A stretch of DNA of 64,000 nucleotides from a virus: positions 1 to 64,000 of IMG/VR virus record IMGVR_UViG_3300031965_000004; one strand, 5' to 3'. Of this stretch, positions 1-64,000 are shown piece by piece; within the stretch, counting starts at the first letter, position 1; every line of letters starts with the position of its first letter. Both the position numbers and the translations under genes were made by a program. The notes under the pieces are model-generated. The model had not been told where the DNA came from and made no database searches. It was given only the letters and a program-made list of their open reading frames with translations.

Positions 1-409
1 GGGGGGCGGTCGGCCGCGGCGCGGGCGGGCGGGGGATCCGCCCCGTCGGCCGACCCGCCCCCCCCTGAGGAGCGCCCGGGGGGGCGGGGACGACTGCGGG
101 CAACAAGGTGTGTGTGGGCGCGGGGCGCGGAGGGGCCGGAGGGGCCGGAGGCGCCGGAGGGGCCGGAGGCGCGGGGCGCGGGGGGGCGAGTTGAAACTCC
201 TTCATGGCTCGCTTGAGCTCGTAGCTCCAGACCGTCCCTGGCTCCTGCGGAACTCCGTCCCAATCCTGATGGGTCTCCAATGCCTCGACTTCGACGTCGG
301 AGTCTCCGTAGACGCCTAGGACGCGCACGAGGACAGGCGCGTGGCCAAACAGCGGCGCGTAGTAGTTGACGCCGGCCTGAACGAAGGGCTGTGTGGTCTT
401 GCGGCTCAC
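1..409 (-). CDS. Hypothetical protein with Pro-rich (PAP)n linker, runs off the window edge
   Basis: GTG at 409 overlaps the TGA of the 406..825 gene (GTGA). The frame is open to position 1: MSRKTTQPFVQAG...APPAPPAPP. Confidence 0.6.
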   Translation of the reverse strand, partial: MSRKTTQPFVQAGVNYYAPLFGHAPVLVRVLGVYGDSDVEVEALETHQDWDGVPQEPGTVWSYELKRAMKEFQLAPPRPAPPAPPAPPAPPAPPRPAPTHTLLPAVVPAPPGAPQGGAGRPTGRIPRPPAPRPTAP

Positions 410-825
410 TTCTTAATCAAGCCCTTGATCGCCAAGTAGCCGATCCCCCCCGCGGCTGCCACGGACCCGATCACGAGCAACGGGAACAGGTTGAAGCGCG
501 GCGGGCCGTAGGGCGCGAGCTGGACGGGGCCAGCGGGCGTCTGAACTTCCACCGTGGGGCGAATGATGTTCTTCAGCACCCACTCGCTGAGCCCGGACGT
601 GGGGCGAGTGGGCGCGTTGGGGTCGTAGGTGAAGTCAGGCGTGATCTGACTTCGGATCGTGACCGAGCGGAACGTGCTTGTCGCCATGTTGCCTGCGAAC
701 GTGGCCAGCGCGGAGGAAGCGCCCAGCCCCGAGGAGACGCGAGCGAGGCGCAGGTCTTGCTGCGCCACGGCGACCTCTCGGGGCGTGGGAATGTGCGTTC
801 GGTCTACCTGCATGTAGTCGATCAT
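406..825 (-). CDS. Small membrane protein with GLG motif and C-terminal TM plus basic tail (putative virion membrane protein)
   Basis: RVSSGLGA motif; C-terminus LFPLLVIGSVAAAGGIGYLAIKGLIKK; GGAG SD; CTAC promoter upstream. Confidence 0.75.
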   Translation of the reverse strand: MIDYMQVDRTHIPTPREVAVAQQDLRLARVSSGLGASSALATFAGNMATSTFRSVTIRSQITPDFTYDPNAPTRPTSGLSEWVLKNIIRPTVEVQTPAGPVQLAPYGPPRFNLFPLLVIGSVAAAGGIGYLAIKGLIKK

Positions 826-845
826 GGGCTGCTCCAGCTACCGCC

Positions 846-870
846 AGACTACCGCAGGGCCCTGGGGTAG
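846..870 (-). promoter_or_regulatory. CTAC-N15-TAGTCT putative late promoter
   Basis: Matches a motif found at 8 sites with an exact 15-nt spacer. Confidence 0.7.
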
Positions 871-872
871 CC

Positions 873-1382
873 CTACTGCCGAACCCCGAAGCCCTCGGGG
901 ACGACGCCGGAGGGAGGAGCCCAGGGGCGGGGCTGCGGGCCGTCGAGAGGGGCGAGCAGTTGGGCATCAGTCGGAGGGGTCTTCCCCTCTTCTTCTTCGT
1001 CGTCCCCGTCCTCTTCGTCGTCGTCGTCCTCCTCGTCGTCGATCTCGACAGCGATGCTGTAGATCGTGTTGGCTCGGTAGCAACAGTAGGGGATGGTGTC
1101 GGACGGTTGGTCCTCGTCGAGGTCCAACTGGAGGTCCAGCGACTTCGGGAAGTGAACCAGGCTCCCCTTCTTCGAGTTGACGCGAGTCAAGAGCTCGCTG
1201 AAGGTTTCGTTGGAGAACACGCGGACCGGGGGGAGCGGCGTCAACGCGCCCTCGGGCATGATCCCCAGGAGGAACACGTTGAACGTCACGAGCTCGGGCT
1301 CGGGCGCCTCGGGGAACTTCAGCGTCCGCTTGGTGGGCGCCACCTTGGGCGCGGGGGGGGTCTGGGTCTCAGTCTCAGTCAT
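873..1382 (-). CDS. Hypothetical protein with acidic tail
   Basis: ATG overlaps the stop of the upstream gene (ATGA); coding-like composition. Confidence 0.7.
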   Translation of the reverse strand: MTETETQTPPAPKVAPTKRTLKFPEAPEPELVTFNVFLLGIMPEGALTPLPPVRVFSNETFSELLTRVNSKKGSLVHFPKSLDLQLDLDEDQPSDTIPYCCYRANTIYSIAVEIDDEEDDDDEEDGDDEEEEGKTPPTDAQLLAPLDGPQPRPWAPPSGVVPEGFGVRQ

Positions 1383-2068
1383 GCTCTCGCCTCGTCTCGT
1401 TCTTGGGCCTGTTTCCACTCGGGGGCCTGCATCGCCATGGAGCGGCCGAGCCACTCCTCCAAGCGAAGCTGGCGCGAGAAGAAGGTGTGGTCGCGGACGA
1501 ACTCGTCCGCAGCGTCAAGGCCCTTGTTGAGGGGCCGGAAGCCGAGCGTGAACCCGTCGTCGCCGTGCTCGAGGTTCTTGGTCCCGAGCGTGGCCGCCGT
1601 CTCGTCGATCTGTGGCTTGGTGTCGACCAAGCCTTCGGCCTCGAGCTTGGCGAGCAGGAGCTTGAAGCGCCGCGTGTTGACCGAGACGGCGTGAAGGGTC
1701 TCCTCGGACCAAGTGTCAGGCGGGACCATAGCCAGACAGCGCCACTCGCGCTGGTCGTGGGGGAGGCCGACGTTCTCTGGGATCTCGTCCGTGCGCAAGA
1801 TCGAGAGCACGAACGACTTGGGCGGCAAGATCGTGCTCAGCGCCAGGTCCCGACCTCGGATCGCGCGGAACGTCGGCTGGAGGTCGTTCGCGCTGACGGG
1901 TAGCCCTGTCGCTTGGTCCGTCTCGCAAGGACCGCCGCGGCGGTCCTTGCTGAACTTGACCAGGTAGTGCCACGAGGCGAACAAGAACGCTCGGAGCTGG
2001 TCTTCAGACATGACGCCCGAGTCGTGGATATTGAGCAGTTCGCCCTGATTGAACTTCTTGTTGGCCAT
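1379..2068 (-). CDS. Hypothetical protein
   Basis: ATG at 2068 with GGGGGA SD; globular composition. Confidence 0.75.
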   Translation of the reverse strand: MANKKFNQGELLNIHDSGVMSEDQLRAFLFASWHYLVKFSKDRRGGPCETDQATGLPVSANDLQPTFRAIRGRDLALSTILPPKSFVLSILRTDEIPENVGLPHDQREWRCLAMVPPDTWSEETLHAVSVNTRRFKLLLAKLEAEGLVDTKPQIDETAATLGTKNLEHGDDGFTLGFRPLNKGLDAADEFVRDHTFFSRQLRLEEWLGRSMAMQAPEWKQAQERDEARA

Positions 2069-2128
2069 GCGTCCCCCTGTGGCCACGCACGATACAGAGG
2101 GGGTCGGACAAACTAGGGCGTCTGCGGT

Positions 2129-3064
2129 TCAGCCTGGGTAGACGACGCCAACAGCCGCGTTGATGTGCTCAATGTGGGTCGGCAACAGGTGGCCGCGCAG
2201 TTCAAACGCGCGGGCGTCCAGCGCGGCAAGTTCCTTGTAGGGGCGGCGCCCGTAGACCGGCGAGTAGGGCCAGACCCCCTGCTCGTAGAAGATCACCGCC
2301 AGCCCTTCGCCCAAGCCCTCGTAGGTGGACCATTCTCTGGCCCCGCTGCAACGGTTGGGGTCGACGATCGTCTCGTTAGGGCCGTAGGGACCGTCCGGCG
2401 AGTCCATACCTGGAACCAACTCGGCCGCGGCCACGAGGTAGGAGAGCGTCACCAGCGCCGATCGGTCCTCATACGATCCGCCAGCCAAATGCTCCGCCAT
2501 GCCGCTCCGCGCCCAGTGGCGGAGCTGGCGAGCGCGCCCCTCCGCCGGCTCAACGTCCGGGTCGCGGTAAGCCAGGCGGTAGGCTTCGTCGGGGTTCCGC
2601 AGGCGCGCGTCGAACAGTGGCCCGGGTGGGACGTAGGCAGGGGGGAGGAGGGGGAGGCGCGCGTGGCGCCTGGCAGCATTCGCGCGCTTGATTCGCCAGT
2701 AGACAGCGTGCAATTCCGCTGATCGCTGGGGACCTGGAAGCGCTTCGACGCGCGCCAGGAGTTCGGGCGTGTAGTAGTAGCCCCATTCTTGCAGCATGTG
2801 TCGCGCCCAAGCGCTCAGGGGCTCAGGAGGGTTGCGCTGGAACCGTCCGAAGTAGCCGCGGTCCTCGAAGTCCTGCTCCGTTCGCCCGAGCTCGCGCTGG
2901 GTCCTGGCCGTGAAGGCTTCTGACGCGGCGGTCAACTCCTGCTCGAGAAGCGCGAGGTCACCACGAAGGCGCGCGATCTCGGGCGCCGCATGGTTGAAGT
3001 ATTCGGCGTCGTCGAGCTCGAGGCGCTTGTCGTTGATCCGCTGCTCGAGTTCTGAAGGGGTCAC
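2129..3064 (-). CDS. NP-segmented multidomain protein
   Basis: Coupled GTGA start; FQRNPP and RLRNPD motifs; leader-like module after the second NP. Confidence 0.75.
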   Translation of the reverse strand: MTPSELEQRINDKRLELDDAEYFNHAAPEIARLRGDLALLEQELTAASEAFTARTQRELGRTEQDFEDRGYFGRFQRNPPEPLSAWARHMLQEWGYYYTPELLARVEALPGPQRSAELHAVYWRIKRANAARRHARLPLLPPAYVPPGPLFDARLRNPDEAYRLAYRDPDVEPAEGRARQLRHWARSGMAEHLAGGSYEDRSALVTLSYLVAAAELVPGMDSPDGPYGPNETIVDPNRCSGAREWSTYEGLGEGLAVIFYEQGVWPYSPVYGRRPYKELAALDARAFELRGHLLPTHIEHINAAVGVVYPG

Positions 3065-3873
3065 GGAAGCCTCACTGGCCAGAAGTCGTCGCGCTCGAGG
3101 TAGGGGGTCGGGTCCCAGCGTCGCGGAGAACCGGCGAGCACCCAGGGCTTCACGAGTGTGAGCGCGACTTGACCAGGGATGAGGGACTGCGGCCGGCGCG
3201 CGCCGGCCGCGACTCGAGGGCCTAAAAGAGGCAAGGCCGCCTCGGAGAGGCCCTCACTTAGAATCGCAGTCCCAATCCAGTGGATCAAGTAACCCGCAGG
3301 GCCTCCAGGGGTGGGCTGCTCCTGCCAAACCGCCGCTCGCTCCCGCATTTCCACCCAGTCGTGGGGGCCGCGGCCGCGGCCCCCGTTCTGCACGTATTCA
3401 ACAAGCGGTCGCATGACGCCGCGCGCGAAATCGGCAGTGACGCGGCGTCGCGCCGCTTCGGCGGCAGGAACAGGGCCCGCTGTGAGCGGGACGAGCGCAC
3501 GAATCCACGCAAGCGCCACGAGAACCTCGAAGACTTCGCCGTAGGCGCCGCAGTAGCCGTCGTAACGGTCCCCCCTCCGACCATAGTGAAAGAACCCTTT
3601 CAGGTCCCGCACCATGCTGTGTCCAGGCCAATCCGGGTCGTCGGGGAAGACCACGTCGTAGGGGTCGCCTTTGTGCGCCGCGAGCAGCTTCGCCCCCGGG
3701 TCGCCCAGCACGGCCAGGACGGGGATCCACTCTTCGAACAACGCCGTCTGCCCTGCGATCCCGTCAACGAACGAATAGCGCTGGAGGAGCACGTAGAGAT
3801 CGGCCCACGCCTGCGGGTCGTTCGTGTCGTAGGCGAGTTTCTGCGCGGCCCGGACGCGCGCGTCGGGCGTCAC
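3061..3873 (-). CDS. Hypothetical protein with N-terminal D-x-R helical leader module
   Basis: GTG at 3873 overlaps the upstream TGA; begins MTPDARVRAAQKLAYDTNDPQAWADL. Confidence 0.7.
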   Translation of the reverse strand: MTPDARVRAAQKLAYDTNDPQAWADLYVLLQRYSFVDGIAGQTALFEEWIPVLAVLGDPGAKLLAAHKGDPYDVVFPDDPDWPGHSMVRDLKGFFHYGRRGDRYDGYCGAYGEVFEVLVALAWIRALVPLTAGPVPAAEAARRRVTADFARGVMRPLVEYVQNGGRGRGPHDWVEMRERAAVWQEQPTPGGPAGYLIHWIGTAILSEGLSEAALPLLGPRVAAGARRPQSLIPGQVALTLVKPWVLAGSPRRWDPTPYLERDDFWPVRLP

Positions 3874-5960
3874 GGGGCGTAGGGCGCCGGGCACCCGCGC
3901 GAGACCGAATGCCCACCGCTGAGCGGCTGGAGCTCGAGGGTGTAGCGACGGCCGGTCGAAGCCTCGAGCTTTTGCTCGACCCAAGCAATCGCGACTTCCG
4001 CGACGTCAAGCCCCCGAAAGCGGTCGGCCGAATCTCGGTAGACGGTGAACGAGAATTGTCCAGTGCGGTCATTGAGCCGCGTCAGGTAGTGCGTGCGGCT
4101 CGAGGTCACGTAGCCGGGAATCTGACACGTCGCGCGCACGAGATAGAGCGTGCCGGGCGCCTTCTTGCGCGGGTTTGGGAGCCGGGCGGGGGGCGGGTAG
4201 GAGAGCGCGAATCGGGACGCGACGTAGTCACCCGAGCGGTAGTCGTGGCGCTTGCCCGTTCCGTGCTCGACCTGGCGATTCCAGAACCGATCCTGGCTCA
4301 TGTCTCGGTGGACGGCGCTTGCCAGCGGGAGCCCGAACTGCTGCTGGGCGTAGTCGGCCGCGGCCTGGTAGAGCACGCGCGGGATCTCAGCGCCGCCGAG
4401 CGCCGGCGACACCACCAGGTCCATGACAGACGCGGCCGGCTGGATCCCGGCAAAATCCCGATCGTCGCCGGCGCCCTTGAGGAGGCGGATCCTGCCGGCC
4501 CACTCCCCGTTGGGGGCGAGGGCGTTGATCTCGACGTAGCGCCCGAAGTCGCGCGGGGTCTGGACGCGATAGGCGGGGACCGCGGTGGGCAACTCCAGCC
4601 TCGCCTTGGCAGCCATTTCCGTGATTCGACGCCGCTTGTCCTCGCCGGCCATGGAGAGCTCGCAAGCTGCGGCCATGTCGTCGTCACTCATGGTGTCGAC
4701 CGAGTCTCCGGCGCGTGTAGCGTGGTAGCCGATCCGCATGGCGCATAGCCAGTGCTCGCCAGTCTCCGTGAGCCGGTAGTAGCGCCGGTTGGCGCGGGCG
4801 GTGAGCCCAAGTCTTTGTAGGTAGCCCGCTTCGGCGAGCTCCACGACGCGCTGAGCAAGAAGCGATCGTATCGCCTTGCGGACCATGGTCTCGCTGCAAC
4901 GGGTGTCGCTCGTGATCTCGCTGATATGACTGTGACCCGTCTTGCCGAGATACTCAGCGATCTCCACCTCGCACGAGTCTCCGCCGCCTCCCTCAATAAT
5001 GTTGACGGTGTCAGCGAGGCTGCCGACCGACTTCCAGTCCTGCTGCAACTCGCGGCAGCGCTCGTCGGGCAGGTCAGGAACGTAGCCGCGCTCGCTTCCC
5101 TGCCCAACGTATTTGGGGTTCGATTGCTTCTTCTCCGCGTCGTGCCAAGCGACGCCCTCGAGCTCAAGCGTGTTCTCGAGCCGGGCCGGCGACGTGTTCA
5201 AGCGTCGCGCCAGCGCATGAAAGTGGATCCCCTTAAGGCGCCGGTGCCACTGCCACTTGGGCGAGACGAAGGACCGCTTGACCTCGAGCGGGCCGTAGGC
5301 GTAGGCCACGAGAAGCGGACAGAACCCGTGCTCCTTCGCGACGGGCGCGTCGTAGGCTTGCAGGTTCTCCAGGTCGAGAAGCAACCTCGCCCCGGATCTG
5401 GTGACGTGTAGGCGCGTCCCAGCCGGGGGCAGGACAGCTCCGCAAGCGTTGATCTTCTTCATGGGGTTCCTCTCGCAGGCGGGCGGGCCGCCGGTCCACC
5501 ACGACTGGAGTTTGCCACACCGACAGAGGGCGCCGCACGAACAACCGCAGTCACTCGAGGGGTTTGGGGCCTGCGCCTTGCCCTTGACGCGAACGGCCCC
5601 GTCGCGGGTGAGCGCGGCCTCGGCCGACCCCGTGAAGGGCGCACCGCTCCGCTTGTCGAAGAAGAAGGGCCCGTGCGTCAAGCAGTTGTAGGTGATCGCG
5701 CGCCAGCCGCGCCCTGACACCTTGGCCGTGAACGCGACGAGCTCGCCCGTGAGGTAGGCGTGGACGTTCTTGCTCTGCTCGCGGGAACACCGCTTCCAGT
5801 CGGCCTCGCTAACGACGGGCAGAACGTTGCGCAAGACGACTTCAGCAACGTAGGCGCGGACACGGCCGGCGTGGCTGACGACGAAGCGCCCTCGGCTGAC
5901 GCTCCGGTGAACGCGCACGCGCTTGCCACGGAGTTCGCGTAAGATCGAGGCGTCACTCAC
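3870..5960 (-). CDS. NP-segmented polyvalent protein (phage KNVHA domain, winged HTH, GNAT-like domain)
   Basis: GTG at 5960; KNVHAYLTG..TYN domain; HISEI..SETMVRKAIRSL..RYYRLTETG winged HTH; VMDLVVSP..GIPRVLY-like GNAT segment; 4 NP motifs between domains. Confidence 0.7.
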   Translation of the reverse strand: MSDASILRELRGKRVRVHRSVSRGRFVVSHAGRVRAYVAEVVLRNVLPVVSEADWKRCSREQSKNVHAYLTGELVAFTAKVSGRGWRAITYNCLTHGPFFFDKRSGAPFTGSAEAALTRDGAVRVKGKAQAPNPSSDCGCSCGALCRCGKLQSWWTGGPPACERNPMKKINACGAVLPPAGTRLHVTRSGARLLLDLENLQAYDAPVAKEHGFCPLLVAYAYGPLEVKRSFVSPKWQWHRRLKGIHFHALARRLNTSPARLENTLELEGVAWHDAEKKQSNPKYVGQGSERGYVPDLPDERCRELQQDWKSVGSLADTVNIIEGGGGDSCEVEIAEYLGKTGHSHISEITSDTRCSETMVRKAIRSLLAQRVVELAEAGYLQRLGLTARANRRYYRLTETGEHWLCAMRIGYHATRAGDSVDTMSDDDMAAACELSMAGEDKRRRITEMAAKARLELPTAVPAYRVQTPRDFGRYVEINALAPNGEWAGRIRLLKGAGDDRDFAGIQPAASVMDLVVSPALGGAEIPRVLYQAAADYAQQQFGLPLASAVHRDMSQDRFWNRQVEHGTGKRHDYRSGDYVASRFALSYPPPARLPNPRKKAPGTLYLVRATCQIPGYVTSSRTHYLTRLNDRTGQFSFTVYRDSADRFRGLDVAEVAIAWVEQKLEASTGRRYTLELQPLSGGHSVSRGCPAPYAP

Positions 5961-8304
5961 CGTAGATTTTCCCGTGGCCACCGCCGAGCGCGCGGAGCAA
6001 GGGGACGTATTCGGCGTGGATAGCGAGGGCTTGCTTAACGACACCTTGCGGATCTGCGGGCCCTGTTCGCATGGACCATTCAAACTCAGTAGGGCTCCAG
6101 GGGCCCTCACTTGGGTATCCCGCCTCGAGCAACGCTCGAGCAAGACGACGCATTTCCAAGTGCCAGAGGGCACGATCGCGGTTGTCTGCGTATCCCACGG
6201 CCCACAGCAATTCGCCGGGGAGCCGCTCCGAGTAGAACCGGTGGCCCAACACCCCCTGCCCGATCCTGCGGATACGGTCCCCGTGCTCGTTGGCGAGCCG
6301 GTTGAGGACGGGTCCCTGTTCCGGCGTGTAGCCCCCAGGTCGCGTCCGGTCGTGCTGCAAGTCCGCCTCCAAGTGCCACCCAACGAAGTGCAGGAAGGGG
6401 TCGGGGTGATCGCGCAGGAAGTTGATCTCGCCCGAGCGGAGGTGTCGGCCGACGTAGGCGATTCGAGCCTCGGGGTCGGACGGCGGACCCGCTCGATCGA
6501 GCGCCCGATCGCTTGCGTCGGGGTTGCGTTTGATCCAAGGCGCCAGTGTGATCGAGTAGCCCCCGTGCTTGAGGGCGTAGTCGACGGACTGGCCCTGATA
6601 CTTGTGGAGGAAGACGAAGCATTCGTTGTGGCTTCCGCAGAACAGGATCTTCTCGGGAAGGTCCCGGTCGTTTTTGTCGAGACCGACGTAGGTCACGCAG
6701 TATTCGGACTCGAGCCCTGGGTTGGCGCGCTGAAGTCCCTTGCCCGGCCACCGGCGGTCGTAGGTGATGTCGAGCCCGAGCGCCTCCTCCGCCGCGGCGT
6801 CAGCTTCGGCCTCTGACCCGTGCGGGCCGGCGAGTTCGTGCCCGACCTCGTGCGCCAGCACCCCGCGCAGGTTCCGGGCGGGCAGCCAGCGCGCCTGCTC
6901 GGCGAGCTCGTAGCGAGGATCGCCTGCTCCTGCGATCTCCCCGCCCGGGAAGTAGAGCTGCGCGTAGCGGCGAGGCGAGGTCTCGTGCAGGCGCGAGAGG
7001 GACGAAGGCCAGGAGAGCGCGGGACGGCCCGGCAGCCCCCCCTCCTCGCGGAGGCGACGGAGTTGGTCGAAGACCTCGCTCCGCGGGCGGGGGAACCGGA
7101 CGCGCGGGTGCTCGTGGCCAGGGTTGGTGGGGTTCTTCTTCGGCTTCAGCGCGCGGGCCAGCCGGGCCGGGAACGCCTTGCGCATCGCGATCCGGCGCCG
7201 CTCGCGGGTGGCGTAGAGGGCCTCGCGTGGGACGTAGTAGGCGGCGAAGTAGCCTTTGGGGTAGAACGTCCCGTCCGCTGTCGTGAAGCCCTTGGAATCG
7301 GCGCTGGCCCGAACGAAGGCTGCCGCGTTGCTTCCGTGGACAGGAGCGACCACCGACTTGCCGACCATGCCTCGCCCCTGGCACCACCCGCAGGTGTCAC
7401 ACGTCCAGCGGGTCTCCATGCCGGCCTCGGGGTAGTGGGGGCAGACGAGCTCTGACCCCTCGAGCGGGAGTTGGGCGGGACCGGCCGCGCGATAGGTGCG
7501 CCATCCGTAGATCGTCTGGGCGAGGACCTGCTGGTCAGGGCTATCGACGCTCGCCATGCAGAAGTCTTTGAAGCCCTGGAATTGGGGATCGTGCCACTGA
7601 TGGGTATAGCCTGTCCACCGCGTCTGGTGTTTGAGGATCTTGCGCCAGACCGCCTCAGGCACAGCCACCGGCTCCCCGTAACTGCCGATCCGAACCGGGA
7701 ACGTGAAGGCGAAGAGATCGGCAACGTCTTCAGGCGCGACGCGGGGATACTTGCCGTCAACGTAGGCTTTGTAGATCGTGGCAGGACCTCGGCGCGTGAC
7801 GGTGACGTAGCAGCTCCGTTCCCCCGCTCGGGTCGCCGGCCGCTGCGGGTCCTTTCGCAGTTCTGCTCGAGTCGCAGGACGGACCTCGCCGCGCATTTTG
7901 CAGTCGAAGCAAATGCTGCTGTCCTGGCCGGTGTCCACGGCCTCTTGCGGGTGCATGTCGGAGCGAAGGATCCACGTTTGGATCATGCGCCCGGTCTTCA
8001 CGTTATCGCTGGCCTCGAGAAACCCGGTCGCGATCAGCACGATCGGGGCTCCGTCCATGGGGCTTGGCCCCTCCCAGATCACGAATCCGTTGGCCGCGTA
8101 GAACTTCCGACTCTGGTGGCGCTGGACCGTCTGGCCGCCGACCCAGAAGTGGGGGATCAGCATTCTGTCGGCTTGCTTGAGGGGCTTGGGCGGGTTCCCC
8201 CGCCGGTCTCCGGCGGTCCGGGCGTCGATCTCCGCCAACTCCGCCAACTCGGCCGGGCCTGGGGAGGCGAAGGCCACGCCGGGCCGGTGGGGGTGTAGGA
8301 GCAT
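5953..8304 (-). CDS. NP-segmented polyvalent protein (Cys-rich gp88/radical-SAM-like domain, HExxH zincin-like domain, others)
   Basis: NVKTG..ICFDC..CYV..GYTHQW..CDTCGWC; LAHEVGHE..EAEADA; 5 NP motifs. Confidence 0.7.
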   Translation of the reverse strand: MLLHPHRPGVAFASPGPAELAELAEIDARTAGDRRGNPPKPLKQADRMLIPHFWVGGQTVQRHQSRKFYAANGFVIWEGPSPMDGAPIVLIATGFLEASDNVKTGRMIQTWILRSDMHPQEAVDTGQDSSICFDCKMRGEVRPATRAELRKDPQRPATRAGERSCYVTVTRRGPATIYKAYVDGKYPRVAPEDVADLFAFTFPVRIGSYGEPVAVPEAVWRKILKHQTRWTGYTHQWHDPQFQGFKDFCMASVDSPDQQVLAQTIYGWRTYRAAGPAQLPLEGSELVCPHYPEAGMETRWTCDTCGWCQGRGMVGKSVVAPVHGSNAAAFVRASADSKGFTTADGTFYPKGYFAAYYVPREALYATRERRRIAMRKAFPARLARALKPKKNPTNPGHEHPRVRFPRPRSEVFDQLRRLREEGGLPGRPALSWPSSLSRLHETSPRRYAQLYFPGGEIAGAGDPRYELAEQARWLPARNLRGVLAHEVGHELAGPHGSEAEADAAAEEALGLDITYDRRWPGKGLQRANPGLESEYCVTYVGLDKNDRDLPEKILFCGSHNECFVFLHKYQGQSVDYALKHGGYSITLAPWIKRNPDASDRALDRAGPPSDPEARIAYVGRHLRSGEINFLRDHPDPFLHFVGWHLEADLQHDRTRPGGYTPEQGPVLNRLANEHGDRIRRIGQGVLGHRFYSERLPGELLWAVGYADNRDRALWHLEMRRLARALLEAGYPSEGPWSPTEFEWSMRTGPADPQGVVKQALAIHAEYVPLLRALGGGHGKIYGE

Positions 8305-8325
8305 TGCGGAAGCCTCTCACCGGCA

Positions 8326-8350
8326 ATGCTACCGCCCGACCCCTAGGTAG
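8326..8350 (-). promoter_or_regulatory. CTAC-N15-TAGCAT putative late promoter
   Basis: Exact motif upstream of the 8304 start. Confidence 0.7.
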
Positions 8351-8369
8351 ATCGAATCTTGATTCCCCG

Positions 8370-8394
8370 CTACCCCCGGGGGGAGTGCTAGTTT
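8370..8394 (+). promoter_or_regulatory. CTAC-N15-TAGTTT putative late promoter
   Basis: Exact motif, divergent from the 8326-8350 copy. Confidence 0.65.
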
Positions 8395-8400
8395 CACTGC

Positions 8401-8523
8401 ATGCGGTTAGTCACCTCGGCGGGGTGGCCCGAACTGGACTTCGGTCTGGCGAAGGTGGCCCTTGGAGACTCCGCGCCTGCCGAAGAGACCCCCGAGTCGT
8501 GGATGCTCGGGGGTCTCTTCTTT
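8401..8523 (+). ncRNA. Putative small structured RNA (alternatively a leaderless 42-aa ORF, 8401-8529)
   Basis: Lies between a promoter and a terminator; closing stem TCGGCGGG/CCTGCCGA; GGAC-TTCG-GTCT tetraloop hairpin. Confidence 0.45.
8482..8523. terminator. Bidirectional intrinsic terminator
   Basis: 16-bp stem GAAGAGACCCCCGAGT/GCTCGGGGGTCTCTTC followed by TTT, between convergent units. Confidence 0.8.
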
Positions 8524-8525
8524 GG

Positions 8526-9089
8526 TTAGACGCCTTCGAGTTTGCGTTCGAGTTTGCGCTTGAGTCGCTCATTCTCCGTGCGGAGCTGGTTCACGTCACG
8601 CACGGCCTCACCCCAACTCCCGCGCATTTGGTAGTAGGCTTCCTCGAAGTCTTGCCATTCGTGACCGTCTTCGACCGACGAGATTTGGAAGTCCCCTTCG
8701 CGGATCGTGAGGCCGCAGAGCTCGAACACGCGCTCGACGAGCGCCGTCGTTTTCGCCCCGCAGTTGTAGCTCTTACGGAAGTCGGCGAGCGTGACGTCCC
8801 GTGCCCAAGTCTCCATGGGGACGAGGTCTCCGCGCAGGGCCGGCCTCACGCCGCGCGCCCCCCACGCTTGCAGCGCAACTTTGGCAAACGCGGTCAGGAC
8901 GTTAGTCCTCATGGCCTTGCTCACGTCGCCCTCGCCGAGCCTCGCGACGGCCTCTGGGTAGGTGAGCGAGTGCAGGTCAGGGTTGCCCTCGGCACGGTTG
9001 CGCCGCACGCAGTAGGCGAGCGCATTGGCCTCCGTTGGATCCTCACAAAACGTCCGCCACGCCAACTGAACGATCGCGTCTTGACTCAT
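8526..9089 (-). CDS. RNA polymerase alpha-CTD-like (HhH) domain protein with N-terminal leader module and C-terminal coiled coil
   Basis: GGAGGA SD; TLADFRKSYNCGAKTTALVERVFELCGL resembles the alpha-CTD NxGxKS..I...L...GL motif. Confidence 0.6.
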   Translation of the reverse strand: MSQDAIVQLAWRTFCEDPTEANALAYCVRRNRAEGNPDLHSLTYPEAVARLGEGDVSKAMRTNVLTAFAKVALQAWGARGVRPALRGDLVPMETWARDVTLADFRKSYNCGAKTTALVERVFELCGLTIREGDFQISSVEDGHEWQDFEEAYYQMRGSWGEAVRDVNQLRTENERLKRKLERKLEGV

Positions 9090-11007
9090 ACTGTAGGTCC
9101 TCCACGCCAGGCTGGGCGGAAGCCCAGGTTGAAGTCTCGGAAAGCCGGCCTGTCCGGGCCCCGGGCGGCTGGACGCGCCCACCAGGCGGAGTGGTGCTGG
9201 CCGCCGCCGCGGCGGCGGCGGCGGCTGGCTGATTATAGAACGCGCTGAAGTCGCTGAAGTCGCTGAAGATGCGGATGGGAGATACCACAGTAGCGGCGGG
9301 GAAGCGTTCTGTGTCGTATAGCGGTTGGCGCCACGCGCGGGAGCCCACGGCGCCAACCGCCGCCGCGCAAGGCCGCGTCGGGTGGATAGGGTCCGAGCTC
9401 TCCTCAACCTCCAGCGGCTCGCCAGGCAGGGCGGAATCCAAAGTTGAATCTCCGCCCTGTGATCGTCCTCCGATCGGCCTGGCGACAGAAGGACGCGGTG
9501 TAGGACCAACTACCGCCGCGACCGACGCGCCGGCCGTAGGGTCCGAGCTCTGCTCACCCTCCGACGACGCGCCAAGCAGGCCTGAAGCCGAGTTCGCTGC
9601 TCCAGTCGCCCCGCCCGTCATTGAATCGCAAGGCCGAGCGGCAGAGGGACGCGGAGTAGCCCCAACCACCGCTCCGGCTGACGCGCTTGCCGTAGGGTCC
9701 GGGCCCTGCTCATCCCCCGCGATAGACGGGTCTGAAGCCGAGGTCGTTGCTCCATCCAAACACGTTTCGGCGGCGCATGGCCGAGCGGCAGACGGACGCA
9801 GCGTAACTCCAGGGGCTGGCACGAAGGACGCGCCAGACGTAGGGTCCGGGCTCTGCTCACCCTCCGCGGCGCCATGCCGGTCTGAAGCCGTGGCAAGCGC
9901 TCCAGATGCCTCGCCCGGCTGTGCCCCGCAAGCCCGACCGACAGATTTGATGGGCGTCGACCCAACCGCCGCCGCGAAAACCGAGTCGGTATGGGTAGGG
10001 TCCGGGCCCTGCTCACCCCCCGCGAATCCGTTCTCAGGCGCGCCCTCGTAATCCCGCGTCCACGCGCTTCGGGTCCATTCGAAGACGTTGCCGACCACGT
10101 CATGCAGTCCCCACGCATTGGGCTTCTTCATGCCGACCGCCTTGTGGCCGTCCCTCCAGTTGCCGCCATACCAGGCGATCTGGTCCAGGTCCGCCAAGGT
10201 GTCCCCGTTGGGATACTGGGTGTTGCTGCCAGCTCGGGTGGCGTATTCCCAGCACGCTTCAGTGGGGAGCTGAAACCCGACACGCTCCCCGGCGTCATTC
10301 CAAAGCCACGCTTGGTAGATCGCCTCGTCGGTCTCGTCGAACGCGAGCAGCCCAAGGATCGCCACGTCGACTTCCCCGTCCTCGCGCCGTGGGTGCGGAG
10401 CCAGGTGCATGGACTCGTCCCCCCACTCAACCTCAGCCCATGAGACCCACGTCTCGTCGGCGGACTTGAACCGCGCGCCAGAGCTACGCGCGAAGTCAAG
10501 CCGGTTGATGCGATCCACGACCTCGCGGCAGTGGTCCCATGACACCGACTCTACGGGGTGATCCCCCCACAACCGGCCGTCCGAGTCCATGCGGCTGAGG
10601 CGGCTTGCCCCGGGGCCTTCTGTCGGGAAGTGGCTCGGCGCCTCGCCCGTAATGCGGAACCACTCGCGCGCGGTGAACGGATACTTCGCCATCAAGAAGG
10701 GCTCGCTGAACACTCGCCTGTGTTGCGGCCTCTCGTCGTCGGATCCCTCGCCTTCAGGACTCCCCATGAGGAACTCCCCGGCGGGAATCAGCACGAAGAC
10801 CGCCCCGGTCGTCCGGTGCCGGAACTCCGGCATACCTTGGGCGTTGGCGGGCAGTTCGGTGAACAGAGTGCTAGTCGCCAACCGCAGCGCGTAGGGCACC
10901 TCGCGCCCCGTGCGCTGATACGCCGCGACCAGACCCCTTGCCGCTTCGAGGTCCCCCTTGTCCGCGTGATACGCCCGCGCTAGCAGGCTGATTCGGTCGT
11001 CGGTCAT
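9043..11007 (-). CDS. FGE-sulfatase (SUMF1 / C-type-lectin fold) domain protein; the fold-completing C-terminus lies in -1-frame cassettes
   Basis: FVLIPAGEFLMGS, ERPQH, HPVESVSW, LPTEACWEYATRAG, KPNAWGLHDVVGNVFEW; the RGG.W and GFR motifs are absent in frame 0. Confidence 0.9.
   Translation of the reverse strand: MTDDRISLLARAYHADKGDLEAARGLVAAYQRTGREVPYALRLATSTLFTELPANAQGMPEFRHRTTGAVFVLIPAGEFLMGSPEGEGSDDERPQHRRVFSEPFLMAKYPFTAREWFRITGEAPSHFPTEGPGASRLSRMDSDGRLWGDHPVESVSWDHCREVVDRINRLDFARSSGARFKSADETWVSWAEVEWGDESMHLAPHPRREDGEVDVAILGLLAFDETDEAIYQAWLWNDAGERVGFQLPTEACWEYATRAGSNTQYPNGDTLADLDQIAWYGGNWRDGHKAVGMKKPNAWGLHDVVGNVFEWTRSAWTRDYEGAPENGFAGGEQGPDPTHTDSVFAAAVGSTPIKSVGRACGAQPGEASGALATASDRHGAAEGEQSPDPTSGASFVPAPGVTLRPSAARPCAAETCLDGATTSASDPSIAGDEQGPDPTASASAGAVVGATPRPSAARPCDSMTGGATGAANSASGLLGASSEGEQSSDPTAGASVAAVVGPTPRPSVARPIGGRSQGGDSTLDSALPGEPLEVEESSDPIHPTRPCAAAVGAVGSRAWRQPLYDTERFPAATVVSPIRIFSDFSDFSAFYNQPAAAAAAAAASTTPPGGRVQPPGARTGRLSETSTWASAQPGVEDLQYESRRDRSVGVADVL
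9233..9391 (-). other. Divergent or degenerate cassette 5 (-1 frame)
   Basis: PYPPDAALRGGGWRRGLPRVAPTAIRHRTLPRRYCGISHPHLQRLQRLQRVL*; lacks GFR. Confidence 0.65.
9404..9541 (-). other. Alternative C-terminal cassette 4 (-1 frame)
   Basis: PYGRRVGRGGSWSYTASFCRQADRRTITGRRFNFGFRPAWRAAGG*. Confidence 0.9.
9554..9697 (-). other. Alternative C-terminal cassette 3 (-1 frame)
   Basis: PYGKRVSRSGGWGYSASLCRSALRFNDGRGDWSSELGFRPAWRVVGG*. Confidence 0.9.
9710..9844 (-). other. Alternative C-terminal cassette 2 (-1 frame)
   Basis: PYVWRVLRASPWSYAASVCRSAMRRRNVFGWSNDLGFRPVYRGG*. Confidence 0.9.
9857..10000 (-). other. Alternative C-terminal cassette 1 (-1 frame)
   Basis: PYPYRLGFRGGGWVDAHQICRSGLRGTAGRGIWSACHGFRPAWRRGG*. 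Confidence 0.9.
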
Positions 11008-11546
11008 TTGGCGGCCTTCTCTGTGATCTTTCGCTGTGCGCTCTTGACGTGAGCGAACGTGTCGCCGCGCACAGCCGCGCTGGCGGCGGCCTTGCTGACG
11101 CCGAACTCGCGCGCCAAGTCAGCCGCCTTCTCGCCGGCCGCGCAACGCTCGCGCATCTCTCGGACGCAGCAGTCGCGCAGCTTGCTCTTGGGGTGGCGGT
11201 TGCCGCGAGGAGTCCGCCCGTTGCGCTGCGCGTCGGCAGCGTTCTGCTTGCGAGTCCCCCAATAGAGGTTCTCCAAGTGGTTGTTCTCCTTGTTGTCGTC
11301 CTTGTGGAGCGCGAGCAACCCAGGCGGCCGGGGCCCGACGAAGGCTTCGAGGACAAGAACGTGGACGCCAACGACCCGACGCTTGCCCCCAGGAAGATAG
11401 AGCGTCACCCGCAAGTGCCCTCGGTTTCCAAGCCCGACCGCGAGCGCCTGGCCCGAGGCGTTCTGCACCACGCCCGTATTGCTGACGCGGTAGGCGGAAA
11501 ACCTGTCGCGTAGGTATCCCACGGGCAGCCAACAAACGTCGGTCAC
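11004..11546 (-). CDS. HNH endonuclease (NUMOD4/HNH_3 type) with C-terminal HTH
   Basis: YRVSNTG; VHVLVLEAFVGPRP..LHKDDNKENNHLENLYWGTRKQN. Confidence 0.9.
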   Translation of the reverse strand: MTDVCWLPVGYLRDRFSAYRVSNTGVVQNASGQALAVGLGNRGHLRVTLYLPGGKRRVVGVHVLVLEAFVGPRPPGLLALHKDDNKENNHLENLYWGTRKQNAADAQRNGRTPRGNRHPKSKLRDCCVREMRERCAAGEKAADLAREFGVSKAAASAAVRGDTFAHVKSAQRKITEKAAK

Positions 11547-12007
11547 AGGCGGCTCCTGATCTCTTGCGTCTGCTCGGACGTGAGCGTCCACAACGACTGC
11601 CGACCTTTGAGCTTGTAGGGATCACGGAGACGCTTGACGTCTTCCAAGTGGTAGGCGAAGCGCCCGGGGCGCCAGTCGCCGAACGCCTGCTCGAGCGGGT
11701 GCGTGGCTGCGATCACCTCCGGCGTCATTTCGACGCAATCGACGAGCTCCGCAACGGCCACGACAGCTCCGAACGGGAAGTCCCTCCCCGGCCCGGGGAC
11801 GAAGGCCCCCGGCTCCGCCTCGAGCAGTTCCGCAAGGCGAAGCGACGCCGCCAGTTGACCCGGGCCCCAGACCTTGGCTGCGTGAATCGCGATCGGCCCG
11901 CGGTGGTGCGTGCGCCGGCCTCGAGTCTCCACCCGCTTCCACCCGCGGGCGATCGAACTCGCCCAAGGCTGCCAGAGCGAAAGGCAGCGCATGGCTTCGT
12001 CGCTCAT
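11543..12007 (-). CDS. ASCH domain protein
   Basis: LSLWQPWAS..GWKRVETR..HRGPIAIHA..GRQSLW. Confidence 0.9.
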   Translation of the reverse strand: MSDEAMRCLSLWQPWASSIARGWKRVETRGRRTHHRGPIAIHAAKVWGPGQLAASLRLAELLEAEPGAFVPGPGRDFPFGAVVAVAELVDCVEMTPEVIAATHPLEQAFGDWRPGRFAYHLEDVKRLRDPYKLKGRQSLWTLTSEQTQEIRSRL

Positions 12008-12720
12008 CGCGCCCTCGCCCGCCGCTTGCCCGGGGCCGGCTTCTTCGTGCCCACGTCTTCTCGCTTGAGCATCCCGGCCGCGATCGCTTCCTCGACGCTG
12101 CAAACCCCGCCCGGGTGGAGGTGGTAGCCCGTGTCGTGCCCCCAACAATTCCACCCGAAGATCGAGTTTCTAGCAAACAATTCCAGGTAGGGGCCCTGGA
12201 GCTTAGCCTTCGCCCAGTCGTAGACCATCAGCGGCTTGGCGCTGTGCTCCTTGATCGGGGCGTAGAACTGCCGCTTGGATCCGCAGAGCAGACCGAGCAC
12301 GTTGTCGCGCTTCTCGCCTCTCTTGCTCGCTCTCCCCCCAGGGGACTTGGCCTTGCCCCTGCGGAAGATCAAGACCAGTTCGCTCGTGGACTGCGCCCAG
12401 AATCCGATCCCCGTCCGAACGTCGCCACTGGACGGGGAGACCTTGATCCAGGGGTAGCCGGTCACGTAGGACTCCTCGGGGAACCCCCAGGCAGCGGCGA
12501 CGTTGAAGGCGTCCGGGATCTTGGGCCACGTCGCGTAGAGATAGAGGACGCAATCCTCGTCAGCCCACGAACCAACCGGGATCTCGGAGAGGGCGGCGGC
12601 CTCGGTGCAGACGTAGTGCGTCTTCGCGGCGCCGTTCTGCTTGGTCCGCATGTTCCGGTATTCCCAGTTCGGGTCCGCCAGAATGAACTTGGCCTTGAGG
12701 GGATTGGCCACTTCACTCAC
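12004..12720 (-). CDS. MT-A70 family adenine methyltransferase
   Basis: ILADPNW (DPPW variant), AWGF, HSAKP, YLELFAR..GWNCWG. Confidence 0.9.
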   Translation of the reverse strand: MSEVANPLKAKFILADPNWEYRNMRTKQNGAAKTHYVCTEAAALSEIPVGSWADEDCVLYLYATWPKIPDAFNVAAAWGFPEESYVTGYPWIKVSPSSGDVRTGIGFWAQSTSELVLIFRRGKAKSPGGRASKRGEKRDNVLGLLCGSKRQFYAPIKEHSAKPLMVYDWAKAKLQGPYLELFARNSIFGWNCWGHDTGYHLHPGGVCSVEEAIAAGMLKREDVGTKKPAPGKRRARAR

Positions 12721-12730
12721 CGAACAGGCT

Positions 12731-13390
12731 CTATTGGCCCGAGGCCATCAGGGGGTCGCGAGTCAGCGGAGCTAGTTCAGGGCCCATGCGCGCGAGCAAG
12801 ATCGCCACGCACTTGTCGGGCGAGTCCTTGCTGCTCCGCGGGTTCGTGGGATCGGCGCGCAGGTCGAGGGCCGGGTAGAGATCGGAGACGCGGTGGATCA
12901 CGTTCACCTGGCCCTCGCGACGCTGCTTCGCCTTGCGCGCGTTGTCCGCCTTCTTCCAGACGGCGAGCGCCTCCTTTTCTGCCGCCGTCCGCTTCTTGCC
13001 CTTCGCGACCGGCTCAGGCGTCTTGGGGATCCGCGGCACGGGACACCCGGAGTGCTTGCGCCACGCCTGCGAGCGGACCTCGTGCAAGGCGATCCCAGCC
13101 ATGAACAGCATGCCCTTGGTGATCCCGTAGCCCTGGCCCTGCGTCAGGAAGCTGTGCGGGTTGCCTCGGCCGAACCCAGCCATCTGTTCCTCGATCACCC
13201 AAGCCACAACCGTGAACTCGACCTGGAGCCCCTCGATCAAGCGCTTGCGTGCGGCCCGGTCCGTCGTCTCCCCCTTCCCGTCGCGGAAGGGCGTTGGGCA
13301 ACACCCTATGAACTCGAGCGTGTAGGCGTTGAGCCAGGCTATGAAGCCGGCCTTGCCGGGGTCCTCCCCCACGTAGATCGGTGTCGTCAT
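12731..13390 (-). CDS. RuvC-like Holliday junction resolvase
   Basis: YVGEDPGKAGFIA, VIEE, SFLTQGQGYG, W.K, and a C-terminal D..AILLA. Confidence 0.7.
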   Translation of the reverse strand: MTTPIYVGEDPGKAGFIAWLNAYTLEFIGCCPTPFRDGKGETTDRAARKRLIEGLQVEFTVVAWVIEEQMAGFGRGNPHSFLTQGQGYGITKGMLFMAGIALHEVRSQAWRKHSGCPVPRIPKTPEPVAKGKKRTAAEKEALAVWKKADNARKAKQRREGQVNVIHRVSDLYPALDLRADPTNPRSSKDSPDKCVAILLARMGPELAPLTRDPLMASGQ

Positions 13391-13647
13391 GATGTTGATT
13401 CCTCGTCTTTGGGTTGTCTCGGCGCGCGCCAAGTCGCAGTGCAGCTTGGACAGAGGTGGATATAGCCGTGGTCGTCGTGAAAGGGCTCCGACCACCCCGC
13501 GCGATTCATTGCGTTGTTGAAAGCGCAGGACATTTGGTGCGAATGGGCGTGGCTCAGGTCAAGCAGGACGGTTTGCTTGCAGAAGAGACTCGTGCCGGCA
13601 AGCTTGCCGTCGCAGGCGACAGTCGCCGAGCGAGCGGCGATCGTCAT
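13387..13647 (-). CDS. Small Cys-containing hypothetical protein
   Basis: Coupled ATGA start; CD...C and CPSC. Confidence 0.6.
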   Translation of the reverse strand: MTIAARSATVACDGKLAGTSLFCKQTVLLDLSHAHSHQMSCAFNNAMNRAGWSEPFHDDHGYIHLCPSCTATWRAPRQPKDEESTS

Positions 13648-13856
13648 TCGTCGACCGCCGGCTCCCCGGCGACCCACGCAGGGCGGGGAGCGGGGACGCG
13701 CGGAATCGAGTTGGCGTGGCGAACGAGCACGCGAGCAACTTCCCGCGCCTCGTCGACCGACAAATACTCGCGGTCCCCATAGATTTCGACATACAGCGCG
13801 CCATGCACAACGCCGATCGTCATACCGCGACACGGGAACAAAATCTCATTTACCAC
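13644..13856 (-). CDS. Hypothetical protein
   Basis: Coupled within the operon. Confidence 0.6.
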   Translation of the reverse strand: MVNEILFPCRGMTIGVVHGALYVEIYGDREYLSVDEAREVARVLVRHANSIPRVPAPRPAWVAGEPAVDE

Positions 13857-15250
13857 AAGCCCTTCTTTCTCGTCACGCGCAGAGATCGCGTTTGCAACCG
13901 CCCGCCTTGGCGCCCTGCGATCTGAACGCCCAACCGCGCTCGCTTCGCGTCGTCTACAACGTCCGCGATCAGGCCCTGCACCTTCTGGTGTTTGATCTGG
14001 CAGACCACGGCTGCGATCTCCTCGAGCGGGCGCCCGGTGACCTCGTGAATGTCCAAGAGAACGCCGATCACGTCCGTGTATGCCGGGTCGACCCGGGTCT
14101 TGGAGAGCGCGGCGGCGTAGAACCCCGCGTTGTATTTCGTCTTGAGGCCGAGCTGGGCCTCGATCGCGGCGCGAACGTCCGAACGTCGCTGCTTGTGGAT
14201 CTTGTAGAGCTCGTTGCTGACGTAGTATTCGCGCAGCAAAGCGCTCAACTTGAGCGCGCCGAGCCCGCCGACGTGCGCGTCCTTGTCCTGACCCCGCTTG
14301 ACCAATGCTGCGTAGGCGGGGCAGGCGGGGAACTCGGCGTCGCCGTCCCGGTAGGGACAGAGCCGGCAGTGGTCACCCACGGTGGGCTTGTCGTAGCCCA
14401 CGTCCATGAGGTTCTGCGCGGAGACGATCCGACTGAAGGCCGCCCGCTCGTATTCGGGTGTCCACGGGATCCGCTGCTTCTCGCCAAGGCGCACGAAGTC
14501 CAACTCGAACAGGATCGAGCGCGCCTTCGGCCACTCGCGCCGAGCCCAGCCCAGGTAGACGCCCGGCTGGGCGTTTGTCTCCAACTTCTCGTCTGACCAC
14601 AGGTCGCGGTCGGACTTGTAGTCGACGACTACGACGGCGTCAACCACCTCTCCCTTGTGGTAAAGATCCACGCGGTCGATCTTTCCGCCGACGCGCAACG
14701 TCTGCCGGCCGGGGATCCGGTAGTCGACAAGTAGCTCCGTCGAGTAGGTGTTGGAGAAGTCCACGGGCCCTCGAGCCTGAATGATCTCGCGGGCCTCGGC
14801 GAACATGGCGTCCGTGGGCCGGTAGTCCAGGTCGTTCTCGCGAGCGAGTTGGGCCTCTTGGTGCTCGAGCAAGAAGAGGAGCTCAGCGACGCTCGCCTTG
14901 CATGGAATGATGCTGTTGTGCCGGGGGCCGGTGGCGGCGCTCGCCCGCCGCCTCCCCGCGTCGTCGTAGGCCCCGTGGACCAGCTTGCCGACGACGGCCT
15001 CGGGCCCGGTCGGCGCCTCGCGCTTGTCCTTGTAGCGGTAGGTGTGAGCCAGCCCGCATTCCTCCGCGGACGCGATCTTGGTTGGCGAGGTCACGTCCGG
15101 GTCGAACCGACGCGGCGCGCGAGGCTTGGGCGCGTCCTTCAACCACCATGGCCTGGAGTCGACGGTGTCTTGCTCGCCACCGAATAGCGGGATCGGTGGA
15201 TCCTCCACTTGCTTGGCGAAGGTGTCGTCGTGGTCGTGGTCGTGGCTCAT
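13850..15250 (-). CDS. PD-(D/E)XK RecB/Cas4-like exonuclease
   Basis: SPT..C, GKLVH, GKIDRVD, VDYKS, Q..Y, CRLCPY...C. Confidence 0.85.
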   Translation of the reverse strand: MSHDHDHDDTFAKQVEDPPIPLFGGEQDTVDSRPWWLKDAPKPRAPRRFDPDVTSPTKIASAEECGLAHTYRYKDKREAPTGPEAVVGKLVHGAYDDAGRRRASAATGPRHNSIIPCKASVAELLFLLEHQEAQLARENDLDYRPTDAMFAEAREIIQARGPVDFSNTYSTELLVDYRIPGRQTLRVGGKIDRVDLYHKGEVVDAVVVVDYKSDRDLWSDEKLETNAQPGVYLGWARREWPKARSILFELDFVRLGEKQRIPWTPEYERAAFSRIVSAQNLMDVGYDKPTVGDHCRLCPYRDGDAEFPACPAYAALVKRGQDKDAHVGGLGALKLSALLREYYVSNELYKIHKQRRSDVRAAIEAQLGLKTKYNAGFYAAALSKTRVDPAYTDVIGVLLDIHEVTGRPLEEIAAVVCQIKHQKVQGLIADVVDDAKRARLGVQIAGRQGGRLQTRSLRVTRKKGLW

Positions 15251-15301
15251 GGCGAATCCGGGCCGAAGCGCCCGCGGCGACGAGGCCGCGGGCGAGCTCC
15301 G

Positions 15302-15961
15302 CTAGCCCCCCCAGCCTCGCCCGCCGTAGGTCTGACCCTGGCCCTGCTGCTGGCCGTAGCCCTGCTGGGGGGCCGGCTGGCCCTGCTGGCCCTGCTGCTG
15401 GCCGTAGGTCTGATCGGGGGGATGTTGACCGTAGGTATGGCCGTAGCCCTGCTGCTGGGGCTGCTGGCCGTAGCCCTGCTGGGGGGGCGGGCCCTGCTGC
15501 TGACCGTAGCCCTGTTGCGGGGGCTGCTGAGGGGGCATGTGGCCGATCTGCCGGCCAGCCATGCGGCCGACCGTCGTGAAGCGCTTCAGGTGCATCTTGG
15601 GCGTGTTGCTTGTCCGCGACGGCTCGAAGTCCGCGACGAACCGCGCCTGGCTCAAGTGGTTGGGTGTGATCTCGATCCCCTCCGGTCCGTCAGCGTTGTA
15701 GAGCTCGGCCGGGAGGAGGGCGGCGAAGGCGTTGTCGACGTTGAAGCCGTTGTCGAGGAAGAGGCGGTGGAAGAACTTGATCTTCTTCCCGTCCCTCATG
15801 GTGAGGCCGAGAATCATCAGCCACCACCCCTTCTCCGTCGACTGATCCTTGCAGCCGAGCACGACTCCTTGGTGCTCCCCAGGGGGGAACGTGTCGACGA
15901 TCTCGTATTCGCTGTCGTTGGTGGGCGCCCCACGTTGGGACCTTGCGGGCAGGTAAACCAT
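15302..15961 (-). CDS. Putative ssDNA-binding protein with Gln/Gly-rich tail
   Basis: FPPGEH OB-like N-terminal domain; QQGYG repeats; lies between an exonuclease and an annealing protein. Confidence 0.5.
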   Translation of the reverse strand: MVYLPARSQRGAPTNDSEYEIVDTFPPGEHQGVVLGCKDQSTEKGWWLMILGLTMRDGKKIKFFHRLFLDNGFNVDNAFAALLPAELYNADGPEGIEITPNHLSQARFVADFEPSRTSNTPKMHLKRFTTVGRMAGRQIGHMPPQQPPQQGYGQQQGPPPQQGYGQQPQQQGYGHTYGQHPPDQTYGQQQGQQGQPAPQQGYGQQQGQGQTYGGRGWGG

Positions 15962-15979
15962 TGAACTCTCTCGTCTTTC

Positions 15980-17113
15980 TTACGGGAAGGAGGGGGTTGT
16001 GACAGGTGACATGAGGCAGGCCCAAAGGGTCTGGGCGACGGTCGGCGGGTTACCGGCGGCCATTTCGTAGCCGGTGCCGGCGAACGCGGCCTCGACCGCA
16101 GCTCCGCTGCCGCCGTGACTCACCATGAGGATCTGGCGCACGTCCTCCTCGAGGCGAGCGTCGAACGCTCGCACCGACCCCATGGGGTCGCCGTGGACCG
16201 CGGCGACGAGCGCATCCGCGAGCCCAGACGGGTAGCCGTTCTCGTGGAGAGCTCCCACCCAATCGGCCATGACGAACTGGACCGCGACCGACCGCTCCCA
16301 CCCCTTGGACCAGAGATAGGCCACCTTGGCCTCCTGGGAAGGGTCGCGACTGATCGCCCCCGACGCTGCCGGCCCCGCGTCATGGTCTTGCTGCTGACCG
16401 ATCGGCCGATTGAACGCCTCCTCGGCCATGTTCGCGAGTTGCTGATCGACCGGAAGTTGAGCCTGTTGCTGTTGCCTCTGTTCGTAGGGGCTAGGCTTCT
16501 GGCCAGACGCAGTGGGGGCGGGAGGCTGGGAGTAGGTGACCGCAGGCGGCGAGGGCGGCGGAGGCGTGGGCGGCGAGGGCGGCGGCGGAGGTGGAGGTGG
16601 AGGTGCGGGCGCGGTTTGCACGTAGGGCCCTGTTCGTGCGGCCGATCGAGCGAACTGCTCGATCTTGTCTTCGTCGTGCTCAATGAACCCGGTCAGGCCC
16701 TTGAGGAAACGGCGGTGCGCGCGCGTGAGCCCGCCGGCCTGGTCGTTGTGCGTCGTGTCGCTGACCCAATCCTGGCGGTAGACCATGCCCTCGTTTGTCT
16801 CTTTGCACCAAACGAGGTAGTAGATTTTCTGGATCGCACTACGTCCGTCCGGCGCCACGTCGACGGACACGGACACGCGCGTGTATCCGAGCGAGAACGC
16901 GGACAGGACGCCCTGAAGGAAGGGGATCATTTGGTCGCTGTCGAGGACCGGATACTTCATGCCTGGCTTCTCTTCGCGACCCGGCGCCAGCGCCCACAAC
17001 GCCTCCGACCTCGAGCCGTCGTGAAACGCACCGACTTTCGAGAGAAGGGCTGGGCCTGGCTGGAACCTGGCAGAGAGGCTCGCGACCTCGGCGGGAAGCG
17101 CGTCAGCGCTCAC
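15980..17113 (-). CDS. Putative ERF-like single-strand annealing protein
   Basis: QAGGLTRAHRRFLKGLTGFIEHDED resembles the ERF GS..TYA.RY.L...G...DD motif; fits the gene context. Confidence 0.5.
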   Translation of the reverse strand: MSADALPAEVASLSARFQPGPALLSKVGAFHDGSRSEALWALAPGREEKPGMKYPVLDSDQMIPFLQGVLSAFSLGYTRVSVSVDVAPDGRSAIQKIYYLVWCKETNEGMVYRQDWVSDTTHNDQAGGLTRAHRRFLKGLTGFIEHDEDKIEQFARSAARTGPYVQTAPAPPPPPPPPPSPPTPPPPSPPAVTYSQPPAPTASGQKPSPYEQRQQQQAQLPVDQQLANMAEEAFNRPIGQQQDHDAGPAASGAISRDPSQEAKVAYLWSKGWERSVAVQFVMADWVGALHENGYPSGLADALVAAVHGDPMGSVRAFDARLEEDVRQILMVSHGGSGAAVEAAFAGTGYEMAAGNPPTVAQTLWACLMSPVTTPSFP

Positions 17114-17331
17114 AGCGACTCCGTCACGAGCGCAGCCAGTTTGCTCCGCGGCGTCTTCATGAACGCGCTCAGGCCGTGGCTGAGCGCGGCCCGGAGGACG
17201 GTCGAGCGAGGAGTCCCCAACCCGAGCAGTCCGGCGATCTTCTCCGCGTCGCCCGGCACGCCGGGTTGGACCCGGAACGTGAGCTGAACCATGATCTCCT
17301 TGTCGTCCCCGGTCTTTGTGGTCTTGGCCAT
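17110..17331 (-). CDS. Ribbon-helix-helix-like regulator
   Basis: VQLTFRV..RSTVLRAALSHGL; first gene of a divergent operon. Confidence 0.6.
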   Translation of the reverse strand: MAKTTKTGDDKEIMVQLTFRVQPGVPGDAEKIAGLLGLGTPRSTVLRAALSHGLSAFMKTPRSKLAALVTESL

Positions 17332-17486
17332 GTTTCGTCTCCCCCGCGTTGGTGTTTCTTGGCTAAGCCGAAGTTCTACCGATCGCCTACGACATTCTCG
17401 GAACTTTTCGTAAGTCGTTACCCGGGCACGGTCGTCGGCGGCTGTCGGAGGCGGTGGGTAAACTTCGCCCCAACGCCCGGCGGACC

Positions 17487-19346
17487 ATGCTCCTCAACGA
17501 CAAACGACAGCTAACGACAACCCTCGTTCAGGGCGGAAACAACTTCCGCGCGACGTGTTCCAGGTGTCGGCGATCGGTTCCGGCCGGCCGCGGCGACCTG
17601 CATTCGGCAGCGTCGGGTATGCCCTACCTTCTCTGCCGCCTGTGCGGGCTGCGCGAAGTCCCGCCCATGGGTGACGAGGTCCGCGCCATTTGCGCCGCTC
17701 GCTTCCCGCGCCGCGTGACCGTCGACGGCAAGCGCAAGGAGGTCAGCCCCTACCCCTACCAGGTCGTGGACGCCGTCTACCTGGCCAACTCCCGCGCCTA
17801 CCTCGTGGGCAACCAAATGGGCACGGGCAAGACCCCGACGACGATCCTAGGCGTGATCGAGGTTGCCAGGCTCCTGGCCATGCCAGTGATCGCGATGGTT
17901 CCTTCGACGCTGAAGTGGAACTGGGCGAAGGAGATCGACCGCTGGGGCGATCAGAAGACGGTCGTCTCGATCTGCCCTGACCAAGCGAGTTTCAGGATCC
18001 CTGAGCCAGGCGAGGTCTTGATCTGCTCCTACGGGCTCATGCCGGGGCAGGCGTGCAGGCAGTGCAAGAAGGAGGCGACCCAACTCAAGAAGGCCAAGCA
18101 AGCGCGCAGGGCCGCCAACCTCCTGCGGAGCTGCGCTCACTACGCCGACCAAGCCTGCCCTGTGCCCGTGTTCGATCGACCTGTGATCCTGTTTGCTGAC
18201 GAAGCGCACATGCTCCAACGCGAGAGCACGATCCGCCGGTTCCTCTGGGACAACCTCGCGGACGCGATCTTCAACGCGGGCGGGCGCCTCTACGGGCTCA
18301 CGGGCACGATCGTCAGCAACACCCCCAACGACACGCTCTCGATCGCGAAAGCATTCAAGGTCGACGCCGCGGCCTTCGACGCCGACGACGAGTTCAACGC
18401 CCTCTTCGTCGACTGGCACAACAACGAGAAGGGATCGCGCTCAGCACCCGAAGGCGAGGAACGAACGGAGCTACTCATGGCGCTCCGACCGATCCGGCTG
18501 TGCCGACTGCGGAAGCACGTCCTCGAGCACCTCCCACCCGTCGTTTGGAAGGACCCGATCCTTGTCGAGCTCACGCCCGAGACGCTCAAGGAAATTGACA
18601 ACACCGTCCAACTCCTGCTGGCGAAGCGGCGCTCCTGGCAGGAAGTTGCCGAAGGCCGGCTCGACAACCCCAACGAAAAGAACCTCAGCGAAGACGAGCA
18701 TGAGCGCCGCGAGGGGCTCTTTCAGGATCGCGTCCAGTTCTACTTCGCGAGCCGGCCTTGGAACACGGACGAGGAAATTCAGGAGGCGGTCAACGAAGCT
18801 CTCATGAGCAAGGACCAGGCTCCCCTCTTCACCGAGTTGTCCGGGCTCCGGGCCAAGATCAGCCTCGCCAAGGTCAAGGCTCTGCAAGAGGTCGTCGACG
18901 AGTTTCGCGACCAGAACGAGCCACTCGTCGTGTTCTGCGACCACATTCAAGTTCTCGACAAGGTGCTTGGGGGGCAGGACGGCTACGCGGTCCTGAAAGG
19001 CAACGTCTCTCCCAAAGCCCGTCAGAGGATGGTGGAGGACTTCCAGTCGGGCGCGCTCAAGCACGGGATCGGGATCTCGCTCCGGGCCGGCGCAACGGGG
19101 ATCACGCTCACGCGCGCCGCCCACATGGTCTTTGTGGACTGGCATTGGAACCCGTCCAACCTCAAGCAGGCCGTTGATCGACTCAACCGGCCGGGTGCCG
19201 AGGTCCACGACTCGATCACCGTCATGCGCCTGCAAGCCGATCACGTTATCGACCGCATGGTCGTTACGACAGTCACCGAGAAGCTCCAGTTGCAAGACGC
19301 GCTGGAAGACGACGAGGCCAGCATGGCCGGTTTGGAGTTCGCTTGA
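17487..19346 (+). CDS. SNF2-family helicase with N-terminal Zn finger
   Basis: MGTGKT, DEAH, LTGT, GITLTRA, WNP..QAVDRLNR. Confidence 0.9.
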   Translation: MLLNDKRQLTTTLVQGGNNFRATCSRCRRSVPAGRGDLHSAASGMPYLLCRLCGLREVPPMGDEVRAICAARFPRRVTVDGKRKEVSPYPYQVVDAVYLANSRAYLVGNQMGTGKTPTTILGVIEVARLLAMPVIAMVPSTLKWNWAKEIDRWGDQKTVVSICPDQASFRIPEPGEVLICSYGLMPGQACRQCKKEATQLKKAKQARRAANLLRSCAHYADQACPVPVFDRPVILFADEAHMLQRESTIRRFLWDNLADAIFNAGGRLYGLTGTIVSNTPNDTLSIAKAFKVDAAAFDADDEFNALFVDWHNNEKGSRSAPEGEERTELLMALRPIRLCRLRKHVLEHLPPVVWKDPILVELTPETLKEIDNTVQLLLAKRRSWQEVAEGRLDNPNEKNLSEDEHERREGLFQDRVQFYFASRPWNTDEEIQEAVNEALMSKDQAPLFTELSGLRAKISLAKVKALQEVVDEFRDQNEPLVVFCDHIQVLDKVLGGQDGYAVLKGNVSPKARQRMVEDFQSGALKHGIGISLRAGATGITLTRAAHMVFVDWHWNPSNLKQAVDRLNRPGAEVHDSITVMRLQADHVIDRMVVTTVTEKLQLQDALEDDEASMAGLEFA

Positions 19347-19801
19347 CCAAGTCTGAATTTTTCCCCTTCGCGCTGAGTGCTGCGGAACTGGCGGCTCTCC
19401 CGCCACTCCCTGCGCTGGACTCTACGCAATTTGCCCTGCTGTTCCTCCTCGCCGAGTTCGGCGTAGGGAGCCAGTGGCTCCCCGAAGGCGTGGTCCCCTT
19501 TCTCTCGCAGCGAGTCATCAAGGAGGCGGGCACGACCTACACCGACTACCGACAAGGGCTGCGCGGAGCGGCTGCCATGGTCGACGCGAAGGTGCTCGAC
19601 TTCGACGAGCACTACGGGACCTACACCGTGACCGAGTTCGGGGCGAGCACAGCGCTGGTGTGGGCGAAGTCCCTCCCTGAAGTCGATTCGGTCTACGCCG
19701 CGATCGAGACGGCGCAAGGCCGCCTGGGCCACGTCGAGGAGCTCGACTACCTCGAGCTCCACCTCGTTGCGCCGGAGGGCCTTCCTGTGGGTGACGCATG
19801 A
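19343..19801 (+). CDS. Hypothetical protein
   Basis: Coupled TTGA start. Confidence 0.65.
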   Translation: MTKSEFFPFALSAAELAALPPLPALDSTQFALLFLLAEFGVGSQWLPEGVVPFLSQRVIKEAGTTYTDYRQGLRGAAAMVDAKVLDFDEHYGTYTVTEFGASTALVWAKSLPEVDSVYAAIETAQGRLGHVEELDYLELHLVAPEGLPVGDA

Positions 19802-20070
19802 ACACGCCCCCCGCCCGTCTCTACTGCGTTCGCGTCTACCAGGACGTGCCCGTGCTGGCGCTCTCCGAGCACGAAGCCGTGAAAGCCGCCGTGGGCGCCC
19901 TTGAGGACGGCCCTGGGTCTGACCTCGCCCGCGACGCCGCGTGCCGAGGCGAGATCAGGAGCGTCCTGACGATCCCTGAGGGCTGGGGTATCTACCCGCC
20001 GCTGGGTCTCGACTCAGACAAGTCGTGCGAGCAACTCGTCGCGCTTGCTGCGGCGCCGACGAAGCCGTGA
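19798..20070 (+). CDS. Hypothetical protein
   Basis: Coupled ATGA start. Confidence 0.65.
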   Translation: MNTPPARLYCVRVYQDVPVLALSEHEAVKAAVGALEDGPGSDLARDAACRGEIRSVLTIPEGWGIYPPLGLDSDKSCEQLVALAAAPTKP

Positions 20071-21338
20071 GGTTCGTCGATTTGTTCTGCGGGATCGGCG
20101 GCTTTCGCCTGGGTCTCGAGCAAGCCGGGCACGTCCACGCGCAGTCTGCGGAGTGGGAGCCCTTCCCCCGGAGCGTCTACGGCGCTCGATTCGGCGCCTT
20201 GCCGGACTGGAGTGACGTTCGTGAAATCCAAGCCGACCAAATCGAAGGCGGGCCAGACGCGCTCTGGGCGGGGGGTTTCCCGTGCCAAGACGCCAGCTCC
20301 GCCGGAGCCGGACTTGGACTCCTCGGAGGAAAGAGAAGCTCGCTGGTTTTCCGCATTCTTGGACTCGCAGCCGTGGCTCGTCCCGAGTGGATCTTCTTGG
20401 AGAACGTGCCAGGTCTCCTTGTTCGCGGGCGGGGATTCGACCGACTACTCGGAATCTTGGCCCGCCTCGGGTATGGGTTCTGCTGGCGGACTCTGGACGC
20501 TCAGTTCTTCGGAGTGGCCCAACGACGGCGCCGCGTCTTCCTGCTCGCTTGCCTCGGTGCTCGAACCGGAATGCGACGTGCCGCCCGAGTGCTACTTGAA
20601 CCGGCGAGCGTGCGCCGGGATTCTCCGACGCGCGAAGAAGAGGGGGCGGGAGTTGCCCGGTGCCTTGCGGCGAGCGCTGGAGACGGTGGCGCAGAAGGCT
20701 CCAGAGACGAGTTGATCGCCAAACCGCTCCTGTCCCACGCCGGGCGCCAGGACGAAGAAAGCGAGACGTTCATTCCGAGCGTCTCGCCGACGCGCCAGCG
20801 CAGCGCAGGACACCATGGCCACAGTTCCCCTCGTGGTGACGGCTCGACGCCACTGGTGGCCGGCTACCAGTGCCACGGGAGCAACGTCGGACCCATGGGC
20901 ACGCTCACCAGAGGCAACGGATGCGTGAGCGGCGGCGTCCCCTTCGTGGCCGGCTTCAACACCAACGCTTCAAGCGGGGACACGACGGGCTACGCGCCTG
21001 GGCTGTCGGTCCCCGTCCGTGCCAACGACCCGCCTGGCGTCGTGATCCCGTTCAACGCGGCGCAAGTCACGCACCCCGAGAATCGGAATCGCTGCGAACC
21101 GGGAGAGCCGGCGCACACGCTGGCCTCGAGCGGGGTGCCTGAGTCGATCGCCGAGGCGTCCGGCGCTTGGGTCCGACGCCTGACGCCGCGCGAGTGCGAG
21201 CGTCTTCAGGGCTTCCCCGACGACTGGACCGCTGTCCCCGGCGCCAGCAACAGCGCACGCTACAAAGCGCTCGGAAACGCAGTCGCCGTTCCCGTTGTGG
21301 CTTGGATCGCAGGACGCCTCGCAGGAGCGGCGCTGTGA
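20067..21338 (+). CDS. DNA cytosine-5 methyltransferase
   Basis: DLFCGIGG, GGFPCQ, ENVPG, QRRRRVF, RRLTPRECERLQGFPD, LGNAV. Confidence 0.95.
   Translation: MRFVDLFCGIGGFRLGLEQAGHVHAQSAEWEPFPRSVYGARFGALPDWSDVREIQADQIEGGPDALWAGGFPCQDASSAGAGLGLLGGKRSSLVFRILGLAAVARPEWIFLENVPGLLVRGRGFDRLLGILARLGYGFCWRTLDAQFFGVAQRRRRVFLLACLGARTGMRRAARVLLEPASVRRDSPTREEEGAGVARCLAASAGDGGAEGSRDELIAKPLLSHAGRQDEESETFIPSVSPTRQRSAGHHGHSSPRGDGSTPLVAGYQCHGSNVGPMGTLTRGNGCVSGGVPFVAGFNTNASSGDTTGYAPGLSVPVRANDPPGVVIPFNAAQVTHPENRNRCEPGEPAHTLASSGVPESIAEASGAWVRRLTPRECERLQGFPDDWTAVPGASNSARYKALGNAVAVPVVAWIAGRLAGAAL
20212..20715 (+). CDS. Overlapping alternative-frame ORF inside the MTase (putative beta-subunit-like peptide)
   Basis: SLASVLEP..VPPECYLNRRACAGILRRAKKRGRELPGALRRAL. 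Confidence 0.55.
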   Translation: MTFVKSKPTKSKAGQTRSGRGVSRAKTPAPPEPDLDSSEEREARWFSAFLDSQPWLVPSGSSWRTCQVSLFAGGDSTDYSESWPASGMGSAGGLWTLSSSEWPNDGAASSCSLASVLEPECDVPPECYLNRRACAGILRRAKKRGRELPGALRRALETVAQKAPETS

Positions 21339-21378
21339 GCCGGGTCATGCAACCGAACAACTGGCCAAGGAGGGCCTC

Positions 21379-22602
21379 GTGATTATTACCAAGCTGATTG
21401 TCTCAAACGTCAAGGGGGTCAAGGCAATTCGCATTGAGCCTGACGGGAACATGGTCGTCCTGTCCGGCCGCAACGGGCAGGGCAAGACCAGCGTTCTGGA
21501 CTCGATCTGGCTTGCGATCAGCGGAGCTGCCGCGGCCAAGAGCTCGCCCTCGCCGCTACGCCACGGTGAGCAGTCCGGCTACGTCGAGGTCCACTTGGGC
21601 GAACTGGTCGTCCGGCGCACCTGGTCGGCGGGCAAGACCACCAAGCTCACGGTCAAGAGCGGGGGCGTCGCCCAGCGCTCCCCGCAGAAGTTGCTCGACG
21701 AACTGATCGGCGCGCTTTCGTTCGATCCGCTCGCCTTCGATCGCCTCTCGGGCTCAGCCCAGCGAGCCATGCTCCTTGGCCTAGTGGAGCTCGGCTTCGA
21801 CCCTGACGAGCTCGAGGCGAGGCGCCTCGAGACGTTCAATCGACGCACGGAGGTCAACCGAGACGTCAAGCGGCTCGAGGCCCAACTGGCGGGGCTCCCG
21901 GCCTTCGTCGAGGACGTCCCGGGCGAGCCCGTCTGCGTTTCGGATCTCCTTGGGACGCTCGAGCGGGCGCAGAAGGTGGAAGCGCACGTCAAGCGACTGG
22001 AGAGGGCGGCGCGGGATGCAGCGGCGGCGGTGGTTGCCGCCAAGGAATGGCTTGTCAAGGCAGAGAGGGTGCAGCGGGAGGCTGACCAAGCGTATGCGGC
22101 GCTTCCTGAGCCTCGCCACGATCCCGCCGAGATCATGGAGAGGATCAGCAACGCCGACGCAATCAACCTGAACGTCCGCAACAACAAGGCGTGGACGCAA
22201 GCCAACCTGCTCGCGACCGACGCGCGCGCCAACGCGCTGGCGCTGACGGAGCAGTTAAGCGCGATCGACGCCGAGAAGACGGACGGGCTGGCCAAGGCCC
22301 AAATGCCAATCGAGGGGCTCGGCTTCACGGCGGACGGCGTCACCTACCTGGGCTCGCCGCTGGAGCAAGTCAGCGGAGCTGAGCGCTGGCGGATCTGCGT
22401 GGCAATCGCCATGGCGCTGAACCCGACGCTCAAAGTCCTGCGCATCACGGAGGGCTCGCTGCTGGACGCCACGAGCCGGGCCCTGCTCGAGGAGACCGTG
22501 ACCCAACACGGGTTTCAAGCGTGGCTGGAAGTCGTCGCCGACGAAGACGGCGAGGGCTTCCAGATCGAAGACGGCGAGCTCGTCGAAGTCCAGGCGTCCT
22601 AA
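21379..22602 (+). CDS. SMC/SbcC-like AAA ATPase
   Basis: GRNGQGKTS Walker A, coiled coil, VSGAE signature, GSLLD. Confidence 0.85.
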   Translation: MIITKLIVSNVKGVKAIRIEPDGNMVVLSGRNGQGKTSVLDSIWLAISGAAAAKSSPSPLRHGEQSGYVEVHLGELVVRRTWSAGKTTKLTVKSGGVAQRSPQKLLDELIGALSFDPLAFDRLSGSAQRAMLLGLVELGFDPDELEARRLETFNRRTEVNRDVKRLEAQLAGLPAFVEDVPGEPVCVSDLLGTLERAQKVEAHVKRLERAARDAAAAVVAAKEWLVKAERVQREADQAYAALPEPRHDPAEIMERISNADAINLNVRNNKAWTQANLLATDARANALALTEQLSAIDAEKTDGLAKAQMPIEGLGFTADGVTYLGSPLEQVSGAERWRICVAIAMALNPTLKVLRITEGSLLDATSRALLEETVTQHGFQAWLEVVADEDGEGFQIEDGELVEVQAS

Positions 22603-23255
22603 TGGCCAAGCGAACGTGCTCCTACTGCAAGAAGGCGTTCGACCCGGTCACGTCCCACCAGGTCAACTGCACGAGACTCTGCACCACGCGCAAGGCCGAC
22701 GCCCGGCGCAACGAACGCAGGGCCCGAGGCCAAACCGCCAGCAAGGAACCCACGAGCGATCACGTCGTCCTAGGGACTAACACCGTCATTTGCACGCATT
22801 GCGGGATCAAACAGGAAATCGCTTTTCCCTGCTCGATCAGCGTCATGCTCGCGATCTTCAAGGCGTTCACGAAGGACCACCGCCGCTGTGAAAAGACTGC
22901 GGCCGGCGAGAAAGCCAGTTCGCCCAAGGCGCTCGGCGACTGGCTCGCGTCGGCGGATACGGGGATCTCCTCGCGGGTGATCTACGCTGTGTTCACAGGG
23001 CACCCCGTCACGGGAAGGTGGACGAGCACCCCCCACGACCCTGCCGACTTCGGGCGCTGCTATCGCCTGCTCGAGATCGCGCCGGCGCACTGGCGCGAGA
23101 ACCTAAGCAAGGTCTCCGACCGCTACCCGCACTGGGGCCCGTTGGTCGAGCAGTGGGACGAGTGCGAACGCCTCTACCGAGAAGAACTGCCGCAGGGGAA
23201 GGCGCCCAAACTCTACGCCCTCATGAAGACGCTTGCTGCCACGGAGCCTGCATGA
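22602..23255 (+). CDS. Conserved phage hypothetical protein with Zn fingers
   Basis: CSYC, CTHC; DTGISS..PHDPADFGRCYRLLE. Confidence 0.75.
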   Translation: MAKRTCSYCKKAFDPVTSHQVNCTRLCTTRKADARRNERRARGQTASKEPTSDHVVLGTNTVICTHCGIKQEIAFPCSISVMLAIFKAFTKDHRRCEKTAAGEKASSPKALGDWLASADTGISSRVIYAVFTGHPVTGRWTSTPHDPADFGRCYRLLEIAPAHWRENLSKVSDRYPHWGPLVEQWDECERLYREELPQGKAPKLYALMKTLAATEPA

Positions 23256-23479
23256 GCAAGGTCACGAACGAGATTCAACTGCTCGTGCTCGACCTCTGGG
23301 AACGGTCGGACCAGGAGGGGACACTGAAGGAGGCGCTCGAGGCTTGCACCGAGTCCGGCTACCAGTTCCGCATGCTCGCCGGGGAATTCAAGACGGCGGC
23401 GGCGCTGTCCCAAGCTGCATTCATGGTCGGATTCTTTTCCGGCCTCGCGCGACCGGCGCAGAGAAGGGGAAACGCATGA
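23252..23479 (+). CDS. Hypothetical protein
   Basis: Coupled ATGA start. Confidence 0.65.
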   Translation: MSKVTNEIQLLVLDLWERSDQEGTLKEALEACTESGYQFRMLAGEFKTAAALSQAAFMVGFFSGLARPAQRRGNA

Positions 23480-23814
23480 GCGACACCATAGAGATTCAAC
23501 GCCTTCGCGCGGAGATTGAACGCCTTCGGGTGGTGGAGTCCGTGGCAAATCGGATTCTGTCCGTTTGGGACGCCCTGCCGGCCTGCTCCGCGGCCGGCCA
23601 GGACGCTGCCATGCACGAGCCCGCCTTCGGTGGACTGCGCGCCGACCTCGCAGACGCAATCGCTGGCTGTGGCGCCATGCGCCTCCGCGCCGACTGGATC
23701 GGAGCCCAGATCGCAGGGGACTACGGCGCCGCTAACGAGATCGCCGCCCGGTATGAAGCCGCCTTCGGCCGCCCGGTGCTGTCCGGCCTCCACGTCGGGT
23801 GCTCGGACGCATGA
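23476..23814 (+). CDS. Hypothetical protein
   Basis: Coupled ATGA start. Confidence 0.65.
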   Translation: MSDTIEIQRLRAEIERLRVVESVANRILSVWDALPACSAAGQDAAMHEPAFGGLRADLADAIAGCGAMRLRADWIGAQIAGDYGAANEIAARYEAAFGRPVLSGLHVGCSDA

Positions 23815-24002
23815 GCCGCAAGATCGAGGTAAACGGGGAGGTGTTCCGGGTGGGCCAGGAGGTCACTTGCAAGGTCAAATGGCCAGACGGCACTGTGACG
23901 TGCCCTCAGGGGGCTCTCGTCACGGTGGTCGACGGAGACGCCTACGTCAGGACCCCGATTGGGGTTGTCGCCGGGGACGCGGCGACGCTGGAGCCTGCAT
24001 GA
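23811..24002 (+). CDS. Hypothetical protein (small, beta-rich)
   Basis: Coupled ATGA start. Confidence 0.65.
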   Translation: MSRKIEVNGEVFRVGQEVTCKVKWPDGTVTCPQGALVTVVDGDAYVRTPIGVVAGDAATLEPA

Positions 24003-24457
24003 CCGATCCAACGCCCGCGCAGGGGCCTCGTGCCTGCGACACGAGTCGAGGAACTTGCCCGAAGGAAATCCGCAGGGGCAGTTGGGGGTATCGCCACACG
24101 AAGCCCTGCGGGAAGAAGCTCAAGCCGGGGGCGGAATTCTGCGGGACGCACGCGCCCCCCGCTGACACCGGGATTCGCGTCTACTGCGCCTGGTTCAACT
24201 ACGACAAGGGCGTTGTGATCGAAAGTGGAGACGTGGTCAAGAAGACCAAGGAGACCTACCTGCTCGCCAAGGGTCTGATGGCGCTCGGGTGTAGGCGCCG
24301 AGTCTCGCACACGGAAGTGTTTACCACCCAACGCGAGGCGCTCGTCGACGCACTCAGGGTGCTGGATTGCCGCCGGCGCGACGAGCTCCACGCGCTCAAC
24401 AAGACCGGCCAACACGGCGAGCAGGCCCGCGGCCTGCTCGCCGTGTTAGACGAATGA
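23999..24457 (+). CDS. Hypothetical protein
   Basis: Coupled ATGA start. Confidence 0.65.
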   Translation: MTDPTPAQGPRACDTSRGTCPKEIRRGSWGYRHTKPCGKKLKPGAEFCGTHAPPADTGIRVYCAWFNYDKGVVIESGDVVKKTKETYLLAKGLMALGCRRRVSHTEVFTTQREALVDALRVLDCRRRDELHALNKTGQHGEQARGLLAVLDE

Positions 24458-25407
24458 GCCAGTTCGTCCTGCCAGGAAGCAACGAGCCGCTCAGCGCGTG
24501 GGCGGCCGAGCGCAAAGCACACCTCGCCGGTCGCCCCGTCGTTGTAAGTGTTAGCGGCGGTAAGGACTCCACCGCTGTTTGCCTGCTACTGCTCGAGGCC
24601 GAGATCGACTTCCGCTGCGTCCACATGGACACTGGCTGGGAGCACGAGGCGACCGAGCGCTACGTCCGAGAAACGCTCCCAGGGATCGTGGGCCCGATCC
24701 AGATTCTCCAAGGCACGCACGGAGGCATGGAGGGCCTGGTCAAGCACAAGGGCATGTTCCCGAGCCGCGTGCGGCGGTTCTGCACGCAAGAGCTCAAGGT
24801 CCGCCCCTTCCAGCGCTTTCTTGCGAGCCTCGACGACGAACCCGTGAACCCCATTGGGATCCGAACTGCCGAGAGCGCGGCGCGCGCCAAAATGGAGGAG
24901 TGGGACTTCAACGCTGGCTTCGACTGCGAGGTCTGGCGCCCGATCATTCGCTGGTCGTTTGACGACGTGATCGCGATTCACCAACGCCACGGGGTCGCGC
25001 CCAACCCGCTCTACCTGAAGGGCGCGACGCGCGTCGGCTGCTGGCCGTGTATCTTCTCGCGCAAGTCTGAGATCCGGCAGGTCGCTGACCTTGATCCCGG
25101 CCAGATTGATCGCCTGGAGCGGCTCGAAGCGGAGGTCGGCGTCAAGGCGACCGAGCGTCGCGTGGCCAAAGGGCTCCCCCTGGCCGACTACTCGCCGCCG
25201 ACGTTCTTTCAGGACCCGATCCGGCGCACGAACCCGACGACAGGAGAGGTCGCTCGAGGCTGCGTCCCGATCAGGGAGGTGGTTGAGTGGAGCCGGACGG
25301 CTCACGGCGGCAAGCAAGCGGAGCTGTTCGCCCCGCCCTACGACGACGGGTGTATGCGTTGGGGGATGTGCGAGACGCAACCGCCAGAGTCGGAGCCTCA
25401 AGCATGA
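24454..25407 (+). CDS. PAPS reductase family (PP-loop) protein
   Basis: SVSGGKDS, DTGWEH, RFCTQELK, NPLY..GATRVGCWPC. Confidence 0.9.
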   Translation: MSQFVLPGSNEPLSAWAAERKAHLAGRPVVVSVSGGKDSTAVCLLLLEAEIDFRCVHMDTGWEHEATERYVRETLPGIVGPIQILQGTHGGMEGLVKHKGMFPSRVRRFCTQELKVRPFQRFLASLDDEPVNPIGIRTAESAARAKMEEWDFNAGFDCEVWRPIIRWSFDDVIAIHQRHGVAPNPLYLKGATRVGCWPCIFSRKSEIRQVADLDPGQIDRLERLEAEVGVKATERRVAKGLPLADYSPPTFFQDPIRRTNPTTGEVARGCVPIREVVEWSRTAHGGKQAELFAPPYDDGCMRWGMCETQPPESEPQA

Positions 25408-25559
25408 GTGGAACAACCCTAAGTGCCTAGCGGGCAAAGGGGTTTGGTTCGCTCCGTGGGGTCGTCCTTGCGTTCAGGCCCAAACGGATGGAGGATCGGG
25501 GCCGTGATCCCTTCGTCTTCAACCACGAAAGCACCCGTGACCCTCTACACCACGTAACC

Positions 25560-25653
25560 AAAGCAGAAGGCCCGGCATTTCTACCGGGCCTTCTAACTTT
25601 ACTCGTCTGACCGCCTGAGGAAGGAAGGCTACGAGAACTACGATCAACTCAGC
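25560..25653 (-). ncRNA. Putative antisense (countertranscript) RNA upstream of rep
   Basis: Minus-strand TTGACA-N16-TACGAT promoter (25660-25687) and terminator hairpin at 25565-25594. Confidence 0.6.
25565..25600. terminator. Bidirectional terminator hairpin
   Basis: 11-bp stem AGAAGGCCCGG/CCGGGCCTTCT with T-rich tails on both strands. Confidence 0.75.
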
Positions 25654-25659
25654 ACCCCG

Positions 25660-25687
25660 ATCGTAGCCCTCCCCTCAGACGTGTCAA
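25660..25687 (-). promoter_or_regulatory. Sigma70-type promoter
   Basis: Perfect TTGACA, 16-nt spacer, TACGAT. Confidence 0.7.
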
Positions 25688-25711
25688 CGACCACTTCTGC
25701 GGGGAAACCCA

Positions 25712-25816
25712 ATGGCTCTCGGACTTCTAGCTAACCCTTTAGCGGCCAACACCTTACGCAGCGCACAAACGACCCTTCCGGCGAGGATTTTGCCGGAAGG
25801 TGAGGAGGTTTTCTGA
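25712..25816 (+). CDS. Putative 34-aa leader peptide coupled to rep
   Basis: GGGGA SD; MALGLLANPLAANTLRSAQTTLPARILPEGEEVF*; its TGA overlaps the CTG (CTGA). Confidence 0.55.
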   Translation: MALGLLANPLAANTLRSAQTTLPARILPEGEEVF

Positions 25817-28329
25817 CCACGAGCTCACTAAAATGCCCTGGCTGCGGCGGGGGCACCCACGCCAAGACGTGGGTCTACAACGAGGCCACAAGGCAACGAA
25901 TCGAGGAGACCGGGCTAGACGTCCCGAGAATCGTCGGGCCGCTGCCTAGCTACTTCGAGTGGTCCCACTACGCAAACCATCACGCTTTCACCAACGCTCG
26001 CTGCCGCGGATCGTTCGAAGCCTACACGGCCTACGTCCGACAACAGTCCTTAGGCGTCAATCCAACGGGAGAAGTCAAGGGGGACCTGCCCCTGCTCTCT
26101 TCCGTCACCTACGGAGACGGCCAGGCGAAAGATCGCAACTGCGAGGCGATCTACTTCCTGGCCCTCGACTGCGACGACGCTGGCGATTGGAGCCAGCTCC
26201 TCGATTGGTGCCAGAAAAGCGGGATCGCCGCGGTCTTCCAGCAGTCGTTCTCGAGGAGGGCTGGACGCTGGCACGTCTGGTTCCCGCTAGCGGAACCGAT
26301 TCGATTCGACCTCAACAGCAGCCCTGAGGTTCACGCCCAATACAAGAACGCCTACAGGCACATAGCGGCGGCATTGAGCGCCGTCAGCGGGTTTCCGGGC
26401 GTCGGCGGGAAGTGCGGTTTCGACCTCAAGACGGACCGCCTGGTCCAGGCCATGTATATTCCTCTGCGGACAAGCGCCGAGGCGCCAACCGCAGAAATGG
26501 TCGTCACCCAAGGTTCCGCCCTTGATTGGGTTGGGCTCCTCGACGCGACCGACTTCGACCTAGAGGCCAGCCTAGCGGCCAGGCGGGGAGGCAAGCCCAA
26601 TCCCAATCGGCGGATGCCGCGGCAAAGCAACTTCAACGCGCCTCTGCCCGTCAGCTCCGCTGAATGGGGGCCGCTTGGACAAGCCCTGCTGGCGGACGGG
26701 CGGATCGGCCGGGAGAAGAACTGGGAGAAGTTTCACGTCGTCTGCACCCACGCCGAGCGCCACACGAACGGGGTCAGTGAGAACTACGCGATCTACAGAC
26801 CCGCGAACGACACGTTCTGGTGTCCGTCTTCCGGGTGCGCTGGCGCCTCCCCCCCTCTCCACCGAGACCGCCCCGCGATCGTCTCCCGGCTCTCCGCGCA
26901 CGCCCAGGCCGTCTACGCCCGCCTCACCGACGCCAAGTTCCGAGGCGAGCGCCTCAACCGGCCGGCGAGCTGGGCCTCGCTGGCCGGTGACGAACAAGCC
27001 CTTGGCGCCTGGGTCAAGGACCAGGGGGACATGTTCCCCCAGGAGCAGGTCACCGAGGCCATGATCGGAGCTCTGCTCGCGGCCGGCTGGGACCCCGACC
27101 TGATCCGACGCGCGGCTCGCGTCGTCCTCGGGCCTGTCGCCGGCGACACGACCGCGCTCAAGGTCCTCGCCAACGCCCGGCGCAGGAAGGGGCGAGTCGC
27201 CCAACAAGGGCGTCTGCGCGACCTCCTAAACCCGCGCCAGTTGGCCGGAATCAGCGAGGCCCTCGAGAAGCTGTCGAGCGTCGGCCGCGACAAGATCGCG
27301 CGATGGGGAGGGCGCGGGACCGTCCGAGACGCGAACGCCCAATGGCTGATTGACGTGGGGGAGACGCTCCCCCTCCACGAGAAGCACTTCCGCAACACCC
27401 TGATTCGCCCGGCCGGTTGCTGTCGCTACGCCGACCACGTCATTGTGGACGGGACCCCGCAAGGGAAACGGATCCTGGTCTGCGAGTCTCCAGCGTGTGC
27501 CGAATGCTGGGTCAAGCGGGTCGAGTGCGAGGCCACGATCGTCAACCACCGGTGGGAGGAGGACGAGCGCTACGCAGTCATCAAGGTCGGGTTGCCCGAC
27601 GAGGAGAGCCTCGACCGATTCGAGAAGACCGTCTGCAAGCGGATCAAGAACAGCCCGCGGCTCAAGCTCCACGGGCGCGACGAGAAGGGGCGGCCCACGC
27701 TGACCTTCGTGGGGACCCGATCCGGACTCGCGCAAACGCGCGCGACCCTGATCGGGCCTTGCACGTCGCCCAAGCGCGCAGTGGCCTTTGCCCGGGAGCG
27801 GGCAGTCGAGGTCTCGTTCGAATGCTCGCTGGACGCGACCAAGGCCGAGGCGATCTCAGCCGTGGTTCAGGCGCGGCTCTCGCTTCACTTCCACCACGGG
27901 GGGGCCGTTCACGCTCACGACAGCGACACGCTCGAGGGGTTCGTGGGCTTCCTCCGGCCGCGGCGAAAGGAGGGGAAGCGCGGCTCGCGCCAGCTCGTCT
28001 CGCACGGGCCCGAGTCTCTGTCCTGGCCCAACCGCGAGGCGATCCGCGAGTTCTGCCGCAAGGGGGAGCCCGCCGTCGACCTCTCTGAGTGCTACTCGGT
28101 CGAGTTCCAACTCCACGACGCGAAATACGAGTGGTTCCTGCACGCTTCCGAGCGGCGGCACAGCCTCCCGAACGCGATGCAGATCGCGGCCTACAGCCGC
28201 GAGTTCCAGGCCGCCAAGGACGTGATGGACGCCCCGCGCGACCGCGACCAGGAGCGCCTCGACGAGCTCGAGGCGAAGACGGCCCCCGTCAGTTGGGCGT
28301 CGATCCCCTCGACCTACCTCCGGCTCTAA
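25813..28329 (+). CDS. AEP-superfamily primase/replication initiator, about 838 aa, non-canonical CTG start
   Basis: Frame open from TGA 25801 with no ATG/GTG/TTG until 26374. LALDCDD and SFS....RWHVWFPL lie upstream of 26374; GFD....YIP; CESPACAEC; GAGGAGGT SD before the CTG. Confidence 0.75.
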   Translation: MTTSSLKCPGCGGGTHAKTWVYNEATRQRIEETGLDVPRIVGPLPSYFEWSHYANHHAFTNARCRGSFEAYTAYVRQQSLGVNPTGEVKGDLPLLSSVTYGDGQAKDRNCEAIYFLALDCDDAGDWSQLLDWCQKSGIAAVFQQSFSRRAGRWHVWFPLAEPIRFDLNSSPEVHAQYKNAYRHIAAALSAVSGFPGVGGKCGFDLKTDRLVQAMYIPLRTSAEAPTAEMVVTQGSALDWVGLLDATDFDLEASLAARRGGKPNPNRRMPRQSNFNAPLPVSSAEWGPLGQALLADGRIGREKNWEKFHVVCTHAERHTNGVSENYAIYRPANDTFWCPSSGCAGASPPLHRDRPAIVSRLSAHAQAVYARLTDAKFRGERLNRPASWASLAGDEQALGAWVKDQGDMFPQEQVTEAMIGALLAAGWDPDLIRRAARVVLGPVAGDTTALKVLANARRRKGRVAQQGRLRDLLNPRQLAGISEALEKLSSVGRDKIARWGGRGTVRDANAQWLIDVGETLPLHEKHFRNTLIRPAGCCRYADHVIVDGTPQGKRILVCESPACAECWVKRVECEATIVNHRWEEDERYAVIKVGLPDEESLDRFEKTVCKRIKNSPRLKLHGRDEKGRPTLTFVGTRSGLAQTRATLIGPCTSPKRAVAFARERAVEVSFECSLDATKAEAISAVVQARLSLHFHHGGAVHAHDSDTLEGFVGFLRPRRKEGKRGSRQLVSHGPESLSWPNREAIREFCRKGEPAVDLSECYSVEFQLHDAKYEWFLHASERRHSLPNAMQIAAYSREFQAAKDVMDAPRDRDQERLDELEAKTAPVSWASIPSTYLRL

Positions 28330-28422
28330 CGAGTCGCAGGGTCGGCGCGCGGGTTGCGAAGCGCCGATGCCCCTACCGGTAAGGATGGGGCCCCTGAAGA
28401 ACCAGATCGTTCCAGAAGCACA

Positions 28423-28444
28423 CCACGTCGACGACGTGGCTTTT
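28423..28444 (+). terminator. Putative terminator after rep
   Basis: CCACGTC-GAC-GACGTGG followed by CTTTT. Confidence 0.5.
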
Positions 28445-28583
28445 GTCGTGTGCTGTCCACCAGGCGAAGGTCCCGAAACGGGGGGCTAGCGCTCGAAAGG
28501 GGGGGCGGCTACCCTTGTCGTGCGCTCAACGGCGTATCATGGTTACGCCCCTTGGCGAACGGGGTGCTTTCGGCGGAGGACCA

Positions 28584-28823
28584 GTGCTGAGCGATACGTG
28601 TTGGGCCTGCGGGGGGAGGCTCGACGACACCGACGGAGTCGGCCATGTTCCTGCAATCGGGGAGTCCCTCCGCTTTGCTCACGCTGCCTGTGAGCGTGCG
28701 CGAGCCGCGGCGCAACGCCGCGAGGAGCGAAAACTCAAGAAGCAGGCCAGGGCCCGAAAGAGGTCCCGCCGTGCCAAGCGAGCAAGCCGAAGATCCACCC
28801 GAGGAAGAAGCCGACGCCGGTAG
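28584..28823 (+). CDS. Small basic Zn-binding hypothetical protein
   Basis: GGAGGA SD then GTG; CWAC..HAAC; Arg-rich tail. Confidence 0.55.
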   Translation: MLSDTCWACGGRLDDTDGVGHVPAIGESLRFAHAACERARAAAQRREERKLKKQARARKRSRRAKRASRRSTRGRSRRR

Positions 28824-29250
28824 CGCGCTCTCGACGCCGACCGACGCCGACCGTCTCGAATGGGAGACCTGCACCGACGCCCTCCGCTACTTCGCCGCGA
28901 TCTCCCAGCGCCTCTCCGCGGACGAACAGGACCTCGCCGTCGAAGCGTTCTTCGCCGAGTTCGGCGTCGACGAGAGCGTGCTACCGGAGCTGGCCGAGCT
29001 CTACGCCGAAGCGACCTACTGCGCGTGGGTCACGGCGATCAGGACCCTTCCCGGCTTGGGAACGGCCTGGGTCACTTGGGCGCGGGCGACCTACCGTGAG
29101 CGTGTCGCGTTCCGCTTCGAGTGGGTCGGCCGCGAGGAGAACCGGTCGCGGAAGCTCGAGAAGGACCCGGTGGCACCCTACCGAGTCGCGGGATTCGGAG
29201 ACCGGCGCAACCCCCTCAGATTCGGGATCGAAGGCAGCACAGCCGAGTAG
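28645..29250 (+). CDS. Hypothetical protein (true start uncertain, probably downstream)
   Basis: C-terminal two thirds look coding-like. Confidence 0.5.
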   Translation: MFLQSGSPSALLTLPVSVREPRRNAARSENSRSRPGPERGPAVPSEQAEDPPEEEADAGSALSTPTDADRLEWETCTDALRYFAAISQRLSADEQDLAVEAFFAEFGVDESVLPELAELYAEATYCAWVTAIRTLPGLGTAWVTWARATYRERVAFRFEWVGREENRSRKLEKDPVAPYRVAGFGDRRNPLRFGIEGSTAE

Positions 29251-29531
29251 GGTCGCGGGTCGGAAGGCGCGATGGCGCATCGGCTGTGTTGGGCAGGCCC
29301 CCTGAGGCGAGGCGGGTCCAGTCTCCCACGAGCACCGGAACCCTCGCCCCAGAGGGCACATGGGGTAGTTGGTAGCGCCGGCCGAGGCGGTCCCCCACGA
29401 GTCAAAGCCGACCCTGGGACATGTTTGGCCTCGACCGGCGCATGATTGGTTGCGCCGGTCGCTGGCTGCCGCCCCCGCTCAAGAGCAAGGGGCTGCTTTC
29501 CCGTAGGTGCCCGCGCCCGGCGACCGGCGCA
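29238..29531 (-). ncRNA. Array of long-stem hairpin RNAs, two ending in ACCA
   Basis: Units at 29447-29531, 29370-29442, 29290-29357 and 29238-29288, directly downstream of the tRNA. Confidence 0.55.
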
Positions 29532-29605
29532 TAGCGAGAGCAGGATTCGAACCTGCGACCTCCGGCTTATGAGGCCGGCGAGCTACCTGGCTGCTCTACC
29601 CCGCG
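29532..29605 (-). tRNA. tRNA-Met(CAT), initiator-like, CCA not encoded
   Basis: CGCGGGGTAGAGCAGCCAGGTAGCTCG-CCGGC-CTCATAA-GCCGG-AGGTC-GCAGG-TTCGAAT-CCTGC-TCTCGCTA; 1:72 mismatch. Confidence 0.92.
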
Positions 29606-29614
29606 TCGAGCTCG

Positions 29615-29643
29615 AATCCTACGCTTCAACTACGACAGGGGCA
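29615..29643 (-). promoter_or_regulatory. Sigma70-type promoter for the tRNA unit
   Basis: TTGCCC-N17-TAGGAT. Confidence 0.55.
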
Positions 29644-29654
29644 AGTGCTACGAT
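29630..29654 (+). promoter_or_regulatory. CTAC-N15-TACGAT promoter giving a leaderless mRNA
   Basis: GTG start lies 6 nt after the -10 box. Confidence 0.7.
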
Positions 29655-29660
29655 CGCTTC

Positions 29661-30929
29661 GTGCCTGGCGTCGCCCCAAACCCCTTCTACACCGACCCGC
29701 GCGACATAGGAGGGGCTCGAGGCGACTACTACGAGCACGGGGCCCCTGAGTTCTGCCCCGGCTGCGGAGCTGAGGCCGACTGGCATTACGACCTCGAGGA
29801 GACGTTGGCCAGCGGGCGTGATCGGTTCTTCTGCGCCCACTGCGGTGACTTCCAAGACACCATGGCCGGGGCGAAGCCCCTTCAGCACCACCCCCCGTTG
29901 ATCTCGCAGAAGGCGATCAAGCGCGGCGCGAGCCCCTGTCCTCCGCTCGGAACGGGGTCGGTCCTGCTCCCCCCCGTTTGGTTCCGGCCTCGCGAGAGTC
30001 GCTTCCAGTTCTACGTGGGGGCCAAGCCCAACTGGCACATGACGCGCGGCCCTCGCTCGAAGCTGGACCCGCTCCCGCTCCCCGTCCCGGCCTTCGTGTC
30101 CTACCTCCAGCTTCGCAAGATCAAGGCCCTGCGTCCGGCTGTCGTTCGCTGGGCGTTGGACTCGGGCGGGTTCACCATGCTCAGCACGCATGGGCGCTGG
30201 ACGATTGGCCCCGAAACCTTCGCAGACGACGTGCGGCGCTACATTGCGGAGGTTGGCTGCCTGGACTTCGTGCCCGTGCAGGACTGGATGTGCGAGCCGC
30301 AGATCACGGCCCAGACGCGCAAGACCGTTGCGGATCACCAGCGGTTGACCGTCCAGAGCTACTTGGACTTGCGGCGCCTCGCCCCCGAGGTCCCTTGGGC
30401 GCCTGTCCTGCAAGGATTCGAGATTCGCGACTACTACCAGATTCTCGCCCTCTACCAGGAGGCGGGGGTCTCGCTCGAGGAGTTGCAGCGAGCGCCGAGA
30501 CTTGGGATCGGGAGTGTCTGTCGGAGACAGTCCACCCGGCAAGTCGCCTACATGCTGCGCGAGTTCCGCGACGGCTATGGCCTGGAGAACATGCACGGGT
30601 TCGGCTTCAAGGTTACGGGGCTGATCTACGCCGCGCGCTTCTTGGCGTCGGCCGACTCGTTTGCGTGGAGCAAGGAAGCCTACGAGACAAGGGCGCACAA
30701 CCGCCCGAGCTCGCTGGGTCACCGCCACGGTGCGAGCGGCGGTTGCCAGAACTGCCCTGACTACGCCGTGCGCTGGCGCAACCGGCTGATCGAGAAGATC
30801 CTGCTCGCCTACGAGCGCCTGCCCGACGATCAAGTGGACCTGGCGCTGGAGTGGATCGAGAAGAAGATTCCGGCGGCGTTTCAAGACGAGCTGGCGTTCG
30901 GCCAGCAGTATCGGCTGTTTCCAGAATGA
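29661..30929 (+). CDS. TGT/DpdA-like (deazaguanine transglycosylase-fold) protein with N-terminal Zn finger
   Basis: ALDSGGF, QDWMCEP, PVLQG, GIGSVCRRQ, HGFGFK, SADSFAW. Confidence 0.8.
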   Translation: MPGVAPNPFYTDPRDIGGARGDYYEHGAPEFCPGCGAEADWHYDLEETLASGRDRFFCAHCGDFQDTMAGAKPLQHHPPLISQKAIKRGASPCPPLGTGSVLLPPVWFRPRESRFQFYVGAKPNWHMTRGPRSKLDPLPLPVPAFVSYLQLRKIKALRPAVVRWALDSGGFTMLSTHGRWTIGPETFADDVRRYIAEVGCLDFVPVQDWMCEPQITAQTRKTVADHQRLTVQSYLDLRRLAPEVPWAPVLQGFEIRDYYQILALYQEAGVSLEELQRAPRLGIGSVCRRQSTRQVAYMLREFRDGYGLENMHGFGFKVTGLIYAARFLASADSFAWSKEAYETRAHNRPSSLGHRHGASGGCQNCPDYAVRWRNRLIEKILLAYERLPDDQVDLALEWIEKKIPAAFQDELAFGQQYRLFPE

Positions 30930-31510
30930 GCGACGCACGATTTCGGCACGCCGAACGAGGCCAGTCGGCGGAGGACGCAGCGGCTGTCCTACGCCACCGG
31001 ATACGAACGGGCGAACTAGACGAGCATAGAGTGGCGGTGGCTGCCTTCTTGGGCTACGCGCCGGCGTTGTTGGCGTCGGAGCCTGTGCGGCTCAACGTGC
31101 CCTCTTACGCGGCTCGCTGGTCGCGAGTTCGCGTGGTGTTGCGGTTTGGGGGCCTAGACCAGCGACTGCTTGTGACGCTTGCGGCAGACTTCGCGGAGCG
31201 GGTTCCGCAGGGGCCCGAAGGCCGGGCGGCGATCGCCGCGGCTCGAGCGTGGGTCGCTTGCCCTTGTCCCGCCCACGCTCGTGCGGCGAGGGCGGCGGCG
31301 AGGGCGGCGGCGAGGGGGGGAGCGTTGGCGTCGTCGGCTGTGGCGGCGGCGTGGGCGGCGGAGGCGGCGGCGGAGGCGGAACTGGAGGCGGCGCGGGCGG
31401 CGGCGGCGGCGGCGGCGTGGGCGGCGGGGTGGGTGTGGGCGGCGGAGGAGTCGGAAAAAGCCTGGCAGGCGGAACACATGGCGCTCGTGCTCTGCTGGAG
31501 CACGGTGTGA
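30926..31510 (+). CDS. Ala-rich helical protein with leader module and Imm5-like segment
   Basis: MSDARFRHAER..RIRTGEL..AAFLG; AADFAERV..RAAIAAARAWVACPC. Confidence 0.7.
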   Translation: MSDARFRHAERGQSAEDAAAVLRHRIRTGELDEHRVAVAAFLGYAPALLASEPVRLNVPSYAARWSRVRVVLRFGGLDQRLLVTLAADFAERVPQGPEGRAAIAAARAWVACPCPAHARAARAAARAAARGGALASSAVAAAWAAEAAAEAELEAARAAAAAAAWAAGWVWAAEESEKAWQAEHMALVLCWSTV

Positions 31511-31599
31511 GCGGCCGCCCGCTTCGCGCCTGGCTCCCAGGCGCCTGAGTGCCTCTGACGCTGTCGTTCGAAGCTGTAAGATCCCAGCACGGAGGACAC

Positions 31600-32112
31600 A
31601 TGAGCCAGGCGATCGACTTGACCCGGTTGAAGCGTGAGATTCGGTTTCTCGCCTTGAGGTTGAAGGACGCGGACGGGGACTGCTACCGCCTTGGGGAAGG
31701 AAGAACGCCCTGGGGAAGAACCCTCGACATAGCGCGCTACACCCGGCTCTGCGCGTTCCGAGCGACCCTCCGCCGGCGGTTGCACTTCGCGCCAGGAACG
31801 GACCTGGCCTACGCCCATTGGGTCCTGAAGGTGCCCTGCCTCGCGTCCTTCGTGTTTCGTCATCCCGGCGAGAGGCCGGACGCCTTCTACACCTCCAAGC
31901 AGAAGGTGCCCTTCAAGCACGTCTTCAACTGCACCCACCTCCCGAGAGACCCGACGCAGGGAGGGCCCGAGGGCAAGCAGCAGGAGATCGAGTGCCTGAA
32001 CCGCTACAAGGCGATCGGGTTCGCCGTCCAGCGGGCGTGGGTCGCCGACCTGTTCGAAGAGTTCGCTGTCCGCAAGACTCCCGTGGCCTCGAGCGCAGGG
32101 GAGCCCGCGTGA
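31600..32112 (+). CDS. Hypothetical protein
   Basis: GGAGGA SD then ATG. Confidence 0.7.
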   Translation: MSQAIDLTRLKREIRFLALRLKDADGDCYRLGEGRTPWGRTLDIARYTRLCAFRATLRRRLHFAPGTDLAYAHWVLKVPCLASFVFRHPGERPDAFYTSKQKVPFKHVFNCTHLPRDPTQGGPEGKQQEIECLNRYKAIGFAVQRAWVADLFEEFAVRKTPVASSAGEPA

Positions 32113-32345
32113 AACTCTTCGACGCGATCAAGCAGTCGCCAGTCGACACGGCAGTTCGCCTGGCGAGTGACGGTGCGCGCCAGGGTTGTGCGGAGCCCAA
32201 CCTCGCGATCAAGGACGGGTCTCGCTTCAAGGCGTTTCGAGTGGTCCACAACTACGGCTGGGAGCGCCGGCCGTTGCGGGTGGCAGCGGCGTTGACCGAC
32301 TGGCGCCCGTCCGAGGTCCGCCACTTGGTTCCGGCCAGCGGTTAG
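32109..32345 (+). CDS. Hypothetical protein
   Basis: Coupled GTGA start. Confidence 0.55.
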   Translation: MKLFDAIKQSPVDTAVRLASDGARQGCAEPNLAIKDGSRFKAFRVVHNYGWERRPLRVAAALTDWRPSEVRHLVPASG

Positions 32346-32578
32346 GAGACGCTAGGCTTGCGATCTTGTCCGGCGCTCAGGGACCGCCGGAAGCAGCCCC
32401 AGCAAGGATTGCCGTCGTTTCTTCGGCAAGCGATCGGGGCGCACAAGTGGCAGACCAGGACTCCGTCTTCCCCCGAGCACCAATGCGGGCCGTCGCGCCC
32501 GTCGCGCTGGCGGTGCCCTCGAAACCGGCGCAGTTTCTTGCACGAGGGGCAGCGGCGCTTGGCGAGTCGGCCCTTCAA
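32342..32578 (-). CDS. Small Cys-rich Zn-finger-like protein
   Basis: CPSC, CHLC, CWGC; coupled TTGA start. Confidence 0.5.
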   Translation of the reverse strand: MKGRLAKRRCPSCKKLRRFRGHRQRDGRDGPHWCSGEDGVLVCHLCAPIACRRNDGNPCWGCFRRSLSAGQDRKPSVS

Positions 32579-33084
32579 CGCTCGAGCCGGGTCGTGGCGA
32601 GGATCTCGCGGAAGGCGAGGTTGGTGAGAGTCCCAAGCCCTCGTTTCTCACGGACGATCTCGCCGGCCTCTTGAGCGGAGATCCCCGCAATGAGGGATAG
32701 GGCGAAGGCGGCCACGAGCGCTGACCGGTTGCGCCCTTCGGTGCAGGTCACGAGCACGCACGACCCGGCGTCGTGCGCTTCGACCGTCTGTTCGACGGCG
32801 CCCATTGCCATGCGGAGCTGATACTCGTCGAGCCCACTTTGATCGTCGTCGAAGGGAGCGTGGACCACGGTCATGTCGGGAAAGTGGTCGTCGGTTGGCT
32901 GGTAGCCCGACGAGCAGAGCACGAGCGTGGTGAAGCCGCACGCAACGAGGTCGGGCACGGGCACCTCCGCGTGGTGGACGAAGCACCGGTGCCCGCGCAC
33001 GGGCGGGTGACTGCCGACCCAGAGGCGGTCATGGACGCGCGCAGCGTCCACGACCGCGTGGTCGGTCGTGGTGAGGCCGTGCAT
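32575..33084 (-). CDS. Dual-specificity protein phosphatase family
   Basis: LWVGS, PFDD, VTCTEGRNRS (CX5R), N..F. Confidence 0.88.
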   Translation of the reverse strand: MHGLTTTDHAVVDAARVHDRLWVGSHPPVRGHRCFVHHAEVPVPDLVACGFTTLVLCSSGYQPTDDHFPDMTVVHAPFDDDQSGLDEYQLRMAMGAVEQTVEAHDAGSCVLVTCTEGRNRSALVAAFALSLIAGISAQEAGEIVREKRGLGTLTNLAFREILATTRLER

Positions 33085-33683
33085 TACCAGCCAGCCTTGA
33101 TCTTGTCGGCGAGTCTGACGGCGGCTGCTTCCAGATCCTTCTTCGTCCCGTCGTTGGTGACTACCTCGTCGAAAGCGCTGTCGGGGATCCCAAGCTGCTC
33201 TGTCTCGCTGACGTGAGTCTCGCCACCTGGCGCCTCTTGGCGCTTCAGGCGGATTCGGAAGAACCGGACGTCTAGCCCGGCTTCCTGCGCGAGCTCTTCG
33301 GTCCGGTGAAGCTCGTTCTCGAACCTGACGTCGGTGACCACGAAGAACGGTGGGGTTCGCCGGCCCTTGACGTGCTCGAGCAGGCGCTCGAGCCAAATGT
33401 CCTCACCCACCTGTTCGCGCCCGAACTCAGTCCCTAGCCACTGTAGCCACTCACGCCCGTCGCATTCCCGGCCCTTCGCCTTGAGGAACTTCTTCCACGC
33501 CCGCCGCTCCTTTTCGCCCCCGTAGGCGACCGAATACGGCATGCCGAGCAGGACCGCGATCTCCTTCAGGGGGTCCGCGAATGCGATCGTGACTGCCCCG
33601 AGGAAACGAGCCAGTGCATTTCCGAACGTGTCTTTCCCCGACTGCATCGGGGCGCTGATCAAAACGATTGTCTGCGTAGCCAC
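33084..33683 (-). CDS. Deoxynucleoside monophosphate kinase
   Basis: SGKDT, FADPLK, REWLQWLGTE, TDVRFENE, HVSE. Confidence 0.88.
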   Translation of the reverse strand: MATQTIVLISAPMQSGKDTFGNALARFLGAVTIAFADPLKEIAVLLGMPYSVAYGGEKERRAWKKFLKAKGRECDGREWLQWLGTEFGREQVGEDIWLERLLEHVKGRRTPPFFVVTDVRFENELHRTEELAQEAGLDVRFFRIRLKRQEAPGGETHVSETEQLGIPDSAFDEVVTNDGTKKDLEAAAVRLADKIKAGW

Positions 33684-33699
33684 TAGATCCTCCTGCGGT

Positions 33700-34020
33700 T
33701 CACCAGCACGGGTCCTGCACGGGCACCGTCGTGCCCGCTGCTTCGTGCGTGCAGTCGGACAGATACTCGACCATGCCCGCTCGCAGGAACAGGTGGCAAC
33801 GGTGGCTTTTTGTGTGCGGGAAGAGATCCTCGGCCTTCGCGCGCCCGTTGCAGAGCAGGCTCGGGCTGAAGGTTGGCGACTCCAGGTTCCCGTCGAAGTC
33901 CCAGACGGGAACTTCGTCGACGCCGCGTTTGGTGATGAACCGGTGGTGCGTGTTGCATGGCACACACCAGAACCACATGGACTCTTGCCCGTCGATCGTC
34001 TTGCTCAACTTGACGCCCAT
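33700..34020 (-). CDS. Conserved small Cys/His protein (DUF6527-like)
   Basis: WDFDGNLESPTFSPSLL..CHLFLRAG..YLSDCTH. Confidence 0.75.
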   Translation of the reverse strand: MGVKLSKTIDGQESMWFWCVPCNTHHRFITKRGVDEVPVWDFDGNLESPTFSPSLLCNGRAKAEDLFPHTKSHRCHLFLRAGMVEYLSDCTHEAAGTTVPVQDPCW

Positions 34021-34613
34021 AGGGCCTCCTTAGGCGAGGATTGTTTGTTAAGGGAGCCGCTGGCGAATATCCAGAAGTTCCTTCGTCTCGTCGTCCACGC
34101 TGTCAGGGAACGCTTCAGCGAGCCTCTGGACGATCGACAGGCGGTTCTTGATTTGGCGCAGTTCCAGAATCTCCGCGCGAGACTTCGTCTTCCAGTCGCT
34201 TGTCCTCGCGGCAAGCTCCTCAGGGGTCAGTCGCACGGTTCGCTTTAGCCAATCGAGAATCGGCCCAGGATCGCTGAGGGGGTGTGCCTTCGGTCCAAAC
34301 CGTGTTACTAGGAGCGTTCGCAAGGCCATTGCCCTCTCTTCCTCACCTATGAGGCCGAAGGCATGGATCGCGGTCTCTGCCCACAGGAAGGTTGGCCCCC
34401 GCGCCTGCTCCAGCAGGGCATTCGTAGTGGCGCCCTCAGCCAGCCTATGCAGATTCGTGGCGGTGGTTGTCCTGGGCCAGGGCCGGATCGAAAGCGCCTT
34501 TTCCGAACGCACCCACTCCAGTGCGTGAGCAGGGTCACCCCGCAGCAGTTCTCCAAGCAGATTGGCAGGACCATCATTTGAACTGACGCCCATAGGGCCT
34601 CCTTAGGCGAGGA
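34011..34613. repeat. 30-bp exact direct repeat flanking the 34048-34593 gene
   Basis: TGACGCCCATAGGGCCTCCTTAGGCGAGGA at 34011-34040 and 34584-34613. Confidence 0.95.
34048..34593 (-). CDS. Inserted (moron-like) hypothetical protein
   Basis: Visibly more AT-rich than its neighbours; flanked by the direct repeat. Confidence 0.75.
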   Translation of the reverse strand: MGVSSNDGPANLLGELLRGDPAHALEWVRSEKALSIRPWPRTTTATNLHRLAEGATTNALLEQARGPTFLWAETAIHAFGLIGEEERAMALRTLLVTRFGPKAHPLSDPGPILDWLKRTVRLTPEELAARTSDWKTKSRAEILELRQIKNRLSIVQRLAEAFPDSVDDETKELLDIRQRLP

Positions 34614-34800
34614 GTTTCGCCCAGCGTGGATCCTGAATCGCGATCGGGAGCCCCTCGCGGATCATTGCCACGGCGTTGTCGCTGAGCGCCTTCTTCGGAT
34701 CAGGAATGAACCCGGCGTCCTCCGCGGCCTTGATCGTGGCCGTGACGAACTCTCGCATGAGGAACCGAGCCTCGAGTTTCGTTTCGTTGAGGGTGCTCAC
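34603..34800 (-). CDS. Hypothetical protein
   Basis: Coupled GTGA start. Confidence 0.65.
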   Translation of the reverse strand: MSTLNETKLEARFLMREFVTATIKAAEDAGFIPDPKKALSDNAVAMIREGLPIAIQDPRWAKLLA

Positions 34801-35246
34801 AGGGCAGCCGGCGCGATCGAGAGCAGGATCGGGAACAGGACGCGAGCCGCGTCCTTGCCCAAGCCGATCATGTTGCTCAGGGCGTCAACAGCTCCTCGCA
34901 CGCCGTCCGACGCTTCGTCGGCTGCGGCGTCGAGCTCGTCCCAGCCGGCCTCGTCGCGAAGCCAGATCAGGCGAGCTGCCTTCTCGTCGCCCGACGCCAC
35001 GAGGCCGGCGACCGCGGTCAGGGCGTCGTGGCCAAGGCGCGTGATCCGAGGCTTGTTCGCCTCGACCCAATCGAAGCCTTGGTTGGCCGCGGCAACACCG
35101 GCAGGCTCGAGCGAGTCTTCGGCGAGCTTGGCGACCTTCTCTCGTCCAGCTTCTACGGCCTTGTCCACCCACTTGTCGCCGTGCTTGGCCAGGGCCTTGT
35201 CGGCGCCGACCAAGCCCTTGTCGGCGAGTTTGCTCATGAAGCTCAT
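34797..35246 (-). CDS. Hypothetical helical protein with hydrophobic C-terminus
   Basis: Second gene of a late operon. Confidence 0.7.
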   Translation of the reverse strand: MSFMSKLADKGLVGADKALAKHGDKWVDKAVEAGREKVAKLAEDSLEPAGVAAANQGFDWVEANKPRITRLGHDALTAVAGLVASGDEKAARLIWLRDEAGWDELDAAADEASDGVRGAVDALSNMIGLGKDAARVLFPILLSIAPAAL

Positions 35247-35251
35247 GGGGC

Positions 35252-35587
35252 CTACTCGCCCGAGGGGAGGGCTGGGAGCGTGACGACGCCGTCAAGGTCG
35301 GGGGGGAGCCCCGCGTCGTTGACGGCGTCGTTGGCTTCGTGCCAGCCGCGCCGGTTCTTTGCGAGCGTGTTGAGGAGCCGCTGCACGAAGACCCGCACGG
35401 AGGGCGGGGTGATCGCCAACTCGCCGCTGGCGAGCAACTCCGCGAGCGCCTCGACGGACTTGCGCGTGTAGCCGTCGTTGACGGCGGCCATGGTCTCCGC
35501 CTGGCTCTTGAGGGCCTTGCAGACGCACCCGGGCGCAAGGAGGGTCAGGCACAGAAGCGTGCCAAGGAGGGTCAGTTTGACGGGCAT
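35252..35587 (-). CDS. Putative lipoprotein
   Basis: MPVKLTLLGTLLCLTLLAPG-C signal with lipobox-like end. Confidence 0.65.
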   Translation of the reverse strand: MPVKLTLLGTLLCLTLLAPGCVCKALKSQAETMAAVNDGYTRKSVEALAELLASGELAITPPSVRVFVQRLLNTLAKNRRGWHEANDAVNDAGLPPDLDGVVTLPALPSGE

Positions 35588-35623
35588 GGTCTCTCGTTTG
35601 TCTGAGGTAGCGCTTGAGCCGGT

Positions 35624-35648
35624 AGGTTACCGCCTGGGTCCGACGTAG
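35624..35648 (-). promoter_or_regulatory. CTAC-N15-TAACCT promoter
   Basis: Exact motif upstream of the 35587 start. Confidence 0.65.
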
Positions 35649-35709
35649 GGCCACCCCGCAAAGGCGTAACCCTTGGGGCCCCTATAAGAAAGAAAGCAAT
35701 GGAGAGAGG

Positions 35710-35738
35710 TTGCAGACAGTCACGGGAGACTGTAGCCT
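35710..35738 (+). promoter_or_regulatory. Sigma70-type promoter with an inverted repeat in the spacer
   Basis: TTGCAG-N17-TAGCCT; CAGTC/GACTG in the spacer; A-rich UP-like tract upstream. Confidence 0.55.
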
Positions 35739-35765
35739 CCTGCGAGCCCAGGGAGGTAACATGCC

Positions 35766-36041
35766 ATGGCCGTGGACAAGACCCCACCATCACGATCAAA
35801 GAAGAAGAGACCCGCCCGATCGAAGATGACGGGGAGGTTTGTCTTCTGCCCGCACAGCAACCAGCACCACCCCTTGTTCGCGCTCGAGGTCGTTCAGAAG
35901 ATCGAGACCGGGAACTTGTGGGTCAAGTGCCTCTGCGGGATCCGGATTCACTTCGACAACAACAAGCTACCCACCATGACCAAGGAACAGGCCGTCAAGG
36001 CCGGAGCCATGCTCCCCTTCGTCCTTCGTAAGGAGGCGTGA
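35766..36041 (+). CDS. Small Zn-ribbon-like protein
   Basis: GGAGG SD; CPH..CLCG. Confidence 0.7.
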   Translation: MAVDKTPPSRSKKKRPARSKMTGRFVFCPHSNQHHPLFALEVVQKIETGNLWVKCLCGIRIHFDNNKLPTMTKEQAVKAGAMLPFVLRKEA

Positions 36042-38287
36042 TGCCCCGCAACGTGACCGCAGAACTGGACGACGACGATCTCTTCGACCCGGACCTCGAG
36101 TTCGAGGACGACGACGACGACGAGTTCGACGACGACGAGCCGCGCGAGCCCGACCCGTTCTCCGCAGGCTTGCGGGACGCAGACGTGGTCGAGGAGACCA
36201 CCACGACCACGACCACGAAGAAGGCGGCCAAGACGGCTCCCGCGAAGAAGAAGGCCGCGCCGGCGAAGAAGAAGGCGGCCAAGAAGAAGACGACCAAGAA
36301 GAAGGCGGCGGCCGACGACGACGACACGCCCCCGGAGCCAGCCATGCGCCTGCCCCACACGCCCCCCCAACCGGCCCCGTCTGCGGCTCCGCCCCAACCC
36401 CGGGAGACCGGGCTCGACGCCAAGCGGCCTTGGGGTGACGGTCCCAGCCCGTTGGAGCTGGGTGCCGCTCGGGACGGCGCCATGATCGAGATCGACCGGA
36501 GGGTCGCCTACAACGACTCAACGGGCCACCCGGGCGGCGGGAGCTACACGGGGGTGATCGGACAGGTTCCGCATCGACCGGGATTCAAGCTCGAGACCCG
36601 GCGGCGCTGGGGCGGCGGCGAATACGTCGCGAGGGGATACGTGAACGGCGAAGTCAGAGAGAACACCTTCGAGATCGGCATGCCGAGCGTCGACCCGGGC
36701 GACGAGCGGCGGGAGAGCCGGTTCCCCGAGGTCGACCGGGCCTTCTCGGAGCACGGCTACCCGCCAGGTTACGACTCCCCCTACGGCCCGCCGTTGGGGG
36801 GGCCCCCCGAGTTGGGCTACCCGCCGGCGGGACCCTATCCCCCTCCAGGTGCGGGCTACCCGGGCGCGGGCTACCCGCCTGCGCCCGGTCCCTACGGGGA
36901 CCCCATGTCGGGGTTTGGGCGGCGCTTCAGTGTCGACGACGACGAAGAGAAGCGGGAACTTCGCGAGCAGCTCGCGGAGCTCCAGCGCCAGAACGCAGAG
37001 ACGAGAACGGCCATGGAGGTCGAGCGCGTTCGGCGCCAGGCCGAAGCCAACCAGACCGGGCTCATGAATCAGGTCTCGAGGCTCGAAGCGAAGATCGAGG
37101 GTGGCGTCAGCGCGCCCGGGAAGAACGGGTCGGAAATGCTCGAGTTCATGCGGATGCAGGCGACACAGGAGGCCGCGCGCCGCGAGGAAGACCGGAAGGC
37201 GGAGCAGCGCCGCTGGGAGCAGGAACAGGCGGAGCGCAAGAATCACGAACAGGAGCAGCGTCGGATCCGTGAGGAGAAGGCCGAGCGCTGGGAAGTGGAG
37301 CGCAAGGATCGCCTCGAGCGCGAGGACCGCGACCGCCAGCGCCGCGAGGAGGAGGACCGCAAGGAGCGCCTCTGGCGCAAGGAGCAGGCGGCGCGCGACG
37401 ACGAGTGGCGCAAGACGATGGCGGCCAGCCAGGCCAAGCCGCTGGACATGATCCAACTGCTTGGCGCGCTCAAGGAGGTTTCGAGCCCCTCGGACCCCAT
37501 GGGCCAGCTCCACTCCATGCTGGGAGTGGTCGAGCAGATCAACGAGATCAAGAACGGGGGTGGGAGCGAGGAGACGAGCTCCGCGGAGCGCATGGTGCGG
37601 ACCGTGGGCGAGACGGCCGGGCCGATCCTGGCCGAGCTCGCGCAGGCGTGGACCAAGCGCTCCGAGCCCGCCCAGGCGCAGCCGTTGACCCAAGAGCAAC
37701 ACCAGGCGTTGCTCTACCAGCAGCATCAGCAGCAACTCCTGCTCGAGCAGCAGCGAGCGGCGTTCTACGCGCAGGCCCCGCAAGGGCAGGCGCCAGGGCT
37801 TCCGCAGCCGGCTCCGGCGCAAGCGGCTCCTCAGCAGCAGCAGGGGCCGGCGCCGCTTACGCCGCAGAAGTGGGGCGAGATCCTCAACAACACCGTTCAG
37901 CATGCGGAGGCGGGGACAGCTCCGCTGGCGGCCGTCCAGAACCTCTTCCTGCTCTGCCAGGAGATCGAGGCGGAGGACGCCATTCGCGAACTGGCGGAGG
38001 GGACCGTCGACAAGGCGGTGAACAAGGCTCGGGCGGCCAAGCTCGTCGTGACGGACGCTCGCTACCGAATCGCGATCGACAAGTTCGTGGCGCTCGGAGA
38101 GCCGGGAACGTCGGGGCGCGCATGGCTGGACGCCTACTTCGGCGTGATCCGAGAGGGCTGGGCAGAGGTCTTGCGGATCCGGTCGGGGGCGGCTGCCCCG
38201 CCTCCTTCCCCGCCCGCGCCTGTCGTTGGGCCGCTTCCGGCCGAGGCGGCGGCCGAGGAATACGAGGAGTCGGAAGAGGGGTTCTAG
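36038..38287 (+). CDS. Large low-complexity/coiled-coil protein (acidic N-terminus, AKK repeats, PPGY repeats, ER-rich helix)
   Basis: 749-aa ORF with AGGAGG SD and coupled start. Confidence 0.8.
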   Translation: MMPRNVTAELDDDDLFDPDLEFEDDDDDEFDDDEPREPDPFSAGLRDADVVEETTTTTTTKKAAKTAPAKKKAAPAKKKAAKKKTTKKKAAADDDDTPPEPAMRLPHTPPQPAPSAAPPQPRETGLDAKRPWGDGPSPLELGAARDGAMIEIDRRVAYNDSTGHPGGGSYTGVIGQVPHRPGFKLETRRRWGGGEYVARGYVNGEVRENTFEIGMPSVDPGDERRESRFPEVDRAFSEHGYPPGYDSPYGPPLGGPPELGYPPAGPYPPPGAGYPGAGYPPAPGPYGDPMSGFGRRFSVDDDEEKRELREQLAELQRQNAETRTAMEVERVRRQAEANQTGLMNQVSRLEAKIEGGVSAPGKNGSEMLEFMRMQATQEAARREEDRKAEQRRWEQEQAERKNHEQEQRRIREEKAERWEVERKDRLEREDRDRQRREEEDRKERLWRKEQAARDDEWRKTMAASQAKPLDMIQLLGALKEVSSPSDPMGQLHSMLGVVEQINEIKNGGGSEETSSAERMVRTVGETAGPILAELAQAWTKRSEPAQAQPLTQEQHQALLYQQHQQQLLLEQQRAAFYAQAPQGQAPGLPQPAPAQAAPQQQQGPAPLTPQKWGEILNNTVQHAEAGTAPLAAVQNLFLLCQEIEAEDAIRELAEGTVDKAVNKARAAKLVVTDARYRIAIDKFVALGEPGTSGRAWLDAYFGVIREGWAEVLRIRSGAAAPPPSPPAPVVGPLPAEAAAEEYEESEEGF

Positions 38288-38320
38288 CGCCCCTCCGGGG
38301 GTCGGCGGTAGGCTGAGGGC

Positions 38321-38494
38321 ATGAGCAAGAGCAAGACACAGGCAACGCGCGCGCTTGTCTTTGGCGGCCCCGTGGTCTTCGTCCTCGCGAAGCGGCTGCC
38401 GAAGGGCCAGACGTGGCGGCTTCCCCTCCTGCTCTTGGGGGGAGCCGGCCTCGCGTTGGGCGCGTGGCGCACCTACAGCGCCGGTCAGAAGTAG
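38321..38494 (+). CDS. 57-aa membrane protein, probably leaderless (not in the ORF track)
   Basis: ATG 6 nt after TAGGCT; MSKSKTQATRALVFGGPVVFVLAKRLPKGQTWRLPLLLLGGAGLALGAWRTYSAGQK*. Confidence 0.65.
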   Translation: MSKSKTQATRALVFGGPVVFVLAKRLPKGQTWRLPLLLLGGAGLALGAWRTYSAGQK

Positions 38495-38496
38495 CC

Positions 38497-39087
38497 GTGG
38501 CTTGGCTAGAAATGGGGCTTGGCGCTTTCGAGCCGGTCCAGGCCCAGGACGACTTCTCCTACTCCGCGGAGCGAGGGATTTCTCAGGTCTACAACCCCTT
38601 CGTTGTGGTTGAGACCTTCATGGATCCGCTTGGCACGTCCCGTGGCAGCAAGAAAAGAAAGAAGCGCGAGCAAGCCGCAGCCGCTGCGGCTGCTGCTGCC
38701 GCCAAGCGGCAGCAGCAGCAGCAGCAGCGCCTAGAGCAGCAACGTGCCCAGGAAGCGTTGAGCCAGGCTCAACGAAGGGTTGGTGTCGCTCTAGGCGCTG
38801 CCGAGTCGATCCTTGGCTGGATCAGGGAGTCGGCGAGGTCTCTCGTGATCTTCGCGGCGGTTCGTCGCTCCCTCGACGAGGCGCAACTCGCTTCGCAGGC
38901 GATCAAGTTGGCAGACAAGGCGGAAGAGGAGGCAGGGCAACTCCTGTATCAGAAACTGCCAAACAGCGTCGCCGCAGCAAACGCGATGGCTTCGGGCCTG
39001 GACGAGTTGGTGAGGCGGCTCGGTGCCGTTGCAGCGGGCATTGAGAGGATCGAGTTTGAGATCAAGCTCCGGGCGCTCCGCGCGTGA
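38497..39087 (+). CDS. Coiled-coil protein with N-terminal MGLG motif
   Basis: GTG start; MAWLEMGLGA. Confidence 0.7.
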   Translation: MAWLEMGLGAFEPVQAQDDFSYSAERGISQVYNPFVVVETFMDPLGTSRGSKKRKKREQAAAAAAAAAAKRQQQQQQRLEQQRAQEALSQAQRRVGVALGAAESILGWIRESARSLVIFAAVRRSLDEAQLASQAIKLADKAEEEAGQLLYQKLPNSVAAANAMASGLDELVRRLGAVAAGIERIEFEIKLRALRA

Positions 39088-39410
39088 ACGACGCCGAGAA
39101 GCGCGAGCACGCGCAGCAGCTCTATGAGACGTTCTGCACCGCGACCGACAACCTCGCTCGAGGCATGCTCGCGCTCGGTGAGCGAATGGAGCAGAGCCAC
39201 AAGCTGAAGGTGATCGAACTCGACGAAATGCGCGCTTCACGGGAGCAGGCCGCAGCTCTCCAGCGACAGGTGGGAGTCCTGGTCGAGGTGATCTCTCGAG
39301 CGCAGGGGATCCCGGTCCAGCCGATCTCAATGCCTATGCAGCATCCCAACGCCCACATGCAGAACATGGTGAATGGAGCTCTGCGAGGGTTGTTCGGCGG
39401 CGGGGCCTAA
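39084..39410 (+). CDS. Hypothetical coiled-coil protein
   Basis: Coupled GTGA start. Confidence 0.7.
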   Translation: MNDAEKREHAQQLYETFCTATDNLARGMLALGERMEQSHKLKVIELDEMRASREQAAALQRQVGVLVEVISRAQGIPVQPISMPMQHPNAHMQNMVNGALRGLFGGGA

Positions 39411-39422
39411 AGCGTGCGTGCG

Positions 39423-39447
39423 CTACTCCGGGGGTCAAAGGTAGGCT
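39423..39447 (+). promoter_or_regulatory. CTAC-N15-TAGGCT promoter
   Basis: Exact motif upstream of the virion operon. Confidence 0.7.
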
Positions 39448-39475
39448 GACAGGGGTTGGCGAGGAGACCCCTCCT

Positions 39476-40090
39476 GTGGCTTATTTGGGCGCAAACGAAC
39501 TGCACGATCTCATGACGCGCCCGGGAGCCGGGCACGCGGCCGGTATGACAGCTCCTCGCGTCGAGCGCATTCAGATCCCCGAGGGACACGCGGGGACCGT
39601 CGTGACGCTCCAGGTCATGCAAGACGCGGTCGGTGGCGGCGAGGGCGCGCACAACACCGAAGTCCGCCACCTCGCCATGAAGATCGTTGAGGGGTTGCCG
39701 CCCAAAGCCTACGAGCGCGAGGTCCGCGCGATCTACGACTTCATGCGAGAGCACGTCCGCTACACGCTGGACCCGCGCGGGCTCGAGTGGGTCCAAACGC
39801 CCTGGTATACGCTTCTCGTGGCCGGAATGGGCGATTGTGATGACCACGCGGTCGCAATCGTCGCGCTTGCGATTTCGCTGGGCCACGGGGCCGGATTCCG
39901 AACGGTCAAAGGCGATCCGTCCCGCCCGGACGAGTGGTCGCACGTCTACCCCATAGTAGGGATTCGAGAGCGCGGCATTCCGCGCTGGATCCCGATTGAC
40001 ACCACCGAGGTGAGCAATCCTCGGTTCGGGCAGGACCCGCCGGGTGCTGACCGTGTTCCGCAAAAGAACTGGGTAATCGCCCCGGCGTAA
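39476..40090 (+). CDS. Transglutaminase-like cysteine protease (putative maturation protease)
   Basis: GDCDD, SHVY and WIPID give a Cys-His-Asp triad. Confidence 0.85.
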   Translation: MAYLGANELHDLMTRPGAGHAAGMTAPRVERIQIPEGHAGTVVTLQVMQDAVGGGEGAHNTEVRHLAMKIVEGLPPKAYEREVRAIYDFMREHVRYTLDPRGLEWVQTPWYTLLVAGMGDCDDHAVAIVALAISLGHGAGFRTVKGDPSRPDEWSHVYPIVGIRERGIPRWIPIDTTEVSNPRFGQDPPGADRVPQKNWVIAPA

Positions 40091-40099
40091 GGATTCAGT

Positions 40100-41887
40100 A
40101 TGTCTAGCCTGAGTTTTGAGCAAAGCATGATGGCCCTCGGCGGGCGTATGCAGAACGTGTTCCCGCAGGTCCCCTACGGGCGAGGCATGGGAGACGCCCG
40201 GAGCGAATCCTATGGGCGCGCGCGAGAGGAGTGGAGACGCGCGGTTCCGATCGCGGACGGCTACGTCGTCGAAATCCAGCGCTCGATCAAGGCGTTGCGA
40301 GACCGGCGAGACGCCTACCAGAACGCTGCAATCGCAATGGAGCGTGACCTCGGCCCGGTCGGCGGATACCAGATCCAGCAGGTCGCGGGGCAGATCGTTG
40401 GTCTCTCGAGCCAGATCAGCGACATGATCGACCAGATTGAGCCCGCGTTCAATCGCTTCAACAGCGCGTATCAGGGGTGGCGGTCCATGTCAGGCGACTC
40501 GTCTTGGCTCACGGCAGAGCAAGCCAAGGCGGCCGAAGGTCCCTATCCCGGTAATGGAGGCGACTGGGTCGTCAGCAAATTCGCCGCGATCGCGTCGTTG
40601 GCGGCCAACACCAACACGGTCCTGCGCGACCTCGAGGCGAACTACCAGGCCCTCCAGAGCCAGGCCCAGCAGGTCAACGAGGCCAAGCAGAAGCAGGCTC
40701 GCGAACTCCAGCAGATCGCCGACGATCAGGCTCGAGCGGCGAAGCAGGCGGCGGAGGACGCACAGGTGCAGGCCGACGCGAGGAACGCTGCTGCCCTGGC
40801 GGCGCAGCAAGCGGCGGCAGCGCAAGCCGACGCTCAGGCGCGGGTCGAGTTGGCCCGGATCCAGGCGCAGCAAGCTGCTAGCGCCGGCGAAGCGGAGCGA
40901 GCGCAAGCCGACCGGAACATTCAGCTCCAGATCGAGCAGCAGCGCCTCGCGCAGGAGGCCGCGCTTCAGGAGACGTTGTTCGCGCTCAAGCAGCAGGAGG
41001 CGCAGCGGGCCTACGAGCGCGAGGAGCGCAGTTCCGAGCGCCAGGAGGAGCGCGACCAGCTCGCCTTGATCCTGCAACTCATGGACAAGGGCCTGATCCA
41101 GCCGGGACAGGTTGAGCTCGAGGGCATTGGGCCGCTCGGCGCCCCTCAGGCGCAAGGCGCGAACTACCAGGGCGCCGCGAACTACCAGGGTGGGCCGGTC
41201 CCGCTCGGATACCAGTTGATCGACGAAATGACGGGCCAGCCTGTCCAGCAGGGCTACCCTGGGGGCCAAGTCTACCCGGGCTACCCGGCTCCGATGCAGT
41301 CCTACGGCTACCCGGGCACGCCAACCTACGGGCCCCCGCCCGTCGTCGCTCCCGCCCCGCAGCAGCAGCAGCAGGCCCCGCAGCAGCAGGGCGGGATCCC
41401 CGGGATCGAATTCGGCCCGCTCGACGTGGGCCGCGAGTTGTTCGGCATGGGCGGCATGGGGGACGGCGAAGCTGTCTCCTTGCCCGCAGGCGCGAAGGTC
41501 GCGCCTGGCTACCTCATGTCGCCAACCGGCACGGGCAACTGGACGGTCACAGCGCCAGACGGGCGACAGTTCTACACCAGCAACGCCCAAGTCACGCAGC
41601 CTGGATCGGTCCAACTCCTCGACCCGCCGGCCGGCGTGATCTTCTACAGCAAGCCCGACGAACCGTCCATGTGGGACTCGATCGCCAAGGGCCTCAACAC
41701 GATCACCCCGTTTGGGGTGAAGGCCGCCGATTCCTACCTGCGCGCCGAGCGAGGCGAGTCCCTCCTCTCGCCTCAGCAACCACAAGGTGGCGGTGGGATC
41801 AGCGGCACCACGCTCGCGATCGGCGGGGCCGTGCTCCTGGGGATCGCGGGCGCCGTCGTCTTTGCCACCCGCAAGAAGGGGGACTAG
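40100..41887 (+). CDS. Long coiled-coil virion membrane protein with GMG motifs and C-terminal TM
   Basis: RGMGD, GMGGMGD; ends LAIGGAVLLGIAGAVVFATRKK. Confidence 0.8.
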   Translation: MSSLSFEQSMMALGGRMQNVFPQVPYGRGMGDARSESYGRAREEWRRAVPIADGYVVEIQRSIKALRDRRDAYQNAAIAMERDLGPVGGYQIQQVAGQIVGLSSQISDMIDQIEPAFNRFNSAYQGWRSMSGDSSWLTAEQAKAAEGPYPGNGGDWVVSKFAAIASLAANTNTVLRDLEANYQALQSQAQQVNEAKQKQARELQQIADDQARAAKQAAEDAQVQADARNAAALAAQQAAAAQADAQARVELARIQAQQAASAGEAERAQADRNIQLQIEQQRLAQEAALQETLFALKQQEAQRAYEREERSSERQEERDQLALILQLMDKGLIQPGQVELEGIGPLGAPQAQGANYQGAANYQGGPVPLGYQLIDEMTGQPVQQGYPGGQVYPGYPAPMQSYGYPGTPTYGPPPVVAPAPQQQQQAPQQQGGIPGIEFGPLDVGRELFGMGGMGDGEAVSLPAGAKVAPGYLMSPTGTGNWTVTAPDGRQFYTSNAQVTQPGSVQLLDPPAGVIFYSKPDEPSMWDSIAKGLNTITPFGVKAADSYLRAERGESLLSPQQPQGGGGISGTTLAIGGAVLLGIAGAVVFATRKKGD

Positions 41888-41889
41888 CC

Positions 41890-42165
41890 ATGTCGTCCTA
41901 TGGAATCGGCGCGTTGACCGCTGCGGGCGCAGAGGTTGATTCCACGCCAGGGCGAGAAGATCTTCTCGCGCAAATGCCGGGGTTCGGTCCGTTGCCGTCA
42001 GACGTCTACAGCGCGAGTAGCCACGCTGACCAGTCCGCGTTGGAGCTCCTCAGCTCCGTTGGCCAGGCTCGTGCAGCCAGGACAAGCAAGGTCGGCGCGG
42101 TCGTGGCGGCGGCGGCGGTCGTGGCGGCGGTCGCTTGGTTCTTCGGACGCAAGAAGCGGAGGTAG
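41890..42165 (+). CDS. Small membrane protein (GIG motif, C-terminal TM)
   Basis: MSSYGIGA...VAAVAWFFGRKKRR. Confidence 0.75.
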   Translation: MSSYGIGALTAAGAEVDSTPGREDLLAQMPGFGPLPSDVYSASSHADQSALELLSSVGQARAARTSKVGAVVAAAAVVAAVAWFFGRKKRR

Positions 42166-42167
42166 TC

Positions 42168-42332
42168 ATGCTTCAGCCCATGTATGGATCGCCTGGCGGT
42201 TACGCCGGGATCAACGGCTGCGGCTGCGGCATGCGCGGCCTCGGCGCCACTGAGGGAGGTGTCAAGCCGGTCTTGGTCGTCGCCGGCCTCGCGCTCGCGC
42301 TCTGGCTGTTCCTCCCCAAGGGCGGTCGGTGA
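42168..42332 (+). CDS. Small membrane protein (GLG motif, C-terminal TM)
   Basis: GMRGLGA...LALALWLFLPKGGR. Confidence 0.7.
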   Translation: MLQPMYGSPGGYAGINGCGCGMRGLGATEGGVKPVLVVAGLALALWLFLPKGGR

Positions 42333-42892
42333 GCTACGTTTACACGGGGCAGGCGGGGCTAGGCGGAGAGGCCGCCGACGCCTTTCTCTCCTTCTTTGGC
42401 GTTGGCAACGAGACGGAAGCGGAGCGGCTCGCACGAGAGAGCGCGAGCGCTCCGCCGTCAACGAAGGCCCAAGAGACCACGTCCAACGCGGAGGCGATTG
42501 CGTCGCTGCAAGCGCAACGGACTACCGCGCTCGAGTTGGCGCTTGCGTTTCCCCAGCAGACGCACTATGCCGAGCGCGCCAAACAACTCGAGAGCCAGAT
42601 CATTGCCCTCGGAGGTTGGCCGGCCGCGCCCCCCACGCAAATGGCCTCGCGCCCCTCTCAAGCGGTCACCGTCCAGCAGCCGGACAAGCCGAGCGCCCTG
42701 ACCGCCATGTTCGCCGCGAGCCAAGAAGCTCGAGCGGCGCGTCAGCGTGCCGACCCGGGCTCCATGATGTCGTTGCTCGGACCCATGAACGTCACGGGGG
42801 CGTGGAGCACCACCGCCAAGGTCGGGGTCGGCGTGGCGGGTGTCGCCGCGCTCTCGCTCGGTCTCTACCTCGCGCTGAGGCCGAAGTCATGA
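42329..42892 (+). CDS. Membrane protein (GLG motif, C-terminal TM)
   Basis: MSYVYTGQAGLGG...LGLYLALRPKS. Confidence 0.75.
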   Translation: MSYVYTGQAGLGGEAADAFLSFFGVGNETEAERLARESASAPPSTKAQETTSNAEAIASLQAQRTTALELALAFPQQTHYAERAKQLESQIIALGGWPAAPPTQMASRPSQAVTVQQPDKPSALTAMFAASQEARAARQRADPGSMMSLLGPMNVTGAWSTTAKVGVGVAGVAALSLGLYLALRPKS

Positions 42893-43239
42893 GCTACGTC
42901 TACACGGGAATGGGGGAGGGGGAGGCCGGCGGCGGGGACTTCTTCGGCGGGATCATTGGCGGGATCGGCAAGATCATTGAGCCGCTCGCCATAGGCGGGG
43001 TCATGGCCTACCAGACCTACGCCGACGATCGCGGCCAGACGCGCGACCTCAAGGCCCAGCGGGCCATGGCCGCGCAGGTCGCTGAGATCCGTCAGCGGGA
43101 GGCCGGGCTGTCAGCGGAGCTGGCGACGGCGCTGGCGCCCATGCGTCAGGAGCGCTTCAAGTTGATCGCCGGCGGCGCCGCGTTGCTGGGGGCGATCGGA
43201 CTCGCGGGGTTCTTCGTGCTGAAGGTGAAGAAGAGGTGA
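42889..43239 (+). CDS. Membrane protein (GMG motif, C-terminal TM)
   Basis: MSYVYTGMGE...AGFFVLKVKKR. Confidence 0.75.
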   Translation: MSYVYTGMGEGEAGGGDFFGGIIGGIGKIIEPLAIGGVMAYQTYADDRGQTRDLKAQRAMAAQVAEIRQREAGLSAELATALAPMRQERFKLIAGGAALLGAIGLAGFFVLKVKKR

Positions 43240-43535
43240 GCGTTGATCGAAACTGGCTCGCAAACGTCCGCCTCGCCAACCGAACGCAGCTCGGGTTGGC
43301 GGGCATGGGCGCCACGGTCTCCGAGCAGATCGCTGCCGACTACGAGCGGAGGCGAAACGCCGGGCCAGCTCCTCTTCTCGGCGCACCTGTTCCAGCCCCC
43401 ACGTCAGGACCTGCCCCAGGGCCTGCCCCCGTTTCTTTCGTCCAATCGAACCTTCCGCGCTACCTCGCCTACGGCGCGGGAGGCGTGCTCGTGTTGGCCC
43501 TGGGCTTCGTCGCCTGGCGCACGTTCAGGCGGTAG
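43236..43535 (+). CDS. Membrane protein (GMG motif, C-terminal TM)
   Basis: LAGMGA...LGFVAWRTFRR. Confidence 0.75.
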   Translation: MSVDRNWLANVRLANRTQLGLAGMGATVSEQIAADYERRRNAGPAPLLGAPVPAPTSGPAPGPAPVSFVQSNLPRYLAYGAGGVLVLALGFVAWRTFRR

Positions 43536-43537
43536 CC

Positions 43538-43966
43538 ATGGGCCTGTTCAGTTATGACGAGCTCTCGCGCGGTCTCGGGAACGCTGAACTAGAGGCGGTC
43601 CGGGCGCGGACCGATACCGCCTGTGTCACGCCCGGCTCGCCCGAATGCACGGCGGCTCGGGCCGAACTCTCTGTCTGGGAGGTCGAGTTTGCCAAGGCCG
43701 GGAAAACGGCGACGTCGGGGCCCGCGCCAAGCGCAGCTCCGCAACGGTCGTTCGTCGAGCGTTGGGCCGAACTCGAGGCCGCGTTCTTCCCGCCCCTGCC
43801 CCCCCAAGGACTGGTCCAGCAGGCGCCGCCCCCGCCCCCTCCCCCTCCCGCCCCCGCCCCCGAGCCTGCGCAGCCCCAGGTCGTCATCATGCCGGCGGCA
43901 GCGGCTGGCGGCGGGATCGCGTTGATCGCGCTCGCGATCGGCCTCTACGCGGTGCTGAAGAAGTGA
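43538..43966 (+). CDS. Membrane protein (GLG motif, C-terminal TM)
   Basis: SRGLGN...IGLYAVLKK. Confidence 0.75.
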   Translation: MGLFSYDELSRGLGNAELEAVRARTDTACVTPGSPECTAARAELSVWEVEFAKAGKTATSGPAPSAAPQRSFVERWAELEAAFFPPLPPQGLVQQAPPPPPPPPAPAPEPAQPQVVIMPAAAAGGGIALIALAIGLYAVLKK

Positions 43967-44127
43967 ACGACCCACGACGCATTGACGCCGGCGCTCAGGA
44001 CGAAGTCCGGATGCACTTGGAGAAGAAGAAGTCCCGACGAGCCGCATGGTGGGCCCTATCCCTAGTCGGTGTCGCAGCGCTAGGATCGGCGTTGTGGCGC
44101 AACTACGTCGCCAGGAGTGACGCATGA
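43963..44127 (+). CDS. Small membrane protein
   Basis: Coupled GTGA start; AWWALSLVGVAALGSALW. Confidence 0.65.
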   Translation: MNDPRRIDAGAQDEVRMHLEKKKSRRAAWWALSLVGVAALGSALWRNYVARSDA

Positions 44128-44879
44128 GTCTGAGCATGAGTGATTTGGGCTTAGGCGAGTCGCTCCGGCTCGGCCCTCAGTTTGCGCCCGTGCCTCAAGG
44201 CACACGCCTGCGCGTGATCCAGCGAGGACCTCACGGAGCCAGTCTCGCGCCCCGCCCGCCCTACACGCCCGAAGGCGGGTTCCAGTGGTGGAGCGAGCAA
44301 GTCGCCCCCGACCCCTGGCAGCCACAACAGAGCGTGGTGGGGTTCATGGGCCTAGGCGCGGAGGGCACAAAGCCAGAGGCCACTTACGCGGTCAAGCGAG
44401 ACGTTGAGCGCGAGTCCAAGCGCCTCGCCGCGGATTCAGTCAACCCTCCGCCACACATGATCCAGCCGCTGATCGCTCAGGCGCAGGGGGTCCTTGGGCT
44501 TCTGAACGGTCACCGTGCGTGGTCGTCAGGCTGGCACTTGGGCTTCTGGGGGCGAAGCAGCCAAGAAGACCGAGCCGACCTCCAGGTCGCCCTTCAGAAC
44601 CTCACGCGCCGCCAGTCGGATCCCATGACCGTGACGAAGCAGCCAATGCAAGACGCGAAGAGAACAGGCGACTTCGCGTGGGGCGAGACGACGGCGCGAG
44701 CGGGGACCTTGGCAGAGAAGACGGCTCGAGTGATCGAAAACGCGGGTGGGGCGGCGAGTTCGATCCTCGACAGCCCCAAAGCGACGGCGGCGGTGGTCGT
44801 CCTGCTCGGGCTCGTGGGCCTAGGCGTCCACGCCTACGCGTCAGGCAAGGGCTCCGGGCCCACGATTCGGGTCGGGTAG
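44124..44879 (+). CDS. Membrane protein (two GLG motifs, C-terminal TM)
   Basis: DLGLGE, FMGLGA; AAVVVLLGLVGLGV. Confidence 0.75.
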   Translation: MSLSMSDLGLGESLRLGPQFAPVPQGTRLRVIQRGPHGASLAPRPPYTPEGGFQWWSEQVAPDPWQPQQSVVGFMGLGAEGTKPEATYAVKRDVERESKRLAADSVNPPPHMIQPLIAQAQGVLGLLNGHRAWSSGWHLGFWGRSSQEDRADLQVALQNLTRRQSDPMTVTKQPMQDAKRTGDFAWGETTARAGTLAEKTARVIENAGGAASSILDSPKATAAVVVLLGLVGLGVHAYASGKGSGPTIRVG

Positions 44880-44884
44880 TCGCC

Positions 44885-45637
44885 GTGAGCTCCTTCACCA
44901 TGGCTGACTTCGGGCTCGCCGGTCGCGGCTGGGACGACCCTTGCGGACGCTCCGCTAGCTGCCCCCCGATCGTCATTCAACAGGGGTGCTGTCCTGTCAC
45001 GGGGCGACCCCTTGGGCAGCCCTGGGGTCCCGCGGGGTATTCTCGTCCCTCGACGGTGACCCCGGGGCCTGCGCCCTCGGGGATTCAGCCTCCGCCTCAC
45101 GTCCGCGACCCTCGAGTCCAGCCTCCGCCCGCGCAGGACCCCAGGGTGCAACCGCCTCCGGTCCTCGACGATCCGCGCGTCCAGCCGCCGCCAATCACGA
45201 CTCCTCCGCCGGCCGTTGCACTTCCGCAGCCGCCGGCCGGGGTGCCGGGTAGCGGCGGGATCGCGCTTCCGCGGAGCTTCGTCCCCGCCGGCGGGTTCGT
45301 CGCCCCAGGCGCCACGGGTTCGATCCCGTTCAGCGCTCCGCTCGAGGCCACGTCCACAGCACAAGCGCCTGCGGACCCGAGCCTGCTCGTCTTCAAGGAC
45401 GCCTGGAAGGACATGCAGACCGCGACGCCGCCAGGCGGGCTGGACCTCGCCGCGATCCAGAACAGCGGGCGCAAACAGGCAGTCCCAGGCGCCCAGGGCG
45501 GCTACATGCCCGCCCAGAGCGGGTCGTTGAGCGTGGCTGGGCTAGGCAGCCTTGCCGCCCTCACCTCGAGCGGGTTCTTCGACGTGCAGGCCAGGCCGGG
45601 GGTCGTGCCCTTCGGGTTCCGCGGGGAGCGCTTCTAG
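44885..45637 (+). CDS. Pro-rich protein with DPRVQPPP repeats
   Basis: GTG start; three DPRVQPPP copies; AGLGS. Confidence 0.7.
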   Translation: MSSFTMADFGLAGRGWDDPCGRSASCPPIVIQQGCCPVTGRPLGQPWGPAGYSRPSTVTPGPAPSGIQPPPHVRDPRVQPPPAQDPRVQPPPVLDDPRVQPPPITTPPPAVALPQPPAGVPGSGGIALPRSFVPAGGFVAPGATGSIPFSAPLEATSTAQAPADPSLLVFKDAWKDMQTATPPGGLDLAAIQNSGRKQAVPGAQGGYMPAQSGSLSVAGLGSLAALTSSGFFDVQARPGVVPFGFRGERF

Positions 45638-46762
45638 GTGGCCTACGCCCGCGTCAGCAACCCGTTCTTCGCACCGCCGGCCGTGAGCTACGCCAACCCG
45701 GGCGTCGACCGGGAGACGTTGCCCCTGTTCACCGACGTGGGCCCCTACCAGATCCGCTACTTCCGCCTGCCGGGCATGGCAGGGATCGGCTGGGAGGTCG
45801 TTCACTTCTTGGGCGGGCCCGTGTTCTGGCCTGGTGGCAAAGAGGAGATGTGGTCCCCTCCAGGCCAAGGCGGGTCGAGGACGGTCGCCGGCGCCGAGAA
45901 GGCCGCTCGAGCGGCGATTGCCGACCTCGCTCCCCAACCGCGCAAGCGGAGCTGGGAGGTCCGGGTCAACAAGAACCCGGCGCAGAGCGACTTCGAGGTG
46001 TTCCTGATCCACAAAATCAGTGACTTGCTCGAGGGCGTTCGGGACAAGGTGCTTGACGGAGTCCCGTTCTGGGACACGTCGCCTCTGGTCGTTGCGGCGA
46101 TGAAGGTGATCGACGCGCACGCAGACACGTTGAATCCGCATGACCCCCACTTGAGGAGCGCTCGGGAGTTCATGGCTCGAGCGTGGCACAACTCGGCTTC
46201 TGGCGGCTCGGCGCGTGGCACGGTCTGGGCGCTCAACCTCGCCGCGAACAACCTCCATCACTACGCGCAGGGCTGGGTCAACGCGACGCGGAGTCTTCGG
46301 AACCCGTTCTTCGCGCCACCGGCCGTGAACTACACCCAGAACCCGCTCTGCGAGCCCAACCCAGAGGTTCACCGCTACGTCGTGAAGGACAAGTCGGGCC
46401 GCCCCGTGGCTCGGCTCCAGGCATACAACTTGGACGACGCTCGCCAGCGCGCAGCTTCGCACGGATTCTCTGGGCGCAAGTTCCGGGTCAACCGCGAGGG
46501 CGCCAAGGCCAACCCTGGCGGGAAGGTGTTCTACGTCTACGTCCAGGGCGAGCCGGATCCGATCGGGTCGGTCCAGGCGAAGACGGAGCGCTCAGCTCTG
46601 ACGCAAGCCCGCAAACGCTTCGGGCGAAGTGACTTGACCGTCGTCGACGAGGCCGGCGCGCACACCCCCGGACAAATGTTCGCAGCCAGTGCGGACTTGA
46701 CGGCCGAGGACGAAAAGCGACTCAAGCGAGAAGCCACCGGCGGCCAGGGGTTCCTTTTCTAA
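45638..46762 (+). CDS. NP-segmented multidomain protein
   Basis: 8 NP motifs; duplicated NPFFAPPAV.Y block. Confidence 0.75.
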   Translation: MAYARVSNPFFAPPAVSYANPGVDRETLPLFTDVGPYQIRYFRLPGMAGIGWEVVHFLGGPVFWPGGKEEMWSPPGQGGSRTVAGAEKAARAAIADLAPQPRKRSWEVRVNKNPAQSDFEVFLIHKISDLLEGVRDKVLDGVPFWDTSPLVVAAMKVIDAHADTLNPHDPHLRSAREFMARAWHNSASGGSARGTVWALNLAANNLHHYAQGWVNATRSLRNPFFAPPAVNYTQNPLCEPNPEVHRYVVKDKSGRPVARLQAYNLDDARQRAASHGFSGRKFRVNREGAKANPGGKVFYVYVQGEPDPIGSVQAKTERSALTQARKRFGRSDLTVVDEAGAHTPGQMFAASADLTAEDEKRLKREATGGQGFLF

Positions 46763-48120
46763 TGCCGCTCCTCGCCTTCGTCTCCAATCCTCCTCGCCAC
46801 CCGCGCTCCCGGCGGGCGTCTCCGGTTCGTCGGGAAAACCCCCTAAAGTTCACAGGGCCAAGCCTGACGTTGATGCCGTTTAACCCCTTCCAGAAGGTTT
46901 CGATCGACTTGTTCGGGGCCAGCTTCCAGCCGGTGGCTGGGAAGCCGGCGCAGAGCAACCCCTACAAGCAGACGGGGGCTTATTGGGAGGTCCCTGAGCG
47001 ACTCTGGCCGGACAACATGAAGCCGAAAGACTTCGACGCCTACGTGCAGACCCGGCACGGGTTGGACGTTCGCGAGCTGGTCGAGGGGCGCTTTAAGGTT
47101 CCGGGATACAACACGCCCGACGAGCGGATCATTGCCGTCAACGAGAGCCGCGCGTCGCGCGGGCTGCCTATGCTCACGCACGAAGAGTGGCGACGTTGGG
47201 TGATCCTCGACGTTGTTGGACAACTCTACGAGGAGGAGGAGATCGCGCAGTCGGATCGGCGTTCGCGCAAGGACCCCGAGTTTGCGACGGGTCCTCTCGT
47301 CATGCCTCGTGCGCGCACCACCCGGCGAGAGGGCGGGCCTGGCCGGAGCGCCCCCTCGCGCTCGCGCGTTCCTTCGCGGGCGCCACTTGCCGAGGACCGA
47401 GAAGCTCTTGGGCTTGCACGGAAGGAGGCCGAGCGGGCCGTCGAAGAGGAACGTCGCCTGCGCATTGCTGCCATGCGTGCGGAGCTCGAGCGCAGGCAGG
47501 CCGCGCGCGAGGCGGGGATCACGCGCGAGGGCACGGCCAAGGCGGCTGCCATGCTGCGCGGACTCGTCGCCGCCTACCGCGGCCAACGCGACGAGCTCGC
47601 CGAGGCCATAGGAATCAGTGAGCAACGCCTGACCGACTTTCTCGTCGGGCGCTACGCAATCCCAGGCGTTGTAGTCCAGCGGATTGACGCCCTGGCGAAC
47701 AAGCACGGGGTCCGGGTTGCAAACCCGGCCACAATGCCCCGCCAGCGCAACCGTGACCACCGTTGGCGCGAGCCGCCAGAGGAGGAGGAGGTCTCGCTCG
47801 ACGAAGTCAAGCACCTCCCGGGTTACGCGAAGGCGCTCAAGCAGTTCAAGCGCTTCCACAAAACGGACCCGCAAGTCGCCCGGATCATTCGCGTCCCTGA
47901 CGGTCGCAAGAAGACGAGTCTCGCCAACGGTGGCGTCCACGTCTTCCTTGGGCACAGGGAGCAAACGCCGTATACCGTCCCGTTCGGCTCGAAGAAGGAC
48001 ACTCGCTGGTATCACGACCACCCTGAAGGTGATCGTCCTTCGATCCTCCTCGACCCCGCGACGGGTCTCGTTATGGACGTGGGCGGGACCTACATGGTCG
48101 ACGACTGGTTCTATTCGTGA
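46762..48120 (+). CDS. NP-segmented multidomain protein including an XRE-like HTH
   Basis: 5 NP motifs; RDELAEAIGISEQRLTDFLVG; C-terminal FKRFH..WYHDH..GGTY domain. Confidence 0.75.
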   Translation: MPLLAFVSNPPRHPRSRRASPVRRENPLKFTGPSLTLMPFNPFQKVSIDLFGASFQPVAGKPAQSNPYKQTGAYWEVPERLWPDNMKPKDFDAYVQTRHGLDVRELVEGRFKVPGYNTPDERIIAVNESRASRGLPMLTHEEWRRWVILDVVGQLYEEEEIAQSDRRSRKDPEFATGPLVMPRARTTRREGGPGRSAPSRSRVPSRAPLAEDREALGLARKEAERAVEEERRLRIAAMRAELERRQAAREAGITREGTAKAAAMLRGLVAAYRGQRDELAEAIGISEQRLTDFLVGRYAIPGVVVQRIDALANKHGVRVANPATMPRQRNRDHRWREPPEEEEVSLDEVKHLPGYAKALKQFKRFHKTDPQVARIIRVPDGRKKTSLANGGVHVFLGHREQTPYTVPFGSKKDTRWYHDHPEGDRPSILLDPATGLVMDVGGTYMVDDWFYS

Positions 48121-48141
48121 GCAGCCAGATAGGGTCTGGCG

Positions 48142-48166
48142 CTACCCCCGCCTCGACGTGTAGGTT
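48142..48166 (+). promoter_or_regulatory. CTAC-N15-TAGGTT promoter
   Basis: Exact motif upstream of the core/capsid unit. Confidence 0.7.
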
Positions 48167-48217
48167 TTCTCTAGGGGGGGTTCCCCTCCTGCTTGCACCT
48201 CTCGACTGAGGGTCGGA

Positions 48218-49573
48218 ATGCTCGAATTCGTAGTGCTCAACCCCCTCGGGGCGAAGGCCGGATCAAGAAAGAGGGGCTCAATGGCCACCAAGAAGAAGCG
48301 CCGGCCGACCCGCCGGGTTGTCAAGAAGAAGGCGACTCGTCGCCCCGCCGCCAAGAAGAAGACCGTCCGTCGCAAGAAGGCGACCCGGCGTCCGGCCGCC
48401 AAGAAGAAGACCGTCCGTCGCAAGAAGGCGACCCGGCGTCCGGCTGCCAAGAAGAAGACCGCCCGGCGGCGCAACCCGGTCGCCAAGAGGATCAAGGCCG
48501 GGATCGCTTCCGGCTGGCGCCCGACAGCAGCGCAGCGCCGGGCCATCGCCCGCGCCAAGGCCACCCGTAAGGCGAAGCGCACGACGGCCCAGCGGCGCGC
48601 GTCTGCGCTGAAGGTGAGCTACTCCAAGCAGAGTCCCTCGCGCGAGAAGAAGTGGAATGCATACAGCGCAGCGGCCCGGGGTGCTGGCAAGAAGCCGGTG
48701 CGGAAGTCGTCTGTCAAGCTGCTCGCAGGCTACCCCATGAGCAAGGCGCGCCGGGCGAAATACATTCGCGAGGGCAAGCTGTCCTCGCGGGGGCATGCGA
48801 ACCCGCCCAAGCGCCGCAAGAAGGCTCGTCGGAAGAACCCGAGCATTCAGAGCGCGTTCCGCCAGCTCGGTCAGGCGAACTTCTGGATCTCAGGCGGTCA
48901 GGCCGTCGCCGGTATCAGCGCCGTCGTCGTCCTGCCTTCGGTGATCGAGCAAGTCGCGGCCAAGCTGGGCGCCGGTGCCTACGTCCGCAACTCCGGTGGC
49001 ATGGGCGTGGCTCTGGCCGCGGTCTCGACTGCCCTGGCCATGTTCGGCGCGCAAGCCGTCGAGAACATGGCGATCAAGCGTGGGATCGCGCCCAAGGCGT
49101 TCAACGGTCTGTCGACTCGCGTCGCTCTCGGTGGCGTGATCGTGACCGTGCTCAAGGGGCTCGAGGTCTTCGCGCGCGGCTTCCACAGCCGCCTCAATCT
49201 GCCGACCGTCCCGGCCCCGTTCATTCGGGTCCCGGGGATCTCGGCAGCGCCCGCGCCAGCTCCGAGCAACGCTGTGTCCGATTGGGTGCAGCTCAAGGGC
49301 ATGGGCGACTGGATGCAACTCCAGGGCATGGGCCTCGGCGGCATGAGCGGCATGAGCGGCATGAGCGGCGTCGAAATGCCCGACCAACTGGTCCTGGGCG
49401 AGTCCTTCGCTCGCTCGGTGTCTCAGTTCGACGGAATCGGTGACTACCGGATCCCCATGAACTCGATCCGCGGCATGGGCGACTATGTCGGCACGGCCCA
49501 GCAAGCCGGTGGAGCGCTCACCATGAGCGCTCCGCAGCAGAATTGGGAGCCCTCTCCCCTCGAGACGTTCTAG
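48218..49573 (+). CDS. Putative core/DNA-condensing membrane protein: histone-H1-like repeats, hydrophobic segments, G[MI]G repeats
   Basis: KKATRRPAAKKKT x3; 4 NP motifs; about 3 hydrophobic helices; GMGD, GIGD and MSGMSGMSG. Confidence 0.75.
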   Translation: MLEFVVLNPLGAKAGSRKRGSMATKKKRRPTRRVVKKKATRRPAAKKKTVRRKKATRRPAAKKKTVRRKKATRRPAAKKKTARRRNPVAKRIKAGIASGWRPTAAQRRAIARAKATRKAKRTTAQRRASALKVSYSKQSPSREKKWNAYSAAARGAGKKPVRKSSVKLLAGYPMSKARRAKYIREGKLSSRGHANPPKRRKKARRKNPSIQSAFRQLGQANFWISGGQAVAGISAVVVLPSVIEQVAAKLGAGAYVRNSGGMGVALAAVSTALAMFGAQAVENMAIKRGIAPKAFNGLSTRVALGGVIVTVLKGLEVFARGFHSRLNLPTVPAPFIRVPGISAAPAPAPSNAVSDWVQLKGMGDWMQLQGMGLGGMSGMSGMSGVEMPDQLVLGESFARSVSQFDGIGDYRIPMNSIRGMGDYVGTAQQAGGALTMSAPQQNWEPSPLETF

Positions 49574-49739
49574 TCTCGACCCTCCACTCAGAGCGGGGCT
49601 GGCAGGACCTGCTCTGAGTGACCACTCCTCAGCCGAGGTGACGACCACCCAAACACCGGACGTGTCCACTACGGACTCGTTCGCGTTGTCGTCACGAAGG
49701 TGACCCGGACTCCGGGCCCTACAACTGAAGGAGGCTGTC

Positions 49740-50435
49740 ATGGCCCTGAAGATCGTTCCCATTCCGGCCGTTGGCGCGGTCGGCTCCCGCCCGCGGAAAG
49801 AGCCTATCTACGACACAGAGCGCTACACCGGTGGTGTCGCGCCTCCCACGTCGATCAGCCTCTTCAACAACTTCTCGGCGTTCAGCAACCCGCTGGGTGC
49901 GCTCCTCGTCGGCCCCGCGGTCGGTGGCACGCTGACGAAGACGTTCTCGCGGGACACAAACCTCAGCGGGCAGCAGGGTTTGCCGGCAGCTCATCACCAC
50001 TACTGGTTCGCGATGCGCTGCAAGATCCGCTCGATGGAGTGCGACCTGTCGCAAGCCACCGCGGCGCGGGTCCCCGAGCAGCTCAACCGCCTCCGCGAGC
50101 TGAGCGCGGTCCAGTTCCGGTTCGCCTCGAGCGAACTTTTCAACTGCCAACTGGACGAGATCCCGAACGGAACGGGACCCCAGCACATCGCCACGACGCA
50201 CACCGGCGTCACGGCTCTGTCGCTGCCGAGCGGCGTCCCAACGCGCTCCAACGCCAAGGACGTCACGATCAGCGGCAAGCCCGTCGAGATCGTCGCGCTC
50301 GAAAGTTTTCGAGTGGACATTCTCACCGGCCAGGCCGGTGCGGACCCCCTCACGGGAACGGCGTTCAGCCTCATCACGGACCTCTACCTGACGATCGTGC
50401 TCGAGGGCCTGCTATTGCGCGGGATCACCGGCTGA
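49740..50435 (+). CDS. Candidate major capsid protein (jelly-roll-like)
   Basis: Strong AAGGAGG SD, strong terminator after it, beta-rich; PIYDT..LF..KT..DTNL...GLP pattern; follows the core protein. Confidence 0.55.
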   Translation: MALKIVPIPAVGAVGSRPRKEPIYDTERYTGGVAPPTSISLFNNFSAFSNPLGALLVGPAVGGTLTKTFSRDTNLSGQQGLPAAHHHYWFAMRCKIRSMECDLSQATAARVPEQLNRLRELSAVQFRFASSELFNCQLDEIPNGTGPQHIATTHTGVTALSLPSGVPTRSNAKDVTISGKPVEIVALESFRVDILTGQAGADPLTGTAFSLITDLYLTIVLEGLLLRGITG

Positions 50436-50472
50436 GGGTCTTCTTCAACCCATTGCGGGTTGGGGATTTACG

Positions 50473-50511
50473 AGAGAGGCTTCCTCGCTGAGGGAGCCTC
50501 TCTTCGTTTGT
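50473..50511 (+). terminator. Intrinsic terminator
   Basis: 14-bp stem AGAGAGGCTTCCTC/GAGGGAGCCTCTCT followed by TCGTTTGT. Confidence 0.8.
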
Positions 50512-50567
50512 GGAAGGTCTTCTTGTCGGACCTGTGCCTATGCTTCCCGGTGGCCAGGGGAGGCGCT

Positions 50568-52169
50568 GTGGACAAGCAGAAACGCCGGCAGCGGAGACTC
50601 AAGATCAAGCCGCAGGGGTGCATGTCGCGAGATAAGGCGTGGCTGTTGGGCTTCATGGCGGGTGACGGAAACGTGAGCGTGGCAGAAGACGGCGGCGCCC
50701 ATGTGTCAGCCAACTGCGGAGTCGCGGAGGACTCCGCCAACATGGCGCTGGCTGAGCGCGTTGCGGAGCTTTTCCGGAGGATCTACGACGTCCCCGCTCA
50801 CGTCCGGGTTCAGTCCCGGGATCCGGGGCGCCTTCCTTACTGCCAGCCGATTCTTTATCGGCGGGCAGTCGCTGACGACATACTGTCGCACGGTCCGATC
50901 GGGACTTACGATTGGACCGTTCCGGCGGAGGTTCGGCGAGACAAGGAACTCGCTGGGGCGTGGCTGTCAGGCTTGTGGGACGCAGAAGGAAACGTCTCCC
51001 TTGATCCTGACGTCTCGAGGCGAACGGTCAGCGTCAGCAGCGTGAACGAGCTTGGTTTGCGCGTGGTGAAGGCCATGGTCGAGTCGCTCGGGATTCGCTG
51101 TTCGTGGCATACGGACGACGGCAAGTCCGAGAGGAGCCCCGGCTGCCTGCCGGAGAACAAGGTGATGGTGTGCAGCCAGGCAGCCATGGGGGGCTTCGCC
51201 GAGAAAATCGGGTTCACCCACCAGGGCAAGGCGGCGAGTTTGGCGAGCCTGCTCGCGAGCTATAGCCGCGAGGTGCCTAACCTCCTGTCGCACGAGGTTA
51301 GAGAGTTGCTCCCCGAGATTCTGAAGCGGCGCGCAGCGGGGGCCCCGTTCTCGGCCATAGCGACGGAGTTGCAGTTTTCAACGCCAGAGGTGGCCAAGGG
51401 AATGGTCAAGCGGGCGTCGAAAGCCGCAGGCAATCAGTGCCTGATTTGCCTCGAGCGTCCTGCAACGCATTCGATCCCGCGAGTCATCAAGGGGCGGTCT
51501 GGTAAATACGTCTGCGAGCCGTGCCTGGTCTCTCTTGAGCCTGCCGAGGCTGTCCCCGAGTGGGGCGACGAGCTCGTGAAGCAGTCCGCGCGAAAGGTCG
51601 CTGACTTCTTGGACGAGCACCATTACCTCGGGCGTCGCGGCGGCGTGAGCGACTTCGCACTGCGCAACGCGGCCGGCGTCCTCGTCTTCTCACGCCGGCC
51701 GCAAGCAGCCGGCTTGCCGCGGGATTGGTTGGAACTGTCTCGGTGGTGCCTGGTCCCGGGCGGCGTCAACGTAGGCACCGCTCAGTGGGCGCAGGTCAAG
51801 CGCTGGTTGCTCGAGAACACGGACGCATCGACCGTCGTCAGCTACAGCGATCCGGCCCGACACGACGGGGCGATCTACCGGGCCGCCGGGTGGCTCTGGG
51901 CGCCTTCGTCCAGCTTCCTCTTGAAGAACATGAAATTGAGCGGAGAGCGCTACCCAGAGAAGCCCTACACCGACAAGAACCGCTGGGTCTACCCGCTCAG
52001 GCGAGACGAGCGCCGGGCTGAGGCGTTGACCGTCCGAAACCCGTGGCTCTGCAACAGCGAGCGCTACAAGTTCCTGTGCGACTGGCCCGAGCCGACGTGG
52101 AAGCGCGGCCGAGCTACAGGAGGGGGCAAGGACTACAAGCGCTGGAAGGCGCTTCTCGCTTCTCGCTAG
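50568..52169 (+). CDS. LAGLIDADG endonuclease-like domains fused to a Mom-like GNAT DNA-modification domain
   Basis: WLLGFMAGDG and WLSGLWDAEG; FLDEHHYLG, ELSRWC, VVSYSDP..HDGAIYRAAGW. Confidence 0.8.
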   Translation: MDKQKRRQRRLKIKPQGCMSRDKAWLLGFMAGDGNVSVAEDGGAHVSANCGVAEDSANMALAERVAELFRRIYDVPAHVRVQSRDPGRLPYCQPILYRRAVADDILSHGPIGTYDWTVPAEVRRDKELAGAWLSGLWDAEGNVSLDPDVSRRTVSVSSVNELGLRVVKAMVESLGIRCSWHTDDGKSERSPGCLPENKVMVCSQAAMGGFAEKIGFTHQGKAASLASLLASYSREVPNLLSHEVRELLPEILKRRAAGAPFSAIATELQFSTPEVAKGMVKRASKAAGNQCLICLERPATHSIPRVIKGRSGKYVCEPCLVSLEPAEAVPEWGDELVKQSARKVADFLDEHHYLGRRGGVSDFALRNAAGVLVFSRRPQAAGLPRDWLELSRWCLVPGGVNVGTAQWAQVKRWLLENTDASTVVSYSDPARHDGAIYRAAGWLWAPSSSFLLKNMKLSGERYPEKPYTDKNRWVYPLRRDERRAEALTVRNPWLCNSERYKFLCDWPEPTWKRGRATGGGKDYKRWKALLASR

Positions 52170-52198
52170 GCGTCAGAGGAGCCAATTCCCCCCTCGCG

Positions 52199-52223
52199 CT
52201 ACCTCGGGGGGGGAGGCTACGAT
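52199..52223 (+). promoter_or_regulatory. CTAC-N15-TACGAT promoter
   Basis: Exact motif upstream of 52280. Confidence 0.7.
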
Positions 52224-52279
52224 TCAAGGGCCGGAGCCTCGAGCTCCAATGCTTTCGCACCCAGCCCCTTCGGAGCACC

Positions 52280-53584
52280 ATGACGACACAAGCATCTGAA
52301 GACTGCTGCTCACTGTGCGGGCCGTTGGCGAGCATTCAGCCCACGGTCATGACGGAGCAGGGCGAGAAGCTGAACCCTCTGTTCGGCATGGTGAAGCAGT
52401 TCACGCTCACGTCGGAGACGGTGAGTCTGGCCGCTGGCGAACGAACCGATCTCAGCCTCGTCGTCGAGGCCGAAGAAAACGACCTGGGCGACCTCGTCGT
52501 CTCCGAGCTCATTGTGCAGGGCGTGCCCGCCACGGCTCGCTTTGCGATCCAAATCAAGTCGCGCCAGAACGACAAGATTTTCAGCAACGTGCTGATCCAA
52601 GACCGGTTCATTGCGACCAATGCGCAGCTCTGCGACCGGCTCCCGTGCTGCTTCTTCATTCGCGCGACGCAGTTCCTCCAGGTCACGGTCGAGAACCTCG
52701 AGGCCGTCTCCGCCACGTTCAAGCTGGGCGCGCGCGGGACCCGGTTTCTGCCCTACGGCGCCGAGCAATACCGGGCTCAGCTCCTGAGCTACTACAACCA
52801 GCAGCGCAAGACGCCGTTCTGGCTCGGGATTGATCGCGTCCAGGGGACGGCGGTCACGCTCGTGGCCGGCGGAGGCGTGTCCATCCCAGCGAACACGCTC
52901 GCGACCGTCTTCATGACCGTGCCCGGCGGCGGAGACTTCGTTGCGGAGGGGCGCCCGCTCGCGATCGTCGACGGCGGCCCAGCCGACGAGATCACCTGCC
53001 AGTTCAAGGAGGGCGCGTCGGGCCGAGCCCTGAGCAACGAGCGCCAACCCCTGGGGACGTTCGTCGCCAAGGTCAACTCGGCCGTGACCGGACTTCAGGG
53101 AGGGGAACTGCGCGCCGCGGCCCTGCGGGGCTGCAAGATCCGCCAGTTCTTCAAACGCAACACTCGCCTTCGCGTCGAGCTCGAGAACACGGCCGGTGGC
53201 GCCCGCACGGTCTTCCTGGCCTGGCCAGGCTGCATGCTCTACTACGACGAGTGCGGGGCGGGCGGCGGCATGGGCCAGGCACGTAGCCTCGAGCCGGTGA
53301 TCGGGCCGAACTTGATGCACGTCCCAGCCTGCCCACCCATGGTCGCGTTCGACCCGCAGGCGGGACCGCAGCCGGCAGGGCTGCCGCAAGGCGTCGCGCC
53401 GGGCCAGTTCCTCCCAGGCGGAGGGGCCACGACAGGTGACGGTCAGCGAACGACCATGCAGCAGTTCCTCCAGAGCCAACAGGGCCAATACGCCCGGAAG
53501 ACGTGGAACGCGGAGAATCTCCGCGCGCACGGCTACATGCAGGGCATGGGCGGGGGCGTCCAACTGCCTGACGGGGGTCGGTAG
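52280..53584 (+). CDS. Candidate capsid protein with two tandem homologous beta-sandwich domains
   Basis: Internal repeat: FSN..FFIRATQFLQVTVENL..TFKLGARG versus LSN..FFKRNTRLRVELENT..TVFLAWPG; C-terminal GMG. Confidence 0.6.
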   Translation: MTTQASEDCCSLCGPLASIQPTVMTEQGEKLNPLFGMVKQFTLTSETVSLAAGERTDLSLVVEAEENDLGDLVVSELIVQGVPATARFAIQIKSRQNDKIFSNVLIQDRFIATNAQLCDRLPCCFFIRATQFLQVTVENLEAVSATFKLGARGTRFLPYGAEQYRAQLLSYYNQQRKTPFWLGIDRVQGTAVTLVAGGGVSIPANTLATVFMTVPGGGDFVAEGRPLAIVDGGPADEITCQFKEGASGRALSNERQPLGTFVAKVNSAVTGLQGGELRAAALRGCKIRQFFKRNTRLRVELENTAGGARTVFLAWPGCMLYYDECGAGGGMGQARSLEPVIGPNLMHVPACPPMVAFDPQAGPQPAGLPQGVAPGQFLPGGGATTGDGQRTTMQQFLQSQQGQYARKTWNAENLRAHGYMQGMGGGVQLPDGGR

Positions 53585-53592
53585 GGAACCTC

Positions 53593-54303
53593 GTGCCGGC
53601 CCCGTTCTACAACCCCAAGCTCCCCCAGGGCTTCACCGGTCCTCCCGCTGGGTATCACCCCATGCCGGTCCCGTTCCACTTGCCGGGCGGACCCTACCCA
53701 GCACCTCAGGGGCAGGACGAGGACTGCGAACTCCCGACCTCCAACCTGGCGCCCCACTTCCACGCGCCGCTCAACTCGAGCACGATCAACTTCAAGATCC
53801 GCGCCGTCATCAACGTGAACGTGGCGGACGACGCGGCGGCCAACGCGGCGGGGATCGCGCTCGCGGCGGCGGAGAACGCGATCAACCCGGCCGGGGCCGA
53901 GCTGCTCACCGCCGCGGCCGGCGCCGCTGGCGTCCCGATCCCGATCCCGTCGGCGAACTACCGGACCCCGTCTGGGTTCACGACGATCGTCAACCGCTGG
54001 GGGGTCCGGGCGATCAACGCCGACGACTCGGCTGTGGTCGTGCGCCACAACGTCGACAAGGGGCCCAACGCCGGTTCGTTCTCGCCGATCCCAGGCTTGG
54101 GAGGGACGGGCGCCGACCTTCAGGAGCCGACGCTGCTCGTGATCCCAGACAACGGCTCGCTCAACTTCTCGATCGGCAACCGAGACGCGGCAGCTCCGCT
54201 CTTGGTCGAGATCGCTTGGAGCGGGTGGCGAATCCCGGCCTCCTTCAAGGGCACGCTTCGCAGCCTGACCCGCGACGGCAATCTCGGATACGGGTGCGCG
54301 TAG
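53593..54303 (+). CDS. Beta-rich putative structural (penton/minor capsid-like) protein
   Basis: LLVIPDNGSLNFSIGN..VEIAWSGW resembles the end of the domains in 52280. Confidence 0.55.
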   Translation: MPAPFYNPKLPQGFTGPPAGYHPMPVPFHLPGGPYPAPQGQDEDCELPTSNLAPHFHAPLNSSTINFKIRAVINVNVADDAAANAAGIALAAAENAINPAGAELLTAAAGAAGVPIPIPSANYRTPSGFTTIVNRWGVRAINADDSAVVVRHNVDKGPNAGSFSPIPGLGGTGADLQEPTLLVIPDNGSLNFSIGNRDAAAPLLVEIAWSGWRIPASFKGTLRSLTRDGNLGYGCA

Positions 54304-54626
54304 TGGGGATCCAGGCCAAATACCTACCGCCTGTCGCGGGTCTCGCCGCTGCCGCCGTTGTCACGGGGAAGTTCTCCGCCAACACGGCCGATCGCGTGCG
54401 AGGCGCCTTCGTGACGGACGCCGCGGGGACGTTGGTCCTTCGCTGGCATTCCGAGACGGGCGTCCTGCTCCTCGAATACACGGTCCCCGTGGACGTGGCA
54501 CAGACACACGCGCTCGTCTATCACTTCGACGTGATCCGCCAGGGCTACTACTTCACCTACGAATTCACCCAGGGGGGGGCTCCCTCCACTTTCCTCCAGG
54601 CGGAAGTCGCCGCCCTAACTGATTGA
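54303..54626 (+). CDS. Small beta-rich structural protein
   Basis: Coupled start; lies in the structural operon. Confidence 0.6.
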   Translation: MGIQAKYLPPVAGLAAAAVVTGKFSANTADRVRGAFVTDAAGTLVLRWHSETGVLLLEYTVPVDVAQTHALVYHFDVIRQGYYFTYEFTQGGAPSTFLQAEVAALTD

Positions 54627-54644
54627 CGCCTAAGGAGAAACACC

Positions 54645-55019
54645 ATGGCAAACACGCTGACCCTCATTGAGGCAACTCCCAACTCACTCTGCTACCGCAT
54701 GGTCGAGGCCGCGACCGCGGCTGCGGTCCTGACGACCGACGTCGCCGGCGACCTCGTCGCAGGCCCGCTGCAAGACCTCCTGACGGCGAGCTACGCCAGC
54801 CAGGCCCTCGCCAGAACGGCCTGGGAAGCGGCGGTCGACGTCTCGGTCCAAGCTCGGATCAACACGCCGGCCGGCGGGACCGGGGGCGTGACGCCCACGA
54901 TCGACCAGAACGTGGCGGCGACCGCGTTCCGCCTCGAGACCAACAGTGCGAAGGCCGCCAACGGGGACGTCGCGACGTTCGTGCTGCGGTTCTCGTTCCG
55001 CCACTCGATCGTCGACTAG
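54645..55019 (+). CDS. Putative structural protein
   Basis: AAGGAG SD; ends F.FRHSI like 56575. Confidence 0.7.
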   Translation: MANTLTLIEATPNSLCYRMVEAATAAAVLTTDVAGDLVAGPLQDLLTASYASQALARTAWEAAVDVSVQARINTPAGGTGGVTPTIDQNVAATAFRLETNSAKAANGDVATFVLRFSFRHSIVD

Positions 55020-55099
55020 GCCCAACACGTCCACCTTAGGACGGCGGAGGGGGTGGGCCGGGTGACCAGCCCACCCCCTTTGCTTTAGGAGAGATCACA

Positions 55100-55651
55100 A
55101 TGGCAATGTTTCTTGTTCCAGCAGGAGCTCCGGGGGCAGACGGTGCGGACGGCGCGGATGGCGCAGACGGTGCGGATGGCGCAGACGGCGCGGCCGGCGC
55201 GAACGGGCAGGCCTTTCTCGCTGGCGCTGTTGTGGCGTTGCCCAACGGGTCCCCCACTGTGGCGTCACCTGGGGCAGTGCTCACGCTCTCGTCGGTGGTC
55301 AACGACCCAAACGGCATGAGCGACGGAACCGGTCTCGTGATCCCCGAGACCGGCGTCTGGGAGATTCAGGGCTTCGTTCTCTACGCGGCTGCAAACGACG
55401 CCCTCGGACGTCATTGTGAGGTGCTTGTCGACGGAGTCGTCTTGAAGCAAGACTGGCGAACCGCCCCGACTGTGGTGAGCGGCACAAAGGCCACAAGCCC
55501 GCACGTCACCGTTCAGGCCCTACTGACGGTGGGGGCCGTGGTCACGCTCCGGGCGTTCCACGACGTCTCCGTCTCGGCAACGATCACGGGCACGGGCGGC
55601 ACGGCGGACCCTTACCAGGGGACGCACCTCTCAGCTATGCGCGTCGCTTAG
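55100..55651 (+). CDS. Collagen-like (GAD)n repeat plus C1q/TNF-like head, putative spike
   Basis: GAPGADGADGAD...; IPETGVWEIQG. Confidence 0.7.
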   Translation: MAMFLVPAGAPGADGADGADGADGADGADGAAGANGQAFLAGAVVALPNGSPTVASPGAVLTLSSVVNDPNGMSDGTGLVIPETGVWEIQGFVLYAAANDALGRHCEVLVDGVVLKQDWRTAPTVVSGTKATSPHVTVQALLTVGAVVTLRAFHDVSVSATITGTGGTADPYQGTHLSAMRVA

Positions 55652-55674
55652 ACTCAAGGGGCTGGGAGCCCGCC

Positions 55675-55860
55675 ATGAACCTGACTTGCTCGCCCTGTGA
55701 CCGCCCTATGACGTTGATCTACCAGGCGAAGGACGCTCGAGGCGTGGACACGTTCACGTTTCACTGCGAGGGGTGTTCGGGTCGGGTCGGCGTCCAGAAC
55801 GCCAAGGCGAAGCCTCCTCGCCCCAAGCCGCTCCCCGTGCCGTTTGTGCGCGTGAGGTGA
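55675..55860 (+). CDS. Small Zn-ribbon protein
   Basis: CSPC..CEGC. Confidence 0.6.
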   Translation: MNLTCSPCDRPMTLIYQAKDARGVDTFTFHCEGCSGRVGVQNAKAKPPRPKPLPVPFVRVR

Positions 55861-56621
55861 AGTCGGCCGTCCTCTACTTGCGCGTCTCGACGCAGCTCCA
55901 AGAGCGCGAGGGCGCCTCGCTCGACGCCCAGGAGGACGCTTGCCGGCGCTACGCCGCGAGCCGAGGGCTCGCCGTGGCCGGGGTGATCCGAGAGCAGGTC
56001 TCGGGGCGCAAAGAGACGCTCGCGCGCCCCGGGCTGCTCGAGGCGATCGACTACCTCGAGCGGGGGGAGGCGACCCACTTCGTCGTGTGGAGCCTCGATC
56101 GCTTCGCCCGCAACGTCCATAGCGCGACCGACTTGATTCACCGCTACTTCGGCGAGGGGCGCGACTACGACTTGCTCGTGGCCACGGAGGAGATCGACAC
56201 CCGCACGGCCGGTGGCCGGATGCAACTCCACATTCGCCTGGCAATCGCCCAATACGAGGCGGAGTTGACGAGTGAGCGCATTCGGGCCACGAAGCGGTTT
56301 CTGCGCGCGTCCGGGTGCTACCAGGGGGGCAAGGTCCCCTACGGGTATCGCGTCGGGAAGGGCACGCGGAACGGTTCCCGCCGGCTGGTGTCGCACCGCC
56401 GGGAACAGGCGATTCTGCGCCTTGCGTGCAAGCTCCGCCAGTCGGGTCTGTCCTTGCGCCAGTCGGCAGCCCTAATGGAAACTAAGGGGGTGACGAATCG
56501 CAAAGGGCGACGGTTCGACTCTCGCCAGATCAAGCGAATGGTCGACGCCGCCCACCTCGAGAAGGACTCCCTGGATGGCCATTCCCGACGCCACGCTGAA
56601 GCCGACCGGAGCACGGCCTGA
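55857..56621 (+). CDS. Serine recombinase (resolvase/invertase catalytic domain plus recombinase-type DNA-binding tail)
   Basis: YLRVST, SG..RPGL, SLDRFAR, GGKVPYGY. Confidence 0.92.
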   Translation: MKSAVLYLRVSTQLQEREGASLDAQEDACRRYAASRGLAVAGVIREQVSGRKETLARPGLLEAIDYLERGEATHFVVWSLDRFARNVHSATDLIHRYFGEGRDYDLLVATEEIDTRTAGGRMQLHIRLAIAQYEAELTSERIRATKRFLRASGCYQGGKVPYGYRVGKGTRNGSRRLVSHRREQAILRLACKLRQSGLSLRQSAALMETKGVTNRKGRRFDSRQIKRMVDAAHLEKDSLDGHSRRHAEADRSTA

Positions 56622-56928
56622 GGGAGTGTTGCTTCACGTCGCCGAGGCGATCGGTTCCCCGGTCAACGGCCTGAACGTGGTCGGGATCCCGTTTGTCGAC
56701 GTCGGGGTCTCGCCGGTCGCCTTCGACGAAGCCTACCTGGAGGTCCGCGGGCGCCCGCTGCAAGTCAACAGCTCCGTCACCTTCATGACCGAGGGCATTC
56801 ACCCGACGCCGCTCGAGGTGGGGGGCGCGCTCGCGGCTGACAAGCGCTCGATCGCCCTCAACTTCACGCAGGCCGGCGCCGATCAGGTGATCCTGCAAGT
56901 GTTCTTGCGCCACTCGGAGATCCAGTAA
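56575..56928 (+). CDS. Putative structural protein
   Basis: Beta-rich; ends FLRHSEIQ. Confidence 0.65.
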   Translation: MAIPDATLKPTGARPEGVLLHVAEAIGSPVNGLNVVGIPFVDVGVSPVAFDEAYLEVRGRPLQVNSSVTFMTEGIHPTPLEVGGALAADKRSIALNFTQAGADQVILQVFLRHSEIQ

Positions 56929-57596
56929 TGGCCAAGCGCATGCTCGTGCATTGGGGCGGAGGAAGCGGGGACAGCCCCTTCGAGGCAGCGTTGACGCTTC
57001 TCACCGCGACCCCCATAGAGATCGGGGCGGACCTCGCGAGTCCGACCTTCAACGCGGCCTACGCTGGAGGCGTGGAGACGTTCGCGGAGCTGTCGGACGA
57101 CGACGGCAACCCCGTTCAAGACGTGCTCGGCTCAGCTAACCCGATCACCCGGGCGTTCACCTACAACAAGACGGTGGTCGGAGACACGGTCACCTTCACG
57201 TTGACGGCCAACGACGGCGGCCCGAACGTCACGGACGCGGAGGTGGCGACGTGGCTTCCCCGGCTCTACTACGGGGTGGACGCAAACGCGGCGCTGGCGA
57301 CCGAGGCAGACATTGAGGCGCTTGCCAACAGTCTCCTCGGCGCGGACAAGGCGCTGAGCACGACTCTGGCTCCGGTCGCGGAATACATCTACTACGCCTT
57401 CCCGGTGTCGTTCGCAGCAGCCGCGCTGGACTTCCAGTTCGGGGCCTTCCCGGGCGGGTTCACGCAGGTCGTCGCGTCGGTGCCAGTCACAGCAAACACG
57501 GCTGGCGCTCCGACGCTGAACTACCAGATTTGGCGCAGCACGTTCGCGCAGGACACGACGGTCACGGGGCCGCTGGCCTTCAACGTGGCGGCGTAG
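56928..57596 (+). CDS. Putative structural protein
   Basis: Beta-rich; YYG..YIYYAFP. Confidence 0.7.
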   Translation: MAKRMLVHWGGGSGDSPFEAALTLLTATPIEIGADLASPTFNAAYAGGVETFAELSDDDGNPVQDVLGSANPITRAFTYNKTVVGDTVTFTLTANDGGPNVTDAEVATWLPRLYYGVDANAALATEADIEALANSLLGADKALSTTLAPVAEYIYYAFPVSFAAAALDFQFGAFPGGFTQVVASVPVTANTAGAPTLNYQIWRSTFAQDTTVTGPLAFNVAA

Positions 57597-57606
57597 GGGA
57601 GACGGC

Positions 57607-58278
57607 ATGGCTTCAGTCGATCCAGGCCCAGGGTTCCAGGCGGGCGACACCGCGATTCCGTCCACGCTCGGCTCGACCGGCGTCGGGGCGCCCGTCGTCC
57701 GCGCGTCCGACTTGCTCGGCAGTCACCGGACCGTGGACGCGATCGTCGACCGCGACGCGATCCCTGCCACGTTCCGTGACGAAGGCATGACGGTTTGGAT
57801 CACGACGACGCTCGAGCTCTACCGCCTCGTGGGCGGGCTCCTCAACGCCAACTGGATCCTCGAGGGATCGGTCGCGTCGGGTGTCATTCTCGTGCGCGAC
57901 TACGTGGCGGGCGTCGTCGTCCGCGACGTGGTCTACAAGAACGGGGTCGCGAACGAGGTCGACCGCGCGGACGCGAGCGCGCCCGCGACCGGCGACCCGG
58001 AGGGCGTCGTGCGGGCCCTCGACTCCCCCATAGTCGGCCAATGCCTCGTGGCGACGGAGGGCATTGACGTGCCGGGCTTCGCTGGGTTGGTGATCGGCGA
58101 AGACTACATTCTCTCCACCACGCCTGGCGGGATTGTCGGCGTGACCGACACGGGCAACGGTGCCTACCCGGCCTACCTCACCCCGGGCAGCGGCGAGGTT
58201 CTGGCTCCGGTCGGCAAGGCAGCCGACGCGACCATTCTGCGAGCCAATGCGACGCGCGGAATCCAGTTGGTCGGCTAG
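57607..58278 (+). CDS. Putative fibre-associated structural protein
   Basis: RDAIPATFRDEGMTVWI..LYRL...W motif of the kind seen in phage fibres. Confidence 0.65.
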   Translation: MASVDPGPGFQAGDTAIPSTLGSTGVGAPVVRASDLLGSHRTVDAIVDRDAIPATFRDEGMTVWITTTLELYRLVGGLLNANWILEGSVASGVILVRDYVAGVVVRDVVYKNGVANEVDRADASAPATGDPEGVVRALDSPIVGQCLVATEGIDVPGFAGLVIGEDYILSTTPGGIVGVTDTGNGAYPAYLTPGSGEVLAPVGKAADATILRANATRGIQLVG

Positions 58279-58559
58279 TGAGCTTCGACGCTGGCGCTCG
58301 AGTCGAGGTGAGGGCGAAGCAGGCCCTTGCGTGGCGGGCGGGGGTCGTCCGCCACGTTCCCGGTGACGCGCACGTTGACTGCGCGCTTGGCTGCTACGCC
58401 GTCGAGCTCGACGTGCCCGTCACCGCCAACGACTGGACGGGCACGGCGCGGCGCTACGGGGGCGAGGCTTTGGTCGGCGGCCCCGGCAACCTCGTCTTCG
58501 TCAACCAGGTCTCAATCAAGCTGTTCCCAGGCGAACTCATAAGAAGTGAAGGCGGCTAG
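58278..58559 (+). CDS. Hypothetical protein
   Basis: Coupled within the operon. Confidence 0.6.
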   Translation: MSFDAGARVEVRAKQALAWRAGVVRHVPGDAHVDCALGCYAVELDVPVTANDWTGTARRYGGEALVGGPGNLVFVNQVSIKLFPGELIRSEGG

Positions 58560-58561
58560 CC

Positions 58562-61500
58562 ATGGCTCAGCGCTCAATTACCCTCCCGCGAGTGGGCGGG
58601 CTCGGAGCTGTGAACCTCGTCGAGGGCACCGACCAAGTTCTCTTGCCGCAGATCGAGGGCACGACGGCGGCGCGGTCGCTCTGGGCGGACGCCGCGGCCA
58701 CGAGCGCCTTGCTGGCGAGCGGCACCAACGTGGCCACGGTCACGTTGGGCGCAGCCGGGAGCACGGTCACGATCCCAGGCAGCCTGACGGTCTCGGGCAC
58801 AGCGACCGCGATCAGCACGGCGAACTTGACCGTGGCAGACACGGTGATTCTGGGAGCGTCAGGAGCCGCGACCGGAAACGAGGCCGGTATGGCCTTCGAG
58901 CGCGGGAGCACGGGCGACGACGCGATCCTGCTCTGGAACGAGGCGAACACCCGCTTCGAGCTCGGGTTCTTCAACACGGTCGGTGGAACGACCACGCCAA
59001 CGGGGGCCCTCGCCGCACTGTCCGACCTCCGGGCCAAGGACCTGACGCTCGCGGGAACGATCACGGCAGACGGGGAACTGACAATCCGGAGCGGAGGGAC
59101 TGGCGCCCTGCAAATGGTCGGGGCGAATGGCACGACCCCAGGCCAAATGCTTGTCCAAGCGGGGGGAAACACGGGAACGGGCGCGGGAGCCATTACTTAT
59201 GTGTTCGGAGGCTCCTCCACAAGCGGATCCGGCCGAGGCGGAGACGCATTCTTCATTGGCGGAATCGCCGCCAGCGCAACAGGCGACGGCGGGGACGCAG
59301 CCGTAGACGGGGGCACCTCGGTCGGCGGGACGGCCGGGTCCGTCCTGCTCGGAACGCAGGCTGGATACACAAGCGCGGTTGTGATTGGCCAGTCAGGGAT
59401 CACGACCGACTTCCCGGCCGGGTCCACGGTTGACTTCACCGGGGCGACTGTCACTGGCCTGCCGGCGACTGACCTCAGCTCCGTGCTCGCGACCGGCAAC
59501 AACTCGGGCGGCACAAGCATCGTCCTGTCAACACCAAGTGAGATTCAGTCAACGTCCGGCACGTCGGGCGACCCGATCTCGATTCAGGCTGGAAGCGCGT
59601 CGAGTGGAACCGGCGGAACGGTATCTATCGTCGGAGGACCCTCGTCTGGGGGCAACACCGGGCCGTCCGCGTCGATCGAGGCAGGAAGAGGAGGGGTGAC
59701 GGGAGTCGGAGGTCCCTTCTTCGCGTTTGGCGGGCGCGGCGGAAGCACGAGTGGCGCAGCGGGGGAAGCGACGGTCCGAGGCGGCTTGCCGAACGACGGA
59801 AACGGCGGAGACGCCACGCTTGCCGGGTCGGCAGGGGCCACGGCAACTGCCACGGCAAGGGACGGCGGAAACGCCAACGTGGTCGGGGGGGGGGCAGTTT
59901 CCGGTGGAGTTCCCGGCCGCGTCCTCTTCACGTCGGGCACGACGAGCTATCCGCTCACGGCGGCAGGTGTAGGCCCCGCTCTGACGACGACGGCCCAGAC
60001 GATCATTGAGGCGATCAATGAGGTCGCGGCTGCTTCGCCGACTCTCAGCTCCGTGCTCGCGACCGGCAACACGACCGGTGCGAATGACGTGGTGGTGTCC
60101 TCAGGGCAGGTCCTTCGAGGCGTGGACGCGGCGACTGGGACGGCGCTCACGCTGCGCTCCGGCAACTCCTCAGGAGTAGGAGTTTCAGGCCCAACAACCA
60201 CGATTCAAGGAGGGAGCCCCGGAAGTTCATTGGGGGCCTGGACTGTCCGAGCAGCTTCGGAGGCAAACCCATGGCAGTCCGTGACTTGGTCGCCTGAGTT
60301 GGGCTTGTTCGCCGCTGTGTCAAGCACCGGCACGAATCGAGTCATGACTTCGCCGGACGGGATCAACTGGACGGCTCGGGCCGCCTCTGAAGCAAACTTC
60401 TGGAATGGGATCGCTTGGTCACCTGAATTGGGTCTATTCGCCGCTGTGGCTCAGGACGGCACGAATCGAGTCATGACTTCGCCGGACGGGATCAACTGGA
60501 CGGCTCGGGCCGCCTCGGCGGCAAACGTGTGGCACGAGGTCACCTGGGCGGCTGAATTGGGCTTGTTCGTCGCTGTGGCTTGCACCGGCACGAATCGAGT
60601 CATGACTTCGCCGGACGGAATCAACTGGACTGGACGCTTGTCTGGCAATGACGGTTTTTGCTGGCAGGACGTGACGTGGTCGCCGCAGTTGGGGTTGCTC
60701 GTCGGCGTGTCAAGCGACAACTTGGCCATGACCTCACCGGACGGAATCACCTGGACGTCCCGCACTGTCCCCGGAGGGGTTGGGGTCTTGGCTTGGCAAG
60801 GGGTCACTTGGTCGCCCGAACTAGGTTTGTTCGTCGCTGTGGGCTCCGACGGCGCGAACCGGGTCGCGACCTCGCCAGACGGAATCAACTGGACGCTTCG
60901 GAACGCTTCGGGAGCAAATCTCTGGGACGAGGTCAGGTGGGCGCCTGAGTTGGGCTTGTTCGTCGCTGTGGCCCAGAACGGCACCAATCCGGTCATGACT
61001 TCGCCGGACGGAATCAACTGGAGCGCCGTGGCGGCGACGTTCCCTCAGTGGAGGTCTGTCGTTTGGGCGCCACAACTTGGCCTACTTGTATCTGTGGCTA
61101 TAACTGGATCAGGCGCAAACCGAGTCATGACGTCGCAAGCCACCTTCGGCGACGGCGGGGCAGTCGTAATCACGGCGCCAGCGGGTGACAGCGGCGGCGA
61201 CGTCACGATCACGGCCGGCGCGGCAATCGGAGGCACTCAGGGCCGCGTCCTCTTCACGTCCGGCACGACCTCTTACCCGCTCACGGCGGCCGGTGTTGGG
61301 CCGCCGCTGACGACGACGGCCCAGACGATCATTGAGGCGATCAATGAGGTCGACGCGGCGCTAGCGGGGGTCACAGAGGACGGCGGGACCCCGAATATCG
61401 TCACGATCACGGACGCGCTGGTAGTGGGGGCGCCCGCAAGCACTGTTGCGACCGGCGCAAGCGACATTGTCGCGGGACTCGCGGGAGGCTACTTCCTCCA

Positions 61501-63502
61501 CTACGACCCGTCAGGAGCGATCCTACTCTTCGGGGAGGACTTCGGCGGAGGCCAAACCTACTTGGGCCTTTACGCCGTGGAAAACGGGACCCAGATCGAC
61601 ATGGCGTCGGACGCGGTCTTTGGTTGGTCCCCCTCGACCACGACCATTACCGGAAACGCCCAAGACACCAGGCTGAGCCGTCCCGCTGCGGGCGAGGTCC
61701 TCGTCGACGACGGCGCGGGAGGAGCCGCGACCCTGACCGCCGCGACGGTCAAGCTTGGCACCGGTGGACCGACGCTGACGAAGGGGACGGGCAGCCCGGA
61801 GGGGGTCGTCACGGCCCCGGTTGGCTCGCTGTTCGCCCGCACGGACGGGGGCGCGGGAACGACGCTCTACAGCAAGGAGAGCGGCGCGGGAAACACCGGC
61901 TGGGCGACGGTGGGAGTCACGCCAACCCTGTCGTCCGTGCTCGCGGCCGGCAACACAACCGGCGCGAACGACGTGGTGGTGTCTTCGGGGCAGGTCCTTC
62001 GGGGTGTGGACGCGGCAGGTGGGACAGACCTCGAACTCCGGGGGGGCAATGGTTCTGGCGCGGGAATGGGCGCTGGCGGTGTCTTCATTAACGCGGGGAC
62101 TCCTACAGCCGACGGCAACGGGCCCAATGTTGAAATTTACGCCGGAAACGGAGCGGGGAATGGGCACGGCGGCTTACTCACGCTTGAGTCAGGCACGGCG
62201 GGAGCCGTGGGCAACGGAGGGGACCTAGATATCCGGGCCAGGAACGGCGGCGCCACCAGTGGTAACGGTGGCGACCTCACGCTCACGGCCGGCACGGGAA
62301 CGGGGGGCGGCACTCATGGCCGCGTCACCCTCACGTCCGGCACGACGAGCTATCCGCTCACGGCTGCCGGCGTTGGACCGGCCCTGACAACAACTGCTCA
62401 GACGATCATTGAGGCAATCAACGAGATCGACGCGGCCGGCGGGGCGTCCTCCCTCAGTTCCGTGCTCGCGGCCGGCAACACAACCGGCGGCACTGATCTT
62501 GTCCAGACCTCGGGTGACGTTATTCGAGGAGTCGACGCTGCGACAGGAACCGCGCTGGCGTTGAGGGGCGGTGCGTCGTCCGCGGCAGGTGCAGGAGGGG
62601 CAGTCACGATCACGGGGGGTGCTCCTGTTAACGGAGACGGAGGCGCAGTATCGCTTGTTGGCTCCAATGCTGTCACAAACGGCAGTGGAGGCACCGCTAC
62701 GGTTCAAGGCGGTGACGGGTTAGGGAACGTTGGCGGGACTGCTTCGCTTCTGGGTGGAAATTCTGGCACGCAAGCCGGCGGCGCTGCTGTCGTTCAAGCG
62801 GGGACTTCTGGGAACGGCGACGGTGGGAATGTCACGATCGTTGCGGGGGCGGGAGTCGGCGCAAACAAGAGCGGCGGGACCGTCACGATCGTTGCGGGGG
62901 TATCCACGTCAATGTTTACAGGGAGTTTGGTCAGCATTACTGCCGGACAAGGCGGACCATCCGGCGGCACTGGCGGCACGTTGCAGTTGCGAGGCGGTCC
63001 GGGTGGGGCCTCCTCCGGGGTCGGAGGTCCCGTCATTATCTCGGGTGGGATCCCGATTAGCGGCGGCGGTGGCGCTGTCACAATCACGGCCTCAGACGCC
63101 GTCTCCGGCGTTGGCGGCAATGGTGGCGTGCTCACGCTCACGTCGGGTGCGGGGGCGGTCGCCAACCCCGGAGGCGCGCTCACGATCAGGTCCGGTGCAG
63201 GTGGCGCCTCGAGCGGGAACTCGGGAGCGGTTACGATCGACGCGGGAGCGGTTACGGGCGGGACGGCAGGCACGATCACGATCGGCGGGACGAATGCCAG
63301 TGCTGTCAACCTGGGACGTTCGGCAGGCACGATCGGGTTCTTCGGGGCTGCGGCGGTCGCTCAGTCGGCGGCCTACACCCTGACCGCAACTGCGGTTCTT
63401 GACCGGACCCTGCTGGCTAGCGCCAGCGCGACCGTGACGAACAACAACAACGCGCTGGCCGCGTTGATCACCGACCTCCAAGCGCTAGGCTTGATCGGGT
63501 AA
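58562..63502 (+). CDS. Large modular fibre/receptor-binding protein with a beta-propeller and Gly-rich beta-helix-like repeats
   Basis: About 7 W..VTWSPELGLFVAV..NRVMTSPDGINWT blades; GSPEGVVTAPVGS motif; repeated connector modules. Confidence 0.85.
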   Translation: MAQRSITLPRVGGLGAVNLVEGTDQVLLPQIEGTTAARSLWADAAATSALLASGTNVATVTLGAAGSTVTIPGSLTVSGTATAISTANLTVADTVILGASGAATGNEAGMAFERGSTGDDAILLWNEANTRFELGFFNTVGGTTTPTGALAALSDLRAKDLTLAGTITADGELTIRSGGTGALQMVGANGTTPGQMLVQAGGNTGTGAGAITYVFGGSSTSGSGRGGDAFFIGGIAASATGDGGDAAVDGGTSVGGTAGSVLLGTQAGYTSAVVIGQSGITTDFPAGSTVDFTGATVTGLPATDLSSVLATGNNSGGTSIVLSTPSEIQSTSGTSGDPISIQAGSASSGTGGTVSIVGGPSSGGNTGPSASIEAGRGGVTGVGGPFFAFGGRGGSTSGAAGEATVRGGLPNDGNGGDATLAGSAGATATATARDGGNANVVGGGAVSGGVPGRVLFTSGTTSYPLTAAGVGPALTTTAQTIIEAINEVAAASPTLSSVLATGNTTGANDVVVSSGQVLRGVDAATGTALTLRSGNSSGVGVSGPTTTIQGGSPGSSLGAWTVRAASEANPWQSVTWSPELGLFAAVSSTGTNRVMTSPDGINWTARAASEANFWNGIAWSPELGLFAAVAQDGTNRVMTSPDGINWTARAASAANVWHEVTWAAELGLFVAVACTGTNRVMTSPDGINWTGRLSGNDGFCWQDVTWSPQLGLLVGVSSDNLAMTSPDGITWTSRTVPGGVGVLAWQGVTWSPELGLFVAVGSDGANRVATSPDGINWTLRNASGANLWDEVRWAPELGLFVAVAQNGTNPVMTSPDGINWSAVAATFPQWRSVVWAPQLGLLVSVAITGSGANRVMTSQATFGDGGAVVITAPAGDSGGDVTITAGAAIGGTQGRVLFTSGTTSYPLTAAGVGPPLTTTAQTIIEAINEVDAALAGVTEDGGTPNIVTITDALVVGAPASTVATGASDIVAGLAGGYFLHYDPSGAILLFGEDFGGGQTYLGLYAVENGTQIDMASDAVFGWSPSTTTITGNAQDTRLSRPAAGEVLVDDGAGGAATLTAATVKLGTGGPTLTKGTGSPEGVVTAPVGSLFARTDGGAGTTLYSKESGAGNTGWATVGVTPTLSSVLAAGNTTGANDVVVSSGQVLRGVDAAGGTDLELRGGNGSGAGMGAGGVFINAGTPTADGNGPNVEIYAGNGAGNGHGGLLTLESGTAGAVGNGGDLDIRARNGGATSGNGGDLTLTAGTGTGGGTHGRVTLTSGTTSYPLTAAGVGPALTTTAQTIIEAINEIDAAGGASSLSSVLAAGNTTGGTDLVQTSGDVIRGVDAATGTALALRGGASSAAGAGGAVTITGGAPVNGDGGAVSLVGSNAVTNGSGGTATVQGGDGLGNVGGTASLLGGNSGTQAGGAAVVQAGTSGNGDGGNVTIVAGAGVGANKSGGTVTIVAGVSTSMFTGSLVSITAGQGGPSGGTGGTLQLRGGPGGASSGVGGPVIISGGIPISGGGGAVTITASDAVSGVGGNGGVLTLTSGAGAVANPGGALTIRSGAGGASSGNSGAVTIDAGAVTGGTAGTITIGGTNASAVNLGRSAGTIGFFGAAAVAQSAAYTLTATAVLDRTLLASASATVTNNNNALAALITDLQALGLIG

Positions 63503-63578
63503 GTCGTCCTCCCCTTGGGCCGGCCGCTCGATCGTGTCGCCCGCCCGCGATAGGATTCGCGCGCCCAGGAGGCAGCCC

Positions 63579-63743
63579 ATGAACACCCCGAACTCCCCGA
63601 ACACCCCCGCCCCGCTCGATGCCCCCGACGAGAACCCGAGCGGAGCGCTCGAACTGTGCGCGCAGCAAGGAGCGGCCGAGCTCATGGGCACCTGCTTCCT
63701 GCATCCCGACGGGTGTCCTGAGGAGCTGGCCGCACGGCCCTGA
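63579..63743 (+). CDS. Small hypothetical protein
   Basis: AGGAGG SD then ATG. Confidence 0.5.
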   Translation: MNTPNSPNTPAPLDAPDENPSGALELCAQQGAAELMGTCFLHPDGCPEELAARP

Positions 63744-63810
63744 CCAACGGGATCTTTCAGCAGGTGTCGGTGCAACTCGCATAATCACCCTTCACCACGA
63801 AGGAGACACC

Positions 63811-64000
63811 ATGCGAAGCAGGAAGCCGGGCCCAAAGCGCCCTGCCGGCCCCAAGCCGGCAACCCCCAAGGCCCCGGCGGGCCGAGCCCAACTCTCGTTG
63901 GAGCAGACGTTGGGCGTGCAGCTCATGTCCGCGCGCCAGGCGATCAAGGCGAAGAACGTGTTCATAGCCGAGAGTCAGTTGGCGCGTGCCACAGCCGCGC
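63811..64000 (+). CDS. Hypothetical protein, truncated by the window end
   Basis: AAGGAG SD then ATG; open to the edge. Confidence 0.55.
   Translation, partial: MRSRKPGPKRPAGPKPATPKAPAGRAQLSLEQTLGVQLMSARQAIKAKNVFIAESQLARATAA

Follow-up and report, generated by a model that had tools for sequence, protein, structure and literature searches.

A so far uncatalogued helical leader at Met1 or at an asparagine seam in proteins of a virus and of some Planctomycetota

Introduction

Polyvalent proteins, known from phages and conjugative elements, have been proposed to be processed by a zincin-like peptidase embedded in them (Iyer, Burroughs, Anand, de Souza and Aravind 2017, PMC5512222). Neither the Arg-Arg-Asn seam nor the leader described here was found in that article, in which the term "cleavage site" occurs in the reference list only and "Imm5" is absent. 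In polymorphic toxin systems, Imm5, Imm5-like and DUF6931 domains have been predicted to act as immunity proteins (Zhang et al. 2012, PMC3482391). The Pfam models for this group are PF14423, PF21805 and PF22011.

Toxin N-termini of the LXG and WXG100 types consist of a short helical unit which is combined with variable C-terminal domains and occurs in many paralogs per genome. The "repeat-companion" domain TIGR02996, a charged helical N-terminal domain of about 40 residues, likewise has many paralogs in Gemmata and Myxococcus, within the Planctomycetota and Myxococcota. Self-cleavage after asparagine takes place in FlhB/YscU (N-P-T-H), in the reovirus protein mu1 (Asn-Pro) and in nodavirus and picornavirus capsids (Asn-Ala/Ser). 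In addition, the removal of the initiator methionine before small residues is well established.

Here, we present a computational analysis of a short helical leader encoded by a bacterial virus with a circular contig of 94 kb and a G+C content of 67%. The window, i.e. the whole stretch of DNA that was analysed, has a length of 64,000 nucleotides. An earlier note had proposed six segments in this window as copies of a portable tag that must be N-terminal, either at a protein start or after cleavage at Asn-Pro.

Results

Location of the leader copies

The six segments (A to F) were re-read in the sequence, and their strings and coordinates were all exact. They are given here together with one additional copy in the window:

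10906..11007, minus strand: A, leader, aa 1-34 of the FGE-sulfatase-domain protein 9043-11007; supported member
8985..9089, minus strand: B, N-terminus, aa 1-35 of protein 8526-9089; unsupported as a leader
3676..3873, minus strand: C, module, aa 1-66 of protein 3061-3873; supported member
30926..31093, plus strand: D, N-terminal module, aa 1-56 of the Imm5-like protein 30926-31510; assigned by the family HMM
6418..6531, minus strand: E, K-R-N-P seam and leader, aa 592-629 of the multi-module protein 5953-8304
2495..2602, minus strand: F, L-R-N-P seam and leader, aa 155-190 of protein 2129-3064
4965..5069, minus strand: additional copy, aa 298-332 of protein 3870-5960, beginning P-D-E-R-C-R-E-L

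The start codons of the genes of A (ATG at 11007, minus strand), C (GTG at 3873, minus strand) and D (ATG at 30926, plus strand) overlap the stop codon upstream, the gene preceding D in the window being 29661-30929, and the gene of B starts with an ATG (9089, minus strand) that has GGAGG ahead of it. The leader hairpin proper of D comprises aa 1-33 (30926-31024). Both internal leaders among the six directly follow their seams, K-R-N-P at residue 595 of gene 5953-8304 (minus strand) in E and L-R-N-P at residue 158 of gene 2129-3064 (minus strand) in F.

On the circular contig, six further leader copies were detected, consisting of four D paralogs, the copy in gene 3870-5960 and one in gene 79151-80878. 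The copy in 3870-5960 (hhalign 33.8, 93%; phmmer 17.8/15.7) is preceded by Leu and lies 15 residues beyond the Pro of the NP at 5115-5120, and that in 79151-80878 (hhalign 23.1) follows P-N-P-G. From these comparisons, the virus appears to carry at least 11 leader-headed modules: D and its four paralogs, A, C, E, F, and those in 3870-5960 and 79151-80878.

Features of the leader

A profile search with D found 894 database relatives. Their leader of about 33 residues is composed of helix, loop and helix, with Trp and Gly near the turn, and has the consensus M-S-D-x-x-L-R-E-L-E-R-R-W-x-E-x-G followed by [ED]-D-E-A-x-x-L-x-x-R-x-R-x-G; a third helix with L-A-A-Y-L-G-H often lengthens it to about 55 residues. 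The first 33 to 55 residues of the D family show exactly the pattern of spaced residues that had been read from the virus before (D3, R7, E10, R11, D21, L26, G33). Scans of Pfam and NCBIfam returned no model covering the leader, a literature search for its motifs found nothing, and Foldseek against the PDB gave no match, with protein-atlas scores at chance level. Judged by sequence comparison, the leader is a real module which is so far uncatalogued.

The AlphaFold2 model of D (pLDDT 88, pTM 0.82) has helices at residues 2-11, 15-27 and 33-41 with pLDDT values of 85-97, and the leader forms ordered helices inside one compact fold rather than a loose tag. For the F module, the model is of low confidence (pLDDT 51) and usable for secondary structure only, with helices at 4-11 and 19-33. 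At the codon level, synonymous sites of the leader are near saturation (pS 0.61) while pN is 0.30, and so it is the protein sequence that is conserved. About 10 positions hardly vary among the paralogs, of which there are more than 50 per genome.

Membership of the viral copies

The check proposed for the six segments, a common HMM, failed when they were used alone, as in leave-one-out searches a model of five segments never recovered the sixth. All but B were set apart by an external leader profile of 209 family modules from outside the virus, compared by hhalign. D scored 65 bits with the family HMM. In a search of the contig proteome, this HMM placed A, B, C, E and F at chance level only (E at 2.9-4.6 bits), and the significance of A, C, E and F was obtained only from phmmer or hhalign in relation to empirical controls.

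In hhalign, E reached 33.1 (92% probability) in register including the seam, and it matched the database relatives P0045 by phmmer (E=1e-6) and P0127 by BLASTP (46% identity to residues 4-38, E=2.7e-4). A was aligned over 43 columns from residue 1 (24.6, 69%) and C over 54 columns (23.3, 50%), both in register; the alignment of C extends to L-A-V-L-G-D-P, the counterpart of L-A-A-Y-L-G-[HD] in the family. F, in register as well, scored 19.1 (19%) by itself and 24.0 (57%) once aligned with its homolog P0156, and B was out of register at 9.3 (0.3%). As controls, 103 other N-termini of the contig remained at or below 16.3 (median 8.5) and other NP-following windows at or below 13.5. For 160 random internal windows the 95th percentile was 12.6, and the single window at 21.8, a chance match of 10 columns, exceeds F alone and lies below A and C.

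The ranking by phmmer agrees with that by hhalign. Best bits and top-ten means were 21.4/14.0 for E, 14.0/9.8 for A, 13.7/8.6 for F, 9.9/7.2 for C and 8.6/5.1 for B, with control maxima of 10.8/6.8. A stands above all 103 controls, B falls within their range, and C is borderline, its best hit being 9.9 and its top-ten mean 7.2 versus a control maximum of 6.8. These comparisons place D and E solidly in the leader family and support the membership of A, C and F by weak profile scores; the proposal that six segments share the leader thus holds for five of them in comparison with same-genome controls and is not supported for B.

For F, P0156 was the single homolog, and the common part comprises the module after the seam only, the alignment starting at R-x-N-P; the leader of P0156 itself had no significant match to the family. 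A homolog search with the last module of E yielded none of similar length, and scans of IMG/VR with E, the D module and a seam-type alignment gave no relatives. FGE-sulfatase genes of two Planctomycetota MAGs carry leader-like N-termini before the same domain as in A, with scores of 19.1 and 21.6.

Downstream domains

The earlier suggestion of portability was borne out in Planctomycetota MAGs, where the same residues (about 33) precede unrelated downstream sequences; loci such as L034, L049, L053, L058 and L062 share these first residues only. Pfam domains behind the leader are Imm5-like, DUF6931, Imm21, Macro or STAS, or none, and the downstream parts are for the most part unassigned or have Imm5-like immunity folds. 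Most members of the family are all-helical proteins of 190-250 residues of the Imm5-like/DUF6931 type. With the DUF6931 model, D itself reaches 20.5 bits and so misses the cut-off (27), and its relatives P0134 and P0008 reach 44.7 and 40.2 bits on Imm5_like (cut-off 25). The D model resembles 7jtu_B, the immunity protein of the deaminase toxin SsdA (Z 9.9, rmsd 3.0, 130 residues aligned), and since this match begins at residue 34, the leader lies outside the immunity core of D.

Among the viral multi-module proteins, E (5953-8304) contains a phrog_2554 domain (aa 58-332), an H-E-x-x-H module and the leader module. Its zincin-like motif H-E-V-G-H (aa 485-489) is located between seams, in a region with no Pfam match and with Wss1 as best PDB sequence match (E=1.1). 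Protein 3870-5960 combines a phrog_586 (L5 gp82-like) domain with other modules.

Position and seam

Among 150 module occurrences in database representatives, 98 begin at residue 1, and in 40 of the 42 truly internal copies the start coincides with a seam containing Asn, [Y]-R-R-N-[P/S/A]-D, or is at most two residues away from it. The placement claimed before, N-terminal or right after such a seam, is therefore followed by 98 plus 40 of the 150. In 32 of the 42 internal copies the seam Asn takes the place of Met1. Within 38 seam copies, Arg is found at -2 in 33, Arg at -1 in 25 and Asp at +2 in 33, and the residue at +1 is Pro (18), Ser (9), Ala (5), Gly (2) or Thr (2). Two further internal copies have NP two residues upstream, and only P0072 and P0125 are seamless. 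Of the 38 seam copies, 20 begin just 5-31 residues into the protein, and the seam is therefore retained even where hardly anything comes before it.

All copies read from Planctomycetota MAGs (59 plus about 45, together about 105) begin at residue 1 with ATG or GTG, and their residues 2-3 are SD, TD, GD, AD or VD. In the virus, residue 1 is the starting point of A, C and D as well as of all four D paralogs, and E and F follow R-N-P. Three of the four internal viral copies lie within two residues after NP, a dipeptide counted only 73 times in 26,457 residues; the exception is the copy in 3870-5960. A hypothetical cut after the seam Asn would leave [P/S/A/G/T]-Asp, which is the same register as M-[S/T/G/A/V]-D after loss of Met. 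Whether it begins with Met1 or with the Asn of a seam, the leader thus keeps one register, and the seam behaves like a protein start.

Other accounts of seam and leader were rejected. Helix N-capping by Asn-Pro does not fully account for the seam, because stand-alone copies have Met for Asn and Ser for Pro, and it is further disfavoured by the upstream Arg-Arg being missing from them. Ribosome skipping of the 2A type requires D-x-E-x-N-P-G-P, whereas the seam reads R-R-N, then P/S/A/G/T and D, with no G-P after it. A Sec or Tat signal peptide, in which a hydrophobic core follows a basic N-region, is not compatible with a charged, amphipathic leader which has no hydrophobic stretch and is modelled as two short helices.

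Occurrence in Planctomycetota

The earlier note had placed similar leaders in hypothetical proteins of Planctomycetota MAGs, and this was right: 64 loci were found. The expansion is restricted to a lineage, as the leader is present in only 5 of the 81 genomes sampled from this phylum. Some Planctomycetota contain 25-70 copies per genome, the counts per MAG being 48-70, and tandem arrays also occur. Within 2 kb of the 64 host copies, genes for kinases, TPR proteins, metabolic enzymes and transposases were seen, with no recurrent neighbor and no sorting machinery, and the 80 flanking ORFs in these 2 kb flanks included no recurring toxin family.

Discussion

Comparison with known systems

In having several unrelated modules per viral polypeptide, at least two unrelated domains each, E, F and protein 3870-5960 resemble polyvalent proteins, and the database relatives P0008, P0048 and P0077 are likewise multi-module. 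E also bears H-E-x-x-H, but Pfam sees no peptidase in that region. The likeness to Imm5-like and DUF6931 proteins concerns the domain behind the leader, which in relatives of D matches the models and in D resembles 7jtu_B. However, the models and the structural match start after the leader, the leader also heads non-Imm domains, and no toxin gene lies beside the host copies in flanks of 2 kb.

Like the LXG and WXG100 units, the leader is a helical N-terminal unit with Trp and Gly near the turn, a likeness tested by Pfam. It has no Pfam match to these families and is followed by immunity-like domains or enzymes rather than toxins; we know of no matching secretion system in these Planctomycetota genomes. 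TIGR02996 gave no NCBIfam match in the six viral proteins (E<=1) or in 58 host proteins (E<=0.01). The seam resembles the sites of self-cleavage after Asn: its Asn is invariant, the next residue is Pro, Ser, Ala, Gly or Thr, and bonds of this kind are the ones that those systems break. Yet they do so inside specific folds or assembled capsids, whereas the context of the seam is a basic linker (Tyr-Arg-Arg-Asn).

Role of the leader

The most likely explanation, to which we give about an even chance, is that the leader acts as a handle for docking or recognition which is small and autonomous. It marks the start of a module, through Met1, a small residue and Asp in stand-alone genes and, in multi-module proteins, through the Asn in a seam of the form Arg-Arg-Asn-[Pro/Ser/Ala]-Asp. 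It heads both a protein family that is hugely expanded in one lineage of Planctomycetota and modules of a virus. As a handle, it would give the same binding surface to unrelated domains, among them Imm5-like immunity folds, FGE-sulfatase, Macro, STAS and unknowns, and would serve a common partner or the pairing of leaders with each other. We infer that the leader has a binding partner and that viral and cellular copies have it in common. Counting against a handle are the heterogeneous genes in the 2 kb flanks of the host copies and the results of Foldseek, the protein atlas and the literature search, which pointed to no function.

An unlikely alternative, though the most probable of the rivals, is an inert structural cap, i.e. 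two helices that open small helical domains, were inherited by duplication in a single lineage and in its viruses and have no common function, so that the N-terminal placement would simply reflect where the ancestral domain began. The all-helical build of most members and the absence of conserved neighbors in the 2 kb around 64 host copies are in line with it, and in the high-confidence compact model of D the hairpin could be an ordinary structural element. It is at odds with the occurrence of the leader before unrelated sequences and non-helical folds (FGE-sulfatase, Macro, STAS), with the match of the D core to an immunity protein that leaves out residues 1-33, and with the near-invariant positions kept in so many paralogs per genome despite saturated synonymous change.

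The tag with a free N-terminus advanced in the earlier note, exposed by cutting and read by a host system that the virus uses, appears doubtful and less probable than the cap. The seam would then be a putative processing site that yields an N-terminus like that after Met removal, for an undescribed reader with 50-70 clients per genome in one Planctomycetota lineage and at least 11 viral ones. The Asn at the position of Met1, the shared register, the seams kept close to protein starts, the nearness of three of four internal viral copies to NP in spite of its rarity, and the zincin-like motif between the seams of E all fit this proposal. Against it, the seamless internal copies in 3870-5960, P0072 and P0125, together with the folding of the D leader into a compact domain, speak against a strict N-terminal requirement; moreover, the leader is charged and folded unlike known signal peptides, the host flanks hold neither sorting machinery nor a recurrent neighbor, and the motif region of E offers Wss1 at E=1.1 in place of a Pfam match.

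It is very improbable that the conserved 5' coding segment serves mainly as DNA homology for swaps of downstream cassettes among paralogs and between virus and host. Such a recombination handle would account for the MAG paralogs L004/L011/L014 and L007/L008, which have identical upstream sequences and leaders and different downstream parts, for the tandem arrays and for the similarity of F and P0156 after the seam only. However, the amino acids are kept while synonymous sites are nearly saturated, and most copies are therefore too dissimilar in DNA for homologous recombination, which indicates selection on the protein.

Chance resemblance, suggested by the failed leave-one-out HMM, the many contig genes beginning M-[ST]-D, the control-like score of B and the one random window at 21.8, in a genome where such starts and Arg/Ala/Asp/Glu-rich helices are common at 67% G+C, is most improbable of all, being already refuted by sequence scores for D (65 bits) and for E (33 in hhalign with independent BLAST and phmmer matches) and opposed for A, C and F by long in-register alignments that outscore the controls from other N-termini (103) and from other windows after NP.

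Conclusions

In some Planctomycetota, an uncatalogued module forms the start of dozens of proteins per genome that lack any other annotation, and one of the viruses of these bacteria has it too. The first position of this same module is either Met1 or a seam Asn, with the register unchanged. If processing at the seam is true, the leader would be the N-terminal handle of an undescribed system which the virus would feed with clients of its own.

A conserved leader heads the family of D

Among 1.84 billion representatives searched by profile, the Imm5-like protein 30926-31510(+), whose N-terminal module is called D, had 894 relatives at E<=0.001. Their N-terminal consensus reads M-S-D-x-x-L-R-E-L-E-R-R-W-x-E-x-G, then [ED]-D-E-A-x-x-L-x-x-R-x-R-x-G, and is usually followed by a helix with L-A-A-Y-L-G-H. 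The pattern by which the earlier note had recognized the leader coincides exactly with near-invariant columns of this family (D3, L6, R7, L9, E10, R11, D21, L26, G33). No Pfam or NCBIfam model lies over the leader stretch, and a full-text literature search for the leader motifs found no paper.

The confident model of D (pLDDT 88, pTM 0.82) has helices at residues 2-11, 15-27, 33-41 and onward. Foldseek against the PDB returned no match with it. In a wide structural search, the immunity protein of the SsdA deaminase toxin ranked first (7jtu_B; Z 9.9, rmsd 3.0, 130 residues), followed by two DUF416 structures (Z ~9); Z values of this size may be generic among helical proteins. All three matches cover the model from residue 34 or later only, and the 33-residue hairpin is predicted to lie outside the matched immunity-like core, in agreement with the Imm5-like matches. 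Four paralogs of D, each a leader plus Imm5-like domain, are present on the contig (the whole record):

67103-67717 (L001:3103-3717)
90062-90640
90637-91206
92972-93523

The last three (90062-93523, corresponding to L002:6062-9523) cluster with a gene at 91960-92901, the start of which looks like a patatin-type lipase by eye. The layout resembles a virus-borne poly-immunity array.

The virus record comprises 94,429 bases with a G+C content of 65-68%; the window covers its first 64 kb. Its last 143 bases (94287-94429) repeat bases 1-143, so the 94.4-kb genome is either circular or terminally redundant, and it is probably complete. The leader genes at 90-93.5 kb then adjoin the minus-strand block at 0-11 kb. 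In this block, a translationally coupled gene row, several of its genes multi-module, occupies 2.1-11 kb. Replication and DNA-modification genes of phage type were seen in the region when translations were read by eye.

Position of the module and the Asn seam

We located 150 module occurrences in database representatives. The module starts at residue 1 in 98 and at an R-R-N-[P/S/A]-D-type junction, the Asn seam, in 38, with Asn aligned to Met1 in 32 of these and one residue upstream in six. Asn-Pro (NP) stands two residues upstream in two further cases, and five are apparent alternative starts. A clearly internal position with no seam is seen in just two of the remaining seven (P0072, P0125); the rest lie at residues 2-3 or behind apparently mis-called starts.

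Upstream of Asn, the 38 seams show Tyr at -3 (12), Arg at -2 (33) and Arg at -1 (25). The residue after it is Pro (18), Ser (9), Ala (5), Gly (2), Thr (2) or Val (1) in the 37 listed, and the next is Asp in 33 of 38. Since 20 of the 38 seam copies begin just 5-31 residues from the protein start, e.g. M-W-Y-R-R-N-S-D, the seam is retained even where hardly anything precedes it. The long representatives (P0008, P0009, P0045, P0048, P0077, P0116 and others) string several modules together with a seam before each, and some carry phage-type domains (L5 gp82-like, HTH arrays). In P0037, P0043, P0084, P0093 and P0135, a short peptide at the N-terminus, bearing Cys-x-x-Cys pairs, directly precedes the Arg-Arg-Asn seam and may be a tiny zinc-binding unit.

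Membership of the six segments

All six strings quoted in the earlier note are found in the sequence where it placed them. The starts of A, C and D are credible (ATG or GTG overlapping the preceding gene's stop), as is that of B (ATG with GGAGG ahead). E and F are internal to longer proteins and preceded by K-R-N-P and L-R-N-P, respectively. Met-Ser/Thr-Asp is a common start among the genes of this contig. By themselves, the six show no demonstrable likeness: in leave-one-out HMMs built from five, the sixth was never recovered. Comparison was made with 209 family modules, all from outside this genome, using controls from the same genome.

Comparison of segments with the leader family (hhalign score; phmmer best / mean of top ten)
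E, residues 592-629 of multi-module protein 5953-8304(-): 33.1 (92%); 21.4 / 14.0
A, residues 1-34 of FGE-sulfatase-domain protein 9043-11007(-): 24.6 (69%, 43 columns); 14.0 / 9.8
C, N-terminus of 3061-3873(-): 23.3 (50%, 54 columns); 9.9 / 7.2
F, residues 155-190 of 2129-3064(-): 19.1 (19%), with homolog P0156 24.0 (57%); 13.7 / 8.6
B, N-terminus of 8526-9089(-): 9.3 (0.3%); 8.6 / 5.1
Controls, other N-termini: maximum 16.3, median 8.5; phmmer maximum 10.8 / 6.8

Register with the module start is kept in every alignment except that of B, and the alignment of C extends into L-A-V-L-G-D-P. Other NP-following windows scored no higher than 13.5 in hhalign, and the 95th percentile of 160 random internal windows was 12.6. 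One random window scored 21.8 by a chance match of ten columns (W-R-R-M-S-D-G-R-L-R), and short matches to the seam-plus-leader profile are thus unreliable. Its source is a 636-residue gene, TnpB-like by eye, at contig 82765-84675(-). E also matches the database relatives P0127 (BLASTP, 46% identity over 35 residues, R-N-P-D among them; E=2.7e-4) and P0045 (phmmer, E=1e-6). Membership of A gains outside support from two Planctomycetota MAGs in which leader-like N-termini precede the same FGE-sulfatase domain. On our reading, membership in the family is certain for D and E and probable for A, C and F, and is unsupported for B. The F-module model was poor (pLDDT 51; predicted helices 4-11 and 19-33), and F and its sole homolog share only the module after the seam, aligning from R-x-N-P onward. 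In the FGE-sulfatase ORF of A (window 9043-10050(-)), the Pfam match ends near residue 330, at position 206 of the 255-position profile; what follows is repetitive, of low complexity and overlaps gene B.

The same screen yielded two extra leader copies:

residues 298-332 of the 3870-5960 protein, hhalign 33.8 (93%)
contig gene 79151-80878, after P-N-P-G at residue 405, hhalign 23.1

NP lies within two residues upstream of three of the four internal copies of this virus; its overall frequency, 73 in 26,457 residues, is 1.75 times expectation. The 3870-5960 protein starts with a Phage_L5_gp82/phrog_586-like domain (window 5466-5960(-)), followed by a Cys-rich mini-module of ~30 residues between two NP sites. 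The same pair forms the C-terminal end of the metagenomic P0008 (46% identity, 164 residues).

Copies in Planctomycetota

The suggestion that such leaders head many proteins in Planctomycetota MAGs was borne out. When each species was represented by one genome, the scan gave 64 loci of the canonical subfamily, nearly all in Planctomycetota MAGs and many per genome. Five such MAGs of 8-10 Mb each hold at least 48-70 matches to a 38-position profile, a lower bound with 150 candidates per genome scored. Only five of 81 genomes sampled evenly over the phylum were positive (60, 27, 25, 7 and 1 matches), so the expansion is lineage-specific.

In almost all of the ~105 host copies read, the first codon of the leader is a start codon, in most cases ATG or GTG, and no seam lies upstream; the exceptions are three weak second copies internal to longer proteins. 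Residues 2-3 are SD (70), TD (16), or GD, AD or VD, and by the specificity of methionine aminopeptidase the Met of such starts would be removed. The leader is portable, as the earlier note had proposed: at several MAG loci the copies have just the first ~33 residues in common and differ thereafter. Few Pfam domains follow (Imm5-like, 8; DUF6931, 3; Imm5, 2; Imm21; Macro; STAS, 2), and the genes up to 2 kb away are heterogeneous, with no recurrent toxin or secretion gene. Synonymous divergence of the leader codons is near saturation (pS 0.61) vs pN 0.30, which shows that the protein is conserved and not the DNA. Within-MAG paralogs (L004/L011/L014 and L007/L008) are identical upstream and over the first ~50 residues and then diverge, which points to recent duplication, or to an exchange of cassettes at the leader.

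Proposed docking surface or cleaved tag

As a two-helix hairpin is near-invariant before unrelated domains, it would most simply serve as their common docking or recognition surface. One genuine argument now favors the stronger claim of the earlier note, a tag requiring a free N-terminus that a cut at NP would expose: the seam Asn is equivalent to Met1, and a cut after Asn would leave the same register, one small residue and then Asp, as removal of Met. True N-terminal copies lack Arg-Arg-Asn, and a role purely as helix cap does not predict this. Against the putative cut and tag, internal copies without a seam exist, and no system reading the tag was found. The polyvalent-protein model predicts an embedded processing peptidase, and a zincin-like H-E-V-G-H between two seams in the protein carrying E (residues 485-489; window 6838-6852(-)) fits it. 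This motif lies in an NP-bounded module of ~140 residues (within 6715-7134), an unproven candidate for such a peptidase; Pfam gave no match to the region, and the closest PDB sequence, the Wss1 metalloprotease, aligns over the motif at a non-significant E=1.1. The leader itself is a real, autonomous and portable module that marks module starts, and what the analysis adds on Asn-Pro seams is the equivalence of Met1 and Asn for one defined module.

Follow-up and report, generated by a model that had tools for sequence, protein, structure and literature searches.

Alternative C-termini in the −1 frame behind a phage FGE/C-type-lectin-fold gene, probably reached by serial programmed frameshifting

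Programmed −1 frameshifting is known from E. coli dnaX (tau/gamma), IS3/IS911 orfAB and lambda G/GT. The array of cassettes described here lies in the window, the 64,000-nucleotide stretch of viral DNA that was analysed (positions 1 to 64,000 of IMG/VR record IMGVR_UViG_3300031965_000004). It resembles these cases in a slip-permissive run in the zero frame with a purine stretch upstream that may be SD-like, and in a start-less −1 ORF that would give at least two products with a common N-terminus. However, a single site with two products is the rule in the known cases, whereas the array has four to five serial sites (in relatives, about 14 that are clear), each of which would open a different exchangeable C-terminal module of one fold. 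The commonest site of the array is the single-tRNA C_CCU, whereas A_AAA_AAG or G_GGA_AAG is used in the known cases; C_CCU is not among the classical efficient bacterial slip sites.

The targets of diversity-generating retroelements (DGRs), such as Treponema TvpA and Bordetella phage Mtd, share with the array both the scaffold and the varying C-terminal segment. In these targets, the last ~45 residues of the FGE-type fold form the variable ligand-binding face and end in the closing beta-strand GFRPxW. A DGR mutates DNA, whereas the array is proposed to offer a set menu of cassettes among which the choice is made at translation. A search of the entire 94,429-nt record, estimated as 74% complete, gave no match for reverse transcriptase (RVT_1). 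Neither a TR/VR pair nor adenine-specific mismatches were found; A stood on either side in only about one-fifth to one-quarter of the mismatches, and the cassettes, 64–73% identical to one another, differ by indels. In the absence of an adenine-specific mismatch pattern and of a reverse transcriptase in this 74% complete record, a DGR was ruled out.

Shufflons and invertible tail fibres (R64 pilV/Rci, Mu Gin, P1 Cin) also combine a constant N-terminal part with start-less alternative C-terminal segments. They depend on inverted repeats and a site-specific recombinase, whereas the repeats of the array are direct, and register-preserving recombination cannot put one of its cassettes in frame; no recombinase was detected among the neighbouring ORFs scanned. 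The orphan modules of rhs/cdiA polymorphic toxin genes are likewise start-less alternative C-terminal modules, and before each of them lies a stretch with homology to where the main gene ends. However, these tips stand after the stop of the main gene, are accompanied by an immunity gene and are used via recombination, whereas the modules of the array have no partner genes and lie inside an open frame 0, every one of them in the −1 frame. Our literature searches found no description of arrays of such serial frameshift cassettes.

The gene that carries the array and its Pfam match were located as follows.

9043–11007, minus strand: frame-0 ORF of 654 aa, comprising N-terminal helices, the N-terminal part of an FGE/C-type-lectin fold and a low-complexity read-through of the array
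10021–10797, minus strand: FGE-sulfatase (PF03781) match, aa 71–329, profile positions 5–206 of 255, 106 bits against a cut-off of 23.3

The ~50 terminal positions of the profile are missing in frame 0, the remainder is found in the −1 frame, and no single frame contains a complete domain. In the N-domain, coding GC3 is strong and lesions are absent. By eye, without alignment to the active site of a solved FGE, no more than one Cys was counted per cassette (the C of CRxA), which resembles non-enzymatic DGR-type CLec domains; a catalytic formylglycine-generating enzyme would be expected to have a pair of catalytic cysteines in this C-terminal segment. A sigma-70 scan of 8300–11300 revealed no promoter. 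As read from the sequence, the gene encodes a putative lectin-like binding protein of a soil phage, the last ligand-facing piece of which is not in frame.

Behind the frame-0 domain, five direct repeats follow at spacings of 156, 147, 156 and 150 nt, every one a multiple of 3.

9995–10025, minus strand: boundary repeat 1, with a −1-frame TGA at 10015–10013 and a candidate slip site C_CCT at 10000–9997 (frame 0 GAC CCT, −1 frame GGA CCC TAC)
9860–10012, minus strand: cassette 1, −1 frame, 51 codons, ended by TGA 9859–9857
9839–9869, minus strand: boundary repeat 2, candidate slip site C_CCT at 9844–9841
9713–9856, minus strand: cassette 2, −1 frame, 48 codons, ended by TGA 9712–9710
9692–9722, minus strand: boundary repeat 3, candidate slip site C_CCT at 9697–9694
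9557–9709, minus strand: cassette 3, −1 frame, 51 codons, ended by TGA 9556–9554
9536–9566, minus strand: boundary repeat 4, candidate slip site C_CCT at 9541–9538
9407–9553, minus strand: cassette 4, −1 frame, 49 codons, more canonical than the other cassettes, ended by TGA 9406–9404; taken by itself, it matches the FGE profile (213–254)
9386–9416, minus strand: boundary repeat 5, candidate slip site C_CCT at 9391–9388 (GGACCCTAT)
9236–9403, minus strand: cassette 5, −1 frame, degenerate past RGGGW and without a closing strand, ended by TAA 9235–9233; its C-terminal part scores −2.1 bits
9205–9268, minus strand: insert-like stretch in the 3' end, with three copies of a 9-nt tandem repeat (9243–9268), TATAAT at 9237–9232 and a GCN run read as Ala9 in frame 0
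9089–9232, minus strand: sixth-cassette relic, −1 frame, ending in ..NLGFRPAWRGGPTV, with a TGA (9088–9086) that overlaps the ATG of the next gene (9089–9087), as read from the sequence

After repeats 1–4, the −1 frame reads GPY..R..RGGxW..CRxA.R..GFRPxxRxGG and then meets a TGA inside the next repeat. Frame 0 reads EQGPDP, EQSPDP, EQGPDP, EQSSDP and EESSDP at repeats 1–5, respectively, with no stop across the array. At every boundary, the segment between the −1 stop and GPY lacks an ATG, GTG, TTG or near-cognate start. The sixth-cassette relic is probably inaccessible, because the boundary repeat and slip site that should precede it are absent. The initial annotation had described an FGE-sulfatase ORF that loses the fold before its end, five repeats with the above periods and cassettes without their own start codons, and the profile positions, repeat coordinates and lack of starts given here bear this out. 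Its statement that an out-of-frame end of the fold, divergent in cassette 5, follows every repeat needs one correction: only four cassettes are intact, the fifth being degenerate.

To compare the virtual products, an HMM of the FGE C-terminal region was built from 93 canonical regions. The −1 product at site 1 was colinear with the HMM over positions 1–129 (124.6 bits), and those at sites 2–4 recovered its C-terminal part after a linker (15.7–27.3 bits). Neither the frame-0 read-through nor the site 5 product recovered the C-terminal part of the HMM. Cassette 1 alone in the −1 frame gave no Pfam match, being too short for Pfam.

Structural models were consistent with these assignments. In the AF2 model of the homolog P0002, pLDDT was 80–95 in the N-domain, below 50 in the frame-0 reading of the cassettes and 86–94 in the final in-frame cassette; its Foldseek matches were PvdO, TvpA and FGE, with TvpA (2y3c) ranked third. 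The pairing of N-domain and cassette that the initial annotation had envisaged was modelled with cassette 4. The two-chain model of the window N-domain and −1 cassette 4 scored 0.91, whereas the best of three controls scored 0.47; across the runs, contact agreement was at least 91% and partner pLDDT at least 80. Among 80 solved complexes, 58 reach the score mark that this complex passed, compared with 2 among 110 mismatched pairs; this calibration is only rough, because our own alignments were used. Similarity to FGE folds that are already solved may account for the pass of this predicted complex.

Homologous loci were obtained from alignment-based scans of viral contigs, a scan of viral contigs with a single protein having returned none. 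The closest homolog, P0001, is 87% identical. All 11 other array-bearing metagenomic loci that were fetched share one layout, in which a frame-0 N-domain precedes a chain of stop-ended −1 cassettes; frame 0 stays open for 241–1344 codons across their arrays, and up to about 14 clear cassettes are present per array. Wherever the end of an array lies on the contig, there is always one final in-frame cassette. The window copy is atypical in lacking this terminal cassette, and because of this absence and the degeneration of the fifth cassette it may be partly decayed. The N-terminus of the family is common to about 18 representative protein clusters, most of 600–1570 aa, and most of the 14 further ones inspected among them finish in frame with G.R.xWR.R. 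Neither cultured phages nor 185,579 bacterial and archaeal genomes yielded a full-length member of the family, so that no host could be assigned.

By the Nei-Gojobori method, 19 orthologous cassette pairs gave an omega of 0.42 for the −1 frame, compared with 1.18 for frame 0 and 1.22 for the +1 frame, so that the −1 frame, and not frame 0, is under purifying selection. The stop that ends a cassette varies among TGA, TAG and TAA at one position in the homologous loci, indicating that its function is conserved and not its letters. When the codons of the −1 frame were shuffled synonymously, three to five frame-0 stops were expected in long arrays, and for four loci the probability of having none was 0.003, 0.01, 0.0005 and 0 of 2000. 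In the window alone, the openness of frame 0 did not exceed chance by the same shuffle (P=0.71). The stop-free frame 0 of the initial annotation is thus seen across the window array, but it reaches significance only in relatives, the arrays of which are longer. Cassette 1 in frame and frame-0 stops in homologs would, according to that annotation, have refuted its reading; all 11 loci keep −1 cassettes and an open frame 0, and the dN/dS values that it had proposed to compare per frame in other genomes point the same way.

Slip-permissive motifs were then examined at the boundaries. In the window, C_CCT (frame 0 GAC CCT, −1 frame GGA CCC) occurs in the frame-0 register at all five repeats. In relatives, X_XXY in the frame-0 register within five codons past the stop was found at 55 of 65 boundaries against a background of 25%, and C_CCT or T_TTT at 45 of 65 against 3.8%; some boundaries carry the heptamer C_CCT_TTN. 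At the last boundaries, before the in-frame tail, C_CCT or T_TTT was present in none of six; four had no X_XXY and two had only a weak one. Codon usage is skewed as well: boundary Phe codons are TTT 29 times and TTC 5 times, compared with 17/155 within cassettes, and Pro at boundaries is CCC in 56 of 70 cases. Arg before the stop is AGR in 75 of 120 cases, compared with 30% elsewhere, and this richness in AGR places GGAG/GAGG 7–17 nt upstream of the slip codon in relatives. In the window, the GGAGG-like stretch lies 16–17 nt upstream, a longer distance than the SD-like spacing of ~10 nt in dnaX. RNA folding downstream of the slip sites (−19.1 kcal/mol) was only slightly more stable than that of controls (−17.0 kcal/mol; p=0.008), but at the boundaries four of five folds were worse than shuffles (z −1.25 to +2.2). 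The boundaries are paralogous and homologous, and p-values therefore overstate their independence. Repeats 1 and 3 also contain the heptamer G_GGC_CCG; since it is missing from repeats 2, 4 and 5, it was not accepted as the signal and is probably incidental.

We consider serial programmed −1 frameshifting the best explanation of the array, and a likely one. A ribosome in frame 0 would meet GAC CCU at each boundary repeat, where peptidyl-tRNA(Pro) could re-pair one base back on CCC with the GGAGG-like stretch upstream. After slipping, a ribosome would translate a single cassette and terminate at the TGA within the next repeat; ribosomes that did not slip would stay in frame 0 until the next repeat. 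The last ~45 residues of the fold would thus come from one of four alternative −1 cassettes, and one mRNA would give graded proteins of about 383, 432, 484 and 534 aa, with a common scaffold, different tips and disordered linkers that lengthen step by step. A 654-aa frame-0 product, which in the window phage has no closing strand, would be formed too. The initial annotation had proposed such RT-free serial slippage at GAC-CCT/GGA-CCC, and every comparative test run agrees with it (layout, selection, an open frame 0 in the long arrays, stops, slip motifs, and the lack of both RT and A-specific mismatches). That a shift occurs, where it occurs and how often are nevertheless inferred, from observed anatomy, conservation in relatives, −1 selection, slip-permissive motifs and structural fit, without protein or RNA evidence. 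Of the 4–5 binding specificities that the initial annotation expected from one gene, four at most have an intact cassette, and the products themselves are inferred.

An assembly error as the cause of the layout is excluded. A contig from the probable source run was identical to the window over 8400–11100 at a depth of 39, and repeat 1 was covered without any indel in X2, a related strain from a sediment sample, in an independent run of another study; the initial annotation's view that no sequencing indel underlies the out-of-frame cassette 1 is upheld. X2 also shows that arrays turn over. It lacks exactly one 156-nt unit, the period of cassette 3 (joint 9560 to 9717), a cassette loss of the kind that the initial annotation had anticipated, and its first cassette differs from that of the window. 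Such turnover, together with the different order of shared cassettes in loci L035 and L046, would suit switching at the DNA level, in which silent −1 cassettes enter frame 0 by recombination between repeats or by a small indel at short C/T runs, each genome having one tip and diversity existing only in the population. In L035, one cassette has come to lie in frame 0 through a 10-nt tandem duplication, which left the following cassette orphaned. However, this is the only cassette found fixed in frame, and the −1 relation is kept at 66 of 66 boundaries examined. Because all periods are multiples of 3, recombination between repeats never alters the frame relation, and runs of three to four bases are poor mutational switches. 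No indel variants within the array appeared in the contigs of the sequencing runs, although rare variants drop out of contigs. Switching would also leave unexplained the purine-rich SD-like codon skew before stops and a frame 0 that is open through the array to an in-frame last cassette. We therefore regard it as unlikely, though not negligible.

Decay seems improbable to us. Here, the array would consist of dead tandem duplicates of the 3' end of the gene after a frameshift mutation, and the gene would be a pseudogene in the window phage. The missing final in-frame cassette, the degenerate cassette 5, the inaccessible sixth and a frame-0 openness that fits chance are what it would predict for the window. 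But four cassettes retain all conserved residues of the fold, each with a stop at the homologous place, the intact coding signal of the N-domain speaks against a pseudogene, and the −1 cassettes are under purifying selection family-wide. The same odd 3' end also recurs in X2, where the insert-like stretch is 18 nt shorter.

Transcriptional slippage, by which RNA polymerase would add a base at a boundary and bring a cassette into frame in a fraction of the mRNAs, is very unlikely: there are short homopolymer runs at the boundaries (CCC; TTTT to TTTTTT in relatives), but known bacterial transcriptional slippage requires a run of about nine A or T (PMC5009743) and the window has CCC only. Hardly tenable is a split protein, with cassettes translated separately and binding the N-domain in trans, since the GGAGG-like motif before each cassette and the modelled docking of cassette 4 suit it but none of the boundaries offers a start.

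If serial −1 frameshifting is correct, it would be a third route to diversify a viral binding protein, besides mutagenic retrohoming and DNA inversion. Diversification would take place at translation, with a clonal genome giving all variants simultaneously and in fixed proportions. As a series of programmed frameshift sites in a single bacterial-type mRNA, the array would far exceed in length any that is known, and its commonest signal, C_CCU, is unusual. Cassettes in the larger arrays contain fragments of capsid protein, which hint at an undescribed function; the Pfam Gp23 profile was too insensitive for most of them, and BLAST against the capsid protein of a related phage was used. A broader proposal, which we neither favour nor discount, is that serial −1 frameshifting without a reverse transcriptase or recombinase is a general display system in this uncultured phage family. 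One mRNA would give 4 to about 14 or more proteins on the lectin scaffold, and in the larger arrays the tips would be T4 gp23-like major capsid protein fragments held between the scaffold and the conserved closing strand. The capsid pieces so presented could, for example, decoy host immunity that senses capsids, modulate head assembly or interfere with competing phages. The end of the frame-0 ORF overlaps the next gene by 46 nt, and the neighbouring genes of the locus include HNH, ASCH, MT-A70 and PD-(D/E)XK nuclease genes.

The gene with the FGE/C-type-lectin fold ends in an array of cassettes, start-less alternative C-terminal ends of the fold that lie in the −1 frame relative to the N-domain ORF (frame 0) and are separated by repeats. 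In Pfam, FGE-sulfatase matched aa 71-329 of the window protein with 106 bits, covering only profile positions 5-206 of 255, and the match stopped shortly past GNVFEW. The ORF and the repeats (+ strand coordinates) are as follows.

11007-9043, minus strand, frame-0 ORF of 654 aa
9995-10025, boundary repeat 1, direct repeat
9839-9869, boundary repeat 2, direct repeat
9692-9722, boundary repeat 3, direct repeat
9536-9566, boundary repeat 4, direct repeat
9386-9416, boundary repeat 5, direct repeat

The repeats were spaced at 156, 147, 156, and 150 nt. They read E(Q/E)xxDP in frame 0, which had no stop across the array, and each gave a TGA followed by xxxGPY in the −1 frame. Behind repeats 1-4, the −1 frame encoded approximately 45 codons of R..RGGxW..CRxA.R..GFRPxxRxGG, closed by the TGA of the next repeat; behind repeat 5 it was degenerate past RGGGW and closed at a TAA. 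Third-position GC favoured frame 0 until ~10050 and was lowest in frame 0 within the array. An HMM built from 93 canonical FGE C-terminal regions was used on virtual −1 products of the gene. The product at site 1 gave a colinear match to positions 1-129 with 124.6 bits, and the products at sites 2-4 recovered the C-terminal part behind a linker, which neither frame-0 read-through nor site 5 did. The cascade of out-of-frame C-termini described in the initial annotation therefore stands as anatomy, although only four of the five cassettes are intact according to the HMM and the translation.

An assembly error at repeat 1 would have refuted this description, and no such error was seen. The soil run that is the probable source (X1) gave a contig identical to the window over 8400-11100 at a depth of 39, and contigs from a related strain in a sediment run of another study (X2) spanned repeat 1 (9993-10261) without an indel, indicating that the frame relation of the array is real. 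The X2 contigs ran from 9560 directly into 9717, which leaves out exactly one unit of 156 nt, equal to the period of cassette 3; the sequence past repeat 1 did not align with window cassette 1; and the 9-nt tandem repeat at 9243 was 18 nt shorter, with one copy vs three in the window. These differences indicate that cassettes are gained, lost, and replaced among close strains.

A search with the N-domain gave close homologs (P0001, 87%; P0002, 71%; P0003, 72%; P0006, 48%). In their called proteins, the N-domain was followed by out-of-frame cassettes read in frame 0 and then by an in-frame final cassette. Eleven independent metagenomic array loci were fetched and translated in all three frames; the L042 array was a nearly exact duplicate of that of L041. 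All 11 shared the window's plan, and many arrays were far larger. Frame 0 was open for 241-1344 codons past GNVFEW, and the −1 frame was a chain of cassettes (~14 clear ones in L041) starting with (L/P)GPY, LGF, or PF and ending with G(L/F)RxAWRxR and a stop. Wherever the contig included the array end, one in-frame cassette finished frame 0. A library-wide protein search yielded ~18 representative clusters with the family N-terminus, most of 600-1570 aa, and most of 14 further inspected clusters ended in-frame with G.R.xWR.R. No family member was found in the cultured phages or among the bacterial and archaeal genomes searched. In L044 (4971-5405), a homolog 64% identical, the N-domain frame met a stop after 144 codons; the copy may be broken, may carry an insertion, or may undergo a further kind of recoding. 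L038 (1635-2264) carried a 210-codon third-frame ORF where the N-domain meets the array, with a duplicated segment of this junction flanking it; HNH-like CxxC/DH..H..CxxCH motifs were recognized by eye without a Pfam match, and frame 0 was open throughout.

Pooled Nei-Gojobori omega on 19 nucleotide-aligned orthologous cassette pairs was 0.42 in the −1 frame (0.2-0.3 for many pairs), whereas frame 0 gave 1.18 and the third frame 1.22, indicating that the cassette peptides are under selection, unlike the frame-0 peptide. When synonymous codons of the −1 frame were permuted, 3-5 frame-0 stops were expected in long arrays, and the probability of none was 0.003, 0.01, 0.0005, and 0/2000 in four loci. 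Frame 0 is held stop-free in long arrays, although its peptide is unselected. The open frame 0 noted initially is true of the window, but there it is within chance (P = 0.71 for the window alone); the window by itself thus proves nothing on this point, and significance was reached only in longer arrays. The closing stop was TGA, TAG, or TAA at a constant position, which argues for a functional role of −1-frame termination.

We aligned 66 boundaries, 65 of which had enough downstream sequence for slip-site counts. Three motif types occurred directly past the −1 stop: GGA CCC TAC, which is GAC CCT in frame 0 (C_CCT); GGA TTT Tnn, or frame-0 GAT TTT (T_TTT); and CCC TTT, or frame-0 CCT TTN, a classical X_XXY_YYZ heptamer. 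X_XXY in the frame-0 register lay within five codons at 55/65 boundaries against a background of 25%, and C_CCT or T_TTT was present at 45/65 against 3.8%. At the last boundaries, those before the in-frame tail, C_CCT or T_TTT was found at 0/6; four had no X_XXY site and two only a weak one. At boundaries, Phe was encoded by TTT 29 times and TTC 5 times (17 and 155 inside cassettes), Pro by CCC in 56/70, and Gly by GGA in 46/58 cases. Arg ahead of the stop was AGA/AGG in 75/120 cases (30% elsewhere), which places GGAG/GAGG 7-17 nt before the slip codon. The codon skew is a nucleotide-level constraint additional to that on the protein. Because the boundaries are mutually related, p-values overstate their independence. 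All five window repeats carried C_CCT, in support of the candidate −1 slip site proposed at GAC-CCT/GGA-CCC, the slipping itself being inferred; GGAGG lay 16-17 nt upstream of it. RNA structure downstream of slip sites was only marginally more stable than controls, and the boundary hairpin was no better than shuffled sequence.

Several tRNA calls were also observed. The phage carries tRNA-Arg(TCT) and tRNA-Met(CAT), at G000:C1:88458-88530 (in the window's own record, outside the window) and window 29532-29605; AGA/AGG Arg was enriched just ahead of cassette stops in relatives, not in window repeats. In the record of L002, ARAGORN called a tRNA-like gene (G002:C1:11762-11835, minus) with a perfect T-arm, a 6-nt anticodon loop, and a two-base anticodon 'aa'. 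Speculatively, a tRNA of this kind, reading doublets, would cause −1 shifts at UUN codons, as at T_TTT and C_CCT_TTN boundaries; the call may be false. ARAGORN also called tRNA-Ala(AGC) on the opposite strand at L036:7628-7700, within the in-frame tail of the array, and in a similar position at L044:7645-7717 (complement); this may be a genuine tRNA that overlaps, or it may be spurious.

Serial programmed −1 frameshifting along the array, with one slip-permissive run directly past each stop, would jointly explain the open unselected frame 0, the selected start-less and stop-bearing −1 cassettes, the slip-permissive runs past the stops, and the in-frame last cassette in relatives. We consider it the probable mechanism, as an inference without protein or RNA evidence. 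It is unlikely that DNA-level switching brings the cassettes into use instead. DNA-level events are real, as in the cassette loss in X2 and the cassette reordering between L035 and L046. In L035 (8463-8700), 10 nt are tandemly duplicated (GCGTCCTTGC twice) directly past a slip site, which fixes one cassette in frame 0 as the default end and orphans a further canonical cassette past the stop in another frame. However, recombination between repeats keeps the register and cannot put a cassette in frame, and all 66 boundaries retained the −1 relation.

Decay of the window's own copy is quite improbable. That copy is atypical relative to its relatives in having no final in-frame cassette, which leaves the frame-0 product without the closing strand. 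The array ends in the degenerate cassette, an insert-like stretch (9-nt tandem repeat, TATAAT, and GCN run), and an inaccessible start-less relic (..NLGFRPAWRGGPTV) further 3' of cassette 5, with a TGA that overlaps the next gene's ATG at 9089; the same atypical end occurs in strain X2. The stretch at 9205-9268, within the ORF 3' end and upstream of the next gene, holds three copies of the 9-nt repeat, TATAAT at 9237-9232 (minus strand), and a GCN run coding Ala9. It may be an inserted promoter region; a scan for consensus promoters gave no call there. Transcriptional slippage and trans-complementation jointly keep only the little likelihood left over.

Among known systems, a DGR was rejected. 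Unlike DGR systems, the window array has no RVT_1 match in the 94-kb record and no adenine bias among mismatches, and the cassettes are 64-73% identical with indels; the initial suggestion of an RT-free diversity generator agrees with this. A shufflon was rejected because the window repeats are direct. No recombinase was seen among the neighbour genes scanned, which encode HNH, ASCH, MT-A70, a PD-(D/E)XK nuclease, and unknowns, indicating a DNA-metabolism region rather than a tail module. No such cassette array was described in the literature searched, nor in the portions of a 2016 frameshifting review (PMC5009743) reached by term search.

In the AF2 model of the homolog P0002, the N-domain had pLDDT 80-95, residues 342-498 (the frame-0 reading of −1 cassettes) were disordered (pLDDT <50), and the final in-frame cassette (pLDDT 86-94) supplied the last strands. 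PvdO, the DGR variable protein TvpA, and FGEs ranked top in Foldseek. When the window N-domain (aa 60-331) and −1 cassette 4 were modelled as two chains, the score was 0.91, vs 0.47 for the best of three controls, with contact agreement of at least 91% between runs and partner pLDDT of at least 80. This mark was reached by 58/80 solved complexes and 2/110 mismatched pairs, a rough guide only since the alignments for this model were made by us. Because solved FGE folds exist, the pass reflects likeness to a split FGE domain and is no proof of binding.

Long −1 cassettes and in-frame tails of the following larger arrays carried segments homologous to various regions of a T4 gp23-like major capsid protein; the window's own cassettes contained no such pieces.

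L041:8252-10667, array with capsid-protein fragments
L038:3769-5554, array with capsid-protein fragments
L001:11743-13246, array with capsid-protein fragments
L045:2052-3372, array with capsid-protein fragments
L036:7455-7736, array with capsid-protein fragments
L002:11528-11908, array with capsid-protein fragments

The in-frame tails matched capsid residues ~25-138 (L041: 41% identity over 111 aa, E 1.6e-26), other cassettes matched residues 344-419 and 402-449 (E down to 1e-13), and residues 255-331 were also among the matched regions. One L001 cassette was matched by the Pfam Gp23 profile. Outside the arrays, matches in three whole virus records fell in capsid genes only. The fragments did not follow capsid order, and each had the closing strand G(L/F)RxAWRxR as its cap.

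Follow-up and report, generated by a model that had tools for sequence, protein, structure and literature searches.

Predicted −1 ribosomal frameshift sites at the boundaries of out-of-frame cassettes in a phage gene for an FGE/C-type-lectin-fold protein

The tau and gamma products of Escherichia coli dnaX result from programmed −1 frameshifting at A_AAA_AAG, which is preceded, at a distance of 10 nt, by the Shine-Dalgarno (SD)-like sequence AGGGAG and followed by a 3′ stem-loop. The cassette array analyzed here, part of a 64,000-nt stretch of viral DNA (the window), shares with dnaX an internal SD-like block ∼10–14 nt upstream of a heptamer, here a putative one for the −1 slip, and the access, here predicted, to an alternative C-terminus; a truncated isoform reminiscent of gamma is predicted for genes of the RecT, Sak4, and helicase types carrying the same motif. 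It differs from dnaX in the heptamer (G_GAC_CCU or G_GAU_UUU, not X_XXY_YYZ), in that no conserved 3′ stem-loop was found, and in its predicted serial use, with as many as 11 sites following one another in a single ORF. In the tail assembly chaperone G/GT of phage lambda, −1 frameshifting near the end of an ORF likewise sets a fixed ratio of two products, and in two tail-module loci (L010 and L011) the motif is found at the corresponding position; lambda, however, slips on G_GGA_AAG, and the second ORF of L010 and L011 may have its own start. Of the two heptamers, G_GAU_UUU has been proven by experiment to direct −1 frameshifting in RNA2 of pea enation mosaic virus (PMC4737148; PMC5009743). 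It is present, identical and in identical phase, at 12 of the 55 junctions of the family described below (paralogous copies included), and G_GAC_CCU of the window is its C-for-U analogue, for which re-pairing would be complete in the A site and partial for tRNA-Asp in the P site. The viral site, in contrast, is single, is read by a eukaryotic ribosome, and is stimulated by downstream hairpins and a long-distance interaction.

With regard to the protein, there is a close likeness to TvpA, a product of a diversity-generating retroelement (DGR) of Treponema denticola (PDB 2Y3C), which has the same fold (Foldseek rank 2 for a modeled homologue) and a diversified C-terminal segment of ∼45 residues. 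A DGR with variable region, template region, and IMH was considered for the locus and rejected: no reverse transcriptase (PF00078) was detected in the 94-kb record (74% complete), and the differences between cassettes are not adenine-specific, with mismatches falling on all four bases (A in about 20%). Unlike in a DGR, the diversity at this locus appears to be hard-wired as a small set of cassettes, proposed to be chosen at translation, rather than produced by mutagenic retrohoming.

The locus lies on the minus strand and is spanned by a 654-codon ORF (its frame is frame 0 hereafter). Residues 71–329 align to positions 5–206 of the 255 positions of Pfam PF03781 (E = 3.3e-30), with a score of 106 bits for the body, well above the cut-off (23.3). 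Profile positions 207–255, that is, the last ∼45 residues of the fold, are missing where the body ends. What follows is a series of ∼150-nt tandem units with a column identity of 68–83%, delimited by five direct repeats (9386-9416, 9536-9566, 9692-9722, 9839-9869, and 9995-10025), each of which contains a 27-base junction with GG[AG]GG, 13 bases, and G_GAC_CCU. The features are as follows.

9043..11007, minus strand: frame-0 ORF of 654 codons, FGE/C-type-lectin-fold body (about 11007-10000), then linker
9995..10021, minus strand: junction 1, body to cassette 1, GGGGG-G-TGA-GCAGGGCCC-GGACCCTAC; heptamer G_GAC_CCT at 10003-9997, a −1 shift giving a predicted product of 383 aa
9839..9865, minus strand: junction 2, GGAGG-G-TGA-GCAGAGCCC-GGACCCTAC; heptamer at 9847-9841, a −1 shift giving a predicted product of 432 aa
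9859-9857, minus strand: TGA ending cassette 1, inside junction 2
9692..9718, minus strand: junction 3, GGGGG-A-TGA-GCAGGGCCC-GGACCCTAC; heptamer at 9700-9694, a −1 shift giving a predicted product of 484 aa
9536..9562, minus strand: junction 4, GGAGG-G-TGA-GCAGAGCTC-GGACCCTAC; heptamer at 9544-9538, a −1 shift giving a predicted product of 534 aa
9386..9412, minus strand: junction 5, GGAGG-T-TGA-GGAGAGCTC-GGACCCTAT, opening onto the disrupted fifth cassette; heptamer at 9394-9388
10012-9860, 9856-9713, 9709-9557, and 9553-9407, minus strand: cassettes 1–4, in the −1 frame
9086..9403, minus strand: disrupted fifth cassette, starting ..LRGGGW and ending ..FNLGFRPAWRGGPTV-TGA
9103-9093, minus strand: degenerate junction closing the fifth cassette, GGAGGACCTAC

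Each of the cassettes 1–4 encodes ..GPY..R..RGGSW..CRSA.R..GFRPAWR.GG, followed by TGA. A home-built FGE HMM matched them at positions ∼240–281 of 285, and only in the −1 frame (independent E-values of 4.5e-4, 1.1e-4, 6.9e-8, and 1.5e-5); cassette 4 also aligned to profile positions 213–254 of 255 in Pfam (E = 0.12). By these profiles, the cassettes encode, in the −1 frame, the C-terminal fold segment which the body lacks and which is the counterpart of the DGR variable region. The interior of the fifth cassette contains a TAA, a GCG run (9209-9225), and a 9-nt tandem repeat in 2.9 copies (9243-9268), and its terminal piece still matched the FGE HMM (independent E-value 3.5e-4). The degenerate junction GGAGGACCTAC behind it seems to serve as the SD of the next gene, with an ATGA overlap at 9090-9086. 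Read in frame 0, the cassettes form an open linker rich in Ala, Ser, Thr, Pro, and Gly; over the 957-nt array, frame 0 has no stop, the −1 frame has six, and the +1 frame has two.

On the minus strand, all five repeats read GG[AG]GG-N-TGA-N9-GGA-CCC-TA[CT]. Both the GG[AG]GG block and the reading Gly-Gly-TGA-x-x-x-GGA-CCC-TAY in the cassette frame, which the initial annotation had pointed out, are thus correct for every copy. In addition, G_GAC_CCT is in phase with the frame of the body at five out of five junctions. We consider it likely, at a probability of about 0.7, that the boundary repeats all act as sites of programmed −1 ribosomal frameshifting. In the body frame, the region is read ..GAG GGT GAG CAG NGC NCG GAC CCT ACN (..EGEQxxDPT). 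Here, with GAC in the P site and CCU in the A site, tRNA-Asp and tRNA-Pro would move back by one base onto GGA and CCC, respectively, upon which the ribosome would read TAC and the following cassette, and terminate at the cassette's TGA inside the next repeat. This TGA would merely be the terminator of the preceding cassette. Ribosomes which do not slip would stay in frame 0, translate the cassette into a disordered linker, and so arrive at the following junction. One mRNA would thus encode nested proteins (383, 432, 484, 534 aa, and so forth) with the lectin-fold body in common and a varying, ligand-facing C-terminal segment. The anatomy, phase, conservation, dual coding, and portability of the motif can be read from the sequences, whereas the slip itself, its type (tandem or P-site only), its efficiency, and the part played in it by the SD-like block are inferred. 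The P-site exchange of GAC for GGA retains two of three base pairs, and no published report of G_GAC_CCU as a slippery heptamer was found. The only tRNA gene of the phage is that for tRNA-Met, which therefore offers no candidate for a shift-prone tRNA.

Located 13 nt before the heptamer, GG[AG]GG is a probable pairing partner of the anti-SD tail of 16S rRNA and may promote the slip in a manner similar to dnaX. The duplex energy with the anti-SD upstream of junctions averaged −8.0 kcal/mol, compared with −4.45 at control positions (Mann–Whitney P = 2e-16), and values of −6 or stronger were reached at 89% of the junctions versus 32% of the controls. This enrichment is confounded with codon conservation, as the block coincides with the codons for W-R-G (−1 frame) and G-E (frame 0), and its spacing is spread from 4 to 18 nt; its role is therefore no more than putative. 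As for structures downstream, no conserved stimulatory one was found at 63 junctions (mean z of −0.44), and a search of positions 8900-10300 against Rfam returned no relevant match. Internal initiation was considered as a general route to the −1 ORFs and rejected; the motif contains a GTG only where N14 is T (L009 and L016). None of the cassette starts in the window has an ATG, GTG, or TTG preceded by an SD.

Homologous loci were collected by means of the body protein alone, and their DNA was obtained from a scan of metagenomes; among viral contigs, the body protein had no relatives. The homologous loci had the layout of the window with two to 11 or more junctions each, and homologues as distant as 48% identity retained the cassettes out of frame. 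Across 55 junctions from 11 related loci, C-GGA, (CCC|TTT)T, and [AC]C were invariant or nearly so, and the heptamer was G_GAC_CCU at 43 and G_GAU_UUU at 12 of them, although junctions of one locus are paralogues and these counts are not independent observations. In L033, L036, L038, and L040, frame 0 is open for 1000–1360 codons and the −1 frame from junction to junction, whereas the other two frames contain 10–27 stops. At the first junction (from the body to cassette 1), the motif lacks an adjacent stop in five of about nine homologues; thus, the stop is not part of the signal. Frame 0 itself encodes the last cassette in P0001, P0002, P0003, and P0006. AlphaFold2 modeled the body and the last cassette of P0001 with a pLDDT of ∼90, and the frame-0 reading of two out-of-frame cassettes with a pLDDT below 35. 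The top fold matches of this model were PvdO, TvpA, and FGE, with TM scores (normalized to the target) of 0.6–0.77, and together with the profile alignments they assign the protein carrying the signal to the predicted FGE-sulfatase/C-type-lectin fold.

The motif also occurs outside such arrays. Single copies of the 27-mer were found in unrelated phages (GC content between 46 and 71%) and in Gemmata genomes, in genes for RecT-like, Sak4-like, helicase, and tail-chaperone-like proteins, and GGAGG was conserved in them, beyond the 20-mer that had served as query. A pattern search gave 19 matches with a 9-nt spacer versus three with a 10-nt spacer, which was the control for chance. The −1 peptide behind the motif was rich in Cys and contained CxxC in six of nine such genes; Cys made up 10.3% of these peptides compared with a background of 2.1%, and CxxC was present seven times where 0.28 were expected (P about 2e-8). 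With a relaxed pattern, viral contigs yielded mostly chance G-P-Y coding and one further helicase-type case (L125), and 301 planctomycete genomes yielded four matches versus three in the reversed control; hence, there is no general enrichment in the latter genomes. Among the GenBank phages of INPHARED, a blastn search with a 39-mer returned only partial matches near noise, and the body protein had no match at E = 1e-20 or better in two Gemmata genomes.

The initial annotation had taken the repeat for a functional signal built around a bulged hairpin. The hairpin does exist in copy 4, where AGGGT-GAGC-AGA-GCTC-GG-ACCCT is the minimum-energy fold, but it is so in this copy only among the five. 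That the other copies would keep most pairs did not hold, as copies 1–3 have an A.C mismatch in the inner stem, and copies 3 and 5 lack an outer pair. Compared with dinucleotide shuffles, the z-scores of the folds were −1.68, +1.00, +1.27, +0.90, and +0.33 for the five copies. Within 25 related copies, 77.8% of the cells paired versus 77.3% in shuffles (the observed value was reached by 164 of 500 shuffles), only one cell was compensatory, and four of the nine stem pairs were broken in eight to 15 of the 25 copies. Because stability was at the level of shuffled sequence and covariation was absent, the hairpin fails the covariation test that had been proposed along with it, and it was rejected as a signal. 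It results incidentally from the letters GGGT...ACCC being fixed, and the effort of mutagenizing the stem can be spared. What stands of the proposed frameshift stimulator is a probable frameshift: the repeat holds a putative shift site and, upstream of it, an SD-like block, whereas the hairpin is not the conserved part. That the repeat is a functional signal and not a relic is supported by the in-phase G_GAC_CCU, its conservation, the dual coding, and the presence of the motif in unrelated genes.

A relic would have arisen if an FGE-type 3′ end including its stop had been duplicated in tandem and then shifted out of frame by mutation, the boundaries being conserved merely through the conserved residues they encode, and no recoding would be involved. 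Such an origin would suit units which look like ordinary ∼150-nt tandem repeats, the visible decay of the fifth cassette, and the fact that the open frame 0 of the window, taken by itself, is not significant (P = 0.13, synonymous shuffle). However, decay would hardly have preserved the out-of-frame layout down to 48% identity and over up to 11 junctions, with both frames open from junction to junction and frame 0 exceeding 1000 codons, nor would it account for rare codons, CCT (13.9% of the Pro codons of the phage) and GGA (11.9% of its Gly codons), being invariant at synonymous sites, or for the motif at the first junction, where no cassette ends, and in unrelated genes. We regard a relic as very unlikely. 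Synonymous positions also speak against a signal at the level of the protein, for instance, a protease or Asp-Pro self-cleavage site with the sequence E-[GD]-[ED]-x-x-x-D-P-T in disordered linkers, for which the nucleotide conservation would be secondary. The acidic ..EGEQxxDPT is indeed encoded in frame 0 within a linker in all contexts, yet GAC and CCT, and GGA in the other frame, are fixed in phages whose GC content ranges from 46 to 71%; the residue at position 6 varies (G, D, V, or A) while the adjoining letters stay, and the swap of CCCT for TTTT converts Pro to Phe but retains a homopolymer run. As it would also leave the cassettes and the Cys-rich −1 peptides unexplained, a protein-level signal is very improbable.

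Alternatively, the repeat might act on the DNA, either as an attC-like folded single strand, with the hairpin as a cruciform or folded-strand substrate, or by simple homology, and thereby allow cassettes to be gained, lost, or converted into the expressed position. As with attC sites, direct repeats mark the 3′ ends of short cassettes that have no promoter, and a single copy can fold into an imperfect hairpin from which two bases protrude. The number of cassettes varies between homologues; in X2, a contig of independent origin from a sediment metagenome, exactly one cassette of 156 nt is missing, with the joint at 9560/9717, within two boundary repeats; and a serine recombinase gene is present at 55773-56621 (PF00239, E = 3.2e-31). 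Unequal crossing-over between any tandem repeats would, however, produce the X2 variant as well, and the recombinase, the only one in the window, belongs to the resolvase family and is encoded 46 kb away. Unlike in an integron, each cassette is a fragment of a gene and keeps a constant frame offset from the upstream body, there are no R″/L″-L′/R′ core sites (the repeat lacks GTTRRRY, the closest being GTAGGGT on the plus strand) and, in the window, no IntI or other integron-type tyrosine integrase, and the stem is neither conserved nor covarying. As all repeats have the same orientation and their spacing is always a multiple of three, no deletion from one repeat to another can put a cassette in frame. 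Recombination would require neither an open frame 0 nor a slippery heptamer in phase, and single copies of the motif reside in genes without cassettes. The attC-like site suggested earlier is thus not sustained, and a DNA recombination site of either kind is distinctly unlikely. For the cassette frame, bypassing as in T4 gene 60 is hardly credible, and so is read-through of the stop. Peptidyl-tRNA-Gly would leave the Gly codon in front of TGA and land on GGA 12 nt further on, joining cassettes, and the window does offer cassettes that all end in Gly-Gly-TGA, a GGA 9 nt past the stop, and a stop overlapped by an SD-like block, as well as by a hairpin in the case of copy 4. But the gap measures 12 nt instead of 50, the hairpin is not conserved, and take-off and landing codons, which the initial annotation had supposed to match, do not: the codons before the stop are GGG, GGG, GGA, GGG, and GGT, matching GGA in copy 3 only, and in distant homologues CGN or AGN (..W R G R stop). 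The stop itself is absent at five first junctions of homologues. As the body is in another frame, a hop in the cassette frame cannot connect it to any cassette, and would instead fuse two alternative copies of one structural segment.

If ribosomes do slip at the junctions, −1 frameshifting would supply the missing mechanism for cassette arrays on phage genes of the FGE/lectin fold, and G_GAC_CCU would add one more to the few bacterial −1 heptamers that depart from the canonical type, within a compact and transferable 27-nt context that might be of use as a recoding tool. We lean, by a small degree, toward the broader notion that GGAGG, 13 nt, and G_GAC_CCU or G_GAU_UUU constitute a portable recoding module spread among phages and prophages of Gemmata-like planctomycetes, which when used singly would split replication and recombination proteins, and when used serially would generate diversity at the level of translation. 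With single use, RecT-like and Sak4-like proteins and helicases would each be made in a full-length form and in a short form with a zinc-ribbon tail. With serial use, up to 11 or more times per ORF, one mRNA would give rise to graded binding proteins with different ligand-facing tips, and thus to diversity without reverse transcriptase or DNA rearrangement; the phage would hedge its host-binding specificity in translation, which would add a third route to those by DGR mutagenesis and by inversion of tail-fibre segments. Gemmata-like hosts are indicated by the motif, and for these a prophage gene of Gemmata sp. IIL30 (L112) provides a cultured handle. Support for the motif from the tail-chaperone-like loci L010 and L011 is weak. 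They do not require a frameshift, because the −1 ORF could start from a TTG or ATG that overlaps the stop preceding it. Searches with Pfam and PHROGs gave no name to the G-like and T-like ORFs, the putative tape measure, and most neighbors in these two loci; in L010, a tail terminator was recognized a few genes upstream of the G-like ORF.

A gene body followed by an array of cassettes makes up the feature, which is on the minus strand of an IMG/VR phage contig of 94 kb (GC 67%, 74% complete according to CheckV).

11007..9043, minus strand: ORF of 654 codons in the frame of the body (frame 0), opening with an FGE-sulfatase/C-type-lectin-fold domain
9995..10021, 9839..9865, 9692..9718, 9536..9562 and 9386..9412, minus strand: boundary repeats (junctions 1 to 5, numbered from the 5′ end of the gene)

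Pfam aligned the body only over positions 5–206 of the 255 of its profile. Located 3′ of it are five tandem units of 147–156 nt, each of which, read −1 relative to the body, encodes ..GPY..R..RGGSW..CRSA.R..GFRPAWR.GG and then TGA. With a home-built profile made from 46 ordinary FGE-domain proteins, the units aligned to the last ~40 positions (independent E-values 4.5e-4 to 6.9e-8), and only in the −1 frame; cassette 4 matched Pfam positions 213–254. Because these matches fall at the profile end, the cassettes are, judged by sequence, alternative versions of the C-terminal segment absent from the body, the same segment that forms the variable region of DGR proteins such as TvpA. As no cassette of the window is in frame 0, a shift is needed for the complete fold. 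Predicted products of a −1 slip at the junctions are complete proteins with lengths of 383, 432, 484 and 534 aa; in each case translation would end at the TGA within the following repeat.

The five boundary repeats all have the form GG[AG]GG-N-TGA-N9-GGACCCTA[CT], as the initial annotation had given. The body frame reads ..GAG GGT GAG CAG NGC NCG GAC CCT ACN at every junction, which places the heptamer G_GAC_CCT in phase with frame 0 at 5/5. Relatives were found by protein search with the body alone and their DNA was retrieved by metagenome scan; all close relatives retrieved had the same layout. Across 55 junctions from 11 loci, C-GGA-(CCC|TTT)-T-[AC]-C was invariant or nearly so, the core being G_GAC_CCU in 43 and G_GAU_UUU in 12; the latter is an experimentally defined −1 heptamer in pea enation mosaic virus RNA2 (PMC4737148, PMC5009743). 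The swap from CCCT to TTTT alters residues in both frames, yet keeps a run that permits tRNA re-pairing one base back. The phage uses CCT at only 13.9% of Pro positions and GGA at only 11.9% of Gly positions, yet both are constant at the junctions, which indicates constraint at the nucleotide level. Frame 0 was open through the arrays (1000–1360 codons in L033, L036, L038 and L040, with 10–27 stops in the other two frames) and the −1 frame was open from one junction to the next; thus, both frames are kept. The earlier claim of a functional signal rather than a relic is supported by the in-phase heptamer at all junctions, the family-wide conservation and the maintenance of both frames; that conservation contradicts a pure relic. 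At a probability of roughly 70%, the favoured reading of the repeat is a compact −1 frameshift site that would be used serially. Neither such arrays nor the motif turned up in literature searches.

The bulged hairpin, previously proposed to stimulate a frameshift, fared less well than the frameshift itself. It forms in copy 4 (z −1.68 against dinucleotide shuffles), but not in the other four, which did not fold better than their shuffles (z +0.33 to +1.27). On an alignment of 25 element copies from the window, homologous loci and unrelated phages, the proposed structure had 77.8% of cells paired vs 77.3% in column shuffles, a single compensatory cell, and four of nine pairs broken in 8–15 copies; the partner letters C22, N17, C16 and G15 did not track changes across the stem. 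Lack of covariation was what the initial annotation itself had named as speaking against its hairpin, which is thus unsupported and incidental. No downstream structure stood out at the junctions, and Rfam gave no relevant match over 8900–10300. The best anti-SD duplex 5′ of the junctions averaged −8.0 kcal/mol; for control positions within these arrays the mean was −4.45 (P 2e-16). In the window, 13 nt separate the end of GGAGG from the heptamer, which is inside the spacing range that Larsen et al. 1994 reportedly gave for dnaX-type elements. Because the SD-like block coincides with conserved codons and its spacer is spread from 4 to 18 nt (mode 9–12 nt), its stimulating role is putative.

Two further functions had been suggested for the repeat. 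Bypassing as in T4 gene 60, for which the succession of Gly codon, stop, hairpin and GGA had been cited, finds no support: take-off and landing codons match in copy 3 only, stops are absent at some junctions, and hopping within the cassette frame would never reach the body, which is in another frame. The distance from the stop codon to the GGA 3′ of it is 9 nt in the subfamily of the window and 3 nt in the distant subfamily, and five first junctions lack the stop; it serves to terminate the preceding cassette and stands outside the shift signal. An attC-like site for cassette gain is likewise unsupported: core sites are lacking, the stem is not conserved, and the recombinase at 55857 that had been invoked is of another type.

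55773-56621, plus strand: serine recombinase of 282 aa with a Pfam Resolvase N-terminal domain (E 3.2e-31), not a tyrosine integrase

Ordinary unequal recombination makes the cassette number labile: a related strain, known from an independent sediment metagenome, is short of exactly one 156-nt cassette, and its joint falls within two boundary repeats. As every spacing is a multiple of three, such loss or gain never alters the frame relation. A DGR was rejected, as no RT was found in the 94-kb record (74% complete) and differences among the cassettes were not adenine-specific. Two elements interrupt the fifth cassette (window minus strand): a run of GCG at 9209-9225, read as Ala9 in frame 0, and a 9-nt tandem repeat, CGCTGAAGT x2.9 (9243-9268). 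The latter is 18 nt shorter in the sediment strain, so its repeat number is variable. At 9086-9103 (minus strand) the array ends with a junction-like element minus one C, GGAGGACCTACAGTATGA, whose GGAGG is the Shine-Dalgarno sequence of the next gene (ATG 9090-9088); this ATG shares bases with the TGA of the last cassette (ATGA).

The 20-mer core was also present in four unrelated IMG/VR phages, with GGAGG[GA] upstream in 4/4 although outside the query. When the middle was left free, the true 9-nt spacing retrieved 19 contigs vs 3 for a 10-nt control. In all informative cases, the coding frame was frame 0 and the motif was inside a linker.

Unrelated loci carrying the motif
L009, L016, L022, L125: helicases with a common N-terminal domain; motif in linker
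L111, L113/L018, L025/L112, L008: RecT-like, Sak4-like and another recombination-type protein; motif in linker
L010, L011: tail-module loci; ORF of ~130-175 aa ending 18-21 codons past the motif, −1-frame ORF of 80-84 aa, then ORF of 450-600 aa

The tail loci are weak evidence for frameshifting because the second ORF has a TTG or ATG of its own overlapping the stop and family libraries gave no name to their proteins. The case is stronger for the replication and recombination genes. Their −1 peptides right after the motif contained 10.3% Cys, compared with 2.1% when the remaining gene parts are read in the −1 frame, and seven CxxC vs 0.28 expected (P about 2e-8); L125 is a further case (CPTCGG). 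A zinc-ribbon-like tail without its own start codon would imply translation by frameshift. In L111, L113 and L018, different recombination proteins share a ~70-residue C-terminal domain (..LLALMH.L..SWPEVRDRAEG..AAAC.I.GT.G..) after a Pro/Ala/Thr linker containing the motif; the predicted shift puts a short CxxCG..CxC tail in its place. The full-length helicase of L016 (3556-6027) has its own terminal CxxCG zinc-ribbon-like tail (..VCAECGKPGY..HRRCC..), and its predicted −1 product joins the N-terminal domain straight to a similar small Cys motif, skipping the helicase core. Among genomes representing 185,579 species (one each), the 20-letter motif occurred only in two of Gemmata, at three places, which suggests Gemmata-like planctomycetes as hosts of the motif-bearing phages. 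One of the two genomes (loci L111, L112, L113) comes from an isolate, IIL30; the other is a MAG.

The last cassette is in frame 0 in the homologous proteins P0001, P0002, P0003 and P0006. In the AlphaFold2 model of P0001 (best fold matches PvdO, TvpA and FGEs), pLDDT was ~90 for the body and last cassette vs <35 over a stretch of 100 residues where frame 0 passes through two out-of-frame cassettes, which makes a long disordered insert ahead of the last segment plausible. A second junction type (L030:4480-5200, L041:4340-4900, P0001) reads ..GFRPAWRSA-TGA-TCCCGCCGG.., the next frame being ..HGEARDPAGAS..; here the next cassette is +1 vs the preceding one, which brings the last cassette into frame 0. 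L030 has one extra cassette, in the +1 frame, beyond the real stop. In more distant relatives (L036:4080-7080, L040:600-3300, L033:1590-4590), many of the −1 cassettes have lost their resemblance to the C-terminal segment of FGE, and frame 0 forms an ORF of >1000 codons, rich in Ser/Thr/Pro/Gly/Glu, that continues off the locus end.
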